Assembly: GCA_037443035.1 (NCBI GenBank)
Contig: JBBIPC010000002.1
Span: 192,001-256,000, forward strand
Source of the DNA: Chthonomonadales bacterium
GTDB lineage: Bacteria; Armatimonadota; Chthonomonadetes; Chthonomonadales; CAJBBX01
DNA: 64,000 nucleotides
Direction of reading: 5' to 3'
The notes under the pieces are model-generated. The model was not told the origin of the DNA and did not search any database. It saw nothing but the letters and a program-made list of their open reading frames with translations. The stretch's first letter is position 1, and each line of letters opens with the position of its first letter. Position numbers and translations under genes: made by a program. Below are positions 1 through 64,000 of this stretch, piece by piece.

Positions 1-2
1 CG

Positions 3-722
3 GACGGCGCCACAGGCGTGGTGGCGCGGCTCATGAATCTCCAGCCACACCGCCTGCCGGCCACTGCCATGGAGGCGGAAGTCCCCCACCGGTGGGGGAC
101 TGGCCATGCCTCCCTGGAGCCCGATACAATCCATCTCGAGTTCGGCGCCGTGCCGAACGGCTATGCATGGGTCTTTCCTAACAGGGAGCGGCTCAACATC
201 GGCGCCGGCTTGTTCCGAGGATCGGCCGTGGCAGGCAACACCGTGCGCAAGCTACTGATGGGCGCAATGCAGGACTACGCCCGGTACCTGGGGATCGACA
301 TCCGCTGGGACGATGCCACCGTCCACGCTCATCCCGTGCCTCTATGGTCGGGCCGCAGCCGACTCCACGGAGCAGGCGGCCGGGTGCTCTTGGCAGGAGA
401 TGCAGCAGCGTTGGTGAACCCCCTCTTTGGAGATGGTATCCACAACGCCATCCGCTCCGGTCGAATCGCGGTGGAGTGCATCCTCTCCGGTCGACCTGCA
501 GAGTACAGCGACCGCGTGCACACGAGCCTCGGGGTGGACCTTCGTGCAGCGTCCCGACTGGCTTCGTTCTTCTACCGGTTCCCGAAGGAGTGCTACAGCC
601 TGGCTATCATGCGCCCTGGTGCCGCTCGTATCGCTGCGCGTCTGCTCAACGGTGACATGAGCTATCGCGAGCTTGTCCCTCGCGTCATGCGGCGTATCGT
701 TCGCGCGCTGGCTACTTCCTGA
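3..722 (+). CDS. Geranylgeranyl reductase-family FAD-dependent oxidoreductase (5' truncated by window edge)
   Basis: The frame is open from base 3 (DGATGVVAR, the GADG..S.VAR motif). It contains GYAWVFP, NIGAG and LLAGDAAALVNPLFGDGIHNAIRSGRIA, typical of the GGR family. Confidence 0.85.
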   Translation, partial: DGATGVVARLMNLQPHRLPATAMEAEVPHRWGTGHASLEPDTIHLEFGAVPNGYAWVFPNRERLNIGAGLFRGSAVAGNTVRKLLMGAMQDYARYLGIDIRWDDATVHAHPVPLWSGRSRLHGAGGRVLLAGDAAALVNPLFGDGIHNAIRSGRIAVECILSGRPAEYSDRVHTSLGVDLRAASRLASFFYRFPKECYSLAIMRPGAARIAARLLNGDMSYRELVPRVMRRIVRALATS

Positions 723-725
723 ACG

Positions 726-1802
726 TCACTCGCGCCAGTCAGCAACGAAGACGTTCGTCTCACGACTCCTGCCAGTTCGGTTGGAACACCACAGAAGCCG
801 TCTTCCGTCCGGGCTGAACATGGGGAACGAGTCGAACTCCCCGCCATAGGTGACTCGCTCCAGACCCGTGCCGTCAACATTGACAAGGAACAGGTCGAAC
901 ATACGCCCTGCCGGGTCGTGATGGTTGCTCGAGAAGATGATGCGCTTGCCATCGGAAGCGAAGAACGGCGCGAAGCTCGCTCCCTGGAGATTCGTGACTT
1001 GGCGTGGTTGAGAACCATCCGCGCGGGCCACCCAGATGTCCATCCGACTCGGTTTCACCAGTTCCTGCGCAAGCAGTGAGCGGTATTCCGTCTCCTCTTC
1101 GTGGTTCTGTGGATACCGTGCGCGCCATACGATCATCCGGCCGTCCGGAGAATAGAACGGGCCGCCATCGTAGCCCAGGCGGTGCGTCAGGCGACGTACA
1201 TCGCTTCCATCCGTACGCATGGAGTAGATCTCGAGATCGCCATCCATGCTCGAAGTGAAGATGATGCGCTTCCCATCTGGTGACACAGTGGCCTCGGCAT
1301 AGTACGCTGTCGGCACACCCGGTGCGACCTTCTGAGGTAGGAGCGGCCGCGCATCCGACCCATCCGCCTTGGCGCGATAGATGGCGTAGCGGTTCCACAC
1401 CGGCCATACATATCCTCGGGAGCGGTCCGGCGGTGGCGGCGGCTCCGGGCTGAAGCCCTCCGTGCTCGAATACAGAATCTCCTTGTCACCTTTCAGGAAG
1501 TAACCACAGGTACAGCGTCCGAGACCACTCGATACGCGCCGTTCTCCGGAGCCGTCGGCGTTCATGGTGAACATCTGGTCCGCCTTCATGTCACCGCGCC
1601 GGACCTGACAGATGATCTGCTTGCCGGAGAAACTCCAGTAAGCCTCTGCGTAGCCACCGCCCGCAGTGAGCTTCCGCACGTTGGTGAGGTGGATCTCCCG
1701 ATCGTCGCGGAGCGTTGGCAAGGGACCGGACGGCTGTTGCCTCGCACCTCCGAGGATCGGCACTGTCATTAGGCCGATCAGGACCCCCAGGCGCCTGATC
1801 AA
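726..1802 (-). CDS. Secreted PD40/TolB-like beta-propeller protein
   Basis: Signal peptide followed by repeated SPDGKRIIF / YSPDGRMIVW / FSPDGRRLLW PD40 motifs. ATGA overlap with the upstream peptidase gene. Confidence 0.85.
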   Translation of the reverse strand: MIRRLGVLIGLMTVPILGGARQQPSGPLPTLRDDREIHLTNVRKLTAGGGYAEAYWSFSGKQIICQVRRGDMKADQMFTMNADGSGERRVSSGLGRCTCGYFLKGDKEILYSSTEGFSPEPPPPPDRSRGYVWPVWNRYAIYRAKADGSDARPLLPQKVAPGVPTAYYAEATVSPDGKRIIFTSSMDGDLEIYSMRTDGSDVRRLTHRLGYDGGPFYSPDGRMIVWRARYPQNHEEETEYRSLLAQELVKPSRMDIWVARADGSQPRQVTNLQGASFAPFFASDGKRIIFSSNHHDPAGRMFDLFLVNVDGTGLERVTYGGEFDSFPMFSPDGRRLLWCSNRTGRSRETNVFVADWRE

Positions 1803-3613
1803 CGCACCGACTCCGCCAGTGTCAGCGTCACGGTAATCTCCTCGGCACCGCGCTTGACGGTCACTTCGACCTTCTCGCCCGGTTTCCGATCAGCGAGGAC
1901 CGCCATGTACTCCTCGATGTTGCGAATGGACTTGCCGGCGATGCGGATAACGATGTCACCGACCTTCACGCCAGCTTTCTCTGCGGGTCCTCCGGATCGG
2001 AGACCACCGACCGGCACTCCGGCCACCTCGGCGCTGTACTCGGGCATGATGCCCAGCGACGCTCCCGAACGCCTGGGCGGGCCACCACCCGGGCGCTCCG
2101 CCTGGATCCTGACGAACTCAGGGCGTTTGGGGTCTTCCGCGACCCTTGTCGCAATGTCCGCCACCATCTGGACAATCCGTGTCTCGTCCCACATGTTGAT
2201 CTTGTCGAAGGTGTCGCTGGGTCTGTGGTAGTCCGGATGGGTGCCTGTGAAGAAGAAGAGTACCGGCACGCCTGCGTTGTAGAAGGACTGGTGGTCGCTA
2301 CCGCCGAACCCGGCATTGCTCCTGGCAAGCTGGAAGGATGCCGTCTTGTTCACCTCGTCCAGGATGCCGTTCCAGACCGGTGACGTTCCCACCCCGATGG
2401 CGCTGACCTTGTTATCCTTGGCCCGTCCTATCATGTCCAGGTTCAGCATGGCCACAGTCTTCTCCAAGGGCACGATGGGGTTCTTGGTGTAATGGATTGA
2501 ACCCAAGAGACCAAGTTCCTCGCCCGAGAACGCCATGAAGAGCATGCTGCGCTTGGGACGTACTGGGAGCGACGCGAAGTACTCCGCCAGGGCCATCATC
2601 CCGGCTGTGCCCGATGCGTTGTCGTCGGCGCCATAGTGGATGGCCGGTTTGTTGACCGGGTTCAGGGAGCCTGCACCGCCAAGCCCCAGGTGATCCATAT
2701 GAGCGCCTATGACGAGGTACTCTTTGGCAAGCTCGGGATCGGAGCCTGGCAATAGTCCGATGATGTTTGCCGTTGGCTCTTCCCGCGTGGCGACTTCAGT
2801 CGCAACGGCAGCTTGGACGGGTAGCTCCACCGACGCCGGTGTCTCGGATAGGGTCTTCTCGATTTCGGCCAGGTTCTTGCCTGCAGCGCGGAGCCACTCC
2901 TCGGCGACGGCACGCCTTACCATCAGAACGGGTAGGCCGCTGTTGCCTGGTCGTGCGGAAGCGTTGAAGGTGGGTTGCTCCTTCTCATTCGCGAGTGCAA
3001 CGACAAGCGCGGCCGCGCCGGCATCTCGTGCGGCCTGCACCTTACGCTGCAGCTCCATCCCGCGGAATCGTCCGCGACGCTCCGGCTGCTCAGGCGACAT
3101 GACCGCCAGCGCGATCTTCCCTTTGGCATCCACGCCGGCATAGTCATCCCGAGCGCCCGTGGTGTTGCCATAGCCCACGAACACGACGGGTCCCTTGGCC
3201 GTTCCGGTGGACGCGCTAGATGCCGGCTCGAAGTCCTTGCTCAGGCGGTAGCGTTTCGTCTGACCTGAAATGACGGCTTCTAGCGAGTTCGCTTTGCCTC
3301 GTTGAGAACCAGCAATGAACGCGAATGGCTGGAAGTAGCCACTGCCATTCAGCTTGGCGTTCGGGTCACGCTGTTTGCTCGTCCCCAACGGCACGAGGCC
3401 GATGTGCCGGAAGTGCTCGGCGATATAGCGTGCCGCTATCTCGTTTCCCTTCTCCCCCGTGCGCCGCCCCTGACATTCGTCGCCAGCAAGGAACTGCAGA
3501 TGAGGTGAGATCAGCGATTCCGTGATCGCTACGGGTTTCCGTACGTCTGCCAGCGTCGCACCTACGGAAATCGCCAGGAATGCCAGCGTGGCACGCAGTG
3601 TCCAATGACGCAT
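1799..3613 (-). CDS. M28-family aminopeptidase with PA and C-terminal PDZ domains
   Basis: Metal-binding motifs GAHMDHLG, GADDNASG, FSGEELGLLGS, NLDMIGR, SDH and DYH. PDZ motif SLGI..GGPAEKAGVKVGDIV. Start placed at MRHWTLR (signal peptide). Confidence 0.9.
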   Translation of the reverse strand: MRHWTLRATLAFLAISVGATLADVRKPVAITESLISPHLQFLAGDECQGRRTGEKGNEIAARYIAEHFRHIGLVPLGTSKQRDPNAKLNGSGYFQPFAFIAGSQRGKANSLEAVISGQTKRYRLSKDFEPASSASTGTAKGPVVFVGYGNTTGARDDYAGVDAKGKIALAVMSPEQPERRGRFRGMELQRKVQAARDAGAAALVVALANEKEQPTFNASARPGNSGLPVLMVRRAVAEEWLRAAGKNLAEIEKTLSETPASVELPVQAAVATEVATREEPTANIIGLLPGSDPELAKEYLVIGAHMDHLGLGGAGSLNPVNKPAIHYGADDNASGTAGMMALAEYFASLPVRPKRSMLFMAFSGEELGLLGSIHYTKNPIVPLEKTVAMLNLDMIGRAKDNKVSAIGVGTSPVWNGILDEVNKTASFQLARSNAGFGGSDHQSFYNAGVPVLFFFTGTHPDYHRPSDTFDKINMWDETRIVQMVADIATRVAEDPKRPEFVRIQAERPGGGPPRRSGASLGIMPEYSAEVAGVPVGGLRSGGPAEKAGVKVGDIVIRIAGKSIRNIEEYMAVLADRKPGEKVEVTVKRGAEEITVTLTLAESVR

Positions 3614-3624
3614 GAGTGTGCTCC

Positions 3625-4425
3625 TTATCTTGTTGCGCCTGAAGGTCGCTGATCCGTCTCGGGCCACCAGTCCCGCAGCACCGGCAGCAGCGTCGTAGCC
3701 GTCATGTCCACCTGGATGGGGGTAACGGCGATGCGTCCCTTCCGAACTGCCGCAATGTCCGTGGTCTCGTCGGTCTCGTCGTCCTTCAGGACCCCCGATA
3801 GCCAGTAATACTCCTGTCCCCGAGGATCCTTACGCACAACTATACGGTCGGTGTATTCTCGCCGTCCCTGTGTTGTCACCGCAACCCCGCGAATGCTCTC
3901 ACCGGGCAAGTCCGGTACGTTCACGTTGAGCAATGTGTAGGGAGGCAGCCCATGCCCGAGGATTCTCGTCGCAAGCTCGCACGCGAATTCGGCCGCGGGA
4001 CTCCAGTTCTGCACGCCTCCATTTCCACTGACAACGGAGACTGCGACCGTTGGTATACCCAGTATGGCTGCTTCCAACGCTGCCATGACAGTCCCGCTGT
4101 ACGTGATGTCCCAACCGAGGTTCGCGCCCTCGTTAATGCCCGCGAACGCCAGGTCCACGCGCTGTTGCATGACAACGTCATAGGCCAGCGACACACAGTC
4201 GGTCGGCGTGCCGTTCGACGACCATGCGCGCGAACCGTCTCCCAGGGTGATTTCGGCCAGACGAAGCGGCTTATGGAGTGTTACGGCATGGCCAATGGCG
4301 CTCCGCGGCCGCTCGGGCGCCACGACGAACGTATCCCCTACCGCGGCTAGTGCCTGTCTGAGCGCCAGAAGGCCCGGTGCTCCGATGCCATCGTCGTTCG
4401 TGATGAGAATCCGCGGCCTGCTCAT
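3625..4425 (-). CDS. surE: 5'/3'-nucleotidase SurE
   Basis: Motifs ILITNDDGIGAPGL, GTPTDCV and GINEGANLG..YSGTV. Start at MSRPRIL. Confidence 0.95.
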   Translation of the reverse strand: MSRPRILITNDDGIGAPGLLALRQALAAVGDTFVVAPERPRSAIGHAVTLHKPLRLAEITLGDGSRAWSSNGTPTDCVSLAYDVVMQQRVDLAFAGINEGANLGWDITYSGTVMAALEAAILGIPTVAVSVVSGNGGVQNWSPAAEFACELATRILGHGLPPYTLLNVNVPDLPGESIRGVAVTTQGRREYTDRIVVRKDPRGQEYYWLSGVLKDDETDETTDIAAVRKGRIAVTPIQVDMTATTLLPVLRDWWPETDQRPSGATR

Positions 4426-4521
4426 GTGCTCCCCACACGAGGTATCGCGGGTACGAGTATCCAGTGAGGGCATGGGAAGGCAGACTGGGTGGCATCGTTG
4501 GTTGGCATTGGCGTGGCGTCA

Positions 4522-5856
4522 TTATACCGACGAACGGTCGTCACTACGTGCCATACGCGAACTCTGCCGGCGGTAATCGCGCATGGAGACCAACTGCAAG
4601 GCAACGCCACCGAGCATGATCACCTCAGCGACGAGGAAGGCACGTTTCGCGCCAAGAAGGTGGAAGAGCGGTATTGCGCAATGCGGAGCGATACTGCCCC
4701 GAATTCCGAAGAAGCTGGAGTGCAGCGCCTGGTACTGCGCCGCGCGCCCTGGTTCCGCAAAGAGCAGTGTGGTGTTCAGGTACCCCAGCTCGATGGCTGA
4801 CATGGCGATTCCACCGGCGGCAGCGGCGAGGCGGAGATACTCCACGCGCGGCGCGAACGCGTACGTGATGGGCATGGTGCACACGACCCCGATGGCGATG
4901 AGGACCGTCACAAGAGGTCCCTTCCGGTCCATGAACGGCCCCCAGAAGAAGAACCCGGCGATCGTCGCCGCCGCCGCAACGTTCTGGAGATTGGCTACTT
5001 CGGTGTTGGTGATGGCGAATCGGTCCACCTGGTAGATCGGATAGAGGGTGGTCGCCACGATATTGCCAAATCCGTAGACAAAAACCGAAGCCGTGAACCA
5101 GCGATAGCCTGGGTTGCGTCGCAAGATGTCCAGGGTGTCCCGCAGAAACTCCAGTGTGGAGACCGAATCGCGCTCTGATTCTGGGCCTGCATGTACGGGT
5201 ATACGACTGAACGTCCATGCACTCAGTGCCCCGAATGCGCCACCCACGAAGAAGACGGCACGCCACCCTGCGCCCGCATCCATGAGGCGACCGGCAATGA
5301 GCGCTGTTGCCAGTGTCACGATGTTCAGCACGATTCGGACCACGCTCATGAGGCGTCCGCGTAGCTCGTCCGGGTAGATGTCCTTCATGACGGCAGTGTA
5401 GGCGGGAGACGACACGGAAAAGATGACCGGCGTGGCACACACAAGTAGCACGAACTGTTCTCTGCTACGAACGAATGGGCTCAACATGAAGAGCCCGCGG
5501 GCAACCAGCCACGTCCAGTAGACGAATGGCAGCTTCGCACGTCCCTCCATCTGGCGGGCCCAGATGGTCGCGAACACGTAGCCCAGAGCCGGCGCGGACG
5601 CCAGCCAGCCCATCTGGCTAGCCGTCGCCTGCATCTCGGCTCTGGCGATCCTCCCGACGAAGGTCCACACACAACCGAGGTACACGCCGGCGCATGCGCC
5701 CGTCGCCATATCCCAGAGCCACGCACGGCGCGTCGTGTCCGGTAGTTCTGGCAGACGTGGCCGCGGGACGAAACGTGATAGTGCCAATCGCAAGGAGTTC
5801 GTTCTCAGACAGACAACACCGGCGTGCCCGACAACCGCCGCACGCCGGTGATGCAT
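4522..5856 (-). CDS. MFS transporter
   Basis: About 12 hydrophobic segments, with MFS-like motifs YPDELRGRLMS and WGPFMDRKG. The exact start is uncertain. Confidence 0.85.
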   Translation of the reverse strand: MHHRRAAVVGHAGVVCLRTNSLRLALSRFVPRPRLPELPDTTRRAWLWDMATGACAGVYLGCVWTFVGRIARAEMQATASQMGWLASAPALGYVFATIWARQMEGRAKLPFVYWTWLVARGLFMLSPFVRSREQFVLLVCATPVIFSVSSPAYTAVMKDIYPDELRGRLMSVVRIVLNIVTLATALIAGRLMDAGAGWRAVFFVGGAFGALSAWTFSRIPVHAGPESERDSVSTLEFLRDTLDILRRNPGYRWFTASVFVYGFGNIVATTLYPIYQVDRFAITNTEVANLQNVAAAATIAGFFFWGPFMDRKGPLVTVLIAIGVVCTMPITYAFAPRVEYLRLAAAAGGIAMSAIELGYLNTTLLFAEPGRAAQYQALHSSFFGIRGSIAPHCAIPLFHLLGAKRAFLVAEVIMLGGVALQLVSMRDYRRQSSRMARSDDRSSV

Positions 5857-5930
5857 GTTACCTCCTTCCTCGCCGGAGTGTGGCAGTGGGCATGATCGGT
5901 TGTCGAAAAGCCAAGGTCAGCTCGGCCAAG

Positions 5931-6680
5931 CTATGCAGCGTCGTACCCCGTCAGTGGGCGATACCAGATGTTCCGAAAGCGTACGAGGTCTCCGTGATCC
6001 TGGAGCTCCAGGGGCCCCACTGGTGGGTGAGGGGTATACCGGCCAACGACGCGGTGATTCGTCGCGCCGATGGGTTCAGTATGGTTGTGGACGACGACAC
6101 CATTGTGGAGGACCGTGACGCAGGCGGGCTTGACCAACGTCTCGCCGTCGAATCGCGGAGCTTCCCAGATGATGTCGTAGGTCTGCCACTCCCCGGGCTG
6201 TCTGCATACGTTTACCAGAGGGGGATACTGGCCGTAGATGGCGGCAGTGGTGCCGTCCGGATAGGTGGGGTTGTCGTAGCAGTCCAGCACCTGGATCTCG
6301 TACAGGCCCATGAGGAACACCCCGCTATTACCACGTCCCTGTCCGTCGCCCTTGACGACCGCAGGGGCGGCCCATTCGATGTGGAGCTGACAGTCGCCGA
6401 AGTGCTCTCGCGTGCGGATGTTCCCCGCGCCGGGGACCACTTCCATGTACCCGTGCTCTACTCGCCAGCCCGCGGGTCCTCCTTTCACGCTCTGCCAAGC
6501 GTCCAGCCCCGTGCCATCGAAGAGAATGATCGCGTCGGATGGAGGCGATCCCGCCGCCTCCTGTGTACTGAGTAGTGGCGGCGTCACGATGGGAGGTTGT
6601 GGGCGTCGCCCGTCGTGCACGCGATAGGGACTGTTCGGCAAGAAGGGTGTGTCGTCGTAGCCCAAGTGGGTGGATGCCAT
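5931..6680 (-). CDS. DUF1080 (3-keto-disaccharide hydrolase family) protein
   Basis: Motifs LFDGTGLDAW, FGDCQLHIEW, GNSGVFL, YEIQVLD and LQDHGDLVRFRNIW. Confidence 0.92.
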   Translation of the reverse strand: MASTHLGYDDTPFLPNSPYRVHDGRRPQPPIVTPPLLSTQEAAGSPPSDAIILFDGTGLDAWQSVKGGPAGWRVEHGYMEVVPGAGNIRTREHFGDCQLHIEWAAPAVVKGDGQGRGNSGVFLMGLYEIQVLDCYDNPTYPDGTTAAIYGQYPPLVNVCRQPGEWQTYDIIWEAPRFDGETLVKPACVTVLHNGVVVHNHTEPIGATNHRVVGRYTPHPPVGPLELQDHGDLVRFRNIWYRPLTGYDAA

Positions 6681-6804
6681 GAACCGGACCTCCGTAGTGA
6701 AGTGCTCGTGTCTGTTCGCCGTTCGACGCGGGTTTTCCTTTATCCCCCAAGTGTCCCGCGGATACGCGCAGGAAGAGATCTGCCCCTTGCTGAAATGACA
6801 TTAC

Positions 6805-7896
6805 ATGCGCTACTCCAAGGAGGTTCACGTCACCGTGTTCGGCTCACTTTCCAGTCTTGCATTTCTCCGGGATGCCCGGTCGCGACGCGCTTCGAGTTAC
6901 GATCAGACGGGTGGAAATGAGGACTTTCTCCTATTTGCACCTGGCGAGACCAAAGAGATCATGCGATCTGCTGGTGCAGGATGCATCCGCCATATCTGGA
7001 TGACGACCGCGGGCAAGGAGGAAGCTCTGCTGCGCCGGTGGGTCATCCGCATGTACTGGGATGGCGAGACATCTCCTAGCGTGGAAGCGCCTCTGGGCGA
7101 TTTCTTCGGCATGGGATTCGGCATCTCGCGCAACTTCGTCTCGGCCCCCTTGCAGATGGGACCGAGCGACGGCCGTGGCATGAACTGCTGGTTCCCCATG
7201 CCGTACTCGGAAGGCGCCACGGTAACGATCACGAACGATGGTGACGAGACGAACGCGCTGTACTACTACGTGGACTACGAGGAATTCGATAGGTTGGCAG
7301 ATGGGATGGCCCGGTTCCACGCCCAATGGCGCAGGGAGAATCCAACGGATGGCTGGATGCATCCGTCCAGACGCCAGGAGTTCCAAGCCGACGTCTGGAG
7401 GACCTGGAAAGCGCCCGAAGCGCTCAACCCCACAGGCCAGGGAAACTATGTGATTCTCGAAGCGGAAGGACGTGGCCACTACGTCGGCTGCAACTTGCAC
7501 ATAGATGTTTTCGAGCGGCAGGTGAACGACTGGTACGGTGAAGGGGATGATATGATTTTCGTGGACGGCGAGCCGTTTCCGACTCTCCACGGCACCGGCA
7601 CCGAGGACTACTTCTGCATGGCGTATTGTCCCCAGACGGAGTACTCAGCGCCCTATCACGGGCTCATCCTTTACAGTGGTACGCCGGACTGGCCGTGGAA
7701 GGGGAAGAACTCCATGTACCGTTACCACATCGAAGACCCCATCCTCTTCCAGAAGTCCATACGTGTCACTATCGAGCACGGGCATGCCAACAAACTGAGC
7801 AACGACTACAGCAGCACGGCCTACTGGTATCAGCTTGAACCGCATCGCCCGTTCCCTCCTTTCCCTCATGTCTCGCTCCGTCTTCCACGACCGTGA
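6805..7896 (+). CDS. Glycoside hydrolase family 172 (DUF2961)
   Basis: Motifs SSYDQTGGNED, GCIRHIWMT, PLGDFFG, WYGEGDDMIFVDG, GTGTEDYF and IEHGHAN. Confidence 0.9.
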   Translation: MRYSKEVHVTVFGSLSSLAFLRDARSRRASSYDQTGGNEDFLLFAPGETKEIMRSAGAGCIRHIWMTTAGKEEALLRRWVIRMYWDGETSPSVEAPLGDFFGMGFGISRNFVSAPLQMGPSDGRGMNCWFPMPYSEGATVTITNDGDETNALYYYVDYEEFDRLADGMARFHAQWRRENPTDGWMHPSRRQEFQADVWRTWKAPEALNPTGQGNYVILEAEGRGHYVGCNLHIDVFERQVNDWYGEGDDMIFVDGEPFPTLHGTGTEDYFCMAYCPQTEYSAPYHGLILYSGTPDWPWKGKNSMYRYHIEDPILFQKSIRVTIEHGHANKLSNDYSSTAYWYQLEPHRPFPPFPHVSLRLPRP

Positions 7897-7925
7897 GACG
7901 TCGCCCATCCGGGTTCGACCAAAGC

Positions 7926-7956
7926 TTGACAGAGCTCCGCGTAACCATGGTATGAT
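7926..7956 (+). promoter_or_regulatory. Putative sigma70 promoter of glnA
   Basis: TTGACA, a 19-nt spacer and an extended -10 (TGg-TATGAT). Confidence 0.55.
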
Positions 7957-8165
7957 GAGAATGTGCAGCGGGTCCACGACAGGCCCGTGACAATGAATCG
8001 AAACAGACCTGGCCACACTGCCGTGTTCGGGTCGAGAAAGCACGCTCCCAGAGCGTCCGATGGCGGACGGATGGGGGCGTTTCTTCTTCTGGTTTCCAAA
8101 GGAGGTGCAGTCGGCCAACTCCTGCAGAAGCCTATCTTCGCACAAGCAAAGGAGAACCCTAGAAC

Positions 8166-9581
8166 ATGACACCCAAGGAAGTCATCGAGCTGGCCATCGA
8201 GCGTGAGGCCAAGGTTGTGGACGTTCGCTTCGTAGATCTGCCGGGTGTGTGGCAGCATTTCGCGATGCCGCTTTCTGCCTTCACGGAAGACGTGTTCGAG
8301 GACGGCATCGGCTTCGATGGCTCGTCCATACGCGGCTTTCAGAAGATCAACGAGTCGGACATGCTGCTAATACCCGACCCAGACACGGCCTTCATGGATC
8401 CCTTCACTGAGGTGCCGCAGCTCGACATCATCTGCGACATCGAGGACCCCATCACCCGCGAACGGTACAGCCGAGACCCGCGCCAGGTTGCGAAGAAGGC
8501 GGAAGCGTACCTCCGCGGAACAGGCCTGGCCGACGTGGCTTACTTCGGACCGGAGGCAGAGTTCTACATCTTCAGCGATATCCGCTACGACACTACCCCC
8601 AACAGTGGCTATTACTTCATTGACAGTGACGAGGGCATATGGAACTCCGGTCGCGATGAGAAGCCAAACCTCGGCTACAAGATCCGTTACAAGGGCGGCT
8701 ATTTCCCTGTGCCCCCAACGGACACGCTCCAGGACCTCCGAACGGAGATGATGCTCACCCTCATCGAGGCTGGTGTGCAGAGCGAGGTGCAGCACCACGA
8801 AGTCGGCACGGCGGGTCAGAGCGAGATAGACATAAAGTATGGCCCGCTCCTCTACACCGCCGACGCGCTCATGAAGTTCAAGTACATCGTCAAGAATGTC
8901 GCATGGCAGAACGGCTATACCGTGACGTTCATGCCAAAGCCCCTCTTCCAGGACAACGGCTCCGGCATGCACTGCCATCAGTCGCTCTGGAAAGAGGGGA
9001 GCAACGTCTTCTACGACGAGAAGGGCTATGCAGGTCTCTCCGAGACTGCCATCTACTACATCGGCGGCCTGCTGAAACATGCGCCTGCCATCCTCGCCTT
9101 TGCAGCTCCGTCAACCAACTCCTACCGGCGGCTGGTCCCGGGTTACGAGGCCCCCATCAACCTCATCTACTCGCAGCGCAACCGGTCGGCGTGCATTCGC
9201 ATCCCCATGTACTCCCGCTCGCCCAAGGCCAAGCGTATCGAGTTTCGCGCACCGGATCCTTCGGCCAACCCGTACCTCGCATTCCCGGCGATGCTCATGG
9301 CGGGGCTCGACGGCATCGAGAACCGCATCCTGCCGCCCGATCCCATTGACAAGGACCTCTACGAGATGGAACCAGAGGAGCGCCACGGCATCAAGATGAC
9401 GCCTGGTAGCTTGCAAGAGTCCCTCGACGCTCTGGAGGCGGACCATGACTTCCTGTTGAAGGGAGATGTCTTCACCAGGGACCTGCTCGAAGAGTACGTC
9501 GCCTACAAGCGGAAGAACGAAGTGGACGCCGTTGCGTTGAGGCCTCACCCCCACGAGTTCTACCTCTATTACGACATCTGA
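8166..9581 (+). CDS. glnA: Glutamine synthetase type I
   Basis: Motifs [53 protein letters not shown] and [17 protein letters not shown]. The adenylylation-site Tyr is present (KDLYEM). Confidence 0.98.
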
Positions 9582-9605
9582 GCCTCTCGCACGGAGATCG
9601 TGCTG

Positions 9606-9637
9606 TGTGGCCTGCGTCCACGGATGCAGGCCACACG
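9606..9637 (+). terminator. Hairpin after glnA
   Basis: Inverted repeat gtgtggcctgcgtcc / ggatgcaggccacac, with no strong U-tract. Confidence 0.5.
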
Positions 9638-9687
9638 CACTTGCGCTGATGTATAATCCTCCCCGATAGGAGGTCCTCCCTCCGGAC

Positions 9688-10026
9688 ATGAAGCGCATCG
9701 AGTGTATCATCCGCCCGCATAAGCTCGACGAAGTCAAGATCGCCCTCGGGGAGATTGGCGTCACTGGCATGACGGTTACTGATGTCCGTGGTTCCGGGCG
9801 CCATCGAGGCCATCGGGAGAGTTTCCTAGGTGCCGACTACGCCATTGACCTACCAACCAAGGTCAAGATCGAGATGATCGTCCGTGATGAGGACGTGGAA
9901 GAGATCATCGAGACTGTACTGGCACACGCCTGGACAGGCGAGAAGGGCGACGGGAAGATCTTCGTCTTGCCCATGGAAGATGCCATCCGCATTCGTACAG
10001 CCGAGAGCGGCGACGAAATCCTCTGA
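9688..10026 (+). CDS. glnB: P-II family nitrogen regulator
   Basis: 112 aa with IIRPHKLDEVK, T-loop Y51, K58, TGEKGDGKIF and RIRT. SD AGGAGG and a TATAAT at 9652-9657. Confidence 0.92.
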   Translation: MKRIECIIRPHKLDEVKIALGEIGVTGMTVTDVRGSGRHRGHRESFLGADYAIDLPTKVKIEMIVRDEDVEEIIETVLAHAWTGEKGDGKIFVLPMEDAIRIRTAESGDEIL

Positions 10027-10247
10027 GCCAAGGCTGAGATGGGGCGCCTGCAGTCTATGGCATACACTTCCGCGTGCCTGGCTGCATTCTACGCTATGCA
10101 AACCGCAAGAGTTTCTAGCACCAAGTGCAGGAGCTTGGTAACCAGGCAGCGAAGAGTATTCATGGCAACGCGCGGTCGTGCTCCGCAGCCTGCTGATGAC
10201 CCGCTTCGCGAAGCAACAAGGAAAGGAGTATTCCATTGGGCAACAGA

Positions 10248-11585
10248 ATGACCCGCCGGGACCTGATGCGGACCACGGCCATGATGACCGGTGCGGTTCT
10301 CATCTCGCCCGAAGTCCTGGCACGTCAATCACCGAACCAGACTCTGGGAGTGGCCGTTGTGGCAGCAGGGGGCATGGGCGGCTACGCCGTGGACATGGCC
10401 CTCACCGAGCGCCTCGTCGCACTATGCGACATTGACGAAAACGCCCTGGCAGGCGCCATGAAGAAGGTCAAGGAACGACGCCCTGATCTGCCGGAGCCCA
10501 AGACCTTCTTCGACTATCGCAAGATGCTCGACGCATGTCGCAAGGACATTGACGTGGTGCTGATCTCCACGCCAGACCATCACCACGCACCGGCAGCGAT
10601 CCGCGCCATGCAGATGGGTAAGCACGTCTTTGTGCAGAAGCCGCTGGCGTACAACATCGCGGAGTGCCGTGCACTTGCCAAGGCGGCGCGCCGCTACAAA
10701 GTCCTGACGCAGATGGGCAACCAGGGCCACTGTGGCGAAGCCATACGGCGCGCATGCGAGTACCTGTGGGATGGATGTATTGGGAACGTAACCGAGACTC
10801 ACTCCATCCTGGGCCGCAACTTCGGAGGGAGCGGCGGTCGCCCACCGTCGAAACCCGTGCCGCCAGGCGTCCACTGGGAGGAGTGGATCGGTCCGGCACC
10901 ATTCCGAGAGTATCACGACGGGCTGCATCCGTTCAGTTGGCGGTCGTGGCGCGACTTCGGCACGGGCACCATCGGCGATATGGCCTGCCATAACCTCGAC
11001 GTCCTCTTCTGGGCGCTGAAGGTCGGCGAAGCAAAGAAGATCACCGTGGAGTGTCTCAACACGACGGGTGGCAGCGAGGAGATGTGGCCACAGGACAACA
11101 TTGTCCGTTATGATGTGCCTGCGCGGGCTGGCATGCCTCCCCTGAAGGTGTACGTCTACGACCACCAGGGACTGAAGCCGCAGATCATGCTCGACACCGA
11201 GAAAGAGTGCGACGTGAAGTTCAGCGAGTGCACCCTCTTCATCGGCGAGAAGGGTAAGTTCTGGACCACGGGCACGGCTGGCCAGGCGCGCATTCTGCCG
11301 CTGGAGAAACACGCCGAGTATCCACCGCCACCCCAGACTCTCCCCAGAGCTCATGGCGGCCCCATCGAAGACCTGTTCTGGTGCATCAAGAATGGGGGCA
11401 CGCCCTGCTCCAACATTCCGGAAGCTTCAGGTCCGCTGACAGAGTTCGCGCTCCTCGGGCACCTTGCTCAGAAAGCCGGCGTGGGCCAGAAGGTGGAGTG
11501 GGATGTCGCTGCCATGAAATGCACGAACCTCCCCGAGCTGAACGCGGTCGTACGCCGCAAGTACCGCAAGGGCTGGGAAGTCTAG
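10248..11585 (+). CDS. Gfo/Idh/MocA oxidoreductase with twin-arginine-like signal
   Basis: Motifs MTRRDLMR, STPDHHH, KHVFVQKPL, QMGNQG and DFGTGTIGDMACH. Confidence 0.92.
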   Translation: MTRRDLMRTTAMMTGAVLISPEVLARQSPNQTLGVAVVAAGGMGGYAVDMALTERLVALCDIDENALAGAMKKVKERRPDLPEPKTFFDYRKMLDACRKDIDVVLISTPDHHHAPAAIRAMQMGKHVFVQKPLAYNIAECRALAKAARRYKVLTQMGNQGHCGEAIRRACEYLWDGCIGNVTETHSILGRNFGGSGGRPPSKPVPPGVHWEEWIGPAPFREYHDGLHPFSWRSWRDFGTGTIGDMACHNLDVLFWALKVGEAKKITVECLNTTGGSEEMWPQDNIVRYDVPARAGMPPLKVYVYDHQGLKPQIMLDTEKECDVKFSECTLFIGEKGKFWTTGTAGQARILPLEKHAEYPPPPQTLPRAHGGPIEDLFWCIKNGGTPCSNIPEASGPLTEFALLGHLAQKAGVGQKVEWDVAAMKCTNLPELNAVVRRKYRKGWEV

Positions 11586-11679
11586 AAGCTCCGTTCGATT
11601 GGTCCAGGGGGCCCCTCTTCGCGGAGGCAGACGAAGCTTCCGCGGAAAGGCGGCCCCTTTCCTTATCTCGGGGCTTGCG

Positions 11680-11708
11680 TTGACACAGCCGGTGGTCGTG
11701 GGTATCAT
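11680..11708 (+). promoter_or_regulatory. Putative sigma70 promoter of topA
   Basis: TTGACA-17nt-TATCAT, downstream of a GC-rich hairpin at about 11607-11660. Confidence 0.6.
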
Positions 11709-11750
11709 GCGTCGCCGTCGCCGACCATCAACATCAAAGAGCAAAGATGC

Positions 11751-14084
11751 ATGGCTACAACACTGATCATCGTCGAATCGCCAGCCAAGACCAAGACGCT
11801 GCGCAACTTCCTCGGACCAGGCTTTCGTGCAGAGGCAAGCATGGGTCATGTGCGAGACCTGCCCGAGAAGGAAATGGGCGTCGATATAGACAAAGGCTTC
11901 AAGCCCCGGTACGTCCTGATCCCTGAGCGGCGTGAGACTATCAAGAGATTACGAGAAGCGGCTGCGAAAGCTGACCGGGTGCTGCTCGCTTCGGACCCCG
12001 ACCGCGAGGGCGAGGCCATCGCCTATCACCTTGCCCACGTGCTGAAACTTTCCAACGCAGAACGCATCGAGTTCAACGAAATTACGCGACAGGCCGTGCT
12101 GGCGGCGTTGGATCACCCCCGGCCCATTGACGGCAAGCGAGTGGATGCACAGGAAGCGAGACGGATCCTCGACCGGATTGTCGGCTATCGTCTCTCACCG
12201 CTTCTCTGGAAGAAGGTCCGCAAAGGACTGAGCGCTGGGCGCGTCCAATCCGTCGTGCTCAGGCTCATCTGCGACCGAGAGCGCGAGATCCTGGCCTTCG
12301 TACCCGAAGAGTACTGGACCATCACCGCCCGCCTGACACCGCAGCCCCCGGAAGAGCCGTGGCCCTTCGAGGCGCGCCTGATCCAACGCGACCACAAGAA
12401 GGTAGCGCTGAAGAACGAGGCGGACGCCAAGGCTGTCGTCGCGGATCTCCAGGGCGCTACCTATCGCGTGGCATCAGTCAAGACGCGGGAGCAGCTTCGG
12501 AAGCCGCAGCCACCCTTCACGACGAGCACGCTCCAGCAAGAAGCAGCGCGAAAGCTGGGCTTCAGCAACAGAAAGACGATGATCGTCGCGCAGCAGTTGT
12601 ACGAGGGTGTGGATCTTGGACCAGCCGGAGCTACGGGACTGATTACGTACATGAGGTCGGACTCCGTCCGTGTGGCACCGGAGGCACAGGCACAGGCCCG
12701 CGATTACATCCATGCCCATTTCGGCGAGCGGTACCTACCCAAGTCCCCTCCGGTCTACAAGACCAAGGGAGCCTCTCAGGACGCCCACGAAGCTATTCGC
12801 CCGACCTCCGTTGCACGCGATATGGCCGCGGTCGAGCCCTACCTCGATGACGACCAGAAGAAGCTGTATCGTCTCATCTGGGAACGGTTCGTGGCGAGTC
12901 AGATGGCCCCGGCCGTTCTGGACGTGACGACCGTGGACATCGAGGCCAGTCGGTACACTTTCCGCGCCAGCGGCTCCGTCGTCAAGTTCGATGGTTACAT
13001 GCGCATCTATACCGAAGGCAAGGATACGGGCGCGGAGGCGGAGGATGATGCGTCGGACACGCGGCTGCCACCTCTCACTGCGAACCAGCTGCTCGACCTC
13101 TTGGAGTTGCTGCCGAAACAGCACTTCACAGAGCCACCTCCCCGCTACACGGAAGCGACCCTGGTCAAGACGCTTGACGAGCGTGGGATCGGACGTCCGA
13201 GTACCTGGGCTACGTTCATCGCAACCATTCTCGACCGCGGTTACGTGGTGCTCGTAGATCGGAAGTTCCGCCCGACGGACCTGGGGTTCACTGTAAACGA
13301 TCTGCTGGTGAAGCACTTTCCCACGATCATGGACCCGGACTTCACGTCCGAGATGGAGACCAAGCTCGACGAGATCGAGGAGGGGCATGCTGACAAGCTA
13401 TCCATTCTGCGGCACTTCTATGATCCATTCCAGGCAGCCGTGGACCTAGCCCACGAACAGATGCAGAGCATGAAGCCGGCCCCTGTGGAGACGGATATCA
13501 CGTGCCCAGCATGCGGCCGGAAAATGATGCTGCGCCAGTCGGATCGCGGGCCGTTTCTGGGGTGTTCCGGTTACCCTCGATGCAAGACGGTTCTCAACGC
13601 AGATGGCACGCCTATCGCCCATCCGGAGTCGGACAACGCCGCCGCTACGGACCGTACGTGCCCCAAGTGCGGCAAGCCAATGGTCGTCCGCCAGGGTCGG
13701 TACGGGCCATTCCTGGGCTGCAGCGGGTATCCGAAGTGCCGCACCGTCTTGCCCCTGGCTGGCGAGCAAGGGCCAGCAGCGCAGCCACAGCTCGAGTCGA
13801 CCGGCGTGAAATGCCCAAAGGACGGTGGAGATGTAGTCGTTCGACGCTCTAGACGCGGTGCGGTTTTCTACGGGTGTGCCAACTATCCTGAATGCGACTA
13901 CACCACGTGGCACCGGCCTACAGGCGACATGTGTCCGAAGTGTGGCTGGCCGGTCGGAGCCAAGAGCTTTCGTGGAAGAGCAACCGGCCTGATCGTCTGC
14001 ACGAATCCCGACTGCGACTATCAGGAACGACAGACAGCTCCAGCGCGTGCAGACGGTACTGTGCCGGATTCTCCGGAGGGCTGA
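11751..14084 (+). CDS. topA: DNA topoisomerase I (type IA) with C-terminal zinc ribbons
   Basis: Motifs IVESPAK, DPDREGEAIA, SAGRVQS, LITYMRSDS (catalytic Tyr) and GIGRPST, plus several CPxCG...CxxYPxC repeats. Confidence 0.98.
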   Translation: MATTLIIVESPAKTKTLRNFLGPGFRAEASMGHVRDLPEKEMGVDIDKGFKPRYVLIPERRETIKRLREAAAKADRVLLASDPDREGEAIAYHLAHVLKLSNAERIEFNEITRQAVLAALDHPRPIDGKRVDAQEARRILDRIVGYRLSPLLWKKVRKGLSAGRVQSVVLRLICDREREILAFVPEEYWTITARLTPQPPEEPWPFEARLIQRDHKKVALKNEADAKAVVADLQGATYRVASVKTREQLRKPQPPFTTSTLQQEAARKLGFSNRKTMIVAQQLYEGVDLGPAGATGLITYMRSDSVRVAPEAQAQARDYIHAHFGERYLPKSPPVYKTKGASQDAHEAIRPTSVARDMAAVEPYLDDDQKKLYRLIWERFVASQMAPAVLDVTTVDIEASRYTFRASGSVVKFDGYMRIYTEGKDTGAEAEDDASDTRLPPLTANQLLDLLELLPKQHFTEPPPRYTEATLVKTLDERGIGRPSTWATFIATILDRGYVVLVDRKFRPTDLGFTVNDLLVKHFPTIMDPDFTSEMETKLDEIEEGHADKLSILRHFYDPFQAAVDLAHEQMQSMKPAPVETDITCPACGRKMMLRQSDRGPFLGCSGYPRCKTVLNADGTPIAHPESDNAAATDRTCPKCGKPMVVRQGRYGPFLGCSGYPKCRTVLPLAGEQGPAAQPQLESTGVKCPKDGGDVVVRRSRRGAVFYGCANYPECDYTTWHRPTGDMCPKCGWPVGAKSFRGRATGLIVCTNPDCDYQERQTAPARADGTVPDSPEG

Positions 14085-15439
14085 TGGGGGACCGTCCTCT
14101 CGTTGTCGTCGTCGGGGGCGGACTGGCCGGCGTGGAATGCGCCTGGGCTGCGGCCAATCGCGGAGCTCAGGTCCTTCTCTACGAGATGCGACCAACGAAG
14201 CTCACGCCAGCTCACCATACAGGGGACCTGGCTGAGCTGGTCTGCTCCAACTCCCTGAAGTCGTCGCGGCTGGGCAACGCCTCGGGTCTCCTCAAGGAGG
14301 AGATGAGGCGACTCGGCTCGGTGACGCTTTCCGTAGCGGACACCACTGCGGTGCCGGCAGGCGAGGCCCTCGCAGTTGACCCGTCCTTGTTCGCGGCCGG
14401 TGTCACAGAGCGCATCCATGCGCATACCGAGATCACTGTGGTTCGCGAGGAGGTTCTAGAGCTCCCAAACCAGCGCCCAACCGTGCTAGCGACCGGCCCT
14501 CTGACCTCCACGGATCTAGCACTTTCTCTTCAGCAGCTTACCGGTAGGGAAGCCCTCTACTTCTATGATGCGGTTGCGCCGACGGTGACCGCTGACAGCA
14601 TCGCCATGGAGAGGGTCTATCGTGCGTCGCGCAGGGGCCGGGGCGGTACTGTCGGTGCGACTTCGGAGGATTATCTCAACTGCCCCATGACCAAGGAGGA
14701 GTATCAGGCCTTCTACCAAGCTCTAATCCAGGCAGCGCAATCCACACCCCATCTCCCCGAGGAACATAACACGACGTTCTTCGAAGGCTGCTTGCCGATC
14801 GAAGAGCTTGCCCGGCGCGGTCCTGGCACCCTTCTCTACGGGCCGATGCGTCCCATTGGGTTGCCGGATCCCCGTACTGGACGCCGCCCGTACGCGGTCG
14901 TGCAGTTGCGTCAGGAGAACAAGTCGGGCACCCTCTGGGGTCTGGTAGGGTTCCAGACACGGCTGAAGTGGTCCGAACAGCAGCGAGTCTTTCGTATGAT
15001 CCCGGGTCTGGAGGCGGCACAGTTCGTGCGCTACGGCGTCCTGCATCGGAACACGTACTTGAGGTCTCCGGAAGTGCTCGCTCCGGACCTCCAAGTGAAG
15101 GCCGAGCCGGGTATCTTCGTTGCTGGCCAGCTGAGCGGTGTCGAAGGCTACATGGAGTCGGCTGCCATGGGCATCCTAGCCGGGATCAACGCAGCGCGCC
15201 TGGCGCAGGGGCTACCCACAGTCCTTCCTCCGGCAGAAACCATGCTCGGCTCGCTCTGCCGATACCTGGTCGAGTGCTTGCCCGACAGATTCGCGCCCAT
15301 GAACGCCAATCATGGGCTGCTCCCACCTCTGACGGAGCGCGCTAAGGATCGCAAGGCTCGCGGCGATCTGTACGCCCAACGATCCTTGGCGGCTCTCCAG
15401 ACGTGGATCCGCTCGGAGCTCGGCGAGGACCGTACATAG
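14084..15439 (+). CDS. trmFO: Methylenetetrahydrofolate--tRNA-(uracil-5-)-methyltransferase TrmFO
   Basis: Motifs VVGGGLAGVECA, AELVCSNSL, FYDAVAP, VGFQTRLKW, RYGVLHRNTY and AGQLSGVEGY. Start overlaps the topA stop; topA-trmFO synteny is common. Confidence 0.96.
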   Translation: MGDRPLVVVVGGGLAGVECAWAAANRGAQVLLYEMRPTKLTPAHHTGDLAELVCSNSLKSSRLGNASGLLKEEMRRLGSVTLSVADTTAVPAGEALAVDPSLFAAGVTERIHAHTEITVVREEVLELPNQRPTVLATGPLTSTDLALSLQQLTGREALYFYDAVAPTVTADSIAMERVYRASRRGRGGTVGATSEDYLNCPMTKEEYQAFYQALIQAAQSTPHLPEEHNTTFFEGCLPIEELARRGPGTLLYGPMRPIGLPDPRTGRRPYAVVQLRQENKSGTLWGLVGFQTRLKWSEQQRVFRMIPGLEAAQFVRYGVLHRNTYLRSPEVLAPDLQVKAEPGIFVAGQLSGVEGYMESAAMGILAGINAARLAQGLPTVLPPAETMLGSLCRYLVECLPDRFAPMNANHGLLPPLTERAKDRKARGDLYAQRSLAALQTWIRSELGEDRT

Positions 15440-15446
15440 GAGTCCC

Positions 15447-16280
15447 ATGACCATGCCCGAACCCGTCCCCTCTGACATTCGCGTCATCGTGGACCGACTC
15501 GAAGGGGAGGTGAGTCTCGCTGCCCGCGACTTGCGCACAGGGCGCACGATCCTGCTGCACCCGGACCGCCAGTGCCCTACAGCCAGCGTCATCAAGCTCC
15601 CCATTCTCGTCCACACGGTGCTCCTCGCCCAGGAAGGCCATCTGTCGTTGGATGAGCCCGTCCTGTACGCCGCTGAGGAGAAGACCCCTGGTTCTGGCAT
15701 CCTGAAGGATCTGACACCGGGACTGAAGCTACCATTACGAGACCTATGCACCGTGATGATCGCCCTCTCCGACAATACGGCGACCAACCTCGTGCTCGAC
15801 AGGGTGGGCATAGAACCCGTCAACGTACGGATGCAGGCTCTGGGCTTGCGTCACACAAGGCTATTTCGTAAGGTCTTCAGCCAGGGTCCACCTGTGAGCC
15901 GACAGAACGCACGCTACGGCCTCGGTGTTACCACCCCGCGAGACATGATCCGCCTTCTTTCAGCCCTCTACTTCGGAACCATAGGTAATCGCGAAACGTC
16001 CGAGCTTGTACGCACGTTCCTCCGCACTCAGCAGGGGCGCGACGGCATCCCGAGGTATCTTCAGCCGGAATGGACGTACGAAGGAAAGGGCGGTGCCGTG
16101 AATTCGGTGCGGAATGACGTCGGCATCGTGGCCGGTCCTGACGGCCTAGCCGTCGCCCTCGCGATATTCTGCACCGACATGCCTCGGCCGCTGTGGACAG
16201 CCGACAACCCTGGCTGGATAGCAATAGGTAGGCTGGCGCACGCGATCATCCAGAACTTCCATCCGGAGTTGGCGACGTAA
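15447..16280 (+). CDS. Class A beta-lactamase-like serine hydrolase
   Basis: SxxK (ASVIK), SDN and KGG triad motifs. No signal peptide. Confidence 0.85.
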   Translation: MTMPEPVPSDIRVIVDRLEGEVSLAARDLRTGRTILLHPDRQCPTASVIKLPILVHTVLLAQEGHLSLDEPVLYAAEEKTPGSGILKDLTPGLKLPLRDLCTVMIALSDNTATNLVLDRVGIEPVNVRMQALGLRHTRLFRKVFSQGPPVSRQNARYGLGVTTPRDMIRLLSALYFGTIGNRETSELVRTFLRTQQGRDGIPRYLQPEWTYEGKGGAVNSVRNDVGIVAGPDGLAVALAIFCTDMPRPLWTADNPGWIAIGRLAHAIIQNFHPELAT

Positions 16281-16334
16281 GGCACACTCCTCCGCCCAGA
16301 CACGTCCTACGCCTGGCGGAGGTGGGGGGGGCAG

Positions 16335-16362
16335 GCGGCCTGCATCTGGAAGAGCAGGCCGC
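16335..16362. terminator. Hairpin between convergent genes
   Basis: Inverted repeat gcggcctgc...gcaggccgc between the serine hydrolase and csp stop codons. Confidence 0.5.
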
Positions 16363-16385
16363 CGTCTCATCGGGCCGCCAGCGGT

Positions 16386-16598
16386 TCAGCTAATGATCTG
16401 CACGTTAGAGGCGCGCAGTCCCTTGCCACGTGGGTCCTGTCCGACATCGAACTGGACACGCTGGCCTTCGCGGAGTTCGCGGTAGCCGGAAGCCTGAATG
16501 GCCGAGTAATGGACGAAAACGTCTTCGCCGTCGTCCTGAGCGATGAAGCCGTAGCCCTTGGTGGCATTGAACCACTTGACGGTGCCGACCTTAGACAT
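16386..16598 (-). CDS. Cold-shock protein (CspA family)
   Basis: [15 protein letters not shown] (RNP1) and DVFVHYSAI (RNP2). SD GGAGG before MSKVG. Confidence 0.96.
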
Positions 16599-16725
16599 TG
16601 CGGAGCAACCTCCATACTGATTACATAGCATTTACGACAAGGCCAGGAGGCTCCGACAAGAAGTCTTCGTCTTTGCGCACTCGTCTTGGATGCTGATGCC
16701 GCGTTGTTCCCTTCGGGAACGCGCA

Positions 16726-16754
16726 AGTATAACACAACGCGCAGAGCAGCGCAA
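16726..16754 (-). promoter_or_regulatory. Putative csp promoter
   Basis: Minus strand TTGCGC-17nt-TATACT with extended TG, giving a 5' UTR of about 120 nt. Confidence 0.6.
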
Positions 16755-16836
16755 GCGAAATGGAAAGAATCTCCTCTGCGTTCGCCCAGAGAGCATCGAA
16801 TGTAGTGCTGGACCGGCAGGATACTCCGGCATCCGC

Positions 16837-18243
16837 TCAAACCCGCGTTATCTCCCAGCCTAGGTAGTCCTCTAGAGCCTCCGTGAGCGGTTGCGCGACG
16901 TGATCCTCCGTCAGGCTTACATGGTGCCGGTGGCCTTGCTTGCCGATGGTGACGAGAACGTCCTGCAGGTCCTCCTTCTCCAGCACCCCAGCACAGCCAA
17001 AGAACTCGCTCGGGATCTCGTCGTCGGTAATCCGTCCCTCACCAATGTAGGCGCAGAGGCAGCCCGAATCCGTCATGAGACCACCGAACGTCACGGGCAT
17101 GGGCTTGATGCGCCCCTGATTGCATCCCCAACCGCACCCAGGTCCTGTGGCGTTAGCGAGTATGAAGTGATCCGTGACGACACCCTTGCCGCGCATGAGG
17201 CTTTGCGGCACGGGCCCACAGTGGAAGAGGATGCACTGCTCTTCATCCTCGCCGTAGTTGTTGTTCCAGTCCAGACATGCGGAAGCGTGGCCGGAAGCCA
17301 GGCTCAACGCACGCATGGCGATCGCGTTGCCAACGTCCACTTCGCATGCGGCGGCAATGCCCCGGTCGTTCAGATCGCTCAGCAGGACGCATGGCGAGAT
17401 CCCGAGCTGCTTCTGGAGTTCCAGCCAGCACCGGATTGCCAGGGCGTCCAGGCGCATCTCCTCGATGATGCGGTCCAGAACAACACCGAGCTTGGTGATC
17501 GTTGTGAAAGCGGCAGGCGGTGTGTCGCCCCATGTCGTATGGGCCAGGAGATCCGCTGCCTTCTCCTTCACTTCGGGGGCATCGTCTCCAAGATCTCGCA
17601 CCCGCGCGATGACATCGGCCATGTCCACGGTCTCTACCGTAATCCCGTGCCGCTGCAAGGCCAGTTCGTCAATGCGCACCGTCTTGAATGGGGTTGTTCG
17701 TGCGCCGATGGCTCCTACATTCATCTCGCGGATACCGTTGACAACACGGCACAGCCGATCGAAGTGGTCCACATTCTGGGCGAAAGCGCTGGACGATGGA
17801 TGGACCACATGGGGTTTCAGGGCGGTGAACCGCACTCCGTACTGCGAGAAGACGTCCATGATGGAGAACTTCCCACAGAACGCGTCGCGGCGGGTTGACG
17901 GTGCCATGCGGTGGAGCTCATCCGGATAAGCCTGGATCAGGATGGGCACTCCTGCGTCCTTCAGCGCCGCCACAGCGCCAGTCTCATCTCCGAAGTTCGG
18001 CAGGCAGAGGATGACCCCGCCATACTTCCCGCGGTTCGCCCGGAGAAACTCGGCGTACACTGCCCCCTCGGCGGGCGTCTCCACGGCGCCATGCCGGGTG
18101 GCGCCTCCGTCCAGGAGCAGTACCTCATGACCCAGTGCGCGGAGCGTGTCCGCCATTTCTCGCCGTGCTTCCGCGATGAGGGAAGCTGGGAAGAATCCTC
18201 TGTTCCCGAAGAACAGAGCGAAGGTTGTCTTCTTCTGTTGCAT
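16837..18243 (-). CDS. L-fucose/L-arabinose isomerase-family protein
   Basis: Motifs NRGFFP, LPNFGDE, RDAFCGK, CEVD, DWNNN, FHCGP and GHRHH. Confidence 0.85.
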   Translation of the reverse strand: MQQKKTTFALFFGNRGFFPASLIAEARREMADTLRALGHEVLLLDGGATRHGAVETPAEGAVYAEFLRANRGKYGGVILCLPNFGDETGAVAALKDAGVPILIQAYPDELHRMAPSTRRDAFCGKFSIMDVFSQYGVRFTALKPHVVHPSSSAFAQNVDHFDRLCRVVNGIREMNVGAIGARTTPFKTVRIDELALQRHGITVETVDMADVIARVRDLGDDAPEVKEKAADLLAHTTWGDTPPAAFTTITKLGVVLDRIIEEMRLDALAIRCWLELQKQLGISPCVLLSDLNDRGIAAACEVDVGNAIAMRALSLASGHASACLDWNNNYGEDEEQCILFHCGPVPQSLMRGKGVVTDHFILANATGPGCGWGCNQGRIKPMPVTFGGLMTDSGCLCAYIGEGRITDDEIPSEFFGCAGVLEKEDLQDVLVTIGKQGHRHHVSLTEDHVAQPLTEALEDYLGWEITRV

Positions 18244-18263
18244 GGCCGATTACCTCTCGTGTA

Positions 18264-19172
18264 TCAGACGGTCGCCAGCAGCCGCTGGGCCGATCCTCCG
18301 ATTTCCAGTTCATCCAGTACGGTTGTGACGGTAGCTCTGTAGACTGCCTGCTGGGCGACGGCGACGGATACCTGCTTCGCCTGCTCGTACGCTTGCCGCA
18401 GGGCCGTGCCCACGTTGATTTTCGCAATGCCGTTCTGCATCCCTGCCTGAAGCGACTCCCGCGCAATGCCACTCCCACCGTGGAGAACCAGCGGGATGCC
18501 GGTAGCCTCAGCGAGCGCCTGCAGACGAGGGATGCTCAGCCGAGCCCGGGGCTTCTTGGCGCTCTTCGCCGCGCCCGAGATAGCGCCATGAATGTTACCA
18601 ATGGCCACGGAAAGCCAGTCCACCCCTGTCTCCGCGACAAAGCGTCTGGCTTCGGCGACGTCGGTGAAACCTCGGCCGGACGTAAAGAGCTCTTCGTAAT
18701 CCGGCAGGGGGCCTGTCTCGTGTCCGAGGACCGCGCCTAATTCTGCCTCCGCCGGCACGCCTGCAGCATGCGCCGCTTCGACCACGCGCCGTGTGGCGGC
18801 GATGTTCTCTTCCAACGGTAGCCGCGAGCCGTCTACCATGACCGAGTCATAGCCAAGGTAAAGGGCCTCTTCAATGATGGGCATGAAGTCCACCGTCACG
18901 TGATCCTCGTCAATGACGGGAGTGTGGTCCAGATGTAGTCGGGTGAAGCGCTCGTCCTTGACGCGTTCGTACTCCTCCCGAACGGCTCGGAGACCGCCCG
19001 CAGCGAACTTCTCCCACTCCAACCGCGCCACGGCAACGAAGCCGAACGTTCTCGTGTCCCTGAGGGCACTGACGATGGGCTCCATCATCGGAAGATAGGG
19101 AACGTTGAACGAGGGCACCGCGATTCCTAGCTCGCGGGCCCGATTTACCAAGATCTTGCTGCTGGGTTGCAT
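18264..19172 (-). CDS. Class II fructose/tagatose-bisphosphate aldolase
   Basis: Motifs LHLDH, SVMVDGS, EAELG, AIGNIHG, LVLHGGSG and KINVGT. Confidence 0.93.
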   Translation of the reverse strand: MQPSSKILVNRARELGIAVPSFNVPYLPMMEPIVSALRDTRTFGFVAVARLEWEKFAAGGLRAVREEYERVKDERFTRLHLDHTPVIDEDHVTVDFMPIIEEALYLGYDSVMVDGSRLPLEENIAATRRVVEAAHAAGVPAEAELGAVLGHETGPLPDYEELFTSGRGFTDVAEARRFVAETGVDWLSVAIGNIHGAISGAAKSAKKPRARLSIPRLQALAEATGIPLVLHGGSGIARESLQAGMQNGIAKINVGTALRQAYEQAKQVSVAVAQQAVYRATVTTVLDELEIGGSAQRLLATV

Positions 19173-19212
19173 GGATGCTGGATGCTGTCCTTTCCTAGGT
19201 AGCTATCTCATG

Positions 19213-19953
19213 TCACCGGCGCCTGACGCCGACAAACGCGTCCTGGGTTCTGTGCCGCGACCTCCCGTCCTGCAGGATGACGTGTTCCGACGTGAAGCCT
19301 ACCTCCATGAGAAGCTGGAGCCATACGTCCCGACTGAACAAGCCGAATATATGCGTCTCTTCGGCGGACCACACAGCCCCAGTCTTCGTCAGCAGATAGA
19401 CGAATCGGCTTGCGTAGTTCTCGCCAGTGTCCTCCAACCGCCCCGTACAGCGATGGAACCGCACCCTCTCATCACCCCACACGGCACTGCCGCTATACTC
19501 GTTTTCGGCAAACGTTTCTGCAGTGTACTCCGGAACGAAGACACCGACGCCTCCAGGCGCTGTGTGCTCGTAAGCCGTCGAGAGGGCAGCCTGCAGATCG
19601 GCGCGCGTAGCCATGTAGCTGATGGCGTCTTCGGCGATGACCGCGACGAACTGCCGACCGAGGCGAAGGGCACGCATGTCACCGAGGACGTGCTCGCATT
19701 CCGGGTTCATCCTTGCCGATACAGCTAGCATCTCCAAGGAGACGTCGGTCACTGTCACGCGGTACTTGCGGCTCAGATGATGCACCAGGCATCCGCCACC
19801 GGCACCAAGCGCGAGCACCGTGCGCCCTCGGATCTGCTTGCAGCGGCGGATAACGTCCGCGACGCGGTTGGCGATCCAGACGTAACGGTCTGGCGGTGAG
19901 AGCAGGGGCCACCACGGAGCAAGTTGGCTGTACAGGATGAGAGTTTGTGCCAT
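19213..19953 (-). CDS. Class I SAM-dependent methyltransferase
   Basis: Motif I VLALGAGGG, plus DVSLEML, GDMRALRLGRQF and DAISY. Confidence 0.85.
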   Translation of the reverse strand: MAQTLILYSQLAPWWPLLSPPDRYVWIANRVADVIRRCKQIRGRTVLALGAGGGCLVHHLSRKYRVTVTDVSLEMLAVSARMNPECEHVLGDMRALRLGRQFVAVIAEDAISYMATRADLQAALSTAYEHTAPGGVGVFVPEYTAETFAENEYSGSAVWGDERVRFHRCTGRLEDTGENYASRFVYLLTKTGAVWSAEETHIFGLFSRDVWLQLLMEVGFTSEHVILQDGRSRHRTQDAFVGVRRR

Positions 19954-20078
19954 TCCTGCAACTGATCGTTCGCTAGCGCCCTTGTTGAGACAGTGTTACC
20001 GTACAGAGCCGAGGGCGTCTGTGAATACAGCAAGATCCCGCTGCGTCCGAACGCGGTGGCCTCCTGAGGAATACCGAG

Positions 20079-21149
20079 GTGCCCAGCAAACTCGCCTGTC
20101 CGCTGTGCCGATCGCCGTTCGGCGACGAGTGCGGTGAATACGTCTGTGCTTCAGGAGCACACCGATTTCCGCTCTCCCACGGCATTCCGGACTTCAGCAC
20201 CCGCGAGCACTACTGGAACCAGCTTACCCCAGACCAGATGGAGTTCCTCTTGGATGTAGCCCAGCTCCGCGGCTATCGGTATGCCGTGGAGAACGTCATC
20301 GGCCTGTTCAAGGACCCCGAACTGAGCCGCTACGTGCTCGCGGCCAACCGTGCTGACTTTCGGGCGATTCTGCCCCTCGGACCCGACACGGAGGTAGTGG
20401 AGATAGGCGCTGGCTGGGGCGCGGTATCGTGCGGGTTGGCACCACACTGCCGCAGCGTCGTGGCGTTGGATACGAATCCGTATACGCTGCGCTTCGTCAG
20501 TCTTCGCGCCAAGGAGGATCAGATAGACAACCTTCTCCTTGCCCGATGCGATCCCTTGGACGATGGTCGCCTCCCGCTGGCGGAAGCCGGCTTCGATCTA
20601 GCCATCCTCAATGGTGTGCTCGAGTACGTGGGCAGCGCAACGGAGGACATCAGCCCGGATGCCGCTCAGCTTCGCGGCCTCAAGGAGGTACGCCGGATAC
20701 TCCGGCCTGGTGGCGCAGTCTATGTCGGCATCGAGAATCGCTTTGGCTACCTCTATTTCCTCGGGACGAGGGATCATGGCGGCCTTCGGTACACTAGCGT
20801 GCTGCCTCGCTGGCTCGCGAACTGCGTTATGCGCATGCGCATGCACAAGCCGTACCGTACGTACACGTACTCTTACAGCGGCTATCGCAAGCTACTCGCG
20901 CGCGCTGGTTTCAAAGATCCGCGCGTTTACATCGCGGTCCCGAACTACCGCGATCCACGGTTCATCGTGCCCGCCGATGACGACCGGGCTATCGCGTACC
21001 TGGTGCGTCGTTACGCATCCTACCTCAGGAAGCGATCCTGGCGCCTGGCAGCCCATGCGATCTTCGGGCGGGCGCCAGACTCCTTCTGCGGACAACTGGC
21101 GAGGGCACTGTCCGACTCCTTCCTGCTGGTAGCCGAGGCCGCCCCATGA
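20079..21149 (+). CDS. Class I SAM methyltransferase with N-terminal Trm112-like Cys knuckle
   Basis: N-terminal CPLC...C...H..FP...GIPDF, then VVEIGAGWG, FDLAILNGVLEY, LRPGG.VYVGIENR. Confidence 0.85.
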   Translation: MPSKLACPLCRSPFGDECGEYVCASGAHRFPLSHGIPDFSTREHYWNQLTPDQMEFLLDVAQLRGYRYAVENVIGLFKDPELSRYVLAANRADFRAILPLGPDTEVVEIGAGWGAVSCGLAPHCRSVVALDTNPYTLRFVSLRAKEDQIDNLLLARCDPLDDGRLPLAEAGFDLAILNGVLEYVGSATEDISPDAAQLRGLKEVRRILRPGGAVYVGIENRFGYLYFLGTRDHGGLRYTSVLPRWLANCVMRMRMHKPYRTYTYSYSGYRKLLARAGFKDPRVYIAVPNYRDPRFIVPADDDRAIAYLVRRYASYLRKRSWRLAAHAIFGRAPDSFCGQLARALSDSFLLVAEAAP

Positions 21150-22129
21150 GCACCGAGCTGGTAGAGAAGATACTCTCGGCTGGCGTTCTCCCGCATGTGC
21201 GGCGCGGCCACGTTTCACCCGTCAAGCTGGACACGACGGCGTTGCCGGGCGGATCGCTGGTCATGCTCCTGTTCGTGAACGATGAAGCGGAGCCCTCGTA
21301 CGTGCTTCGAACGCCACGAACTCCGCGACAACCGCAACGTATCCTCACCAACTTCAACTCTCTCCGCTATCTCTCCCAGGTGCGGCCGGTGGCCCGTTCG
21401 GTACCCAGAGCCGTTTTCTGCGGGGACCTGGACGGTCTGCTGACTTCCATCGAGACGTGCGTCCCTGGCCTGCCACTAGCGGTCAATCTGCGCATCGCTC
21501 GCCACGAGGGGCGACGCGACGATGCCGCGCACCTGTTCGGCTTGGGTGCCCAGTGGCTCTGGAACTTGCACGCCGCCACGCGGGCCAAGACGCCCCTTGC
21601 ACCCTGCGGTCAGCAGGACGCCGAAGCTAGCGCCACCAAATCCATCTGCGCCCTGAGGGACGAGGGTCTGCTGACCACTGCTCAGGCAGCATCTCTTCTC
21701 TCCGCGGTCCGGCTCGCCAACGGTCCCACAATGCCTGTGTCACGTGTACATGGCGACTACAACCCCAACAACATGCTGCTTGACCGACGGAAAGGGGTAT
21801 CGGTCATTGACTGGGAGTTCTCGCGCACAGGATGGGCGCTCTGGGATCTGTTCACCCTGGCACGTACAGCTTGGTTCCATCCGGCCGGCGTGCCCGAACC
21901 CAGTGCCACATTGGCCCAAGAGGTCTGGGATCCGCGCACCCCCTTCGGCCGAGCTTTCGCCGTTGCATTGCGCCGCTACGAGCAAGCATGGGGCATCCAT
22001 CGAGCCCACTGCCGCCTTCTCTTCGGCGTGTACATTGCCCAGTACTTGACCGAGCAGCTAGGCTTGCCACCACTGCCGAGCGTACCCGAGGCGTGGAAGA
22101 CGCTCCTTCTTGCTGCCGTCGAGTACTGA
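21146..22129 (+). CDS. Aminoglycoside-phosphotransferase/choline-kinase-like protein
   Basis: Brenner motif HGDYNPNNML and IDWE. ATGA overlap with the methyltransferase. Confidence 0.82.
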   Translation: MSTELVEKILSAGVLPHVRRGHVSPVKLDTTALPGGSLVMLLFVNDEAEPSYVLRTPRTPRQPQRILTNFNSLRYLSQVRPVARSVPRAVFCGDLDGLLTSIETCVPGLPLAVNLRIARHEGRRDDAAHLFGLGAQWLWNLHAATRAKTPLAPCGQQDAEASATKSICALRDEGLLTTAQAASLLSAVRLANGPTMPVSRVHGDYNPNNMLLDRRKGVSVIDWEFSRTGWALWDLFTLARTAWFHPAGVPEPSATLAQEVWDPRTPFGRAFAVALRRYEQAWGIHRAHCRLLFGVYIAQYLTEQLGLPPLPSVPEAWKTLLLAAVEY

Positions 22130-22148
22130 CGGAAGCGCGGCAGGGACT

Positions 22149-22514
22149 TCAATCGGCCGGCCTGCTCTCCGACGCAACGACGGGCGCCCCGCTGAACTCG
22201 AACTCAGGCCGCTCGAACACCGGAGGATGGTAGGCAGGCCGGAGCTGCACGCACCCGCGCTTGCAGGCTTCGGCGCAACACGCACAATGGATACATCGAA
22301 ACAGGTCGAAGCGGAGCACTTTGCTCGCCCGGTCTACCTCGATGGCGTTGGCGGGGCACCGCAGAGCGCAAGCACCGCAGAAGACGCAGTTCTCCTGCTG
22401 GAACTCGACCGCGCCGCGGTACCCCGGAGCGGGTTCCCGGGAGACGACCGGGAAGGGACGCGTCGCGGGCTTGGCTAACAGGTTACCGAGAATCCGACGG
22501 ATTAACATGGTCAC
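22149..22514 (-). CDS. echF: Ech hydrogenase 2x[4Fe-4S] subunit F
   Basis: Motifs CVFCGACALRCP and CIHCACCAEAC. Last gene of the operon. Confidence 0.85.
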   Translation of the reverse strand: MTMLIRRILGNLLAKPATRPFPVVSREPAPGYRGAVEFQQENCVFCGACALRCPANAIEVDRASKVLRFDLFRCIHCACCAEACKRGCVQLRPAYHPPVFERPEFEFSGAPVVASESRPAD

Positions 22515-23594
22515 TCAGCGCTCCGTGCAGCTGATGCAGGGGTCGATGGACAGGGTGATCACCGGCACATCGGCCATCTCGCAGCCAGGCAGCATGGCGA
22601 CGAGAGCCGGCACGTTGGCAGAGGTTGGAGTTCGGATGCGCAGGCGGTCCAGCCTCGTGCTCCCATCTGCGCTGATGAAGTAGATGAGCTCGCCACGCGG
22701 CTGTTCCACCCGCGAGAAAGCCCGTCCATTCGGTCGGCCACGCGGCCGAATGATGACATCGCCCTCCGGTATGTTGGCAATGGCCTTTCGCACCAGTTCG
22801 ATGGACTGGTAGCACTCACGAGCCCGGACGCGTGTTCGGGCATAGGAGTCGCCACCAGTCTCCACGATCGGCTCGATGCCGAGCTCGCCGTAGGCCGCGA
22901 AGCCGTCCGTGCGTGCATCTACTGGCACTCCACTGGCCCGCAGTACAGGACCCACGGCACCGAGAACGATCGCCTGCCCTGCAGGCAAGACACCCTTGCC
23001 AACGAGCCTCTTCTTAACAGTGCGATCCTCGAGAATTCCGTTCACCGCCACGTCCAGGGCCTTCTCCAGCGCATCCAGCTCACGCAGGATCATCTCCAGA
23101 TCCTCTGGGACAATATCGCGCCGAACGCCTCCGATAGTGCACGTTGAGATGATGACGCGGCTGCCTGCCGTTTTCTCGAAGATATCCATGAGGCGCTCGC
23201 GATTGCGCCAGAACTCCATGAATAGGCTCTCGAAGCCCAGTGCGTCCGCCAGTAGCCCCAGCCAGAGATGATGGCTCTGCAGCCGATGCAGCTCGCTCCA
23301 GATGACTCGCAGGTAGCGCGCCCGCGGTGGTACCTCCGCGCCCATCAGACGCTCGATACCCTGACAATAGCAGAGGGCGTGGATGAAGCTGCAGATACCG
23401 CAGATCCGCTCGACGAGGAAGACGTTCTGCGTGTAGTCCATGCGTTCGCCGGCCTTCTCGACACCACGGTGGACGTAGCCGATATGGGGAACCGCCTCCT
23501 TGACCGTTTCGTTCTCCAGCGTAAGCTTGAGCTGGATAGGTTCCGGCAAGACCGGGTGCTGCGGCCCGAATGGAATGGTTGTCCGATCAGACAT
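22515..23594 (-). CDS. echE: Group 4 [NiFe]-hydrogenase large subunit
   Basis: FGPQHP, L1 motif ERICGICSFIH and L2 motif DPCISCTER* with no C-terminal extension. About 359 aa. Confidence 0.92.
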   Translation of the reverse strand: MSDRTTIPFGPQHPVLPEPIQLKLTLENETVKEAVPHIGYVHRGVEKAGERMDYTQNVFLVERICGICSFIHALCYCQGIERLMGAEVPPRARYLRVIWSELHRLQSHHLWLGLLADALGFESLFMEFWRNRERLMDIFEKTAGSRVIISTCTIGGVRRDIVPEDLEMILRELDALEKALDVAVNGILEDRTVKKRLVGKGVLPAGQAIVLGAVGPVLRASGVPVDARTDGFAAYGELGIEPIVETGGDSYARTRVRARECYQSIELVRKAIANIPEGDVIIRPRGRPNGRAFSRVEQPRGELIYFISADGSTRLDRLRIRTPTSANVPALVAMLPGCEMADVPVITLSIDPCISCTER

Positions 23595-23997
23595 CCCGCT
23601 TCTCCACCGGCCGCTCCTTGAGCATGGGTCGTTCCGGCCCACCCTCGGTCAGTAGCAACCTGCCATGATAGTCGAGCGCGATACCCGTGATCGGAAGCCC
23701 AAAGAGTTCCTTGATCTCGTTCTCCACGAGGAATGCTGCGAAGTAGATCCCGCTGATGCTGGGCACTTCCGTTCCCTTGGGGAGCACGAGATGCAGATGG
23801 CGCAGGTGGCTGCCCGAAGCGAAGTGATAGTAGAGTTCGAAGTTCGCCCCTGAGTCCAGGCACGTCATCGTTACGAACCGGAGCTGGCTTTCCATGGCAG
23901 CAGCCACGCGATCCAACAGTTCGTCCAGGAGGACCTCTTCCACGTTGGGTACCTGCACAGGCGGTTGGGCACTGGAATGGGCCGTCGCTTCACTCAT
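23587..23997 (-). CDS. echD: Ech hydrogenase subunit D (NuoC-like)
   Basis: Motifs ELYYHF and VPSISGIYFAAFLVENEIKELFG. Confidence 0.87.
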   Translation of the reverse strand: MSEATAHSSAQPPVQVPNVEEVLLDELLDRVAAAMESQLRFVTMTCLDSGANFELYYHFASGSHLRHLHLVLPKGTEVPSISGIYFAAFLVENEIKELFGLPITGIALDYHGRLLLTEGGPERPMLKERPVEKRDV

Positions 23998-24451
23998 TGG
24001 GCGATCCCGCGCCTTCCCGCAACTTCCGCCGTCGCTCTTGCATGCGCTGCACGGCCATGACGGCGCCTTCGATAATGGCCTCTGGCTTCGGAGCGCAGCC
24101 TGGCACCCAGACATCCACGGGTATGATCCCCTCCACACCTCCGAGGATGTTGTAACACTCGTGGAACACACCACCAGATAGAGCGCATGCGCCGATGGCC
24201 ACGACTGCTTTTGGGTCCGGCATCTGCTCGTAGAGATTACGCAGCACACGAGCGTTGCGGAGGTTGCAGGTGCCCGTTACCAGAAGCACATCCGCATGCT
24301 TCGGGTTGCCCATGTTCACCATGCCGAAGCGCTCCACGTCATAGACCGGCGTCAGGCAGGCTAGCACCTCGATGTCGCAACCGTTGCATGCACCCGCATC
24401 AAAATGCAGTATCCAAGGCGACCTCGCGCGAGCTCGGTCGAGCAATCCCAT
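23990..24451 (-). CDS. echC: Ech hydrogenase small subunit (NuoB-like)
   Basis: Motifs SPWILHFD.GACNGCDIE, GNPKHADVLLVTG, GACALSGG and VPGCAPKPE. Confidence 0.92.
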   Translation of the reverse strand: MGLLDRARARSPWILHFDAGACNGCDIEVLACLTPVYDVERFGMVNMGNPKHADVLLVTGTCNLRNARVLRNLYEQMPDPKAVVAIGACALSGGVFHECYNILGGVEGIIPVDVWVPGCAPKPEAIIEGAVMAVQRMQERRRKLREGAGSPNE

Positions 24452-24491
24452 TGTACTATGCCTCCTCTTGTCTCACTTTCGCGAGGAGAGA

Positions 24492-25355
24492 TCACTGGAT
24501 CCTGGCCAGACCCACGTACCGCATGGCGAGGTTGGCAGCCGCAAGGCCCGCACCCCAAACCCACGCGAAGACTACGAGCCAACTCCATGTCAGACGCGCA
24601 GTAACATTGTCCAGGAGGATCACAGCCAGATAGGACCCAAGTGCCAGAAGCGCTCCTGCCCACCAGACGGTGTGCCATAGCAGCCAGTTGAACCCGAGAA
24701 TGAGTACGACCTCGTAGAAACGCGCAAGCTCGATGAGCGCCAGAGTGGGTCCTGAAAACTCGGTATAGACACCGCGCACCAGTTCCTGGTGCGCGTGATG
24801 AGAGCCGGATATGTCGAATGGTGATTTGTGTAGCTTGATACCGAGCACCATGGTCTGTGTCAGTAGAAACAGCGGCATACTCCAGAGGAGGGGCTTGTCC
24901 AGTTCGAGCAGCCGGCTCACCGAGAAGCTGTGGGTGTGAAGATAGATCCCCACCACCATGAAAACCAAGAGGGGCTCGTAGGCGAGCATCTGGAGCACTT
25001 CTCTCTGAGCCCCAAGCTGAGAATAGGGCGATTTCACGCTGAACGCCCCAAGGATGAGCATCACGGTTCCTAGCCCCACCACGAAAAGGAGCACGAGAAG
25101 GTCCTGGCCCAGCAACAGCATGAGCAGGCCCAATACGGTGGTCACAAGGTACAGGGATGCCGCAATGACCTGGAAGTTGTTGCATGCACTAGGAGCCTTG
25201 CCCAGCAGCTTTAGGACGTCGTAGAATGGCTGGAGCAGCGGGGGGCCTATGCGCGCCTGCAGGCGCGCCGTCAGTCGGCGATCTATGCCGAAGAGCAGTC
25301 CGCCCAATATCGGCGCGACGAGCACACCCAACGCGCCTATGGAGTACTCGTTCAT
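24492..25355 (-). CDS. echB: Ech hydrogenase membrane subunit B (NuoH-like)
   Basis: Motifs GIDRRLTARLQARIGPPLLQPFYDVLKL, AYEP and KSPFDIS.SHHAHQELVRG. Confidence 0.9.
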   Translation of the reverse strand: MNEYSIGALGVLVAPILGGLLFGIDRRLTARLQARIGPPLLQPFYDVLKLLGKAPSACNNFQVIAASLYLVTTVLGLLMLLLGQDLLVLLFVVGLGTVMLILGAFSVKSPYSQLGAQREVLQMLAYEPLLVFMVVGIYLHTHSFSVSRLLELDKPLLWSMPLFLLTQTMVLGIKLHKSPFDISGSHHAHQELVRGVYTEFSGPTLALIELARFYEVVLILGFNWLLWHTVWWAGALLALGSYLAVILLDNVTARLTWSWLVVFAWVWGAGLAAANLAMRYVGLARIQ

Positions 25356-27340
25356 CGGACGATCCATCCACCAGCCAGCATGAGCATTAGCAGCAGTGTG
25401 GACGCCGCAGTCATCCAACCCGTGTGCAGATCCTCTCCTGCATACTGCTCGTAGTAGTATCCCCTTACCGACACGGCCGATGTCACCTCGCCGGCACATC
25501 GGAACGCCGTTACAGTAGCCTGCGAATCCTGCTCTCCGCACAGATATGCGCCGGTGCAGCGCCTTCGCGTGAGACGGCTATAGAGAACCGGCAGGAGCAC
25601 CGCGAGTGCAAGGGCACCGAACAGGAACGGCCACGGAACGCCGAGCACGTTCCCTTCAGCCAGGATGTCCTCGGTTCGGACGGGCATGAAGGCGTAGTAC
25701 TGCGCCACGGCCGGGATGACCAGCTCTGTCAGCAGCGGCACGACGAGCAGGCTGAATACTACGGCACCAGCGGCAAGGAGCAGGAGAGGAACGAAGTACA
25801 TGGAGTGCAGGTGTTCGACATGGGGAAAAACGACCACAGGGTCTGCCATCATGAGGCGGCCTGCGAACTTCACCCAGAACACCACAGTCAGCGTACTGCC
25901 AATGACCAGCAAGAACAAAGCCAAGGGCATGACGACAGAGGCCTCGATGGCCGCAACCTTCGCAATGAGCACACCGAAGGGTGGCAGAAGCATGGAGAGG
26001 ATGCCAATGATCATGACGACAGTGGTGAGAGGCATGCGAGAGACAAGGCCCTGCATGTCCTCGATGTCCCGGCTCCAGATGGCATGCTCCACCACGCCTG
26101 CAGCCATGAAGAGCAGCGCCTTGGAGATGGCATGGAAGATGATCAGCATGACGGCGGCTGCCATGGCCAGGGGCGTGTTCAAGCCAGCACAAGCGATGAT
26201 GAGTCCGAGATTGGAGATGGTCGAATACGCCAGGACCTTTTTCGCGTTGGACTGGCCGATGGCCAGAAGAGCCGCACAGACAAAGGTGAAGCCGCCAGCA
26301 ACCGCGATTACACTGCTGATGCGTGTATCGTGGAATGCCGGTGCCAGCCGAGCTACAAGGTAGACACCCGCCTTCACCATCGTGCTGGAGTGCAGCAACG
26401 CTGAGACAGGCGTCGGTGCCACCATGGCTCCTAGCAGCCAGCTATGAAACGGCATCTGGGCGGACTTCGTGAAGCCGGCGATGACGAGAAAGCCGAGCCC
26501 CAGCAGCACCATAGGTTGTTGAGGCGCCTGAACTTGCCGGCCGACGATCTCCTGCAGATCCAATGTCCCGACGGCGGCAGCCAGAACGAGCATGCCCAGC
26601 GCGAAGGCAACACCACCGACCATATTCATCCACAGCGCTCGGTAGGCGTTGCGCCTGGCGTCGGGCGTGCCATCGTGACCTATCAGCAGGTAGCTGCAGA
26701 GAGTAGTAACTTCCCAGAAGAAGAACAGCCAGAGGAGACTGTTAGCGAGCACGAGTCCATTCATGGCGCCCAGGAATATGAGCACCGTGAGGAAGAAACG
26801 TGGCCGCCGACTGGCTTCCTCGGGAATGCCTGCGTGCTTCTCGTGCTCTTTCATGTAGGGGAGGCCGTACACTGCTACGATGGAGCCGATGACCGACACG
26901 ATCATGACCATGATGATCGTGACCCAATCCACGTAGAGCGCCTCCGCGTGATGCTTGGGAGCGACAAGACCCGTCTCGATAGCGCCGACGATCACGGCCT
27001 GTGCCGCCGCTAGCAGCATGATCGGAGCGTTCCGAAGCCATGCGCCGATGACGAAGAACCAGACCAGCAAGACCACGTCCAGCAGAATGATGACGATGTC
27101 CCAAGTCAACCGACCTGCCAAGTCGGGCGTGAATGCCTGAGTTGTATGCGTCAAAGCGACCTTGGTGAACAGACAAAGTGCCGCCAGCGTGAGTCCCCAT
27201 CCCGCGGCGCTGACCATGCCCTTGCGTGACCACTTCGTCCGGACGGCGTAGACCACCAGCCCGAACGCCACAGGCGAGAGGATGAGAACGCCTGCCAGCA
27301 CACTTGTCGGAACCATGGATACCTGCGCGAGGAGGTTCAT
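25352..27340 (-). CDS. echA: Ech hydrogenase membrane subunit A (NuoL/MrpA antiporter-like)
   Basis: Motifs FWEVTTLCSYLLIG, KSAQMPFHSWLLGAMVAPTPVSALLHSSTMVKAG, KKVLAYSTISNLG and FHAISKALLF. Confidence 0.9.
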   Translation of the reverse strand: MNLLAQVSMVPTSVLAGVLILSPVAFGLVVYAVRTKWSRKGMVSAAGWGLTLAALCLFTKVALTHTTQAFTPDLAGRLTWDIVIILLDVVLLVWFFVIGAWLRNAPIMLLAAAQAVIVGAIETGLVAPKHHAEALYVDWVTIIMVMIVSVIGSIVAVYGLPYMKEHEKHAGIPEEASRRPRFFLTVLIFLGAMNGLVLANSLLWLFFFWEVTTLCSYLLIGHDGTPDARRNAYRALWMNMVGGVAFALGMLVLAAAVGTLDLQEIVGRQVQAPQQPMVLLGLGFLVIAGFTKSAQMPFHSWLLGAMVAPTPVSALLHSSTMVKAGVYLVARLAPAFHDTRISSVIAVAGGFTFVCAALLAIGQSNAKKVLAYSTISNLGLIIACAGLNTPLAMAAAVMLIIFHAISKALLFMAAGVVEHAIWSRDIEDMQGLVSRMPLTTVVMIIGILSMLLPPFGVLIAKVAAIEASVVMPLALFLLVIGSTLTVVFWVKFAGRLMMADPVVVFPHVEHLHSMYFVPLLLLAAGAVVFSLLVVPLLTELVIPAVAQYYAFMPVRTEDILAEGNVLGVPWPFLFGALALAVLLPVLYSRLTRRRCTGAYLCGEQDSQATVTAFRCAGEVTSAVSVRGYYYEQYAGEDLHTGWMTAASTLLLMLMLAGGWIVR

Positions 27341-27351
27341 GGCGTGCTGTT

Positions 27352-30300
27352 CTAGCCTGGCATACCGGGAAGGCTCTTTGGGAGCGTCAGTTTCGGTCGG
27401 TTTCCGAATTCGGGCTTCAAGGGCGGTTCCTTTTCCAGCAACGCAAGCACGACCTCGATGGCCTTGTCCAACTGCGGGTCACGCCCTGCTGCATAGTCCT
27501 GTGGCGCCATCTGTACTTCGATATCAGGATCCGTGCCATAGTTCTCAACGCCCCAGCCTACGTCCTTGAACCAGAAGGCGTATTCCGGCTGCGTCGTCAT
27601 CCCGCCATCCACCAGTGGGTTATGTGGTCCAATTCCGATGACACCGCCCCACGTCCGCGTCCCGATGAGCGGTCCTAAGCCCATCAGCTTGAAGCAGTGG
27701 CTCACAATATCCCCATCGGATCCCGCGAACTGATTGGTGAGCATGACCATGGGACCCGCCACAGAGTGGCTCGGATACGGTTCTGGCTGTCCCCAGCGGG
27801 GAACGTCGTAGCCCACCCGCTTCCGGGCTAGTTTCTCCAGCAGAAGCTGCGAGACATGCCCGCCGCGGTTGAAGCGGACGTCCACGACGAGGGCATCGTA
27901 CTCAGCTTCAGCTAGATACAGCCGGTGAAACTCGGCGTAGCCCGCAGCGCCCATATCGGGAATGTGTACGTATCCCACGCGGCTGTTGGTCGCTTCGTGG
28001 ACGCGCCGCCGGTTGTGCTCGACCCACTCGCGGTACCTGGCTGGGAACTCGCTCCGGAGTGCCTTGGTCGTTACCGTTCGTAGCGCATCGCCCGAGCGCA
28101 GCGTCAGCGTCACTTCGCAGCCAGCCTGATGGACAAGAGCCTGTTGGGGCGTACAGTCGGCACCGAGCTGTCTGCCATTGATGGCGACGAGCAGGTCACC
28201 GGGCTCTGCGAGAATGCCGGGCGCCCGGAGAGGCGACATGGCGTCTGGTTCTCCGGGAGCCCCCTCTACAATCCGGGTGATCCGGTATCCCTGGGCGTCG
28301 GGATCCCATTCGAAGTCAGCCCCGAGGAATCCCTGATGGTAGGCTGGCTCGGGCCGATAGTCGCCGCCGAACTCGTACGCATGCGATGTTCCCAGCTCTC
28401 CCTGCATCTCCCACATGAGATCGGAGAACTCCGCCCTCGTACCGACGCGGTCGATTAGCGGCGCGTAACGATCCCACACGGCGTTCCAGTCTACGTCGGA
28501 CATGTCGGGCGTCCAGAAGTAATCCCTCTGCAGACGCCAGGCTTCCCGGGCCATCTGGCGCCACTCGGCTCCCGGATCTACGGGGACGCGCACACGTCCA
28601 AGATCCACCCATCCGCTCTTGCGCCCGGGGGGATCACCCGCAGCTTTCTCGTCAGGCTTCTCGCCTGCCCTCACCACACGTAGCCGGTCTCGCACCCTGT
28701 AGACCATGGACTTCAGGTCTGCACCGACCTCGAAGTCGGAGATGCCGGCTACCAATGTCTCTGTAAAACGTTGAGCGAAGTCGTAGCATTCCAGCGTCCC
28801 TTTGGGTGGCGTGTCGGTATCCGCCCAGCTTCGACCGAGTGCCCCTTGCACCGGAAATGTGAGATAGAGCAGTTTCCCCTTCAGCGCAGCAACCTGCGCC
28901 ACGATGCTCTCGGGCACTGGGAACCCGACGACTCTTCCCGCAATACCCTCCAGGTCAATGACGAGGTGTTGCGGCTCTTCTGGCGGCTGATCCGCTGGTT
29001 TGTCTGACTTCGCGTCTCCCTTCTCCTGACTGGAGTCGGGCTTCGAGAGCGGCTCGGGGAGCGGCAGGAAAGGTGATCGTACGTCCTTCCGCAGTGTCAC
29101 AAGGAACGGCCGTTCGCCACGAGGAAACCCTAAGTCGAAGTGAAGATTGTCGTAGACGGGGTCGAGGTCCCGTTTTCCGATGAAATAGAGGTACTTACCC
29201 TCGGGATCGAAGCAGGGCGACGTGTCTTGGAGGATGGGGTCCGTCACCTGACTGACTGTGCCGTCTTCGCGACTCCACAGCTTTATAGCGACCCTGTAAT
29301 GCGAGACACTTGCATGATAGGCCACCCAGCGCCCGTCGTGCGACCAGGTAGCACCGCCCAACGTGCCCCACGTGTTACGTTCGATTACCGTCACCGAGCC
29401 CGTGTCCAGGTCAACGAACAGGAGTTCCCGGCGGTTGTTCCACAGCACCAGGTGGTCCGCTGTCGGAGATGCGCGCAGAGCGTAGACTCTGCCTAGGTCG
29501 AGGTCGCTGTATCGCCGATACTCACCGCAGTTATCGAGCGTGTGGACTTCGATAGCCTCCTCGCCATCGCGATCGACCATAGCCGCTATGCGCTTGCCAT
29601 CGCGTAACCATGTAACGCAGCGGTAGCGGACGCCCGCTTCCTGAAAGCTGTCGGCACCAGCCACGATGGTGGCGGCGCCTTCCCAGTTGCCCATCGTCAC
29701 GCACTTGCCCCGTACAGTCAGAGCGAGGGAATGCCCTTCCGGGTGGAGGGTATACCCCTGAAGATATCGGCCTGGCTCTGCGTACTTGCGCTGGCGCTGA
29801 ACACGGGGGCTGCGGTATTCCACTGGTACTCTGTGGACGGAGTCGGACGCGGGATCTAGGACGTAAAGGTCGGCCCCGGCGTGGAAGACGACGAGGCGGC
29901 CGTCTGTGTTCGGATAGCGAACGAAGTACTCCACCAGATGGGTGTGGCGGCGCAGGTCATTGCCATCCGGAAGGCACGAGTAGATATTCCCGACGCCCTC
30001 GTGGTCGGATAGGAAGTAGATACGGTCCCCGATCCACATGGGTCTGGACATGTTGCCCTCGAGGCGGATAAGCGGTCGGAACGTTCCGCTTCCGTCCGGG
30101 TCTATCCAGATGTCCCCTGCGGTTCCTCCGCGATACCGCTTCCACCGCGCCGGATCGTTGCTGTGCCTGCCGAGTGCCACTCCGCCCCGTGGACCGAAGG
30201 TGATGCTCACCGCCAACCCGTAGGGCTCCGTCCTGGGCAGACCGCCCTCCAGTCCCACGGACATAATGCAGCACGTGCCGGAGAAGGGCTGCTGGGCATC

Positions 30301-30630
30301 GGAGGTGAACAAGATACGCGAACCGTCTCGGCTCCAGCCCACCACAGTGGAGGTAGCACCGAGATACGTAAGCCGACGCAGCGGCCCACCCTCGGAAGGC
30401 ATCACATAGACCTCGAGGTGTCCTTCCTCCCGACCACTGAATGCCAAGAGGGATCCATCCGGAGAGTAGAACGGCTGGGTGGTGATTGCCAGGTTGGCCG
30501 TAAGTCTTCGCGCGACGCCTCCCTGCACCGGAACTGTCCACAGGTCGTCCTCGGAGCCAAAGACGATACTGTCGCCATGCACTGTCGGCCAACGATAGTA
30601 ACCTTGCATCGGGGCCACTCGCTTCACCAT
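27352..30630 (-). CDS. Tricorn protease (S41 family)
   Basis: N-terminal beta-propellers, WKRYRGGTAGDIW, GELGTSHAY, a PDZ domain, DVRFNRGG, AGSDGD (catalytic Ser) and RTWGGVIG. The start could be 30609, 30630 or 30663. Confidence 0.95.
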   Translation of the reverse strand: MVKRVAPMQGYYRWPTVHGDSIVFGSEDDLWTVPVQGGVARRLTANLAITTQPFYSPDGSLLAFSGREEGHLEVYVMPSEGGPLRRLTYLGATSTVVGWSRDGSRILFTSDAQQPFSGTCCIMSVGLEGGLPRTEPYGLAVSITFGPRGGVALGRHSNDPARWKRYRGGTAGDIWIDPDGSGTFRPLIRLEGNMSRPMWIGDRIYFLSDHEGVGNIYSCLPDGNDLRRHTHLVEYFVRYPNTDGRLVVFHAGADLYVLDPASDSVHRVPVEYRSPRVQRQRKYAEPGRYLQGYTLHPEGHSLALTVRGKCVTMGNWEGAATIVAGADSFQEAGVRYRCVTWLRDGKRIAAMVDRDGEEAIEVHTLDNCGEYRRYSDLDLGRVYALRASPTADHLVLWNNRRELLFVDLDTGSVTVIERNTWGTLGGATWSHDGRWVAYHASVSHYRVAIKLWSREDGTVSQVTDPILQDTSPCFDPEGKYLYFIGKRDLDPVYDNLHFDLGFPRGERPFLVTLRKDVRSPFLPLPEPLSKPDSSQEKGDAKSDKPADQPPEEPQHLVIDLEGIAGRVVGFPVPESIVAQVAALKGKLLYLTFPVQGALGRSWADTDTPPKGTLECYDFAQRFTETLVAGISDFEVGADLKSMVYRVRDRLRVVRAGEKPDEKAAGDPPGRKSGWVDLGRVRVPVDPGAEWRQMAREAWRLQRDYFWTPDMSDVDWNAVWDRYAPLIDRVGTRAEFSDLMWEMQGELGTSHAYEFGGDYRPEPAYHQGFLGADFEWDPDAQGYRITRIVEGAPGEPDAMSPLRAPGILAEPGDLLVAINGRQLGADCTPQQALVHQAGCEVTLTLRSGDALRTVTTKALRSEFPARYREWVEHNRRRVHEATNSRVGYVHIPDMGAAGYAEFHRLYLAEAEYDALVVDVRFNRGGHVSQLLLEKLARKRVGYDVPRWGQPEPYPSHSVAGPMVMLTNQFAGSDGDIVSHCFKLMGLGPLIGTRTWGGVIGIGPHNPLVDGGMTTQPEYAFWFKDVGWGVENYGTDPDIEVQMAPQDYAAGRDPQLDKAIEVVLALLEKEPPLKPEFGNRPKLTLPKSLPGMPG

Positions 30631-30780
30631 GAAGTCGGCGCCCGCGTACATGCGTGCGTACACTGTGCCGCGCGAGGGAGTCCTAACGGGGCCTTGCCTG
30701 GAGGCAGATCAGAGAGCCGCTAGCAATAACGCGGCGCCGCGTGAGGCATTATACCCATGCAACGACCTCCAGAGGAACGT

Positions 30781-30805
30781 GCGGGGCGGCTCGTAGCCGC
30801 CCCGC
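30781..30805 (-). terminator. GC-rich hairpin 3' of DUF1559 gene 1
   Basis: Perfect stem gcggggcggct-cgt-agccgccccgc, with no U-tract. Confidence 0.45.
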
Positions 30806-30852
30806 TGATGGAACCCGGAGGAGGATGCCCTGTTACGGGCGCGGGTTACATC

Positions 30853-31629
30853 TTACTGGCGAGTAGCATCCCACTTGTTCAGGTCGAGCATCGCCGGATC
30901 GCTGTCGTACAGCCAGCCAGGGTTCGTTGCTTCCGGCTTCAGAGCCTTTGCATGCCCGTCGCAGAACGTGAAGTTGGCCATACCGGAGTGGACCGTCGGC
31001 ACGCAACCCGTTGGTCCATTCGGGTAATCAGCCGGAGCACGCTTACCTTCGGGAATAGAGCCGCAGCCCCAGTACCAGTTCCACACGGAGTTGCTGTAGT
31101 ACATGGAGCGAGGCCCCCACCACATGACGTTGTCAATGTCATGCTTCTCGGCAAGCATGATCGTGTCCGCTGGCCGGCCGACCTTCGCCAGCGAGGCGAC
31201 ATTATCGGAGACCCAGCTCTGGACCATACCCATGACGCCGATCATGCGGTTCGCGTTGTTGATCCACTTGATGAGGCCGTTGGAGGCCCAGGAAATGCGG
31301 GGACCGGCCCAGTCCACATCGGCCTGGCGACCGCCGGAATCGCTGGGACAGCGGAGAATGTTGATGTTCTTGATGTAGGGCTGGGTCGTTGTGGGCCAGT
31401 TCAGCGCCCACCAGTTGTTGTCGCACCCCATGGGGTACATCTCGTCGTTGTCCTGGGCGTACATCAGCACTGCCAGGCCAAGCTGCTTGGCATTGCTGAG
31501 ACAGGACGTAGCGCGCGCCTTCTCGCGGGCCTGCGCGAACACCGGGAACAGGATCGCCGCCAGAATCGCGATGATCGCGATCACGACCAGCAGTTCGATC
31601 AGCGTGAACCCCGATTTCTTGTGGAGCAT
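30853..31629 (-). CDS. Prepilin-type N-terminal cleavage/methylation + DUF1559 H-X9-DG protein (copy 1)
   Basis: [46 protein letters not shown] and [24 protein letters not shown]. Confidence 0.93.
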
Positions 31630-31705
31630 TCTTTGACCTCTCCTTGTAGAATTCGCCGCGAGACAGTTGCCTATCCGCCGCTGCGGCACTACGGCGATGG
31701 CATTC

Positions 31706-31966
31706 CTATTGAGGGCCGAATGGTGCCCCTGGTCCCGGCTGGCCCTTGGGCCGGGGCGGAGGTGGCGGGACGTTCCCGCCTTGGCGCATGCGTTCCATGG
31801 CCTGACGCGCCTCTGCAGGCATCTCTGCTGGAGGTCCTTGCTTCAGTTGCTGTTCCTCCTCCTTGGTGAAGCCGCTCCTCTGGCAACCTGCCAGGCCGGT
31901 CATAGCTACTGCTAGGACTGCCGCCACCGTCACTCGCAGCAGCCAGCCAGACAGCCGTATTCTCAC
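31706..31966 (-). CDS. Small Pro-rich putative lipoprotein
   Basis: SD AAGGAGG plus GTG start, a hydrophobic signal ending in the lipobox LAGC, and a Pro/Gly-rich tail. Confidence 0.7.
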
Positions 31967-32017
31967 GTATGTTCCTCCTTGCCCTCGGACGCCACCATTT
32001 TCTGCATCCATAGTTCG

Positions 32018-33046
32018 TCAGACATATGCAGGTGGTCCGGTTGTTTCCCGCGGTACGAAATGCACCGGAAGGACCATATGGCAGTCCGCACCGTTCCGCC
32101 CCTCCAGCAGTCGTTTCATGAGTACGGCCGCCTGGAAACCAAGCTCCTCTGCCGGCTGACGTATCGTTGTCAGTCGGGCCGTTGCCGCGTCAGGCGCGTC
32201 GTCGAAACCCACGACGGAGACATCACCTGGCACACTGACCCCACGATTCGCCAGTATTTCCAGTGTTCGGAGAGCCAGCCCATCGTTACCAGCTAGTATC
32301 GCCGTCGCAGGATGTTCTCGCTGAATCAGGGCGAGGACAGCGTGCTCGAGATCGGGACCGTGCTCTGTCACTGAAGTCGCGGCCAGCCGGCGGTCCGGTA
32401 CGATGCCATGTGCCTCCAGGGCATTACAGTAGGCCTCATATCGCTCGTGAAAGTCATCCGAATAGAGTGGTGAGACAAACGCGATCCGCCGATGCCCCAG
32501 ACGTACAAGGTGGTCCACTGCTGCAGCAATGCCTGAGGCGTTGTCAATACGCACAGAAGCAAGCCTTCCCGGCACATAGCGCTGATAGAGCAGGACCCCC
32601 ATAAGGCCCGATGCGGCCAAGGCATCTACTCCTGCACGGTTGAGGCCGCCCGGCGCTAGGATCACGCCGTCCACGCGCCCGTCCATGAAATAAGCCGCTT
32701 CGACCTCGCCTTCGTGAGGATGCCGCGCATAGAGGAGCGCATCCAGAGAATGCTCCGAGAGGCCCCGTGAGATTCCTCGAAGCATGTCCAGGGAGACGTC
32801 CCTGCTTCCGCCCAGGTAGACCCGCCACGTGAAGACACCGATCGTATTGGTGCGGCCACTCTGAAGCGCCCTGATGAGGGCATTGGGGGCGAACTGCAGC
32901 TCCGAGGCGGCCCAGAGAACGCGCCGCCGCGTAGTCTCTGAGAAGCGACCCTTGCCGTTCAGGACATTGGAGACAGTGCCAATCGACACACCGGCGAGCC
33001 GGGCTACCTCCGAGATGGTTGCACGTTTGGGAGAGTGTAGCGTCAT
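32018..33046 (-). CDS. LacI-family transcriptional regulator (copy 1)
   Basis: HTH ATISEVARLAGVSIGTVSNVLN, plus LGHRRIAF and DVSVVGFDD. Confidence 0.96.
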   Translation of the reverse strand: MTLHSPKRATISEVARLAGVSIGTVSNVLNGKGRFSETTRRRVLWAASELQFAPNALIRALQSGRTNTIGVFTWRVYLGGSRDVSLDMLRGISRGLSEHSLDALLYARHPHEGEVEAAYFMDGRVDGVILAPGGLNRAGVDALAASGLMGVLLYQRYVPGRLASVRIDNASGIAAAVDHLVRLGHRRIAFVSPLYSDDFHERYEAYCNALEAHGIVPDRRLAATSVTEHGPDLEHAVLALIQREHPATAILAGNDGLALRTLEILANRGVSVPGDVSVVGFDDAPDAATARLTTIRQPAEELGFQAAVLMKRLLEGRNGADCHMVLPVHFVPRETTGPPAYV

Positions 33047-33053
33047 TCTGCGA

Positions 33054-33129
33054 TGAACTTACTTCACTGAGCCATTGTTACCTACATGAGGCACCCATGT
33101 CAAGAGGTGTGATGAAGTAACTTCATCAC
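33054..33129 (-). promoter_or_regulatory. LacI-1 promoter flanked by two operator palindromes
   Basis: Minus strand TTGACA (33098-33103) and -10 AACAAT (33074-33079). Perfect inverted repeat GTGATGAAG-taa-CTTCATCAC at 33109-33129 and the related TGAACTTACTTCA at 33054-33066. Confidence 0.7.
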
Positions 33130-33171
33130 GAGAGGATAGACCTCACTCCTTCTTTTCCCCTTACGTGCTGC

Positions 33172-33429
33172 TCACTTCTGTCCCGAGGTCTGACCGCTAG
33201 GTTGGACGAGACCCGCTCCCGAGCCCATGCGGGCGCGTATCTGCGCTATGGCAGCCGCTTTCGCCTGGGGAGGCATCCGCGGATTGTTCTCGATTTGGCT
33301 GATCATCTGCTCGACTGTCGGTCCCTGTCTAGGTCGTGTCTCGGGATTCCACACTGTTTGACGCAACAGCAGTAGCGCAGCGATGACGATGACCACCACT
33401 GCAGCTACGGCCACCCATTTCTGGTTCAC
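33172..33429 (-). CDS. Small single-pass membrane protein
   Basis: SD AGGAGG plus GTG start, an N-terminal TM helix and the segment IENNPRMPPQAKAAAIAQI. Confidence 0.75.
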   Translation of the reverse strand: MNQKWVAVAAVVVIVIAALLLLRQTVWNPETRPRQGPTVEQMISQIENNPRMPPQAKAAAIAQIRARMGSGAGLVQPSGQTSGQK

Positions 33430-33551
33430 GACACACCTCCTGTCGTCCGACGGACAGCCGCCCTCCTACCTGGGGCATGCGGCTTTTCGGGGAGCCGCCC
33501 CGTGATGCGTGAGGCGACTCCCCACAATGCGCTAGCAGATGCCGCGATATC

Positions 33552-34349
33552 TCAGTACGGATACCAGCCCTCGCCGTGCCAGATCGCGGCCTGACCCGCC
33601 TCGACGTAGATGTTGCGGTACCACAGGATGGAACCCTTGCTCATGGACTTCGCATGCCCGTCGAAGAAGGCCACGTTGGCCGTCCTGGTGTGGCGATAGC
33701 GCGGATGCATGCCGCAGCCAGCCCAGACCGCCGTGCCTCCCTCGGCACCGTCGCAGTCGAAGGTCGCCTCGATGTCATTGCCGTCACGGACGGGAGGATT
33801 GCCAATCCACGACACCCAGTCCCACTCCCATGTGGCAAACCGACCCCAACCCCACGAGCCTTCTGTCATGCCGTTCTCCATCATGACGATCTTCTCGGCG
33901 GGTTGGTCAATGACCGCTTCGGAGACGGTGGGTTTGTTGGCGTTATTCACGCCGTCCACCCATTCGTCCGTGAACACATCCATGTGGCATCCGTAGTTGC
34001 CGGACTGAACCCGAGGCCGCGATGGGCATTGGAAGATGCCCGTGGTGCCCCATCCGGTGCCGTCCGCGTAGTGGTCGCCGTTCTTGATGTACGGCCATAT
34101 GACGGCATACCAGGAGTACTGGATCGGACCAGGTCCCCACCACTGGAGCATCGGATAGTACCCATCGTTGTCCTGCACGTACATTGCGATGCCGAGCGCG
34201 ATCTGCTTGTGGTTGGACAAGCAGGTAACGCCGCGGGCCTTCTCGCGTGCCTGTGCAAACACCGGGAACAGGATGGCAGCGAGGATCGCGATGATCGCGA
34301 TGACGACGAGCAGCTCGATCAGCGTGAATGCCGATCCCTTTCCTTTCAT
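33552..34349 (-). CDS. Prepilin/DUF1559 H-X9-DG protein (copy 2)
   Basis: [46 protein letters not shown] and [13 protein letters not shown]. Confidence 0.93.
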
Positions 34350-34388
34350 GTGTGCCTCCCTTTCTCGCTCTCGAGCGAAAGGTTGTGA

Positions 34389-35465
34389 TTAGGGCCTGAG
34401 CACTGCCTTATCCCCTGCGGGGGCCCGGTCGCAGGGGCCTGCACAGGATTCCCGAACGTCCAGGTGCATCGGGAATCGGATGATGGGCTCTGGTATGGCC
34501 TGTCCTCGGATCCGGGCAAGAAGCAGATCCACTGCAGCCCGGCCGATCTCGGGAAGCGGCTGTCGCACGGAGGTGAGTGGCGGAGTGCATCGCTCGCTGA
34601 TCTCCGTGGAGTTGAAACTCACAACCGAAACGTCGTCTGGAACGCGTATACCTGTGTGGGGCAACATTTCGGCGAACATGCGTGCCCTCATCTCGTCGCA
34701 GCAGATGATCCCAGTTGGACGAGGTCGAAGTTCCTTGAACCACCGAATCGCGTCCGCAACCCACTCGGCACTGGGTAATGCTCGCTCGTCCCACGTTCGG
34801 ATATAGGAGGCCGGAAGCTTGGCCCCTGCCTCGGCCATGGCAACACGAATGCCACGCAATCTCTCGGCACCCCACGACAACTCATCGCCGGGGTAGAGCA
34901 CTCCGATAGCCCGATGGCCTAGGTCGGTTAGATGCCGCGCCGCCAACCTCCCACCTGCGTAGTTGTCGCAGTCTACCGACAGGGTCGCGGGATGCTCCGT
35001 GTGGAACGAGACGCAGACCAAGGGGAACCCGGCATCGAGAAGCGCTGGTGTAAGCTGGTCATTCACAAAACGGCTGATCTGCAGCACACCGTCCACGGAC
35101 CCCCCAGTGATGTCAGCGAAGAGGGTCTGCCAGCCCGGGTAATGGGCCGAGAGAAGGAGGACGTTCCGATCATGCTCCGTGGCGCGCTGAATGATGCCCT
35201 CGAGGATCTCGTTGAAGTAGGTGTCCCGGGTGCTGAAGCTCTCCGGCTGATTGAGGACGATGCCTATTCGGCGAGTCTTTCCAGTGGCAAGGGCTCTCGC
35301 AGAAAGATGAGGCCGGTACTGAAGTCGCGCTGCCGCCTCGAGCACGCGCTGCCGCGTTTCCATGGGGATGGAATCGCAACGATTGTTCAGCACGAAGGAC
35401 GCTGTTGTCGGCGAAACGCCGGCCGCTTCAGCAACGTCACGCAGCCGGACACGCCCGGTTGCCAC
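34389..35465 (-). CDS. LacI-family transcriptional regulator (copy 2)
   Basis: HTH VRLRDVAEAAGVSPTTASFVLN, plus LGHRAIG and PPLTSVRQP. Confidence 0.96.
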   Translation of the reverse strand: MATGRVRLRDVAEAAGVSPTTASFVLNNRCDSIPMETRQRVLEAAARLQYRPHLSARALATGKTRRIGIVLNQPESFSTRDTYFNEILEGIIQRATEHDRNVLLLSAHYPGWQTLFADITGGSVDGVLQISRFVNDQLTPALLDAGFPLVCVSFHTEHPATLSVDCDNYAGGRLAARHLTDLGHRAIGVLYPGDELSWGAERLRGIRVAMAEAGAKLPASYIRTWDERALPSAEWVADAIRWFKELRPRPTGIICCDEMRARMFAEMLPHTGIRVPDDVSVVSFNSTEISERCTPPLTSVRQPLPEIGRAAVDLLLARIRGQAIPEPIIRFPMHLDVRESCAGPCDRAPAGDKAVLRP

Positions 35466-35504
35466 TTTGCCTCTCCATCGCCGAGGCCCCCTTGCCTCGT
35501 ACTG

Positions 35505-35577
35505 GTAATGCGCTTCAGTAATCCGACTTAGTAATACGCTTTACGAGATTATACAGTAGCTTGGCAGGGGTTGTCAA
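35505..35577 (-). promoter_or_regulatory. LacI-2 consensus promoter with three tandem 13-bp operator-like repeats
   Basis: Minus strand TTGACA-18nt-TATAAT (35548-35577). Tandem GTAATGCGCTTCA / GTAATCCGACTTA / GTAATACGCTTTA at 35505-35543. Confidence 0.75.
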
Positions 35578-35758
35578 GCGATATGCCCAGGATAGCTCAG
35601 GTTCCCTCGCTATGCAGTTCTGGCACTCCGTCGGTTCCGGCGTGTCGTAGTCCCGACCGGAGCCACAGCTCGAGGAAGCTACGGACACGGTGATCGGAAT
35701 CTGAGCCGCGCCCTACCCCGAGTCGCGTGCTAGACTCCTGCGAAAGGAGGGGAGGTCC

Positions 35759-38440
35759 ATGTCTTTTCTCGGACTGTTCGCAGTGGCCGTAGCTGTGCGC
35801 GTGTTTGGCACCGACTTCGACGGCACGTTGATCCATCACGTCGACATCCGACTAGGCGCTCAGGCCTCCGACGTGGAGCGCAACGCGGCAACCCTTCTCC
35901 TAGAGCGTCTCACGGAGACCGGGCAAGTAGCAGCGACTATCGCAGGAGACACAAGAACGAGCGCCCCGGCCACTGCGGCGGAACGTCGCGGACCGACCTT
36001 GCGCGTCCTCCTTGGCGTCCCCGGCCACCACGGCGCCATCGCGGCCGAGATCCAACAGCGTCGCATCTCTCCGCTTACGGAACTCGATCCGGGTCCGGAG
36101 GGGTTCTTGCTGAAGCGGCTGGCCGGACCTGCCGAACCAACAGTCCTGGCAGCCGGAGTCGATGATAGAGGCGTGGTCTATGCCGTTGGCGAACTCCTGC
36201 GCCGCTTGCCGATTCGCCAGGGCGGTCTAGAGGTGCCTGCCACACTCGACGTTCGTACTGCACCAGCTTTCGAGCTCCGCGGAACGCAGTTTGGGCAGAG
36301 TCATGTGGCGCTCACCAGGGCCCGCGTAAGGCCGTGGACACAGAAGGAAATCCAGCGGAAGATCGCCGATTACGCGCTCGCGGGAGCCAACACCCTCCAG
36401 GTGCCAGCGCACGTCACCGATATGGATCCCACGTACCGCTACATCAAGGGGCTCGGCCTGAAAACCCTTGTGCACTATTCCGCCAATGCTGGTCAGGGTC
36501 CGCCTGGATGGCAAGCCAGGGAATCCATCGGCAGGACTGGCTACCTCTGTCCGTCCGTACCGGAAGCCCGAGCGGAACTCCTTAGGAACTGCGAGGCCAT
36601 CTTCTCCCGATCACCTGACTTCGATTATGTCAGCTTCTCGGGAGGCGACGGCGGCGGATGCGAATGCGACCGGTGCAAGCCCTACGGCGCGGTGTTCATC
36701 CGGCTCGTCGAGGACTACGCAACGATCATCCATCGGTACCATCCGAACACGCAGGTCATGTTCACCAACCAGAAGTTCGACAACGAGGACGATCTGGCGA
36801 TCTTCGCCTACTTGCGCGATCACCCCAACACGGGCGTACGCGCGTTCTGCGTCGGGCCCGGCTCGGATGCCATGTCGTGGCAGCCGGGGCATCGGCAACA
36901 CCACCGCATGGACCTGTTCCGCTATCCGCGCTTCGGGCCTTTCAGCCGCTACATGCAGGAGATTGTCCATCAGCTTCCACCGCATGTAGATCTGGCGTTC
37001 TACAACGAGGTCACACACTGGCGGTACTCTCAGTACGGCTACGTGCAGGCTTATCCCCGTCCCGACAAGGACGGCAGCCACCCGCCCCACTGGAACCACT
37101 TCATCTACGAGCGCATGCCCGATCCATACCTCACTCAGGTCTACGATCGGCTTACGTTCTTCGCTTGGCCACGATATTACCGGTGGGTCTTCGGCGAGGT
37201 CGTGCGGTACGGCCTAGGTGACTGTACCCATTCTAGCGGCACCCATGACCATTTCAACCAGTGGATGTGGCAGCGGCTGCTCTGGTCGCCCCATCGGCCC
37301 GTCGAGGACGTGGTGGACGAGTACTGCCGCACGTGGTTCGGCCCCGAGGCCGCGCCGCTCATGGCGCAAGCCGTTTTCCTCATGGAGGAGTACCTCCAAT
37401 GGGACCCACAGAAACCCATCACCCGGAAGACGAGCATTGACCAGTACTACGACCTCGTTATGCGGGCCGGCAAGCTGATGCCTCCTCACCTGCGCGACCG
37501 GAGCTGGCTGTGGAGGGAGTTCGCCCAGAAGGCCGCCATAGACAAGCGCACCAAACTCGCCGTCGGACAGCAGATGGCCCTTCAGAGGAGCATCGAGCGG
37601 GACATCGCGGCGGCTCTCTCAAAGTCCGACAGGTCAGACAAGTCCGACAGGTCAGACCTGTCCGACTCGGTCTCCCGCTGCCTATCGCGCCTCGCCTCGA
37701 TGAAGGAAACCCCGGCCATGCGCCGCCTCCGCGAAGAAGCCACGCGTCTGGGAGAAGAGAGCAACGTCTTGTACGGAGTACGAAGCGAGGGAATCTTCAG
37801 CCTAGATCATGACTTCATCGGCCTGGGATGGCTCCGGCGCCAGTTGGAGCGTGCGCTGGCAGCGTCTGGCGAAGAACGCCGCGAGCTCTTGGCCATGATC
37901 GCCGATTACGAGAACCCCGGCCCCGGAGGGTTCTACGACAGTCTCGGTAGTTACGAGTCGGCTCCGCACCTTGTTCATGGCTATCCTTACGATCATGGCC
38001 AACCCTATGTCGGAGAGATGCTCGACGAACGGAACCGCCTGAGCCAGCGCACCATGTGCTACACGCAGGACGAGGCCCAGGGCTTGACCCTGCGCTACGA
38101 AGGATTGGACCCCGATGCCACCTATCGCATTCGGTTCACCCTCGTGCGACCGTGGTACCAACCAAGGTACGCATTTCGGATGAACCAGAAGTCCCAGAGC
38201 ATCTACGCAGACGACATTCCTCTAGCCATCGGTCTGGAACTGCCCGAGAAGATGAGCGACTTCTTCACCTTCGACATTCCCGGAGAGGTAACCAAAGACG
38301 GCGTCTTGACCATTCGGTTCGAGAAGCAACCGGATGTAGCCCAGGGGGATCGTGTCAGCATAGAGCAGTGGCGCAACTGCGGAGGCTGGGGCACTCTCTG
38401 CAGCGAAGTTTGGCTCATGCGCAAGGGCAGCCAACGCTAG
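35759..38440 (+). CDS. Large secreted hypothetical protein, probable glycoside-hydrolase-like multidomain
   Basis: Signal peptide, then a GH67N/GH20b-like N-domain (GPEGFLL..AGVDDRGVVYAVGELLR..PAFELRG). A DGGGCECDRC motif lies in a barrel-like core, followed by a C-terminal beta-sandwich-like region. Confidence 0.6.
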   Translation: MSFLGLFAVAVAVRVFGTDFDGTLIHHVDIRLGAQASDVERNAATLLLERLTETGQVAATIAGDTRTSAPATAAERRGPTLRVLLGVPGHHGAIAAEIQQRRISPLTELDPGPEGFLLKRLAGPAEPTVLAAGVDDRGVVYAVGELLRRLPIRQGGLEVPATLDVRTAPAFELRGTQFGQSHVALTRARVRPWTQKEIQRKIADYALAGANTLQVPAHVTDMDPTYRYIKGLGLKTLVHYSANAGQGPPGWQARESIGRTGYLCPSVPEARAELLRNCEAIFSRSPDFDYVSFSGGDGGGCECDRCKPYGAVFIRLVEDYATIIHRYHPNTQVMFTNQKFDNEDDLAIFAYLRDHPNTGVRAFCVGPGSDAMSWQPGHRQHHRMDLFRYPRFGPFSRYMQEIVHQLPPHVDLAFYNEVTHWRYSQYGYVQAYPRPDKDGSHPPHWNHFIYERMPDPYLTQVYDRLTFFAWPRYYRWVFGEVVRYGLGDCTHSSGTHDHFNQWMWQRLLWSPHRPVEDVVDEYCRTWFGPEAAPLMAQAVFLMEEYLQWDPQKPITRKTSIDQYYDLVMRAGKLMPPHLRDRSWLWREFAQKAAIDKRTKLAVGQQMALQRSIERDIAAALSKSDRSDKSDRSDLSDSVSRCLSRLASMKETPAMRRLREEATRLGEESNVLYGVRSEGIFSLDHDFIGLGWLRRQLERALAASGEERRELLAMIADYENPGPGGFYDSLGSYESAPHLVHGYPYDHGQPYVGEMLDERNRLSQRTMCYTQDEAQGLTLRYEGLDPDATYRIRFTLVRPWYQPRYAFRMNQKSQSIYADDIPLAIGLELPEKMSDFFTFDIPGEVTKDGVLTIRFEKQPDVAQGDRVSIEQWRNCGGWGTLCSEVWLMRKGSQR
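37622..37666 (+). repeat. In-frame 9-bp tandem repeat (5 units) encoding KSDRSDKSDRSDLSD
   Basis: aagtccgac aggtcagac aagtccgac aggtcagac ctgtccgac. Confidence 0.9.
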
Positions 38441-38504
38441 GGCCAAGATGAAACGCCCACGTCCGAGCAACCGTCCATTCCGCCGGAGGGAGGAGTAACC
38501 CTGC

Positions 38505-39218
38505 ATGATAGAGATACTCGGTGTGTCCAAGTCCTACGGCGACAAGCGAGCGGTGGACAATCTGTCGCTGGAGGTGCGCGACGGCGAGATCTTCGGGTTC
38601 ATCGGACCCAACGGAGCCGGGAAGACAACCACCATCAAGATGCTGGTCGGCATGCTCCAGCCTGACGCCGGGACGGTCCGCGTGGACGGCGTGGATGTTC
38701 AAGCTGACCCCATTACGGCCAAGCTCAGCATGGCATACGTGCCGGACACACCGGATGTCTACGAGCGCCTCACGGGCATGCAGTTCGTGAATTTCATCGC
38801 CGATGCATACCGCGTCCCTCAGCAGCGTCGCAGGGAGAGGGTGCACCAACTCGCTGAGGCGCTCGAAATGACGGGCGCTCTGGGCGATCTGATCGAGTCC
38901 TATTCCCACGGTATGCGGCAGAAGATCGTTCTCATCGCAGCGCTAGTCCACGACCCCAAGACATGGGTCCTGGACGAGCCGCTGGTAGGTCTGGATCCAA
39001 AGGCGTCCTTCACGCTGAAGGAGATGATGCGCGAGCATGTTAGCCGCGGCAACACGGTGTTCTTCTCCACACACATCCTCGAGGTGGCCGAGAAGCTGTG
39101 CGACCGCGTGGGCATCATTGTCCAGGGCCGCCTTGTGGCATGTGGCACGCTGGACGAGCTCCGCACAAGATCGGATGAGACTCTGGAAAGCGTGTTCCTG
39201 GAGCTCGTAGACCGATGA
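38505..39218 (+). CDS. ABC-2-type transporter ATP-binding protein
   Basis: Motifs GPNGAGKTT, YSHGMRQK, LDEP and STH. Confidence 0.95.
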   Translation: MIEILGVSKSYGDKRAVDNLSLEVRDGEIFGFIGPNGAGKTTTIKMLVGMLQPDAGTVRVDGVDVQADPITAKLSMAYVPDTPDVYERLTGMQFVNFIADAYRVPQQRRRERVHQLAEALEMTGALGDLIESYSHGMRQKIVLIAALVHDPKTWVLDEPLVGLDPKASFTLKEMMREHVSRGNTVFFSTHILEVAEKLCDRVGIIVQGRLVACGTLDELRTRSDETLESVFLELVDR

Positions 39219-40882
39219 CGACCTCGTCCTCTCGTGCCCTTTTCATCACCCAGATTCTCACGGCGCTCAACCTCAACGCCTTCGTTGTCAAGAAGAAGCG
39301 GCTCAGAGCCTGGTTGGCGACTGCCGGTCTTACGCTTGCGCTGACGCCCAGCTACGCCGGCATCGCGAGCATGCAGGTGCTGGCCTTCGCGTTCTTGCGG
39401 AAGCACGGTCTGCCACTGGAAGACCTGCTACTGACAGGACTCTACGCCGCTGGACAGATCGTCCTGCTTATTGCGGCGATACCGATTGTCTACTCGTCGC
39501 TTTACCAGTCCAATGAACTCTCCATACTACTGCCCCTGCCATATCGTCCCTGGCAGATCGTCGCAGCGAAGCTTGGCGCCATCTACATTCCCGAACTGCT
39601 CCTTGGCTGGGCCTTCTTCTTGCCCGGCCTGATCACTTACTACGCCTACGGATACGCCTCGCCGCTCCATCTGCCCGTCACCCTGGTCGGCCTCATGTTC
39701 ATGCCGGTCATACCGCTGGCGTTGTCGTCCATTGTGTGCATTCTCGTAGCCAACATACCGGGGATTGGCCGTAGCCGCTGGTTCTGGTACATCGGCATCA
39801 CGCTTGCCCTGGTGGGTGTCTCCTTCCTGCCCATGATGGCCATGTCGGCAGACGACCCGGGCATGATGTCGGACCTCGTGCAAATCCGTATGCGTCAGAT
39901 CAGCCACCTGGCGAGGCTCATGCCCGGGGTTCAGTACGCCATGTACGCGCTGGTCGGTGACACGTGGATGGCGGCGCTTCAGCAGTTGGTCCATCTCGTC
40001 ATTGTGGCGGCCTACGCCGTCGCCGTCCTGGGCATTGGCAACCGCTTCTACATCGGACCCATACTTCGCGGCACTCCTGCCGCCAATCGCCGGTCCGCAC
40101 AGGCCGAACGGGCGCAGGAGCGGGGCATTCTGGCCTCTCTCATTCGGAAGGAGCTGCTGTGCACCCTAAAGGACCCGGCAGTTGCCATGAACGGCCTTGG
40201 CGGCTACATCGCTCTTCCTCTGCTCGCCGTCACCTATACCGTCCTCAAGTACCAGACTAGAGGCAAAGTTGACATTATCGGCCAGATCGATAAGCTACTA
40301 CACAGCGAGGCCTTCTCGCAACATCTGCCTTTCTTCGTCGTGGGGATTGCACTGGCTCTGGCCATGTTCGGCAGCATGTCTTCGCTTTTCGCCGCCAGCT
40401 ACTCCAAGGATGGCAAGCGGCTCTGGGTCGAGAAGTCTTTGCCGCTACCTCCCTTCGCCATCTACCTGGGGAAGTTCTGGGCCGCGTTCCTCATGATCAG
40501 CGCACTGAACCTCCTCACGGTGGCGGTATTCTCTCTGGCCATACCCATTCGCGCGCATGAGTGGTCTTTCGTTGTGGCCCTTAGCGAAGCTGTCATCGCC
40601 TGGAGCGGCGCTGGCGGTCTAGCCATAGACGCCGTGCGGCCGAAGCTGGTCTGGAAGGACACGGTACAGGCCGTCAAGCAGAACATGAATGTGGTGCTGG
40701 GTCTGGGTGTTACCATGGCCGGACTGGGCCTGAACGTGCTACTGCTATGGCGGCTGTACCAAGCAGAAGCCGACCCGTGGTTTGTGTACGCCGGAGCGAT
40801 GGCACTGAACCTTGCATTCCTAGTCGCGGCCTTTGTCGCGGGCAGACGCGCTGCCGAAAGGCTTCGTTCCGTCATGGTCTAG
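39215..40882 (+). CDS. ABC-2-type transporter permease
   Basis: Multi-pass membrane protein with an ATGA overlap to the ATPase. Contains LLPLPYRPWQIVAAKL and RPKLVW. Confidence 0.8.
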   Translation: MTTSSSRALFITQILTALNLNAFVVKKKRLRAWLATAGLTLALTPSYAGIASMQVLAFAFLRKHGLPLEDLLLTGLYAAGQIVLLIAAIPIVYSSLYQSNELSILLPLPYRPWQIVAAKLGAIYIPELLLGWAFFLPGLITYYAYGYASPLHLPVTLVGLMFMPVIPLALSSIVCILVANIPGIGRSRWFWYIGITLALVGVSFLPMMAMSADDPGMMSDLVQIRMRQISHLARLMPGVQYAMYALVGDTWMAALQQLVHLVIVAAYAVAVLGIGNRFYIGPILRGTPAANRRSAQAERAQERGILASLIRKELLCTLKDPAVAMNGLGGYIALPLLAVTYTVLKYQTRGKVDIIGQIDKLLHSEAFSQHLPFFVVGIALALAMFGSMSSLFAASYSKDGKRLWVEKSLPLPPFAIYLGKFWAAFLMISALNLLTVAVFSLAIPIRAHEWSFVVALSEAVIAWSGAGGLAIDAVRPKLVWKDTVQAVKQNMNVVLGLGVTMAGLGLNVLLLWRLYQAEADPWFVYAGAMALNLAFLVAAFVAGRRAAERLRSVMV

Positions 40883-40935
40883 GTGGAACGCCCGACCACC
40901 GCGAGGGCAGCCTGTATAGGCTACAATAGGCCGCC

Positions 40936-42264
40936 ATGCTTCGTGCCGCGGCAACGCCCTTGGCCATCCTCGTCCTCGCCTTGACGGTCTGGTACAGCGA
41001 GGTCGTCGTCCGACCTCCTGTACGTCCAGGACCGGTGGAAGTCATCTACTGGGAAAAGTGGACCAGCTTCGAAGGCGACGCCATGCGCGCAGTGGTGGAT
41101 GCTTTCAACCGCAAACAGAACCGCATCTTCGTCAAGCTCCTGACCATCAGCGGCATCGAGAACAAGACACTCATGGCGGTTGCGGGTGGCAACCCACCCG
41201 ATGTAGCCGGACTCTACGGCCCCAACGTGGCTCAGTACGCTGACGACCAGGCCATCATGCCACTGGACGATTTCTGCGCCGCACACGGCATCAACGCTTC
41301 CCAGTACATTCCGTGTTACTGGGATATCGGCGTATACAGAGGACGGGTGTACTCCCTGCCGACCACACCTGCGTCTACCGCACTCCACTATAACAGGCGC
41401 ATGCTGCGCGAGGCCGGTCTCGATCCCAACCGCCCGCCACGCACCATCGAGGAGCTCGACCAGTATGCTGAGAAGATCACGCGCAGAGACAGCCGCGGAC
41501 GGATCGTTCGAGCCGGCTTCATGCCTGCCGAACCGGGGTGGTGGAACTGGGGCTGGGGATGCATCTTCGGCGGGAAGCTCTGGGATGGGAAGACGCGAAT
41601 CACCGCCAACGCTCCCGAGAACGTTCGCGCCTTCGAGTGGATACGGTCGTACAGCGTCAAGTATGGTGCCACCGACCTGCAGACCTTCCGCAGCGGATTC
41701 GGCAACTTCTCGTCACCTCAGAATGCATTTCTCGCGGAACAAGTGGCCATGGAGCTGCAGGGCGTGTGGATGCACAATTTCATCAGCATGTACGCTCCTG
41801 GTCTCGACTGGGCGGCTGCACCGTTCCCCTATCCTGCGGACCGTCCCGACCTGGCGGAAAGCACGTTCGTGGACGAAGACGTCCTTGTCATCCCCAGAGG
41901 TGCAAAGCACCCGCGAGAGGCTTTCGAGTTCATCGCCTTCGTGCAATCCCAGGAGGGTATGGAGCTGCTGTGCATGGGGCAGCGCAAGCATACGCCCCTT
42001 GTCAAGGTCAGCGATCGGTTCTGGAAGACCCACCCCAACCCGTACGTGAAGCTGTTTGCACGCCTGGCATACAGCCCGAACGCCATCGCGCCTCCTAAGC
42101 TGCCCTTGTGGCCCGAGTACGGCGCCGAGTTGAACAACGCCTTCGACGAAGTCGTACTCCTCAAGAAGACACCACAACAGGCGCTGGATGCGGTACAGGC
42201 GAGGATGCAGCCGAAGCTCGACCAATACGTTCGCCTGTCCCGCCTGCGGGGAGAGGAACCATGA
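40936..42264 (+). CDS. Carbohydrate ABC transporter substrate-binding protein
   Basis: Motifs AVAGGNPPDV, YSLP, YNRRMLREAGLD..PPRTIEEL and AFEFIAF. Confidence 0.92.
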   Translation: MLRAAATPLAILVLALTVWYSEVVVRPPVRPGPVEVIYWEKWTSFEGDAMRAVVDAFNRKQNRIFVKLLTISGIENKTLMAVAGGNPPDVAGLYGPNVAQYADDQAIMPLDDFCAAHGINASQYIPCYWDIGVYRGRVYSLPTTPASTALHYNRRMLREAGLDPNRPPRTIEELDQYAEKITRRDSRGRIVRAGFMPAEPGWWNWGWGCIFGGKLWDGKTRITANAPENVRAFEWIRSYSVKYGATDLQTFRSGFGNFSSPQNAFLAEQVAMELQGVWMHNFISMYAPGLDWAAAPFPYPADRPDLAESTFVDEDVLVIPRGAKHPREAFEFIAFVQSQEGMELLCMGQRKHTPLVKVSDRFWKTHPNPYVKLFARLAYSPNAIAPPKLPLWPEYGAELNNAFDEVVLLKKTPQQALDAVQARMQPKLDQYVRLSRLRGEEP

Positions 42265-43316
42265 GACGCGAGACGAGAACAGCGCTGCTCTTCGCCTCAC
42301 CGTGGTTCGTCGGTTTCAGCGTGTTTCTCGCCTACCCGCTCGCAGCGTCCCTGTACTACAGCTTCTGCGACTATTCTGTTCTCCGGTCGCCCGTGTGGGT
42401 TGGTTGGCTGAACTTCCGCAACCTGATCGCTGACGAGGTCTTCTGGGCCAGTCTGAAGAACACGGCGATCTACGCCGCCATGGCGCTACCGCTCGGCATG
42501 CTGACAGCCCTCTCCCTCGCCCTCTTGCTGAACACGAAGGTGAAGGGGATGACCGTCTATCGGACGATCTTCTTCTTGCCATCTCTCGTGCCCACGATTC
42601 CGCTGGCCGTGCTCTGGCTGTGGGTCTTCAACGGTGAACACGGCATTCTGAACTACGCTCTGGAGTATCTGCCCGCGGCCGTCATCCTCGGGCTACCGCT
42701 GTTGATTGGCATCGTCGCCGCCTGCGTCGGCTATGCATCAGGCCGACGTCAGTTAGGACACGGGCTTCTGGTCATGACCCTGGTCATCCTGGCAGCGACG
42801 GTCTGGGCTGGGGGAGTCGGGATGGGTCTACTTCAGAAGCTCCACGCGATAGTGCGGCTGCCGACGCCGAACTGGCTCAGCGATACTGCCTGGTCGAAGC
42901 CCGCCCTGGCACTCATGGCGTTGTGGGGATCGGGCAATGCCATGGTCATCTACCTCGCCGGTCTGCAGGACGTCCCGACGGAGATGTACGAAGCTGCAGA
43001 GCTCGACGGCGCCGGATGGTGGGCGCGGACCCGCAACGTCACCATACCCTTCGTCTCGCCTGTCATCCTCTTCAACGGTATTATGGGCATCATCGGCACG
43101 CTGCAGGTTTTCGCGGAGCCCTACGTCATGTTCCCTGGAGGCTCACCGGCTCGTTCCACATACTTCTACACGATGTACCTGTTCGACAACGCCTTCATCT
43201 ACCACAAGATGGGCTATGCCTGCGCCATGGGCTGGATCATGTTCCTCATCATCCTCGGACTCACGCTGCTTGCTCTCCGCCTCTCGGAGAGGCATGTGCA
43301 CTACCAGGGAGGCTAG
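42261..43316 (+). CDS. Carbohydrate ABC transporter permease
   Basis: Motifs FASPWFVGF and YRTIFFLPS, and the EAA loop YEAAELDGAG. ATGA overlap with the substrate-binding protein. Confidence 0.93.
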   Translation: MRRETRTALLFASPWFVGFSVFLAYPLAASLYYSFCDYSVLRSPVWVGWLNFRNLIADEVFWASLKNTAIYAAMALPLGMLTALSLALLLNTKVKGMTVYRTIFFLPSLVPTIPLAVLWLWVFNGEHGILNYALEYLPAAVILGLPLLIGIVAACVGYASGRRQLGHGLLVMTLVILAATVWAGGVGMGLLQKLHAIVRLPTPNWLSDTAWSKPALALMALWGSGNAMVIYLAGLQDVPTEMYEAAELDGAGWWARTRNVTIPFVSPVILFNGIMGIIGTLQVFAEPYVMFPGGSPARSTYFYTMYLFDNAFIYHKMGYACAMGWIMFLIILGLTLLALRLSERHVHYQGG

Positions 43317-43436
43317 GGTGATGAGCGAACATCATGGGACGGTCCGGATCGCTGCCTCGCGCCGGCAGACGCAACCGGACTGTAGCACCCGGCAAGTTCC
43401 GGGGCGCCTCACGCGACGGATAGGGCCTAGCGAAAG

Positions 43437-44324
43437 ATGGCCGTGAACGCACCTGCGTCCAAGCAGAAACCTCGCCTGAGGGATCAGCGACATCAGTGGC
43501 TGGTCCACCTGGTGCTGATGCTCCTGTCCGTGGCGTTTCTCTTTCCCCTTCTCTGGCTGATTTCGACCGCCCTGAAGCCCATCGAAGAGACCATGCGACA
43601 ACCGCCGACTCTGTTCCCTTCCAGTATTCAGTGGCACAACTTCCGAGATGCTTTCGTCTACGGGGCCGACAAGCTGGGGTACATCCCGTTTCTTGTCTAC
43701 GGACGGAATACGCTCCTTCTCTGCATCCTTGGCGTGTCCGGGGTGGTTGTTTCCAACTCGGTAGTTGCGTACGCCTTCGCACGTCTCCGATGGCCAGGGA
43801 GAGACATCCTGTTCGCGGCCACGTTGGCAACGATGATGATCCCGTTCCCGGTCCTCATGGTCCCCATCTACGCGTTCTGGCGCTCGCTCGGCTGGATAGG
43901 GACGTTCAAACCGCTCTGGGTGCCTGCATGGTTCGGGAGCGCGTTCAACATCTTTCTCTTGCGCCAGTTCTTCCGCACCATCCCGTTGGAGCTCTCTGAA
44001 GCCGCCCGGATAGACGGCTGCTCAGAATGGGGCATCTTCCGGCAGGTCGTGCTTCCACTGGCCAAGCCGGCTCTGGCAGTTGTCGCGCTCTTTCACTTCA
44101 TGTATACATGGCGCGACTTCCTCGGACCGCTCATCTACCTCATGGACCAGAGGACCTTCACGCTGTCCCTCGGGCTACAGTTCTACCAGAGCCAGCACGG
44201 TGGCACGCAATGGCATCTTCTCATGGCCGCCTCCACGATCGTCATCGCTCCGGTCATTGTCCTCTTCTTCTTCACCCAGAAGCAGTTCATCCAGGGCATC
44301 GCGGTCACAGGTATCAAGGGCTGA
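43437..44324 (+). CDS. Carbohydrate ABC transporter permease
   Basis: Motifs AYAFARL, FLLRQFF..IPLELSEAARIDG and QKQFIQGI. Confidence 0.95.
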   Translation: MAVNAPASKQKPRLRDQRHQWLVHLVLMLLSVAFLFPLLWLISTALKPIEETMRQPPTLFPSSIQWHNFRDAFVYGADKLGYIPFLVYGRNTLLLCILGVSGVVVSNSVVAYAFARLRWPGRDILFAATLATMMIPFPVLMVPIYAFWRSLGWIGTFKPLWVPAWFGSAFNIFLLRQFFRTIPLELSEAARIDGCSEWGIFRQVVLPLAKPALAVVALFHFMYTWRDFLGPLIYLMDQRTFTLSLGLQFYQSQHGGTQWHLLMAASTIVIAPVIVLFFFTQKQFIQGIAVTGIKG

Positions 44325-44386
44325 CCCATCGGTCGCCATGTATGGGGGGTGCTGAACACGCAGCGCCCGTGAGCGAGGTAACACGC

Positions 44387-45904
44387 ATGACGCATCCCAT
44401 GACTTTGGCATTCGTGCTGTTAGCCGCCAGCGGGAGGCTTCTCGCTGCTGACGTCTCGGTACGGACATACGGAGCCAGGGGCGATGGTGTGCACGATGAT
44501 ACGGCTGCGTTCGGCCAAGCCCTGAGTGCCGCAGCGAAGTCGGGAGGGGTCGTACGCGTGCCGTCCGTGGGACCTGGCCGCGGGTATGTCATCTCCGGGA
44601 CGCTGACCATACCTGCAGGTGTTTCTCTCGTTGGCAGTCCTGCGGGGTTTGCCAACAATGCTTGGGCCGCCTTCTCCATGCCAGAGAGCATCCTCGTGGG
44701 CGCGAAGATACTGGCCCGTCCCAAACCGGACGATTACACCGGCGCGAAGAAGCGTCCGCTCTTCGAACTGCCCGGTGGTTCTACGGTGAGGGGGTTGTAC
44801 ATTCTGTACGACCAGCAACCCTGGCCCTCGGACGAGGAGTTCGCCGACGCGGCCTCACCGTTTCACTACCCGGATTACGCCAGCGCGCGTCGCCTCTTTC
44901 TGCGTCAGCACGTGAAACCCTATGGCCCGACCTTCTACGTCACCGGTCCCAACGTGGTGATCGAGGACATCGTCTGTGATAGGTACTACGACTTCTTCGT
45001 GCAAGCTCGCGGTGGTCGCACCTACGTTGACCGGGTGAGCCTCTACGGCTACAGGTGCGGATTCGCTTACAGGGAATGCCTCGACGTCAATCGTCTGTCG
45101 CGCGTCCACCTCGTACCCAACGTAGGTCCGGCATGTCCTGGCAAGGCTCTCCCAGGCAAGACGTACACGTGGATCTATGGGATCATCGCATCAAGTGCCG
45201 ACAACGTTGGGGTGCACGTAGCGCGTTCCGATGGATATGTCTTCCGTGATCTGATGTTCTTTGGCGTGCACACCGCACTGCGATTGGGTGCTTCTCGCGA
45301 CTATCCTCTGCACGACACTGTCGAGGGCGTGGAGGCATATGAGCAGGAGGCGTCCCAGGTCCGCCATGGCTTCGGATCTTCTTACGTTGCACAGGGTCCG
45401 TGGGGGTCCGTGAGCGAGCTCACCGCTGATCTATGCGCCGTAGGCGTCCACTTGGTCTGGCCGACGCCGCTGACCAACCGCCTGACGAACGTCATCGTCC
45501 ACACTGGCATCACCGACGACCGGTCCTTCCTGGTTCCGGGCAAGGACGCATCGCCAATTGGACGCCAGGCCGCAGTCCTGGTGGAATCGAGCCATTCAGT
45601 CACGAACAACATTGGCATCGTACCGGCACTGCTCATCTGCAACCTATCCGTAGGCTCCTTCCACGATCCAGGGCGCTTCGGGCCGGCCGCTGCTGACGCG
45701 TCGCGTTGTCGAGGCCGTGCGTTTCTCGTAGACGGCGACGTTGCCATCGAGATAGCCAACGCCCAGATTAACAGCCCCTATACTGAGGACTCGACCATCG
45801 CCTTCGGACCGGCTGCCAGCAAGGCCACGCTCAGAATCCGCGGACTGTTGCGCACGGGCAACGCCTGCCCCGATCTGGTCCTGAAGGGACCACCCGGGCA
45901 ATAA
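44387..45904 (+). CDS. Secreted right-handed beta-helix (Pectate_lyase_3/GH28-related) protein
   Basis: Signal peptide, then VSVRTYGARGDGVHDDTAAF..A...GGVVRVP. Confidence 0.75.
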   Translation: MTHPMTLAFVLLAASGRLLAADVSVRTYGARGDGVHDDTAAFGQALSAAAKSGGVVRVPSVGPGRGYVISGTLTIPAGVSLVGSPAGFANNAWAAFSMPESILVGAKILARPKPDDYTGAKKRPLFELPGGSTVRGLYILYDQQPWPSDEEFADAASPFHYPDYASARRLFLRQHVKPYGPTFYVTGPNVVIEDIVCDRYYDFFVQARGGRTYVDRVSLYGYRCGFAYRECLDVNRLSRVHLVPNVGPACPGKALPGKTYTWIYGIIASSADNVGVHVARSDGYVFRDLMFFGVHTALRLGASRDYPLHDTVEGVEAYEQEASQVRHGFGSSYVAQGPWGSVSELTADLCAVGVHLVWPTPLTNRLTNVIVHTGITDDRSFLVPGKDASPIGRQAAVLVESSHSVTNNIGIVPALLICNLSVGSFHDPGRFGPAAADASRCRGRAFLVDGDVAIEIANAQINSPYTEDSTIAFGPAASKATLRIRGLLRTGNACPDLVLKGPPGQ

Positions 45905-45926
45905 GATTGCCCGACCCAAGTTGCTA

Positions 45927-47366
45927 TCAGGCCAAGAGCGTCTCGCCCATAAGGAACTGGTCGATCCCACGCGCAGCCCTGCGCCCTTCTGCAATGGCCC
46001 ACACAATCAGGGACTGTCCACGGCGCATATCTCCGGCTGCGAATACGCCACGCACCGATGTCATGCGGTTCGCATCCGTCTGGACGTTGCCTCTGGCATC
46101 CAGCTTCACTCGGAGATCCGCCAGGAGACCATCGTGCTGAGGGTGCAGGAAACCCATGGCGAGCAGTACGAGGTCTGCCTCTACCGTGAACTCGCTGCCA
46201 GAGATCTCCCGCATGGGCCTCCGGCCGTCGGGCCCAGGTTCACCGAACTCCACACGCACGCAGCGGAGACGCCGGACGCGCCCACCCTCGCCCTCGAACG
46301 CCTTGGTACTCACCGACCATATCCGCGTGCCGCCTTCCTCGTGCGCTGACGATGTTCGGAGGATCATCGGGTACGTAGGCCACGGCTGAGAGGGATCTCT
46401 CTTCTCCGGTGGCTTCGGAAGGAGCTCGATCTGCGTAACCTCAGCCGCGCCCTGGCGCAAGGCTGTCCCCAGACAGTCGGCGCCGGTGTCGCCGCCTCCC
46501 AGGATCACGACGCGCTTACCGGCAGCCGTTATGCGCAGGTCGTCGGGAACATGGTCACCCGCGTTGACACGGTTCTGCTGTGCCAGGAACTCCATGGCGA
46601 AGTGGATACCCCGAAGTTCACGTCCAGGCACATTCAGATCCCTGGGGATGGTCGAGCCACCGGCCAGGCAGACTGCGTCGAATCGGCCACGCAGTTGAGC
46701 TGCCGTGATATCCACGCCGACGTTGACGCGCGGTCGGAAAATGACACCTTCCTCCGCCATGAGCGCCAACCGCCTGTCCAGGACCCGCTTGTCGAGTTTG
46801 AAATCAGGGATTCCGTAGCGCAGTAATCCCCCGATGCGGTCGGCACGCTCGAACACGGTCACGAGATGGCCGGCCCGGTTGAGCTGCTGAGCGACGGCTA
46901 GACCGGCGGGGCCGGATCCCACCACTGCGACGGTCCTACCTGTGCGGACGGAAGGAGGTTCTGGCACAACCCAGCCTTCGGCAAAGCCGATGTCAATAAT
47001 GTGCTGTTCTATCTGCTTGATCGTCACAGCCGGCTGGTTGTAGCCAAGCACACAGGAATACTCGCATGGTGCGGGACACAGGCGCCCCGTGAACTCCGGG
47101 AAGTTGTTGGTCGCGTGCAGCCGATCCAGTGCTTCTCGCATGCGCCCGCGATATACCAAGTCGTTGAAATCTGGGATGATGTTGGTTAGTGGGCAGCCGT
47201 AGTGGCAGAAGGGCACCCCACAGTCCATGCAGCGGGCGGCCTGCTCGCGAAGCGCGGCTGGTTCCAGAGGCAAGACGAACTCCTGCCAGTCCCGAACCCG
47301 CTCTTGCGCTGGACGCGTTGGCGCGAGCTTCCGCGTGTGTTTCAGAAACCCCCGCGGATCAGCCAT
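45927..47366 (-). CDS. gltD: Glutamate synthase small subunit
   Basis: Motifs [42 protein letters not shown] and [10 protein letters not shown]. Confidence 0.97.
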
Positions 47367-50300
47367 GCTTCGCTCCGCCGGCTATTGCCTGAACCACATC
47401 GTCCACGTCCTCACGCCCTTCAGCAAGGGCAGCGAGCATCGTCCGGTACTCGAGCGACCATACCTTGTAGAACTCACTCAGTATTTCAGGCCAGCCGTCC
47501 AGAATCTCGCGCGCACGCCGACTTCCCGTGAGCATGTAGTGGTTCTCGATGAGCCGCAGAAGGATGTCCCGATCCTCCTCGTCCTCCACACGCTCTAAGA
47601 GGATGGAGCCGTGGCCGAAGTTCACGCGCGTGCGAAACTTCCCGTCCACATCATAGACGAAGGCGATCCCTCCACTCATGCCAGCGGCGAAGTTGCGACC
47701 CGTCTTACCCAGCACAACAACTACTCCGCCCGTCATGTATTCGCAGCAGTGGTCGCCTGTGCCCTCGACCACGGCTTTGGCTCCGCTGTTGCGCACGGCG
47801 AATCTCTCACCCACCACGCCGCGGAGGTAGACTTCGCCGTTCGTTGCACCATAGAGGAGGGTGTTGCCAGCGATGATGTTCTCCTCTGCGGGGAAGGTCG
47901 CCTCACGCGGAGGAAAGGCAATGATCTTGCCGCCAGACAGCCCCTTGCCGAGGTAGTCGTTCGCGTCTCCCTCCAGTACGATGGTGATGCCGCGGGCGAG
48001 AAACGCTCCCAGCGACTGACCAGCGGAGCCTCGGAAGCGAATGGTGATCGTGTCGTCGGGAAGCCCGTCAGCGCCGTATCTCTTGGCAACCTCTCCGCTC
48101 AGCATCGTCCCCACGGTCCGATTGCAGTTCCGAATCGGCCCCTCCACCTCTACGGCGCTGCCATCTTCCAGGGCTGCACGACATGCATCGATGAGATGGT
48201 AGTCAATCGCCTCATCGAGGCCGTGATCCTGGGGCTGCACGCAGCGCACGGCGACGTTGGGTCCGCGTTGAGGCTGCGCCAGGACCATGGATAGGTCGAC
48301 TCCTGCCGCCTTCCAGTGGTTGACTGCCGGTGCGACATCGAGCATGTCAACACGCCCGACCATCTCCTCGAATCGGCGGAAGCCGAGCTGCGCCATGATC
48401 TCCCGCACTTCTCGGGCCACGAAGGTGAAATAGCGTACGACGTGTTCGGGCTTCCCCTGGAATCGCTTCCGAAGCTCCGGATCCTGCGTGGCAACACCAA
48501 CCGGACAGGTGTTCAAGTGGCAGACCCGCATCATCAGGCATCCGAGAGCGATCAGAGGCGCTGTGGAGAAGCCGAACTCCTCGGCGCCAAGTAGTGCTGC
48601 GATCACCACATCCCGGCCTGTCTTGAGTTGACCATCCGTTTGGAGCACAACACGTCCGCGCAGGTCGTTCTTCACGAGGACTTGCTGAGTCTCCGCCAGC
48701 CCGATCTCCCAGGGGATCCCGGCGTGCTTGATGGAGGACAGTGGAGACGCTCCGGTGCCACCGTCGTGGCCGCTGATGAGAATGTGGTCCGCATGGGCTT
48801 TGGCGACTCCAGCCGCGACCGTTCCGACTCCCACCTCCGAGACCAGCTTCACGGAGATCCGCGCCTGCGGGTTCACATTCTTCAGATCGAAGATGAGCTG
48901 CGCCAGGTCTTCGATGGAATAGATGTCATGGTGCGGCGGCGGAGAGATGAGCGTTACGCCTGGCGTCGTGTGGCGGACCCTGGCGATGTAGGACGCCACC
49001 TTCCGGCCCGGCAGCTCCCCTCCTTCGCCTGGCTTGGCTCCCTGGGCCATCTTGATCTGGAGCTCGTCCGCATTGACCAGGTACTCCGTCGTTACCCCGA
49101 AGCGGCCCGACGCGACCTGCTTGATGGCACTCCTGCGGCTATCGCCGTTTTCGTCGCGATGGTACCGAGCCGGATCCTCGCCTCCTTCGCCGGTGTTGCT
49201 CTTGCCACCAAGCCGATTCATGGCTATGGCCAGCGTCTCGTGGGCCTCCCGGCTGATGGACCCCAGCGACATGGCACCGGTAACGAAGCGCCGGACGATA
49301 CTCTCTATCGGCTCCACTTCCTCCAGCGGCACTGGCTCGGCCTGCCTGAACCGCAACAGCCCGCGCAGCGTAGCCAACTGCTCCGATTGCTCATTCACAC
49401 GGGCGCTGAACTGCTTGAACCACTCGTAACTATCCTCGCGCACGGCGCGCTGCAGTGCCGTGATGGTGTCCGGGTTGATCTGGTGGTATTCACCGTCTGC
49501 CCGCCACTTGTAGAGACCGCCCTGGTCCAGTTCCAGACTACACGGTATGTGTTGAGGAGGATAAGCGAAGCGATGCCTGGCGAGTGTCTCTTCCGCAATG
49601 GTCTCCAAGCCCACGCCGCCGATCCTGGAGGGGGTATGGGAGAAGAAGCGGTCAATGAACTCCTCGTTCAGGCCGACCGCTTCGAAGATCTGGGCGCCCC
49701 GGTAAGACTGCAGCGTGGAGATCCCCATCTTGGACATGGTCTTGAGCAAGCCCTTGTTGATGGCCTTGATGTAGTTGTATTCCGCTTGCTCGTAGGTCAT
49801 GTCCTCTGGCAGGTATCCACCGAGGCGGATCATATCGGCCAACGTCTCGAAGGCTAGGTACGGATTGATAGCACTGGCACCGTAACCGATCAGGAGAGCG
49901 AAATGATGCACCTCGCGCGGCTCCCCTGTCTCGACGACGAGAGCGACGTTGGTCCGCGTGCCTTCGCGAATCAGGTGATGGTGGACAGCGGATACCGCCA
50001 GCAAGGCGGGGATGGGGGCGTTGTCCCGGTCCACACCCCGATCGGAGAGTATCAGGATGCTCACGCCGTGCTCTAGTGCCTGGCTTGCTGCCTTGCACAG
50101 GCGATGGAGTGCAGCCTCCATGCCTGCAGTTCCTGCACCGGCGTCGAACAGGATGGACAGTGTACGAGTCTGAAAGCCACGGCTGTCCAAGTTTCGTATC
50201 TTCTCTAGCTCCGCGTTCGTCAGCACCGCCGATTCGAGACGCACCTGCCGGCAGTTTTCCGGCCCTTCGTCGAGCAGGCTGCCATTGGCGCCTATGTAGT

Positions 50301-51927
50301 GAATCAGCGACATTACGAGCTCTTCCCTAATGGGATCGATGGGCGGGTTCGTCACCTGCGCGAAGAGCTGCTTGAAGTAGCTATACAGTAACTGGGGGCG
50401 GCTGGACAGGACTGCGAGAGGCGTATCGTTGCCCATGGAACCCAGAGGTTGCTCGCCATTGATGGCCATGGGTGCCATGAGGATCTTCAGATCCTCGAGC
50501 GTGTAACCGAAGGCCCGCTGTCTGTCCAGGATCGTGTCATGGTCGGCGACATGCACATTTGGTGGGTCTGGAAGATCACGGAGATCCACCTTGTTCTCAG
50601 CGAGCCACTTGCCGTAGGGCTTCCTGCGGACAATGCGGTTCTTCAGCTCTTCATCGGCAATGATCCGCCCTTCGTCGGTGTCCACCATGAAGATGCGACC
50701 GGGTTGGAGCCTCCACTTCTCGCGGATACGCTCGGGCTCGATGTCAAGGACGCCCGTCTCCGACGCCATGACGACCAGGTCGTCATGCGTCACCAGGTAC
50801 CTAGCAGGTCGGAGGCCGTTGCGATCCAAGCAAGCCCCGATTCGCACACCGTCCGTGAAGGCTATGGCTGCCGGTCCGTCCCATGGCTCCATGATGCACG
50901 CATGGTACTCGTAGAACGCCCGGCGCTCGGGATCCATATGCTCGTTGCTGCCCCATGCCTCCGGCACGAGCATCATGAGCGCATGGGCAATGTGCCGGCC
51001 ACCCATGACGAGTAGCTCCAGCGCATTGTCCAATGTGGCGGAGTCGCTTCCCACCTCGTTCACCAAGGGAATGAGCTTCCGCACATCGTCGCCGAAAACG
51101 GAGGAGCTCAACTTCGCCTGCCGCGCACGCATCCAGTTCCGATTGCCACGCAGGGTGTTGATCTCGCCATTGTGCGCGATCATACGGTAAGGATGCGCCA
51201 GAGGCCAGGTCGGGAACGTGTTGGTACTGAAGCGCTGATGGACCAGGGCAAGGGCTGTGCGCATTTCGGCGTCGGCCAGATCCAGGTAGAAACCGGTGAT
51301 CTGTCGTGCCAGAAGCAGGCCCTTATAGACGATCGTCCTCGAGGAAAGGCTACAGACGTAGAAGTCCGAGAACAGATGAAGCCCCTTGCTCTCTAGCGTG
51401 CGGAAGATGGTCTTGCGGATGACATAGAGCTTCCGCTCGAATGCAGTCCTGTCGGTGATATCGCGAGAAGACCCCACAAAGAACTGTCGAATGACGGGTT
51501 CTGTCTCGCGCGCTTTGGCGCCGATAACACTATCGTCTACCGGCACATCGCGCCAGCCGAGAAAGACCTGTCCTTCGCTGTCTACGACATGCTCGATTAC
51601 CGCTTCGCAGATCTGCCTTTCGGTGACATCACGAGGGAGGAAGACCATGCCGACTCCGTACCGGCCCGGATCCGGCAGGCGCCCGTCCAATTCCCGCTGG
51701 TACAGGCCATGGGGTATCTGCACGAGGATGCCCGCGCCATCGCCGGTCTCAGGGTCGCAGCCGCACGCGCCGCGGTGTTCGAGGTTGACAAGTATCTTGA
51801 GCGCCTGCTCTACGATTTCATGGGACGGTCGCCCCTTCATGTCCACGACGAAACCAACACCGCATGCGTCGTGCTCGAATGCAGGATCGTAGAGCCCGTC
51901 CTTGGTCGGATATGGTGATCGTATCAT
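47359..51927 (-). CDS. gltB: Glutamate synthase large subunit
   Basis: Motifs [48 protein letters not shown] and NFAAGMSGG. Confidence 0.98.
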
Positions 51928-52162
51928 CAGCTATCCAGTCGTTACTTCCAGAATGGGAAAGACGCCCTGGCCCGGAGCAGCGTCATGCCGACGTCATGTC
52001 GATACGCTGCGCACTTCCGGCCACGGGCGTCCTCGGAACCGTGCCTGCTATGGAGGTTACGAGTATACCCTGTAGTACCGATTCTACGGACAGGTTTGCG
52101 CCATGGAGGCGATCGCTCCCCTGCTCGTACAGGACGCGATGTCTGTGGCTAGGCGTCGGCGA

Positions 52163-53455
52163 TCACCGACGTGCCTTGGCAACAAGACCTGCTCGGCGAA
52201 ATGCTCTCGACGTAGCCGGATGGCTGCCGGTTAGGCGCCAAATCAGGCCGGTGCGGTAGTTCTCGATAGCGAGCAGCGCCATACCGAGATCGATGCCGAT
52301 GACGTCCTTGTCGAACCAGTTGCGGTCGAGGTTGTAGGCATTCGCGAAGCCATACCGCCCCCACATTCGCTTCCCGAGCGTCTTCCGCAGGTAGTGCGCG
52401 CTATCCAGTGCTCCGCGTGGGTCGTAGAGGATGGAAGCCAGGACGCCCGTCGGCGATAGCGTGCCGTCTTCAGGAGTTGGTACCCCGTATGCCATGTAGC
52501 CATCGGGACCATCGGACGCGTTGAGACCCCATCCGTACGGGCCGTAGCCCTTCCTGCCGGTAGGATTGTCTTTGCAGAAGAGCCGGTGGATGCGGACTGC
52601 GTCTGCCGCCGCGGAATGATAGTCAATGCCGAGACGGTCACGTCTGTCGCGCAGGTCATAGTAAGCGTGGCTCATCTGATGCCAGAAGATCGGCCCCGCC
52701 GCCAAAGTCCTGATGCCTCGGTATTCGTAGGTTCCCCGCTTCCATGCGTACCATGATTCGCTCGGCAACGGGTTTCGCCTGGCGCCTAAGCCGAGCAGGT
52801 ACAGGAAGATGTGCTCGCAGAAGGTATCCCAGTTGTTCGACAGGAAACCGGTCTCGGGCTTCCAGCCGTGGGAGAGGACGAGCTTGGCAGGCTGCGTGCC
52901 ACCGTTGGTCAGCATCCATTGCCAGTCCAGCCGATCATAGAGCTGGTTGGCAAGCGTCTCTACCTTGGTGCCGCGGAAGTACTGGCCACAGGTGAGGGCT
53001 CCAATGACGAGGAGGCCCGTGTCAATGGAGGAGACTTCGCAGCCCCATCGTCTCTGTCCCGTAGCCCAATCCACGAAGTGATAGAGCCAACCATGCTTGT
53101 GGGGCATCTTCAGGACGTATCGGAGCGTTCGCTCGGCCCGGGCGATGGCGTCCTGGCGCTCGATCCAGCCTCGTTCCACGCCAATGGGAAGGGCTGCCAG
53201 CCCATAGCCGGTAGCCGCGATGGAGGCCACATCGTAGCTGTCCCTGCCCGAGTTGGATGCGCGGTCTCGAACAAGACCGGTGCGCGGATGGGCACACTCG
53301 ACGAAGAACAGCACAGCCCTACGCTGGACTTCGTCCAGGAGCTGGCGATCAGACGCAACAGAGGACGTAGGGGGGCCGCCGTACGACGGCCCCAGCTGCA
53401 GTGCCGCCGCCAACGTGGCGAGGAGGTTGACCACATAGCGGCGGCTCTGTCTCAT
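52163..53455 (-). CDS. GH144 / 'glucoamylase' (DUF2329) family, probable endo-beta-1,2-glucanase
   Basis: Motifs [44 protein letters not shown] and [16 protein letters not shown]. Signal-like N-terminus, and ATGA overlap with DUF1559 copy 3. Confidence 0.85.
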
Positions 53456-54243
53456 CGTGTGGTCGCTCGAAGCGTGGTGCAGAAGGTATCGAGCCAGGAG
53501 AGGTCCATCCCACCAAAGACCATGTTGTTCGGGTTGTACATCCACATGTTCGTGCCGTCGGGATTGCTGGGCGTGCAAGTGGCCTCGTAGCTGGTCCACT
53601 TCGAGTGCCCATCCATGAACGTGATATTGGCCGCACGGTCGGTGCCGCGGTGCCGTGCCCCCCAGTTCGCTCCTGCCGAACCCCAGTCAGGATCGTAGGC
53701 CATCCAGGGGCCGTAATCTGCCCAGATGTCCTTGTGCTCACCGAAGAGGATGGAGTTCGCCGGATAGTCGAACCCCGCCTCGGCGTACTTGAAGCCTGAC
53801 CACCAGTCACCTGAACCGACCGCGGCGCTGGACTTGAAGAACGCATTGTAGTAGAAGTAGGAGCGGACCGTCTTCGGCACCGTGGGATCGTACCAGGACT
53901 CGGCTGACTCATCGAGGGTGTTTCCGGCAGGATTGCTCGGGCACTTGAAGAGCTGCAAGTTCTTGATGTACGGCTGGAGGAGGTGCTTCCAGTTGCCCAG
54001 ACAGCCGTTGGGACCGAAGTTCCGGCGGATCATCAAGGTCTCGTCGTAGTCCTGACTGTACATTCTCGCCGCAGTGCCGAACTGCCGCGTGTTGGAGAGG
54101 CAGGAGATCAGTCGAGCCGACTCGCGTGCTTGCGCGAATACTGGGAAGAGAATTGCTGCCAGGATGGCGATGATGGCAATCACCACCAGCAGCTCGATGA
54201 GAGTGAACCCGCCCCAACGGGGCTGTGCCTTGCCGTAGCGCAT
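53452..54243 (-). CDS. Prepilin/DUF1559 protein (copy 3, H-X12-DG variant)
   Basis: [52 protein letters not shown] and [24 protein letters not shown]. Confidence 0.92.
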
Positions 54244-54350
54244 TGTGTTGCCTTCTCCTTTGATGGTGTGTGCACGATCCACAGACCCTCTCGGATCGGG
54301 GTCGTGGTCTTGCGCAGTTGCTGCACTTTCACGTGCCAAGAGCGAATGTC

Positions 54351-54551
54351 CTAACGTGGCGTAATCGGTGCCGAGACGCCCGGGTTCCGCCCTGGTATCT
54401 CTCCCGGCTTCATCGGTCGCCCCAGCCCTGCCTCCTTCGGCGAACGGAGGCCGCTGGGTACGGCCCACATCTTCCAGACACCAAGACCAATGGCAGCCAG
54501 CAAGAGAGCAACGATCAAGACTGCCAGGCGTGTGTCAATCTCGCGTCTCAT
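54351..54551 (-). CDS. Small single-pass membrane protein, Pro/Gly-rich tail
   Basis: MRREIDTR followed by a TM helix and [15 protein letters not shown]. An alternative start at 54569 overlaps the LacI stop. Confidence 0.7.
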
Positions 54552-54565
54552 GATCTCCTCCCGTT

Positions 54566-55585
54566 TCATGACGGTGCAGGACCAGTCGATTCACGTATAC
54601 AAAGGACTGGAGGAATGACGATCGAGTGGGCCTCCTCGCTGCCGTTCTCGATCATCGCCGCAAGCATCTTCATGCCCTCGGCTGCGATGAGCGGAATGTC
54701 CTGCGCCACGCTTGTCAGAGTGGGGTGCGTATGGTTGCAGAATTCCGTGGAGTCGAAGCCAATAATGGAGAGGTCCTGAGGGACGCGCAGTCCTATATTG
54801 CGCACCTCGGCCATCAGCCGGAGCGCTACATCATCCGACCACGCGAACACAGCCGTGGGTCTTGGTTCGCGAAGGAGTGCTTCGGCAACAGGAGTGAAAT
54901 CTGCCCCCGCATGCCCGGCTTCGAGAATGTGGTCGGTCCGTAGGGCGCAACCTGCATCATGCAGGGCGTTCTGGAAGCCCCGCAGCCTGTCCACTGCCGC
55001 GCTGGAGTGAGGCGATCCCGTCAGATGGAGGATATGCCGATGCCCGAGGCTCGTCAGGTACTCACCGGCGATTCTGCCACCCAGTTCATCGTCGCAGCAG
55101 GCGTAGGGCACCGTGGCATTGCGGCTGCGACTGAAGATGAGCACCGTGGGGATGGAATGCTCCACCAGCAAGTCAATGAGTGGATCGTCCCAGTCTCGGA
55201 GCAGCAGGGCTCCGTCCACACGCCCATCGGCAAGGGCTAGCGCCTCCGCCCGTACATCACTCCGTTCGCGAGTGTGTAGCAGGAGGTCCAGTCCGCACGC
55301 GTGCGCAGCATCCGCTACCCCATGCATCATTTCGGACGTGAAGCCCGACCAGCTCGAGAAGATGGAGGCGTACTGCATGACAAGCGCAACGGTGTGCGTC
55401 TTCTTGCCCGCCAGACCGCGCGCCAGAGCGTTGGGATGGTATCCCAGCTCCTCCACCGCCCTCCAGATCCGCTCCCGCGTACGAGGGCTGATGCGGACGG
55501 CGCCTGACCGATTGTTCAGGACGTACGAGACCGTGGCGATGGAAACGCCAGCTCTCTCCGCCACTTCCTTGATGGTTGCCGCCAT
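54566..55585 (-). CDS. LacI-family transcriptional regulator (copy 3)
   Basis: HTH ATIKEVAERAGVSIATVSYVLN, plus YHPNALARGL and DLSIIGFD. Confidence 0.96.
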   Translation of the reverse strand: MAATIKEVAERAGVSIATVSYVLNNRSGAVRISPRTRERIWRAVEELGYHPNALARGLAGKKTHTVALVMQYASIFSSWSGFTSEMMHGVADAAHACGLDLLLHTRERSDVRAEALALADGRVDGALLLRDWDDPLIDLLVEHSIPTVLIFSRSRNATVPYACCDDELGGRIAGEYLTSLGHRHILHLTGSPHSSAAVDRLRGFQNALHDAGCALRTDHILEAGHAGADFTPVAEALLREPRPTAVFAWSDDVALRLMAEVRNIGLRVPQDLSIIGFDSTEFCNHTHPTLTSVAQDIPLIAAEGMKMLAAMIENGSEEAHSIVIPPVLCIRESTGPAPS

Positions 55586-55594
55586 GCACGCCTG

Positions 55595-55655
55595 CCGAAC
55601 CGATTAAGGTTAAACGCTTCAGCACCATTATACATACCGATTCGCGGCTTGTCAA
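55595..55655 (-). promoter_or_regulatory. LacI-3 consensus promoter with two tandem operator-like sites
   Basis: Minus strand TTGACA-17nt-TATAAT (55627-55655), followed by CTGAAGCGTTTAAC and CTTAATCGGTTCGG, which are LacI-like with a central CG. Confidence 0.75.
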
Positions 55656-55878
55656 GGAGTCCTTCGAAAATCGTGTCCCGGTGCCACAAGAGGCGGCTAA
55701 CGCCTGTGGCCGTAAGGAGAGACGCAGCTGCTTTGGCAGAGCTACGCAATCAGCGGATGGAATGGGGGGGCAGAGCAGAAGTGTCGAAAGGGCGTCGATC
55801 GTGGCTTGTGCCTACTCCTCAGGGCCGCCTGAGACAACACGGTTCGATAATGGGGGGACAGTGCTCCGTACGCGGCAC

Positions 55879-56664
55879 TCACTCCGGTGGGTACGCGGGA
55901 ACCCCGCATGCAAGGTAACCACCGTCTACGGCGATGGTCTCGCCCGTTATGTACGCCGCCGCAGGAGAGCAAAGGAATATCGCCGCGCCCACGACCTCCG
56001 CAGGTTCTCCAAAACGGCCAAGTGGAGTGTGGTTGCGGAACCACTTGCCCCGAGGCGTTCCCTCGATGAGCGCACGGTTCAAGGGCGTCGGGAACACACC
56101 TGGAGCGATGGCGTTCACCCGGATGCCATGTTCGGCCCATTCTACGGCCAATACCTTGGTTAGTTCCATGACGGCCGCCTTGCTGGCACAATAGGCTGCG
56201 ACCCACGACAGCCCCACGAAGGAGGCAAGGCTGGCGATATTCACGATGGCGCCACCACCCGTATCCTTCATGAGCCGCGCCGCGGCCTGGGAACACAGAA
56301 ACGTACCCGTCAGGTTCGTGCGCAGCACACGCTCCCAGTCCACGAGGTCCATCTCGATGGCTGGCGCCTTATGAGTAACACCTGCCGCGTTGATCAGGAT
56401 GTCTAGTCGGCCGTACTCCTCGCGAACCTTGCAGAACACCTCGTCCACCGAGGCAGGATCCGACACATCCATGCTAAGCGCCTCACAGCCAGGCTGAACG
56501 GCCTGAAGGTCCGCGGTCATGGCGGCGACTTTATTGGGATCCCGCGAACCTGCGATCACCAATGCACCGGCCTCGGCAAGGCCGAGCGCGATAGCCCTTC
56601 CCAGTCCACTCGTCCCACCCGTGACCAGAGCGACCTTGCCGGTAACGTCGAATGGCTGATACAT
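55879..56664 (-). CDS. SDR-family oxidoreductase (KduD/gluconate 5-dehydrogenase-like)
   Basis: Motifs [20 protein letters not shown] and VDGG. Confidence 0.9.
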
Positions 56665-56752
56665 TCCCTACCCCCTTCGTTCTGACCCGGTGGTGGATGC
56701 CAGGTCCTGGGCCGAAGTGCTGCACGCCGCGAGCCACAGGCTCTGGTGCAGG

Positions 56753-58543
56753 CTACCGTACGTACTGTCCGCTGTTGCCATCGAAGATCCGGTCGCCTGC
56801 CCCCCGAGCGCGCATGGTCACTCCGTACACTTGGACCCCCAGTGTCCGCCCGTCATTGCTGCCGCGGATCACTTTGCTGGGCACCCAGCCCTTCGCGCGG
56901 ATCGTGAGCCGGAGCGTATCCCCAGCCTGCGGTGGTATGCGCACGGTTACGGTCATCTCGCCGGCTTTGGCGAACGTGGCCAGCCGCTCGCTGCCCATAT
57001 ACAGTCCACTATCAGGCGCAAGAGCAGCTTCGGGCACGCCCAAGCGCAGGGTCAGTGTATATGTGCGACCCGAGCGGATGGGTAAGATGAGCTGCCCGTT
57101 GCCGATCGTCCAACGATGCGTACGCACCTTGCCAGCAACGATGAGCCGCTCGCGTGCGTACATGTTCTCCACCCACCGTCCATCGCCTTCTTCACCAATC
57201 GTGAGCTTGTAGTGCAGTCGAGCCTCGGGCGTCCACTGAACAGGATCTTCCTCGTTCGCCAGGAGCTGGGTCCGCTTACCCGCCAGATTCTTCACGATAA
57301 TGCCGTCTGCCGACTGGTTCCCCATGAGGATGGCAGATCGGACCTTGGGGCCTACCCGCACATGTGTGCCGAAACTGCCAAACGTGCACCCCTGGACAAT
57401 GCTCGCACCACCCTCCAGATCCAGCGCAGGCGACCCAGTACCCGTGTTATTCCAATGCACGAAGTGACACGAGCTGGCGCTGAAGTTACCTGCCGTGCTG
57501 CGCATCCATACGCATCGGTCTATGGGACCCCAGAACGAGCAGTTGACCAGGCTCACCTTACCGACGACCTTCGGTCCCACCTCTAGACAAACCGAGTCCG
57601 TACTCCCCCAACGACCGACGAACTCACCGTTGGTGATGAGGAGGCCCGGATCCTGTGCTTGCTCTACGAGCACAGCGCGCCTGCACGAATCGGCACCGAG
57701 TCCCAGGAAGTTCCCATTGGTGCTGCCGGCTTTGGATTCCGAAAACTTGTATCCGACCCCGTAACCGAAACAGAACGTGTTGAATACGTAGTGCCAGTCG
57801 GTTCGCGCCAGCTCGAATGCCACCCCCTTGGTGTTGATCCAGAGGCAATAGGGGTCGTCCGGCTTGTACAGCACGCCGAACGGCCAGTAATGGACGTTCT
57901 CGATGTGGCCAATGTCGTAGCACTCGTCCACGAAGATGCCTCGCTTGATCGGGTAACCGGTGATGTTTCGCACGAGGTGGCGGTGGGCGCGGACGAGCTT
58001 GATGCCTTCATAGGGATTGACGAGGCAACAATCCTGGATGGCGACGTTCTCGGTCCCCTCCGAGCCCACGCACGGTGGGTAGGGAACTGGAGGGACATCG
58101 GTCTGCTTCCATTCCGGATACAAGATGACAACGCCCATGAGTGCGGAGCAGTTACCCGCGAGCTTGATGAACGGCGGCCCGTCCACAGTGCCGCGGCCTG
58201 CATACGCAAGCAGTACCGTGCCCTTGATCTCTTGCGCCACCGGTCTTCCGATGGTCGGCGCCATGCGGTAGGTCCCCTGCAGTGTCACGGCCGCAGGTAT
58301 GCTGAGATTGCCCTTGATGGCGTAAGTACCGGCCGGCACATGGACCACCCCTCCTCCGGCCTTCGCTGCCTCGTCCAGAGCTTTCTGGAAGGCCGCCGTG
58401 CAGTCCGTTACGCCGTCTGCCACGGCACCGGCATCCAGCACGTTCCACGATCTGTCGCCGCTCTGGGCCGCCGACAGCCTGCCGACAGCGGTGCATAGGA
58501 CGATCGCACCTCCGATGAGCCCCAGCCGCAGGTGTCTTACCAT
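56753..58543 (-). CDS. Secreted beta-helix (Pectate_lyase_3/GH28-related) protein with C-terminal beta-sandwich
   Basis: Signal peptide, then NVLDAGAVADGVTDCTAAFQKALDEA...GGGVVHVPAGTY. Confidence 0.78.
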   Translation of the reverse strand: MVRHLRLGLIGGAIVLCTAVGRLSAAQSGDRSWNVLDAGAVADGVTDCTAAFQKALDEAAKAGGGVVHVPAGTYAIKGNLSIPAAVTLQGTYRMAPTIGRPVAQEIKGTVLLAYAGRGTVDGPPFIKLAGNCSALMGVVILYPEWKQTDVPPVPYPPCVGSEGTENVAIQDCCLVNPYEGIKLVRAHRHLVRNITGYPIKRGIFVDECYDIGHIENVHYWPFGVLYKPDDPYCLWINTKGVAFELARTDWHYVFNTFCFGYGVGYKFSESKAGSTNGNFLGLGADSCRRAVLVEQAQDPGLLITNGEFVGRWGSTDSVCLEVGPKVVGKVSLVNCSFWGPIDRCVWMRSTAGNFSASSCHFVHWNNTGTGSPALDLEGGASIVQGCTFGSFGTHVRVGPKVRSAILMGNQSADGIIVKNLAGKRTQLLANEEDPVQWTPEARLHYKLTIGEEGDGRWVENMYARERLIVAGKVRTHRWTIGNGQLILPIRSGRTYTLTLRLGVPEAALAPDSGLYMGSERLATFAKAGEMTVTVRIPPQAGDTLRLTIRAKGWVPSKVIRGSNDGRTLGVQVYGVTMRARGAGDRIFDGNSGQYVR

Positions 58544-58736
58544 GCGCACAGTTCGGTCCCTCCCATCTCCTCGTATTTCCCTGTCAAAGCGATTCGACCG
58601 ATCGTTCCGTGGCTCCTGCCGGCCACGAAGATCCAACCTCCTTCGCGTCGTGCTAAGCTATTCGCCAGAAATCGAGCAGAATGCGCTATCGTTGGTCCAC
58701 GGACAGTACGATGGAGGCGCACGGAGAAGGACGTGT

Positions 58737-59117
58737 ATGGAGACTACCGTAAGCAAAGCTCAGGTCATCCTGGTGGTCATGATTTCGGTGCTATGTGTTT
58801 CTGTCGGCGAGACCCTCTTGTCCGCCGGTATGCGGCAGGTCGGTAGAGGCGGGCACGATGGGCTTCGTTTTCTGCTCGCGGCACTGTCGAGCTGGCACGT
58901 CCTGCTGGGCACGCTGCTCATGATGGCGTTCTTCGCGCTCTATGCCCTCGCCCTAGCATGGGCGGACCTGAGCTTCGTCCTACCTCTGACGGCCGTTAGT
59001 TACGTGACAGGGGCGCTCTTCGCCCAGGTTTTTCTCCATGAACCGGTCTCCCTGACCCGCTGGCTTGGCGCCATCATCATCACGCTGGGGGTTGTCGTCG
59101 TCGGCAAGGGAGGATGA
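58737..59117 (+). CDS. Small DMT/EamA-family (ArnE/F-like) membrane protein
   Basis: Four TM segments, with ADLSFVLPLTAVSY and LHEPVSLTRWLG. Confidence 0.8.
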   Translation: METTVSKAQVILVVMISVLCVSVGETLLSAGMRQVGRGGHDGLRFLLAALSSWHVLLGTLLMMAFFALYALALAWADLSFVLPLTAVSYVTGALFAQVFLHEPVSLTRWLGAIIITLGVVVVGKGG

Positions 59118-60247
59118 GGACAGCAGCGTTCGGCCTGGTCCTGTGTCTGGTCGCCAGCGGATGGGTCTACTGGGCTCTGGCGGTTTGGGCGGCTGAACGC
59201 TGGAGGCGCCAGCGGCACCCAGAATCGGCCCCGGAAGCAGGGGCTTCCATTCTCAAGCCTCTCTGCGGCGTGGATCCGGAGCTGCAACAGAATCTTGCGT
59301 CGTTCTGCACGCAGGACTATCCTCGATACGAGGTGCTGTTCGTAGCCGAGACTGGCGACGACCCGGCGCTCGCCATTGCCGAGAGGGTGGCTGCTGAGCA
59401 CCCGAGTTGCGAAGCGCGGCTGCTGAGCGGCAGTCCTTCGCTCGGCGCCAATCGCAAAGTCAACAACCTCGCATTCGCCGCGCGTCATGCCCGGTACCCA
59501 CTCGTCGTCGTCAGTGACAGTGACATGCGCGTTACGCCGGACTACTTGAGACACGTCACAGCGCCTTTCGCCGATGCAGACGTCGGCGTTGTTACATGCC
59601 TGTACCGTGCGCATCGGCCCCGTGGTCTAGGGGCATATCTCGAGGCGCTGGGTATCGGTGCGGAGTTCATCCCGAGTGTGCTCGTCGAGTGGCTGCTGGA
59701 AGGGCCCCGCTTCGGCTTTGGCTCCACGATCGTTGTGCGGCGGACCGTCCTGGACAGGCTGGGCGGCTTCGAAGCCATCGCTGACGAGCTTGCCGATGAC
59801 TACCGGCTTACCGAAAGGGCCCGTCAGGTCGGAGCGAAACAGGTACTTCCTAACTACGTCGTGGACTATGTGCCAGGCAGTCAGACGGTGAGCGCGGTGA
59901 CAGAGCGACGTCTCCGATGGGCCCGCACGATACGGAGCCTTCGCCCGGTCGGTGCGCTGGGAGCCGTTGTGACACATGTGTTCGTGCTATCAGCGCTGCT
60001 ACCGCTGCTTCGATGGGATCCGCGGTGCTTCTGGTTCCCTGTGGCAACGTTCGTGTGGCGGAGTGCTTGTGCCTCTTGGATTGCGGTACGTTGCGTCCAC
60101 GACAGAAACGTGCCTCGTCTCCTGTGGCTTCTCCCCTTGCATGACTTCTGGAGTTTCGGCATCTGGTCGGCAAGCCTATGGGGTAGGAACATCACGTGGA
60201 GAGGGCACAAGATGGCTTTCGGCAGAGGCGGAAGGCTCGTAAGGTAG
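59114..60247 (+). CDS. hpnI: GT2 HpnI / ceramide-glucosyltransferase-like protein
   Basis: Motifs SILKPLCG, QDYP, GANRKVNNL, SDSD, VTCLY, LADDY, LRWARTIR and ITWRG. Confidence 0.8.
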   Translation: MRTAAFGLVLCLVASGWVYWALAVWAAERWRRQRHPESAPEAGASILKPLCGVDPELQQNLASFCTQDYPRYEVLFVAETGDDPALAIAERVAAEHPSCEARLLSGSPSLGANRKVNNLAFAARHARYPLVVVSDSDMRVTPDYLRHVTAPFADADVGVVTCLYRAHRPRGLGAYLEALGIGAEFIPSVLVEWLLEGPRFGFGSTIVVRRTVLDRLGGFEAIADELADDYRLTERARQVGAKQVLPNYVVDYVPGSQTVSAVTERRLRWARTIRSLRPVGALGAVVTHVFVLSALLPLLRWDPRCFWFPVATFVWRSACASWIAVRCVHDRNVPRLLWLLPLHDFWSFGIWSASLWGRNITWRGHKMAFGRGGRLVR

Positions 60248-60325
60248 GATGGATGTTCTGCCTGGCAGGAATGTATGGAGAGCATGCGGAATGGGCTCGC
60301 AGGAATGCGCAGTAGGAGGAACAGG

Positions 60326-61645
60326 ATGGGAAGCAAACTCACTCGCCGCGAGTTCTTGAAGACGGCAGGGGCAGCTTCGGTCGCCCCAGTCATCGTTCCG
60401 GCGTCTGCACTGGGGCGCCAAGGGAAGACACCACCGAGCGAACGGATCACCATTGGCGTTATCGGTGTGGGCTTTCAGGCCCGGGGCCATCTCGGCCTTC
60501 TCATCCGCCATCCCGACGTCAAGGTACTGGCAGTGTGCGAAGTGGACCGGACGCGTCGTGAGCATGCCAAACATATGGTAGAAGAGTGGTACTCCGCAGA
60601 TTCCTCGATAGGAAGCTACAAAGGCTGCGACGCTTACGTGGACTTCCGTGAGCTGGTGGCCAGGCCTGATATTGATGCCGTTCTCATCGCCACGCCCGAT
60701 CACTGGCACTGTATTCCGGCAGTGGAAGCCATGAAGCACGGAAAAGATGTGTACTGCGAGAAACCCCTGACACTCACCATTGCCGAGGCCAGATTGCTCA
60801 TCGAGGTTACGCGAAGACGCAAGCGGGTCTTTCAGGTCGGTAGCCAGCAGCGTTCGAGCAGGGAGTTCCGTGTGGCTTGCGAGGCTGTGCGGAACGGCCG
60901 AATTGGAAAGATCAAGCAGGTCTACGTGTCTGTTGGGGGACCCAGCCGCTGGTGCGACCTACCAGAGGAACCGCTGGAGCCAGGGCTTGATTGGGACATG
61001 TGGTTGGGCCCGGCTCCTCTGCGCCCCTACAATTCCGAGCTGAGCCCGCGTGGCGTCCACAACCACTTCCCCAACTGGCGTTCGTACCGCGAGTACTCCG
61101 GCGGCGGCATGACCGACTGGGGCGCGCATCACTTCGATATCGCTCAGTGGGGACTTGGAATGGACGAGAGCGGTCCCATCGAGATCATCCCGCCAGAAGA
61201 TCCCAAGGCAGGGATTGGCGTCCGATTCATCTACGAAGGCGGTGTGGAAGTCATCCATGGAGGCTGGACGACACCCGAGGGCCAGGGTATAGGCGGTGTG
61301 AATTTCGTCGGGGAGAATGGCGCTATCCACGTGGACCGGGGGCAACTTCAGAGCTGGCCCGAGTCAGTGGTGAAAGAGCCGCTTGGTGCCAACGAGAAAC
61401 CTCTCTACAAGTCCCCGGGCCATCATCAGGACTGGTTCGACTGCATCCGCAGCCGCAAGCGTCCTATCTGTGACGTGGAGATTGGCGCACGATCCGTGAC
61501 AGTCTGCCATCTGGGCAACCTGGCCTACTGGAACGGTCGTCCGCTTCGATGGGACCCCAAGCGGTGGAGGTTCGTCAACGATAAGGAAGCGGACTCCTGG
61601 CGCGACAGGCAGCGCCGGGCACCCTGGGACAAGTGGCGGCCATAG
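60326..61645 (+). CDS. Gfo/Idh/MocA oxidoreductase with Tat signal
   Basis: Motifs LTRREFLK, ATPDHWH, DVYCEKPL, QVGSQQRS and GGGMTDWGAHH. Confidence 0.93.
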   Translation: MGSKLTRREFLKTAGAASVAPVIVPASALGRQGKTPPSERITIGVIGVGFQARGHLGLLIRHPDVKVLAVCEVDRTRREHAKHMVEEWYSADSSIGSYKGCDAYVDFRELVARPDIDAVLIATPDHWHCIPAVEAMKHGKDVYCEKPLTLTIAEARLLIEVTRRRKRVFQVGSQQRSSREFRVACEAVRNGRIGKIKQVYVSVGGPSRWCDLPEEPLEPGLDWDMWLGPAPLRPYNSELSPRGVHNHFPNWRSYREYSGGGMTDWGAHHFDIAQWGLGMDESGPIEIIPPEDPKAGIGVRFIYEGGVEVIHGGWTTPEGQGIGGVNFVGENGAIHVDRGQLQSWPESVVKEPLGANEKPLYKSPGHHQDWFDCIRSRKRPICDVEIGARSVTVCHLGNLAYWNGRPLRWDPKRWRFVNDKEADSWRDRQRRAPWDKWRP

Positions 61646-61700
61646 AGCCGTGCGTCCGCTCCCTGGTTTCATGCATGGCAGGACGCGCACGCTGTCAGCC

Positions 61701-64000
61701 ATGACGTCGTTGCTCGACCGTTGGGAGGACAGGCTCGCCCTGGGCTGCATCTTCCTGGCGCTCGTGGCGGCCCCCATGCTCCCAGTCGGTGCGGATACCG
61801 GAAGGGATACGCGTTTCTCCCGTAGCTTGGTACTGGCCTGGTATCCAGCGCCCCGCATCGCCATGGTTGGTGACGTGGATGGAGATGGCCGGCACGACTT
61901 CGTCGGCTATTACCCGGGCGATAGAGGCATCATTGACGTCGCCCGTATGTCCAGCTTGGGCAAGCCCTTGCCTGCGATTCAGGCCAACACACAGGCCGGT
62001 CCGAACGCGTTGACTGCACTCTGCGCGAACTTCGTCCCTGGGGAACGCGCTTGCGTGCTTCTTGTGATGCCTGACGGTGAGCTACGCTTGGTCCACGGGG
62101 CGTCTCCTGGGCAGACAGTATTGCCGAAGGTGGATGCGGTAGGGTCTGTTGCGCCACCCGTACTGCCCAAGTCACCGCTGTTGGCTGCAGTCGGCGATTT
62201 CGACGGCGAAGGATTGCCGGACGCAGTGCTCGACGGAGCGGACGGACGGCTCCTGGTGCTGCGCAACGCATGCACCTCTGGACACCTCGAGTTCCGGGCC
62301 GTGCATTGTGGTCGCGTCGGGAAGCTACGAAGGCTCGTCGCGGCGGATGTCGACGGTGATGGGTCAGCAGAGGTCATCGGTCAGAAGACCGCAGGCCAAG
62401 TCGTTCGTTGGCGGGTTACACGTGATAGCAAGGGTACGCTGCGACTGACCGATGCTACCATCCTTGCCCGCGGCAAGACCGGAGATGGTCTGGCAGCCGG
62501 CCGCTTCCGCGGAGGCAAAGCCGCCGACATCCTCATCGGTCGCCGGTTGTATCACGGACAGACTGAGGAACCTACCATCCCATTAGCGACAGACGCCAGA
62601 ACCGACTATGCGTGGCTTGTCGGCGATCTCGATGGTGACGGAGACGATGACCTTGTGCGCTGCCAGCGCGGCCCTGATCCCATCGACGGGGACCATGTGC
62701 GGGTCCATTACGCTTTCACTGGCGATGAAGTCGAGGGGGCACCATTCGGTGACTTCGACAATGACGGTCTGCTCAACGCCTGGGAGACTGGTCGTATACG
62801 ACCCGGCGGCCTGGACCTGCCGGCGTTAGGGTGTTCTCCGCGACGACAGGATGTCATCTGCGAGGTGCAGCGGTTCGAGGACTTCCCAGAAGACCGCACA
62901 CGTGCTGAGATGGAGCGAGTTGCCGCGTACTTCCGTAGCCTCCCCACGACGAACCCCGATGGCACCACCGGCATTCATCTCCACGTCATCATCAGAGAAC
63001 CCATACCGCTGGCGGATCTTGCCAAACCGTGGTGGACCAACGGAGAGAAGTACCACCCCCTGGCGCATCGTGGCATTACACACTGGATGCAGGTCGCCAA
63101 CGGCGGCGGAGGTCAGTCTAGCGAGCTATCCGATCGTGGCGGGTGTGGCGGCCTGGCCTTGTATGCTACGTTCATCCACGAGTTCGGCCATCAACTCGGC
63201 CTGGACCACTCGGGACGCTGGAAATGTGGTCAGTGCCCAGTCTACCCGAGCCTGATGAACTACGCCTACAGCTATCAGCTCGGTGGCAAGGGCGACGCGA
63301 TCGGCTACTCCAACGGTCGCCTGCGCCATATCGTCCTGCGGGAATGGGATCTGTCGGAGTACCTTCCTGCCAAACCCGAAGACCTCGTGTCCGTGTCCGG
63401 CCCTCCCTACCATTTCCGGGTCCGACCGGCGCCAGACGGCAAAGGAACTCTCGTCGACTGGAACTGGAATGGCATCTTTGGCGAGCAGCACGTCAAGGCT
63501 GATGTGGACTACGGCTACTCGACGACGGCAGGTCTGCGTCACACGATCGGCAAGACCTACACTGCGCCCGCACTCGTCACCATCGGCACCGGCTCCCGAG
63601 AGAGGCTCCTGCTGTTCGGCACGCGACTGCCACAAGGAGCTCCACTACCGCCGGCCGATGCCTCGGCATTGCACCCGAGTCTGGGTCGTGAGGAGCCTGG
63701 GCGCCTCTACGTCCGAGTCTGGCTCGGTACGGACCCATCACGGGATGGACCGAAGTGGAGTGACGAGACATGGCTGGAGACGGAAGGGGTCACAGGCGAT
63801 CCGTCTGCGTGCCGTCTCGGCGATCGGGCAGTTGTTGCCTACCCCACGCTAGCCGGCGTGAGTTTGCGTGCTGTGTATCTGCAACGTGACAGCAGGCCAG
63901 TAGCCAGTGCTCCGGTTCTGGTCCCGAACAGCGCAGGAGCCGAGGTGACCGTCGCTAGGGTCCAGCGGCGTATCCTTGTCGTTCTTTGGCGTGGAGCGGG
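61701..64000 (+). CDS. Secreted FG-GAP/VCBS-repeat protein with metzincin zinc-protease domain (3' truncated; absent from ORF track)
   Basis: The frame from ATG 61701 (or 61671) appears open to the window end. It has a signal-like hydrophobic segment, the repeats GDVDGDG, GDFDGEG, ADVDGDG and GDLDGDG, HEFGHQLGLDH at 63177-63209, and the Met-turn SLMNY. Confidence 0.85.
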   Translation, partial: MTSLLDRWEDRLALGCIFLALVAAPMLPVGADTGRDTRFSRSLVLAWYPAPRIAMVGDVDGDGRHDFVGYYPGDRGIIDVARMSSLGKPLPAIQANTQAGPNALTALCANFVPGERACVLLVMPDGELRLVHGASPGQTVLPKVDAVGSVAPPVLPKSPLLAAVGDFDGEGLPDAVLDGADGRLLVLRNACTSGHLEFRAVHCGRVGKLRRLVAADVDGDGSAEVIGQKTAGQVVRWRVTRDSKGTLRLTDATILARGKTGDGLAAGRFRGGKAADILIGRRLYHGQTEEPTIPLATDARTDYAWLVGDLDGDGDDDLVRCQRGPDPIDGDHVRVHYAFTGDEVEGAPFGDFDNDGLLNAWETGRIRPGGLDLPALGCSPRRQDVICEVQRFEDFPEDRTRAEMERVAAYFRSLPTTNPDGTTGIHLHVIIREPIPLADLAKPWWTNGEKYHPLAHRGITHWMQVANGGGGQSSELSDRGGCGGLALYATFIHEFGHQLGLDHSGRWKCGQCPVYPSLMNYAYSYQLGGKGDAIGYSNGRLRHIVLREWDLSEYLPAKPEDLVSVSGPPYHFRVRPAPDGKGTLVDWNWNGIFGEQHVKADVDYGYSTTAGLRHTIGKTYTAPALVTIGTGSRERLLLFGTRLPQGAPLPPADASALHPSLGREEPGRLYVRVWLGTDPSRDGPKWSDETWLETEGVTGDPSACRLGDRAVVAYPTLAGVSLRAVYLQRDSRPVASAPVLVPNSAGAEVTVARVQRRILVVLWRGA

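Follow-up and report, generated by a model that had tools for sequence, protein, structure and literature searches.

DUF1559 prepilins in regulator-led cassettes of a Chthonomonadales bacterium: candidate ligand-capture subunits of a type IV filament

Why would a bacterium place genes for pilin-like proteins right behind genes for LacI-type repressors? The question arises from a 64,000-nucleotide stretch of Chthonomonadales bacterium DNA (contig JBBIPC010000002.1, positions 192,001 to 256,000; hereafter the window), in which three LacI-family repressor genes each stand with a gene for a DUF1559 prepilin and a gene for a small membrane protein or lipoprotein. The expansion of DUF1559, together with flanking signal-peptide genes, has been described before (PMC8567305), as have 79 PulG-like genes in Fimbriimonas (PMC4072686), and the passages on the family in these two papers assign it no function and do not tie it to LacI, riboswitches or GH144. 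The LacI-headed cassette layout itself was not found in print.

The cassettes and their control regions

An earlier sequence-only reading had placed ten genes, three trios and a glycosidase, on the minus strand, and this layout was borne out. Unit 1 consists of a LacI-family repressor (32018..33046; PF00356 and PF13377), a small lipoprotein-like partner of 86 residues with a lipobox recognized by pattern (31706..31966), and a DUF1559/H-X9-DG prepilin of 258 residues (30853..31629; PF07963 and PF07596). Unit 2 consists of a LacI-family repressor (34389..35465), a DUF1559/H-X9-DG prepilin of 265 residues (33552..34349; PF07963 and PF07596) and, 3' of it, a single-helix membrane partner of 85 residues (33172..33429). 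In unit 3 the LacI-family repressor (54566..55585) is followed by a single-helix membrane partner of 66 residues (54351..54551, with an upstream start possible at 54569), a DUF1559 prepilin of 263 residues from a GH144-linked subfamily (53452..54243; Pfam N_methyl and DUF1559) and a predicted GH144-type beta-1,2-glucanase with a signal-peptide-like N-terminus (52163..53455; PF10091). In Pfam, all three repressors combine an N-terminal LacI helix-turn-helix with a periplasmic-binding-protein-like sensor, the sugar-binding domain. Divergent from unit 2, on the plus strand, lies a gene for a probably secreted DUF4838 protein (35759..38440; PF16126), a candidate glycan-active partner that shares the unit 2 control region; in nine genomes of one genus, unit 2 pilin orthologues likewise have a DUF4838 gene on their divergent side.

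The idea that one three-gene unit occurs three times holds for the LacI/pilin/small-gene trio and fails in the details, as the small genes do not belong to a single family (a lipoprotein in unit 1, single-helix membrane proteins in units 2 and 3) and gene order differs, the small gene of unit 2 sitting after the pilin. Nor are the units a triplication, since identity between them is low (24-28% for the pilin C-domains compared, 28-33% for the LacI sensor domains) and the closest relatives of each are found in other genomes rather than in its siblings; they are old paralogues. Orthologues of the unit 3 LacI, 40-67% identical, head the same cassette type elsewhere. The unit 1 partner has no Pfam or NCBIfam match, and its homologue adjoins the orthologous pilin in four close relatives. 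The unit 2 partner is conserved after the orthologous pilin in two genomes (G017 and G186), and the unit 3 partner has no Pfam match, but an alignment of 17 sequences shows a Gly/Pro motif conserved behind its helix.

As had been proposed, a separate sigma-70-type promoter with separate operator-like repeats serves each unit on the minus strand. The unit 1 promoter (33049..33129, -35 at 33103, 10/12) lies between two palindromes. The one at 33109-33129 is a perfect 10-bp inverted repeat, of which another copy occupies 33049-33066, and this arrangement recurs upstream of four orthologous LacI genes. That of unit 2 (35504..35577, -35 at 35577, 12/12) has tandem sites at about 35504-35544, immediately downstream of the -10 box, which are conserved upstream of three orthologues. 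That of unit 3 (55594..55655, -35 at 55655, 12/12) has one or more LacI-type palindromic sites; the palindrome immediately downstream of the -10 box is matched by a conserved, identically placed one in 12 related LacI genes. The repeats differ between the three units while each set is conserved in its orthologues, and we infer that they are operators bound by LacI.

Coupling of prepilins to regulators, vitamin riboswitches and GH144

The cassettes of the window are three of ten regulator-led cassettes in the genome. Each of the eight LacI genes and both GntR-type sugar-sensor genes is followed, at a distance of 24-468 nt, by a DUF1559 prepilin gene (10/10, against a background of 9/1231 genes, or 0.7%), and 41 of the 60 LacI genes sampled in 26 relatives do likewise. 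A tiny membrane protein or lipoprotein stands beside 29 of the genome's 44 prepilins. The proposed coupling of regulator, pilin and small partner far exceeds chance, both here and in the relatives. Across the Armatimonadota at least 14 of 27 LacI genes head a pilin, and the cassette layout is part of a phylum-wide design. Taken from the other side, randomly chosen pilins have a LacI gene upstream in 1/20 cases in the Armatimonadota and 3/71 overall, and over greater evolutionary distances the LacI-pilin pairing shows only weak conservation (47 dereplicated pairs; Mantel rho 0.13, p 0.024). Glycan enzymes, which had also been expected to cluster near pilins, are not significantly enriched there (13/154 versus 5/107, p = 0.32), and most cassettes are therefore not like polysaccharide utilization loci (PULs).

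A scope restricted to glycans does not survive the sister pilins that are headed by vitamin riboswitches. In one subfamily all 19 orthologues have a TPP riboswitch, with a thiamine pyrophosphokinase gene behind the pilin in nine of the 19, and elsewhere in the genome a cobalamin riboswitch precedes a pilin and two BtuF-like genes. In Bacteroidetes, the same slot of the TPP riboswitch-OMthi-pnuT-tnr3 operon is described as holding a TonB-dependent thiamine transporter (PMC5613172).

Unit 3 is the cassette that points to a particular substrate. The GH144 gene starts within the end of the pilin gene, overlapping its stop, and encodes the only PF10091 protein of the genome; the order pilin then GH144 recurs in 19/19 other genomes, which upholds the proposed association; 12 of these genomes belong to one genus. 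PDB matches of the product include XcSGL (8xul), CpSGL (5gzh) and BDI_3064, and its E214, F257 and Y320 align with E239, F286 and Y367 of the SGL clan (XcSGL numbering, the chain offset being read from the E239Q mutant). These clan residues are given in PMC12102758, where the clan is also said to include a non-active group. The enzyme is likely, as judged from its sequence, a beta-1,2-glucanase of GH144 type, and the inducer of unit 3 would likely be sophorose or beta-1,2-gluco-oligosaccharides. Among pilins encoded upstream of GH144 genes, 27/30 find their best match, out of 44, in the unit 3 pilin. These observations support the view that pilin subfamilies follow specific signals, that of unit 3 going with GH144 and another with the TPP riboswitch. 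There is no clean exchange of pilin for transporter at GH144 loci, because in 35/65 the upstream 700 nt contain no pilin gene, and among those checked another transporter rarely fills the place (a solute-binding protein in one case and an ABC ATPase in another).

One distinctly unlikely explanation for this partnership makes each pilin a pseudopilin adaptor through which a type II secretion system (T2SS) recognizes a specific cargo, induced to export or display a secreted enzyme, here GH144. The overlap and joint inheritance of the pilin gene with a signal-peptide-bearing GH144 gene fit it, as does a complete T2SS on C6, and T2SS export of alginases has been proposed for Verruconatronum (PMC13274419). 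The GH144 genes that lack a pilin speak against it, as does the fact that the majority of cassettes are without an adjacent secreted glycan enzyme; beside the two vitamin pilins (TPP and cobalamin), no exported enzyme is evident. In Verruconatronum, moreover, the pilin found on alginate exceeds in abundance both the lyases and each of the annotated GspG proteins.

The linkage could in principle be incidental, with abundant paralogues happening to lie near regulators, and the family is indeed very abundant: 44-48 copies in this genome, and 21-58 or more matches in 30 of 31 genomes, the other being a 64%-complete genome with seven. Incidental linkage is effectively refuted by the coupling counts, set against the 0.7% background, by the 19/19 GH144 association and by the conservation of operators and of the TPP riboswitch, and we regard it as extremely improbable.

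What a regulated prepilin may do

The three window proteins are prepilins by sequence. Their PF07596 scores are 47.0, 37.4 and 27.4 bits (cut-off 23.3), and all match PF07963. The H-X9-DG model TIGR04294 is reached by unit 2 (19.1 bits, cut-off 19) and is not listed for units 1 and 3, of which unit 1 has H214..D224-G225 and unit 3 a longer spacing (H198..D211-G212). All three have a class III signal peptide as defined in PMC9934059, with Gly/Ala before Phe, Glu5 and a hydrophobic tract, and exceed the TIGR02532 cut-off; the signal, including Glu5, is nearly invariant in the family. We also considered whether they are core T2SS or type IV pilus pilins (GspG/H/J, PilA, ComGC); all equivalog scores of the window pilins fall far below cut-off, and it is on C6 that the genuine GspG stands in its gene cluster.

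AlphaFold2 models of the unit 1 pilin (pLDDT 94, pTM 0.87) and the unit 3 pilin (pLDDT 90) predict the long alpha-1 helix (10-60 and 15-65) and globular head of a type IV pilin. In structural comparison, type IV pilins come out on top (Z 5.1, 114-121 residues aligned at rmsd 3.2-3.5), with ComP among the matches (Z 4.1-4.2); the similarity is middling (Z about 5) and confined to the pilin core, which in the models carries a large, variable, Trp-rich loop region. The C-domains are enriched 2.6x in W, 2.5x in N and 2.1x in Y, and each subfamily has six conserved Trp. Secreted loop-rich domains, too, typically show aromatic enrichment.

It is quite unlikely that the pilins are instead membrane-anchored periplasmic solute-binding proteins which form no filament and, together with the small protein, deliver ligand to inner-membrane permeases of the ABC or OPT-like DUF6785 kind. 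The Pfam name SBP_bac_10 and a description of the family as solute-binding in PMC2754498 point that way, members in Tuwongella fractionate with membranes according to PMC8567305, and the genome has 20 DUF6785 genes, a few beside cassettes, with the OPT family assigned to 11% of the members of one DUF6785 cluster. On the other hand, the predicted fold matches pilins and not solute-binding proteins, a near-invariant class III signal with Glu5 is the expected outcome of selection for filament assembly, two BtuF-like proteins are already encoded at the B12 locus, and a tethered binder leaves the crossing of the outer membrane unexplained.

A filament could also serve attachment alone, the pilins being ligand-specific adhesins or sensors that hold the cell on its food or report the ligand without import, which we consider unlikely. 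The gene-context results fit such a role equally well, Streptococcus sanguinis has a glycan-binding minor pilin, PilC, that serves adhesion (PMC9934059), and planctomycete fibres bind dextran (PMC5394234). Adhesion makes little sense, however, for thiamine- and B12-switched pilins, whose gene position is that of TonB-dependent importers in a genome without a TonB receptor match.

The reading that we favor, with a probability of roughly 55%, is that the DUF1559 prepilin of each cassette is a ligand-specific capture subunit on a shared type IV filament, displayed on the cell surface in place of TonB receptors. The host genome, rated 100% complete, has no PF00593 match (0-4 receptor barrels per genome in the order, against the far larger DUF1559 counts given above), and the machinery expected to lie outside the window was found there: PilD, PilB/GspE, PilC/GspF, PilT and secretins, belonging to several type IV filament machines. 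LacI would repress its own operon until its sugar appears, whereupon the prepilin would be processed by PilD and assembled into the pilus or endopilus of the C6, C7 or C10 machine. The variable loop region would bind the ligand, retraction would bring it through the secretin into the periplasm, an enzyme encoded in the cassette or far from it (GH144 in unit 3) would cut it there, and ABC or OPT-like DUF6785 permeases would import the products. The small protein may stabilize, chaperone or tether its cognate pilin, which is the least supported step.

Related systems and implications

The PULs of Bacteroidota pair a SusC TonB-dependent transporter in tandem with SusD and cluster these with glycan-degrading enzymes. 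Like a PUL or the OMthi operon, the cassettes join one regulator or riboswitch to a single proposed surface component with its own substrate, in some cases adding an enzyme (GH144 in unit 3), and the thiamine-type pilin occupies the OMthi slot. Unlike a PUL, they have no beta-barrel, SusD or TonB receptor match, on the basis of the PF00593 search, and few enzymes per locus. The proposed SusC/SusD-like pilin module thus stands as to regulator coupling, the missing TonB receptor match and the unit 3-GH144 link, and falls as to PUL-like organization overall and restriction to glycans. ComP of Neisseria is a DNA receptor for uptake, and like it and S. sanguinis PilC the prepilins combine a class III signal with a pilin core carrying a specificity region; PilC and ComP are single dedicated subunits for one pilus, whereas here some 45 paralogues form a library in which each is regulated separately.

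The alginate cluster of Verruconatronum alginivorum (pgaptmp_000046-60) likewise combines a LacI gene and glycan lyases with a nearby gene for a pilin-like protein, one of 67 paralogues. Published proteomics speaks for induction of this 251-residue protein by one polysaccharide: in one replicate it accounted for 0.513% of the proteome when cells grew on alginate, more than any other protein of the cluster, and for 0 with sucrose or mannose (PMC13274419, Table S3). Unlike the window units, the cluster belongs to another phylum, is large rather than a cassette of three or four genes, has an SSS permease and was read by its authors as serving T2SS export. The dextran-binding crateriform fibres of planctomycetes (PMC5394234) are pili-like, bind glycan and occur in bacteria with the same expanded family; they are not known to involve DUF1559 proteins, and a 2025 review still calls the players unknown and treats the import of large sugars across the outer membrane in planctomycetes and related glycan degraders as an open question (PMC12673574).

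More broadly, and more tentatively, at somewhat less than even odds, TonB transport in the Armatimonadota, and probably in PVC phyla with the same family, may have been replaced by dozens of interchangeable pilin receptors, each switched on through a dedicated sugar repressor, riboswitch or metal regulator, on one shared retractile type IV filament that pulls glycan, thiamine or B12 through a secretin, with unit 3 as the beta-1,2-glucan module. DUF1559 is a very large family without an assigned function in these phyla, and its candidate job is now testable, as the window offers mapped operators, small, confidently modelled, expressible proteins and named candidate ligands, with unit 3 pointing to beta-1,2-glucan and a sister gene to thiamine. 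If the capture reading is right, porins and TonB-dependent transporters would be joined by a further means of capturing nutrients at the outer membrane, and the diet of uncultured bacteria could be read from their pilin subfamilies.

Pilin cassettes under separate control

DUF1559 prepilins are encoded in dedicated cassettes under separate control, with subfamilies of pilins each following one signal. The three minus-strand units of the window, each consisting of a LacI gene (32018-33046, 34389-35465 and 54566-55585), a small partner gene and a prepilin gene, had first been recognised in a sequence-only reading, and the gene positions it gave proved correct. Pfam searches of the window identified three LacI repressors, three prepilins with N_methyl and DUF1559 domains, and a PF10091 gene behind unit 3, and returned no family for the small genes of the units; none of 17 small partners had a Pfam match. 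The same reading assigned each unit its own promoter and operator repeats. A sigma-70-type site is indeed present at each LacI gene, and aligned upstream regions of orthologous LacI genes (four, three and twelve other loci for units 1, 2 and 3, respectively) revealed a conserved site, different in each unit, that coincides with the -10 box or follows it immediately. The unit 1 promoter is flanked by two palindromes. A simple consensus scan with the operator sites recovered those in the window. Beyond them it yielded, for unit 2, a single further candidate between genes at C18:9297 and, for unit 1, a single weak intergenic match (C22:47315) with no gene nearby. The description of the units as triplicated did not survive if a recent event is meant, since identity is 24-28% between the pilin C-domains compared and 28-33% between the LacI sensor domains. 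Units 1 and 2 are on separate contigs in the related genomes G017 and G186.

Judged by the names of its homologues, the organism belongs to Armatimonadota, close to Chthonomonadales. In its 3.76-Mb genome, which is rated 100% complete, PF07596 gave 46 matches, and our own profile identified 48 pilin-like genes genome-wide, 44 of which were classed as core. Eight LacI-HTH genes and two GntR-type genes with the same sugar-binding domain make up the regulator set, which excludes five weaker PF13377 matches (21-51 bits) and other families (ROK, AraC). All 10 regulators are followed on their own strand by a core pilin whose start lies 24-468 nt away, compared with 9 of 1231 similar-sized genes, and it is highly improbable that the linkage of regulators and pilins arose by chance. 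A gene for a membrane protein or lipoprotein of 50-150 aa lies within 450 nt of 29 of the 44 core pilins versus 23 of 821 background genes. Glycan enzymes are not enriched: glycan-active Pfam matches were found for 13 of 154 proteins flanking pilins versus 5 of 107 in the control set (p = 0.32) in a count by hand of two genes of at least 130 aa on each side of the 48 pilins, omitting window genes and one unfetched gene. Clustering with enzymes, as in polysaccharide utilisation loci (PULs), finds no support as a general pattern. Operon organisation is reported to be poor in Chthonomonas genomes (PMC4959169); against that background the close coupling of regulator and pilin carries more weight, and the enzyme-neighbour test less.

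Other arrangements occur in the genome. Two more pilins are headed by an ArsR-type and a DeoR gene, respectively. The most PUL-like cassette (L024:3175-7802, contig C13) comprises an ArsR-type regulator, a small membrane protein, a pilin, a GH43 enzyme and a sugar ABC transporter. In each of two regulator-less arrays, at L011:5501-8431 and L026:5501-9372, three pilins alternate with small membrane genes, and at L021:5501-7226 (C10:74875-76600) a DUF1559 pilin is followed by an FmdE-family gene.

The coupling extends to relatives. The 30 relatives gave 205 LacI matches, of which 60 were taken (the best-scoring, at most three per genome, from 26 genomes). A pilin follows no more than 600 nt downstream of 41 of these 60; another three have one upstream and one has a divergent pilin. 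Phylum-wide, at least 14 of 27 further LacI loci, six of the 14 from one genus, have a pilin downstream, the count being a minimum owing to the shortness of the loci. The opposite direction, from pilin to LacI, is weak. In a reverse sample of 79 pilin loci, 8 of them without room for the search, a profile built from the eight LacIs of this genome placed LacI directly upstream of the pilin in 1 of 20 loci from Armatimonadota, 2 of 14 from Lentisphaerota/Kiritimatiellota, 0 of 23 from Verrucomicrobiota (one divergent), 0 of 8 from Planctomycetota and 0 of 6 unassigned loci; LacI is therefore one of several switches. LacI similarity correlates with pilin similarity over 85 regulator-pilin pairs (rho 0.33), weakly so after dereplication to 47 pairs (rho 0.13, p 0.024).

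Unit 3, its glucanase and candidate substrates

The unit 3 pilin (53452-54243) is followed by a GH144-type beta-1,2-glucanase gene (52163-53455). Among 200 other genomes, 19 have an orthologue of this pilin (8 genera and 4 families, with 12 of the 19 from one genus), and GH144 follows in all 19; a Gly/Pro motif behind the helix of the small partner is also conserved. Reciprocally, a pilin lies no more than 700 nt upstream at 30 of the 65 GH144 loci examined (of 70), and for 27 of these 30 pilins the best match among the 44 core pilins is that of unit 3. The remaining 35 loci, including that of the close relative G186, have no pilin within this distance. In a test for a transporter swap at such pilin-less loci, 62 of 158 extracted neighbours were scanned, and the transport-related genes among them were an ABC ATPase and a solute-binding protein, one of each.

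XcSGL and CpSGL are matches of the enzyme, which keeps the three SGL-clan residues described in PMC12102758. Its gene is the sole PF10091 gene of the genome; a cyclic glucan synthase domain belonging to that family was thus not found there, and the glucan is probably foreign. Given this partnership, one might suppose that the pilins are adaptors for enzyme export, and the authors of a study of Verruconatronum invoke T2SS export (PMC13274419); we regard this as quite unlikely.

No named substrate could be assigned to units 1 and 2, whose neighbours vary and include no fixed enzyme. Unit 1 adjoins a tricorn protease gene in three close relatives and GH127 in two; the tricorn-type gene that directly follows unit 1 in the window (27352-30651) keeps its position in no more than those three close relatives. 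A DUF4838 gene lies divergent from unit 2 and likewise from its orthologues in one genus. Between units 2 and 3 (40936-45904), a sugar ABC transporter run with a binding protein and two permeases, the ATPase being absent from it, precedes a pectate-lyase-like protein and has no adjoining regulator. Upstream of unit 3 on the same strand (55879-58549) lie genes for an SDR oxidoreductase and for another pectate-lyase-like protein, also secreted.

Envelope machinery and pilin structure

An outer membrane is indicated by LPS export genes, and no TonB-dependent receptor barrel was found in the genome; relatives have 0-4 such barrels versus dozens of DUF1559 genes. Six secretins and eight strong PilB/GspE/PilT-type ATPases are encoded. 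Type IV pilus (T4P) and T2SS machinery had been presumed to lie elsewhere, and does: C6 carries a T2SS, C7 a T4P locus that includes PilD, and C10 another. The C7 locus (L019:7438-14950, in the region C7:117388-136147) encodes PilB, PilT, PilC, PilD and a diverged DUF1559-like pilin, together with very large pilin-like proteins (592-1001 aa), and is a candidate assembly machine for the pilins. Three tandem secretin genes lie at C34:7218-11942 without a neighbouring ATPase. Twenty DUF6785/DUF6784 membrane proteins occur at 20 loci, a few of them adjoining pilin cassettes; one DUF6785 cluster carries an OPT-family annotation on 11% of its members, and these proteins are a possible lead for inner-membrane import as OPT-like importers. 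Elsewhere, Pup-ligase and proteasome-subunit genes occur at L050:5738-8872 (C20) in this Armatimonadota genome, and a phage tail-tube (gp19-like) gene at L056:4588-5088 (C2:159981-160481) possibly belongs to a contractile injection or prophage-like region.

Two pilins were modelled confidently (pLDDT 94 and 90), with a predicted long N-terminal helix, a small sheet finished by H-X-DG strands and a large loop-rich region between. In VIA structural searches with the models, the best matches were type IV pilin cores only, at middling Z (5.1). With whole pilins as queries, no lectin or CBM fold was found: Foldseek returned nothing at E <= 0.001 and the Atlas unnamed clusters only. Trp, Asn and Tyr are abundant in the C-domains, and six Trp are conserved per subfamily; this composition and the loop-rich region are compatible with ligand binding, though no proof of it. 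It is also conceivable that the pilins act as periplasmic binding proteins without a filament; the structural matches are to pilin cores, and we hold this to be unlikely.

Published accounts cover the expansion of the family with its signal-peptide neighbours (PMC8567305, PMC4072686) and stress regulation in Rhodopirellula (PMC2754498); dextran-binding fibres of planctomycetes have also been described (PMC5394234). The proteins behind planctomycete uptake, and the CAZyme clusters, are called uncharacterised (PMC12673574, PMC11131199), and term searches of a fucoidan study (PMC11685898) gave no mention of the family. Most relevant is a 251-aa pilin-like protein of an alginate cluster in Verruconatronum, which made up 0.513% of the proteome with alginate as substrate but 0 with either mannose or sucrose, in a single replicate whose mannose sample was shallow (PMC13274419, Table S3). 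In that replicate, similar-sized pilin-labelled proteins were mostly undetected, one DUF1559 protein appeared on sucrose only (0.033%) and one was abundant throughout. A role restricted to adhesion or sensing would accommodate fibres that bind dextran; it seems rather unlikely.

Vitamin-riboswitch pilins and the receptor reading

An Rfam scan of 11 of the 38 fetched pilin loci showed riboswitches at two sister cassettes outside the window. At L012:5194-7984 (C4:148076-150866), a cobalamin riboswitch precedes a DUF1559 pilin and two BtuF-like genes, and at L004:4773-6466 (C2:52612-54305), a TPP riboswitch precedes a DUF1559 pilin (C2:53340-54080) and thiamine pyrophosphokinase. Of 120 other genomes, 38 have an orthologue of the TPP-switched pilin; the riboswitch is present at all 19 orthologous loci fetched and thiamine pyrophosphokinase at nine. 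In the Bacteroidetes TPP-riboswitch operon OMthi-pnuT-tnr3, a TonB-dependent transporter occupies that slot (PMC5613172), and by analogy the pilin is a candidate thiamine receptor in the place of OMthi.

No description of the regulator-pilin cassette was found in open-access PMC and bioRxiv. Mahajan et al. (2020) reportedly addressed expansion of the DUF1559 family, and the mucin-utilisation loci of Akkermansia are said to include pilus-like parts. The present analysis adds the 10 of 10 regulator count with its background, a two-way GH144 test, three distinct operators footprinted by conservation and a conserved thiamine cassette. The earlier comparison with SusCD-type loci holds in part, as the cassette would function like a minimal version of such a locus, yet is not one. 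We infer, with a probability of roughly 55%, that the pilins would serve as receptors, each specific for its ligand, which a shared type IV filament carries in place of TonB-dependent transport.
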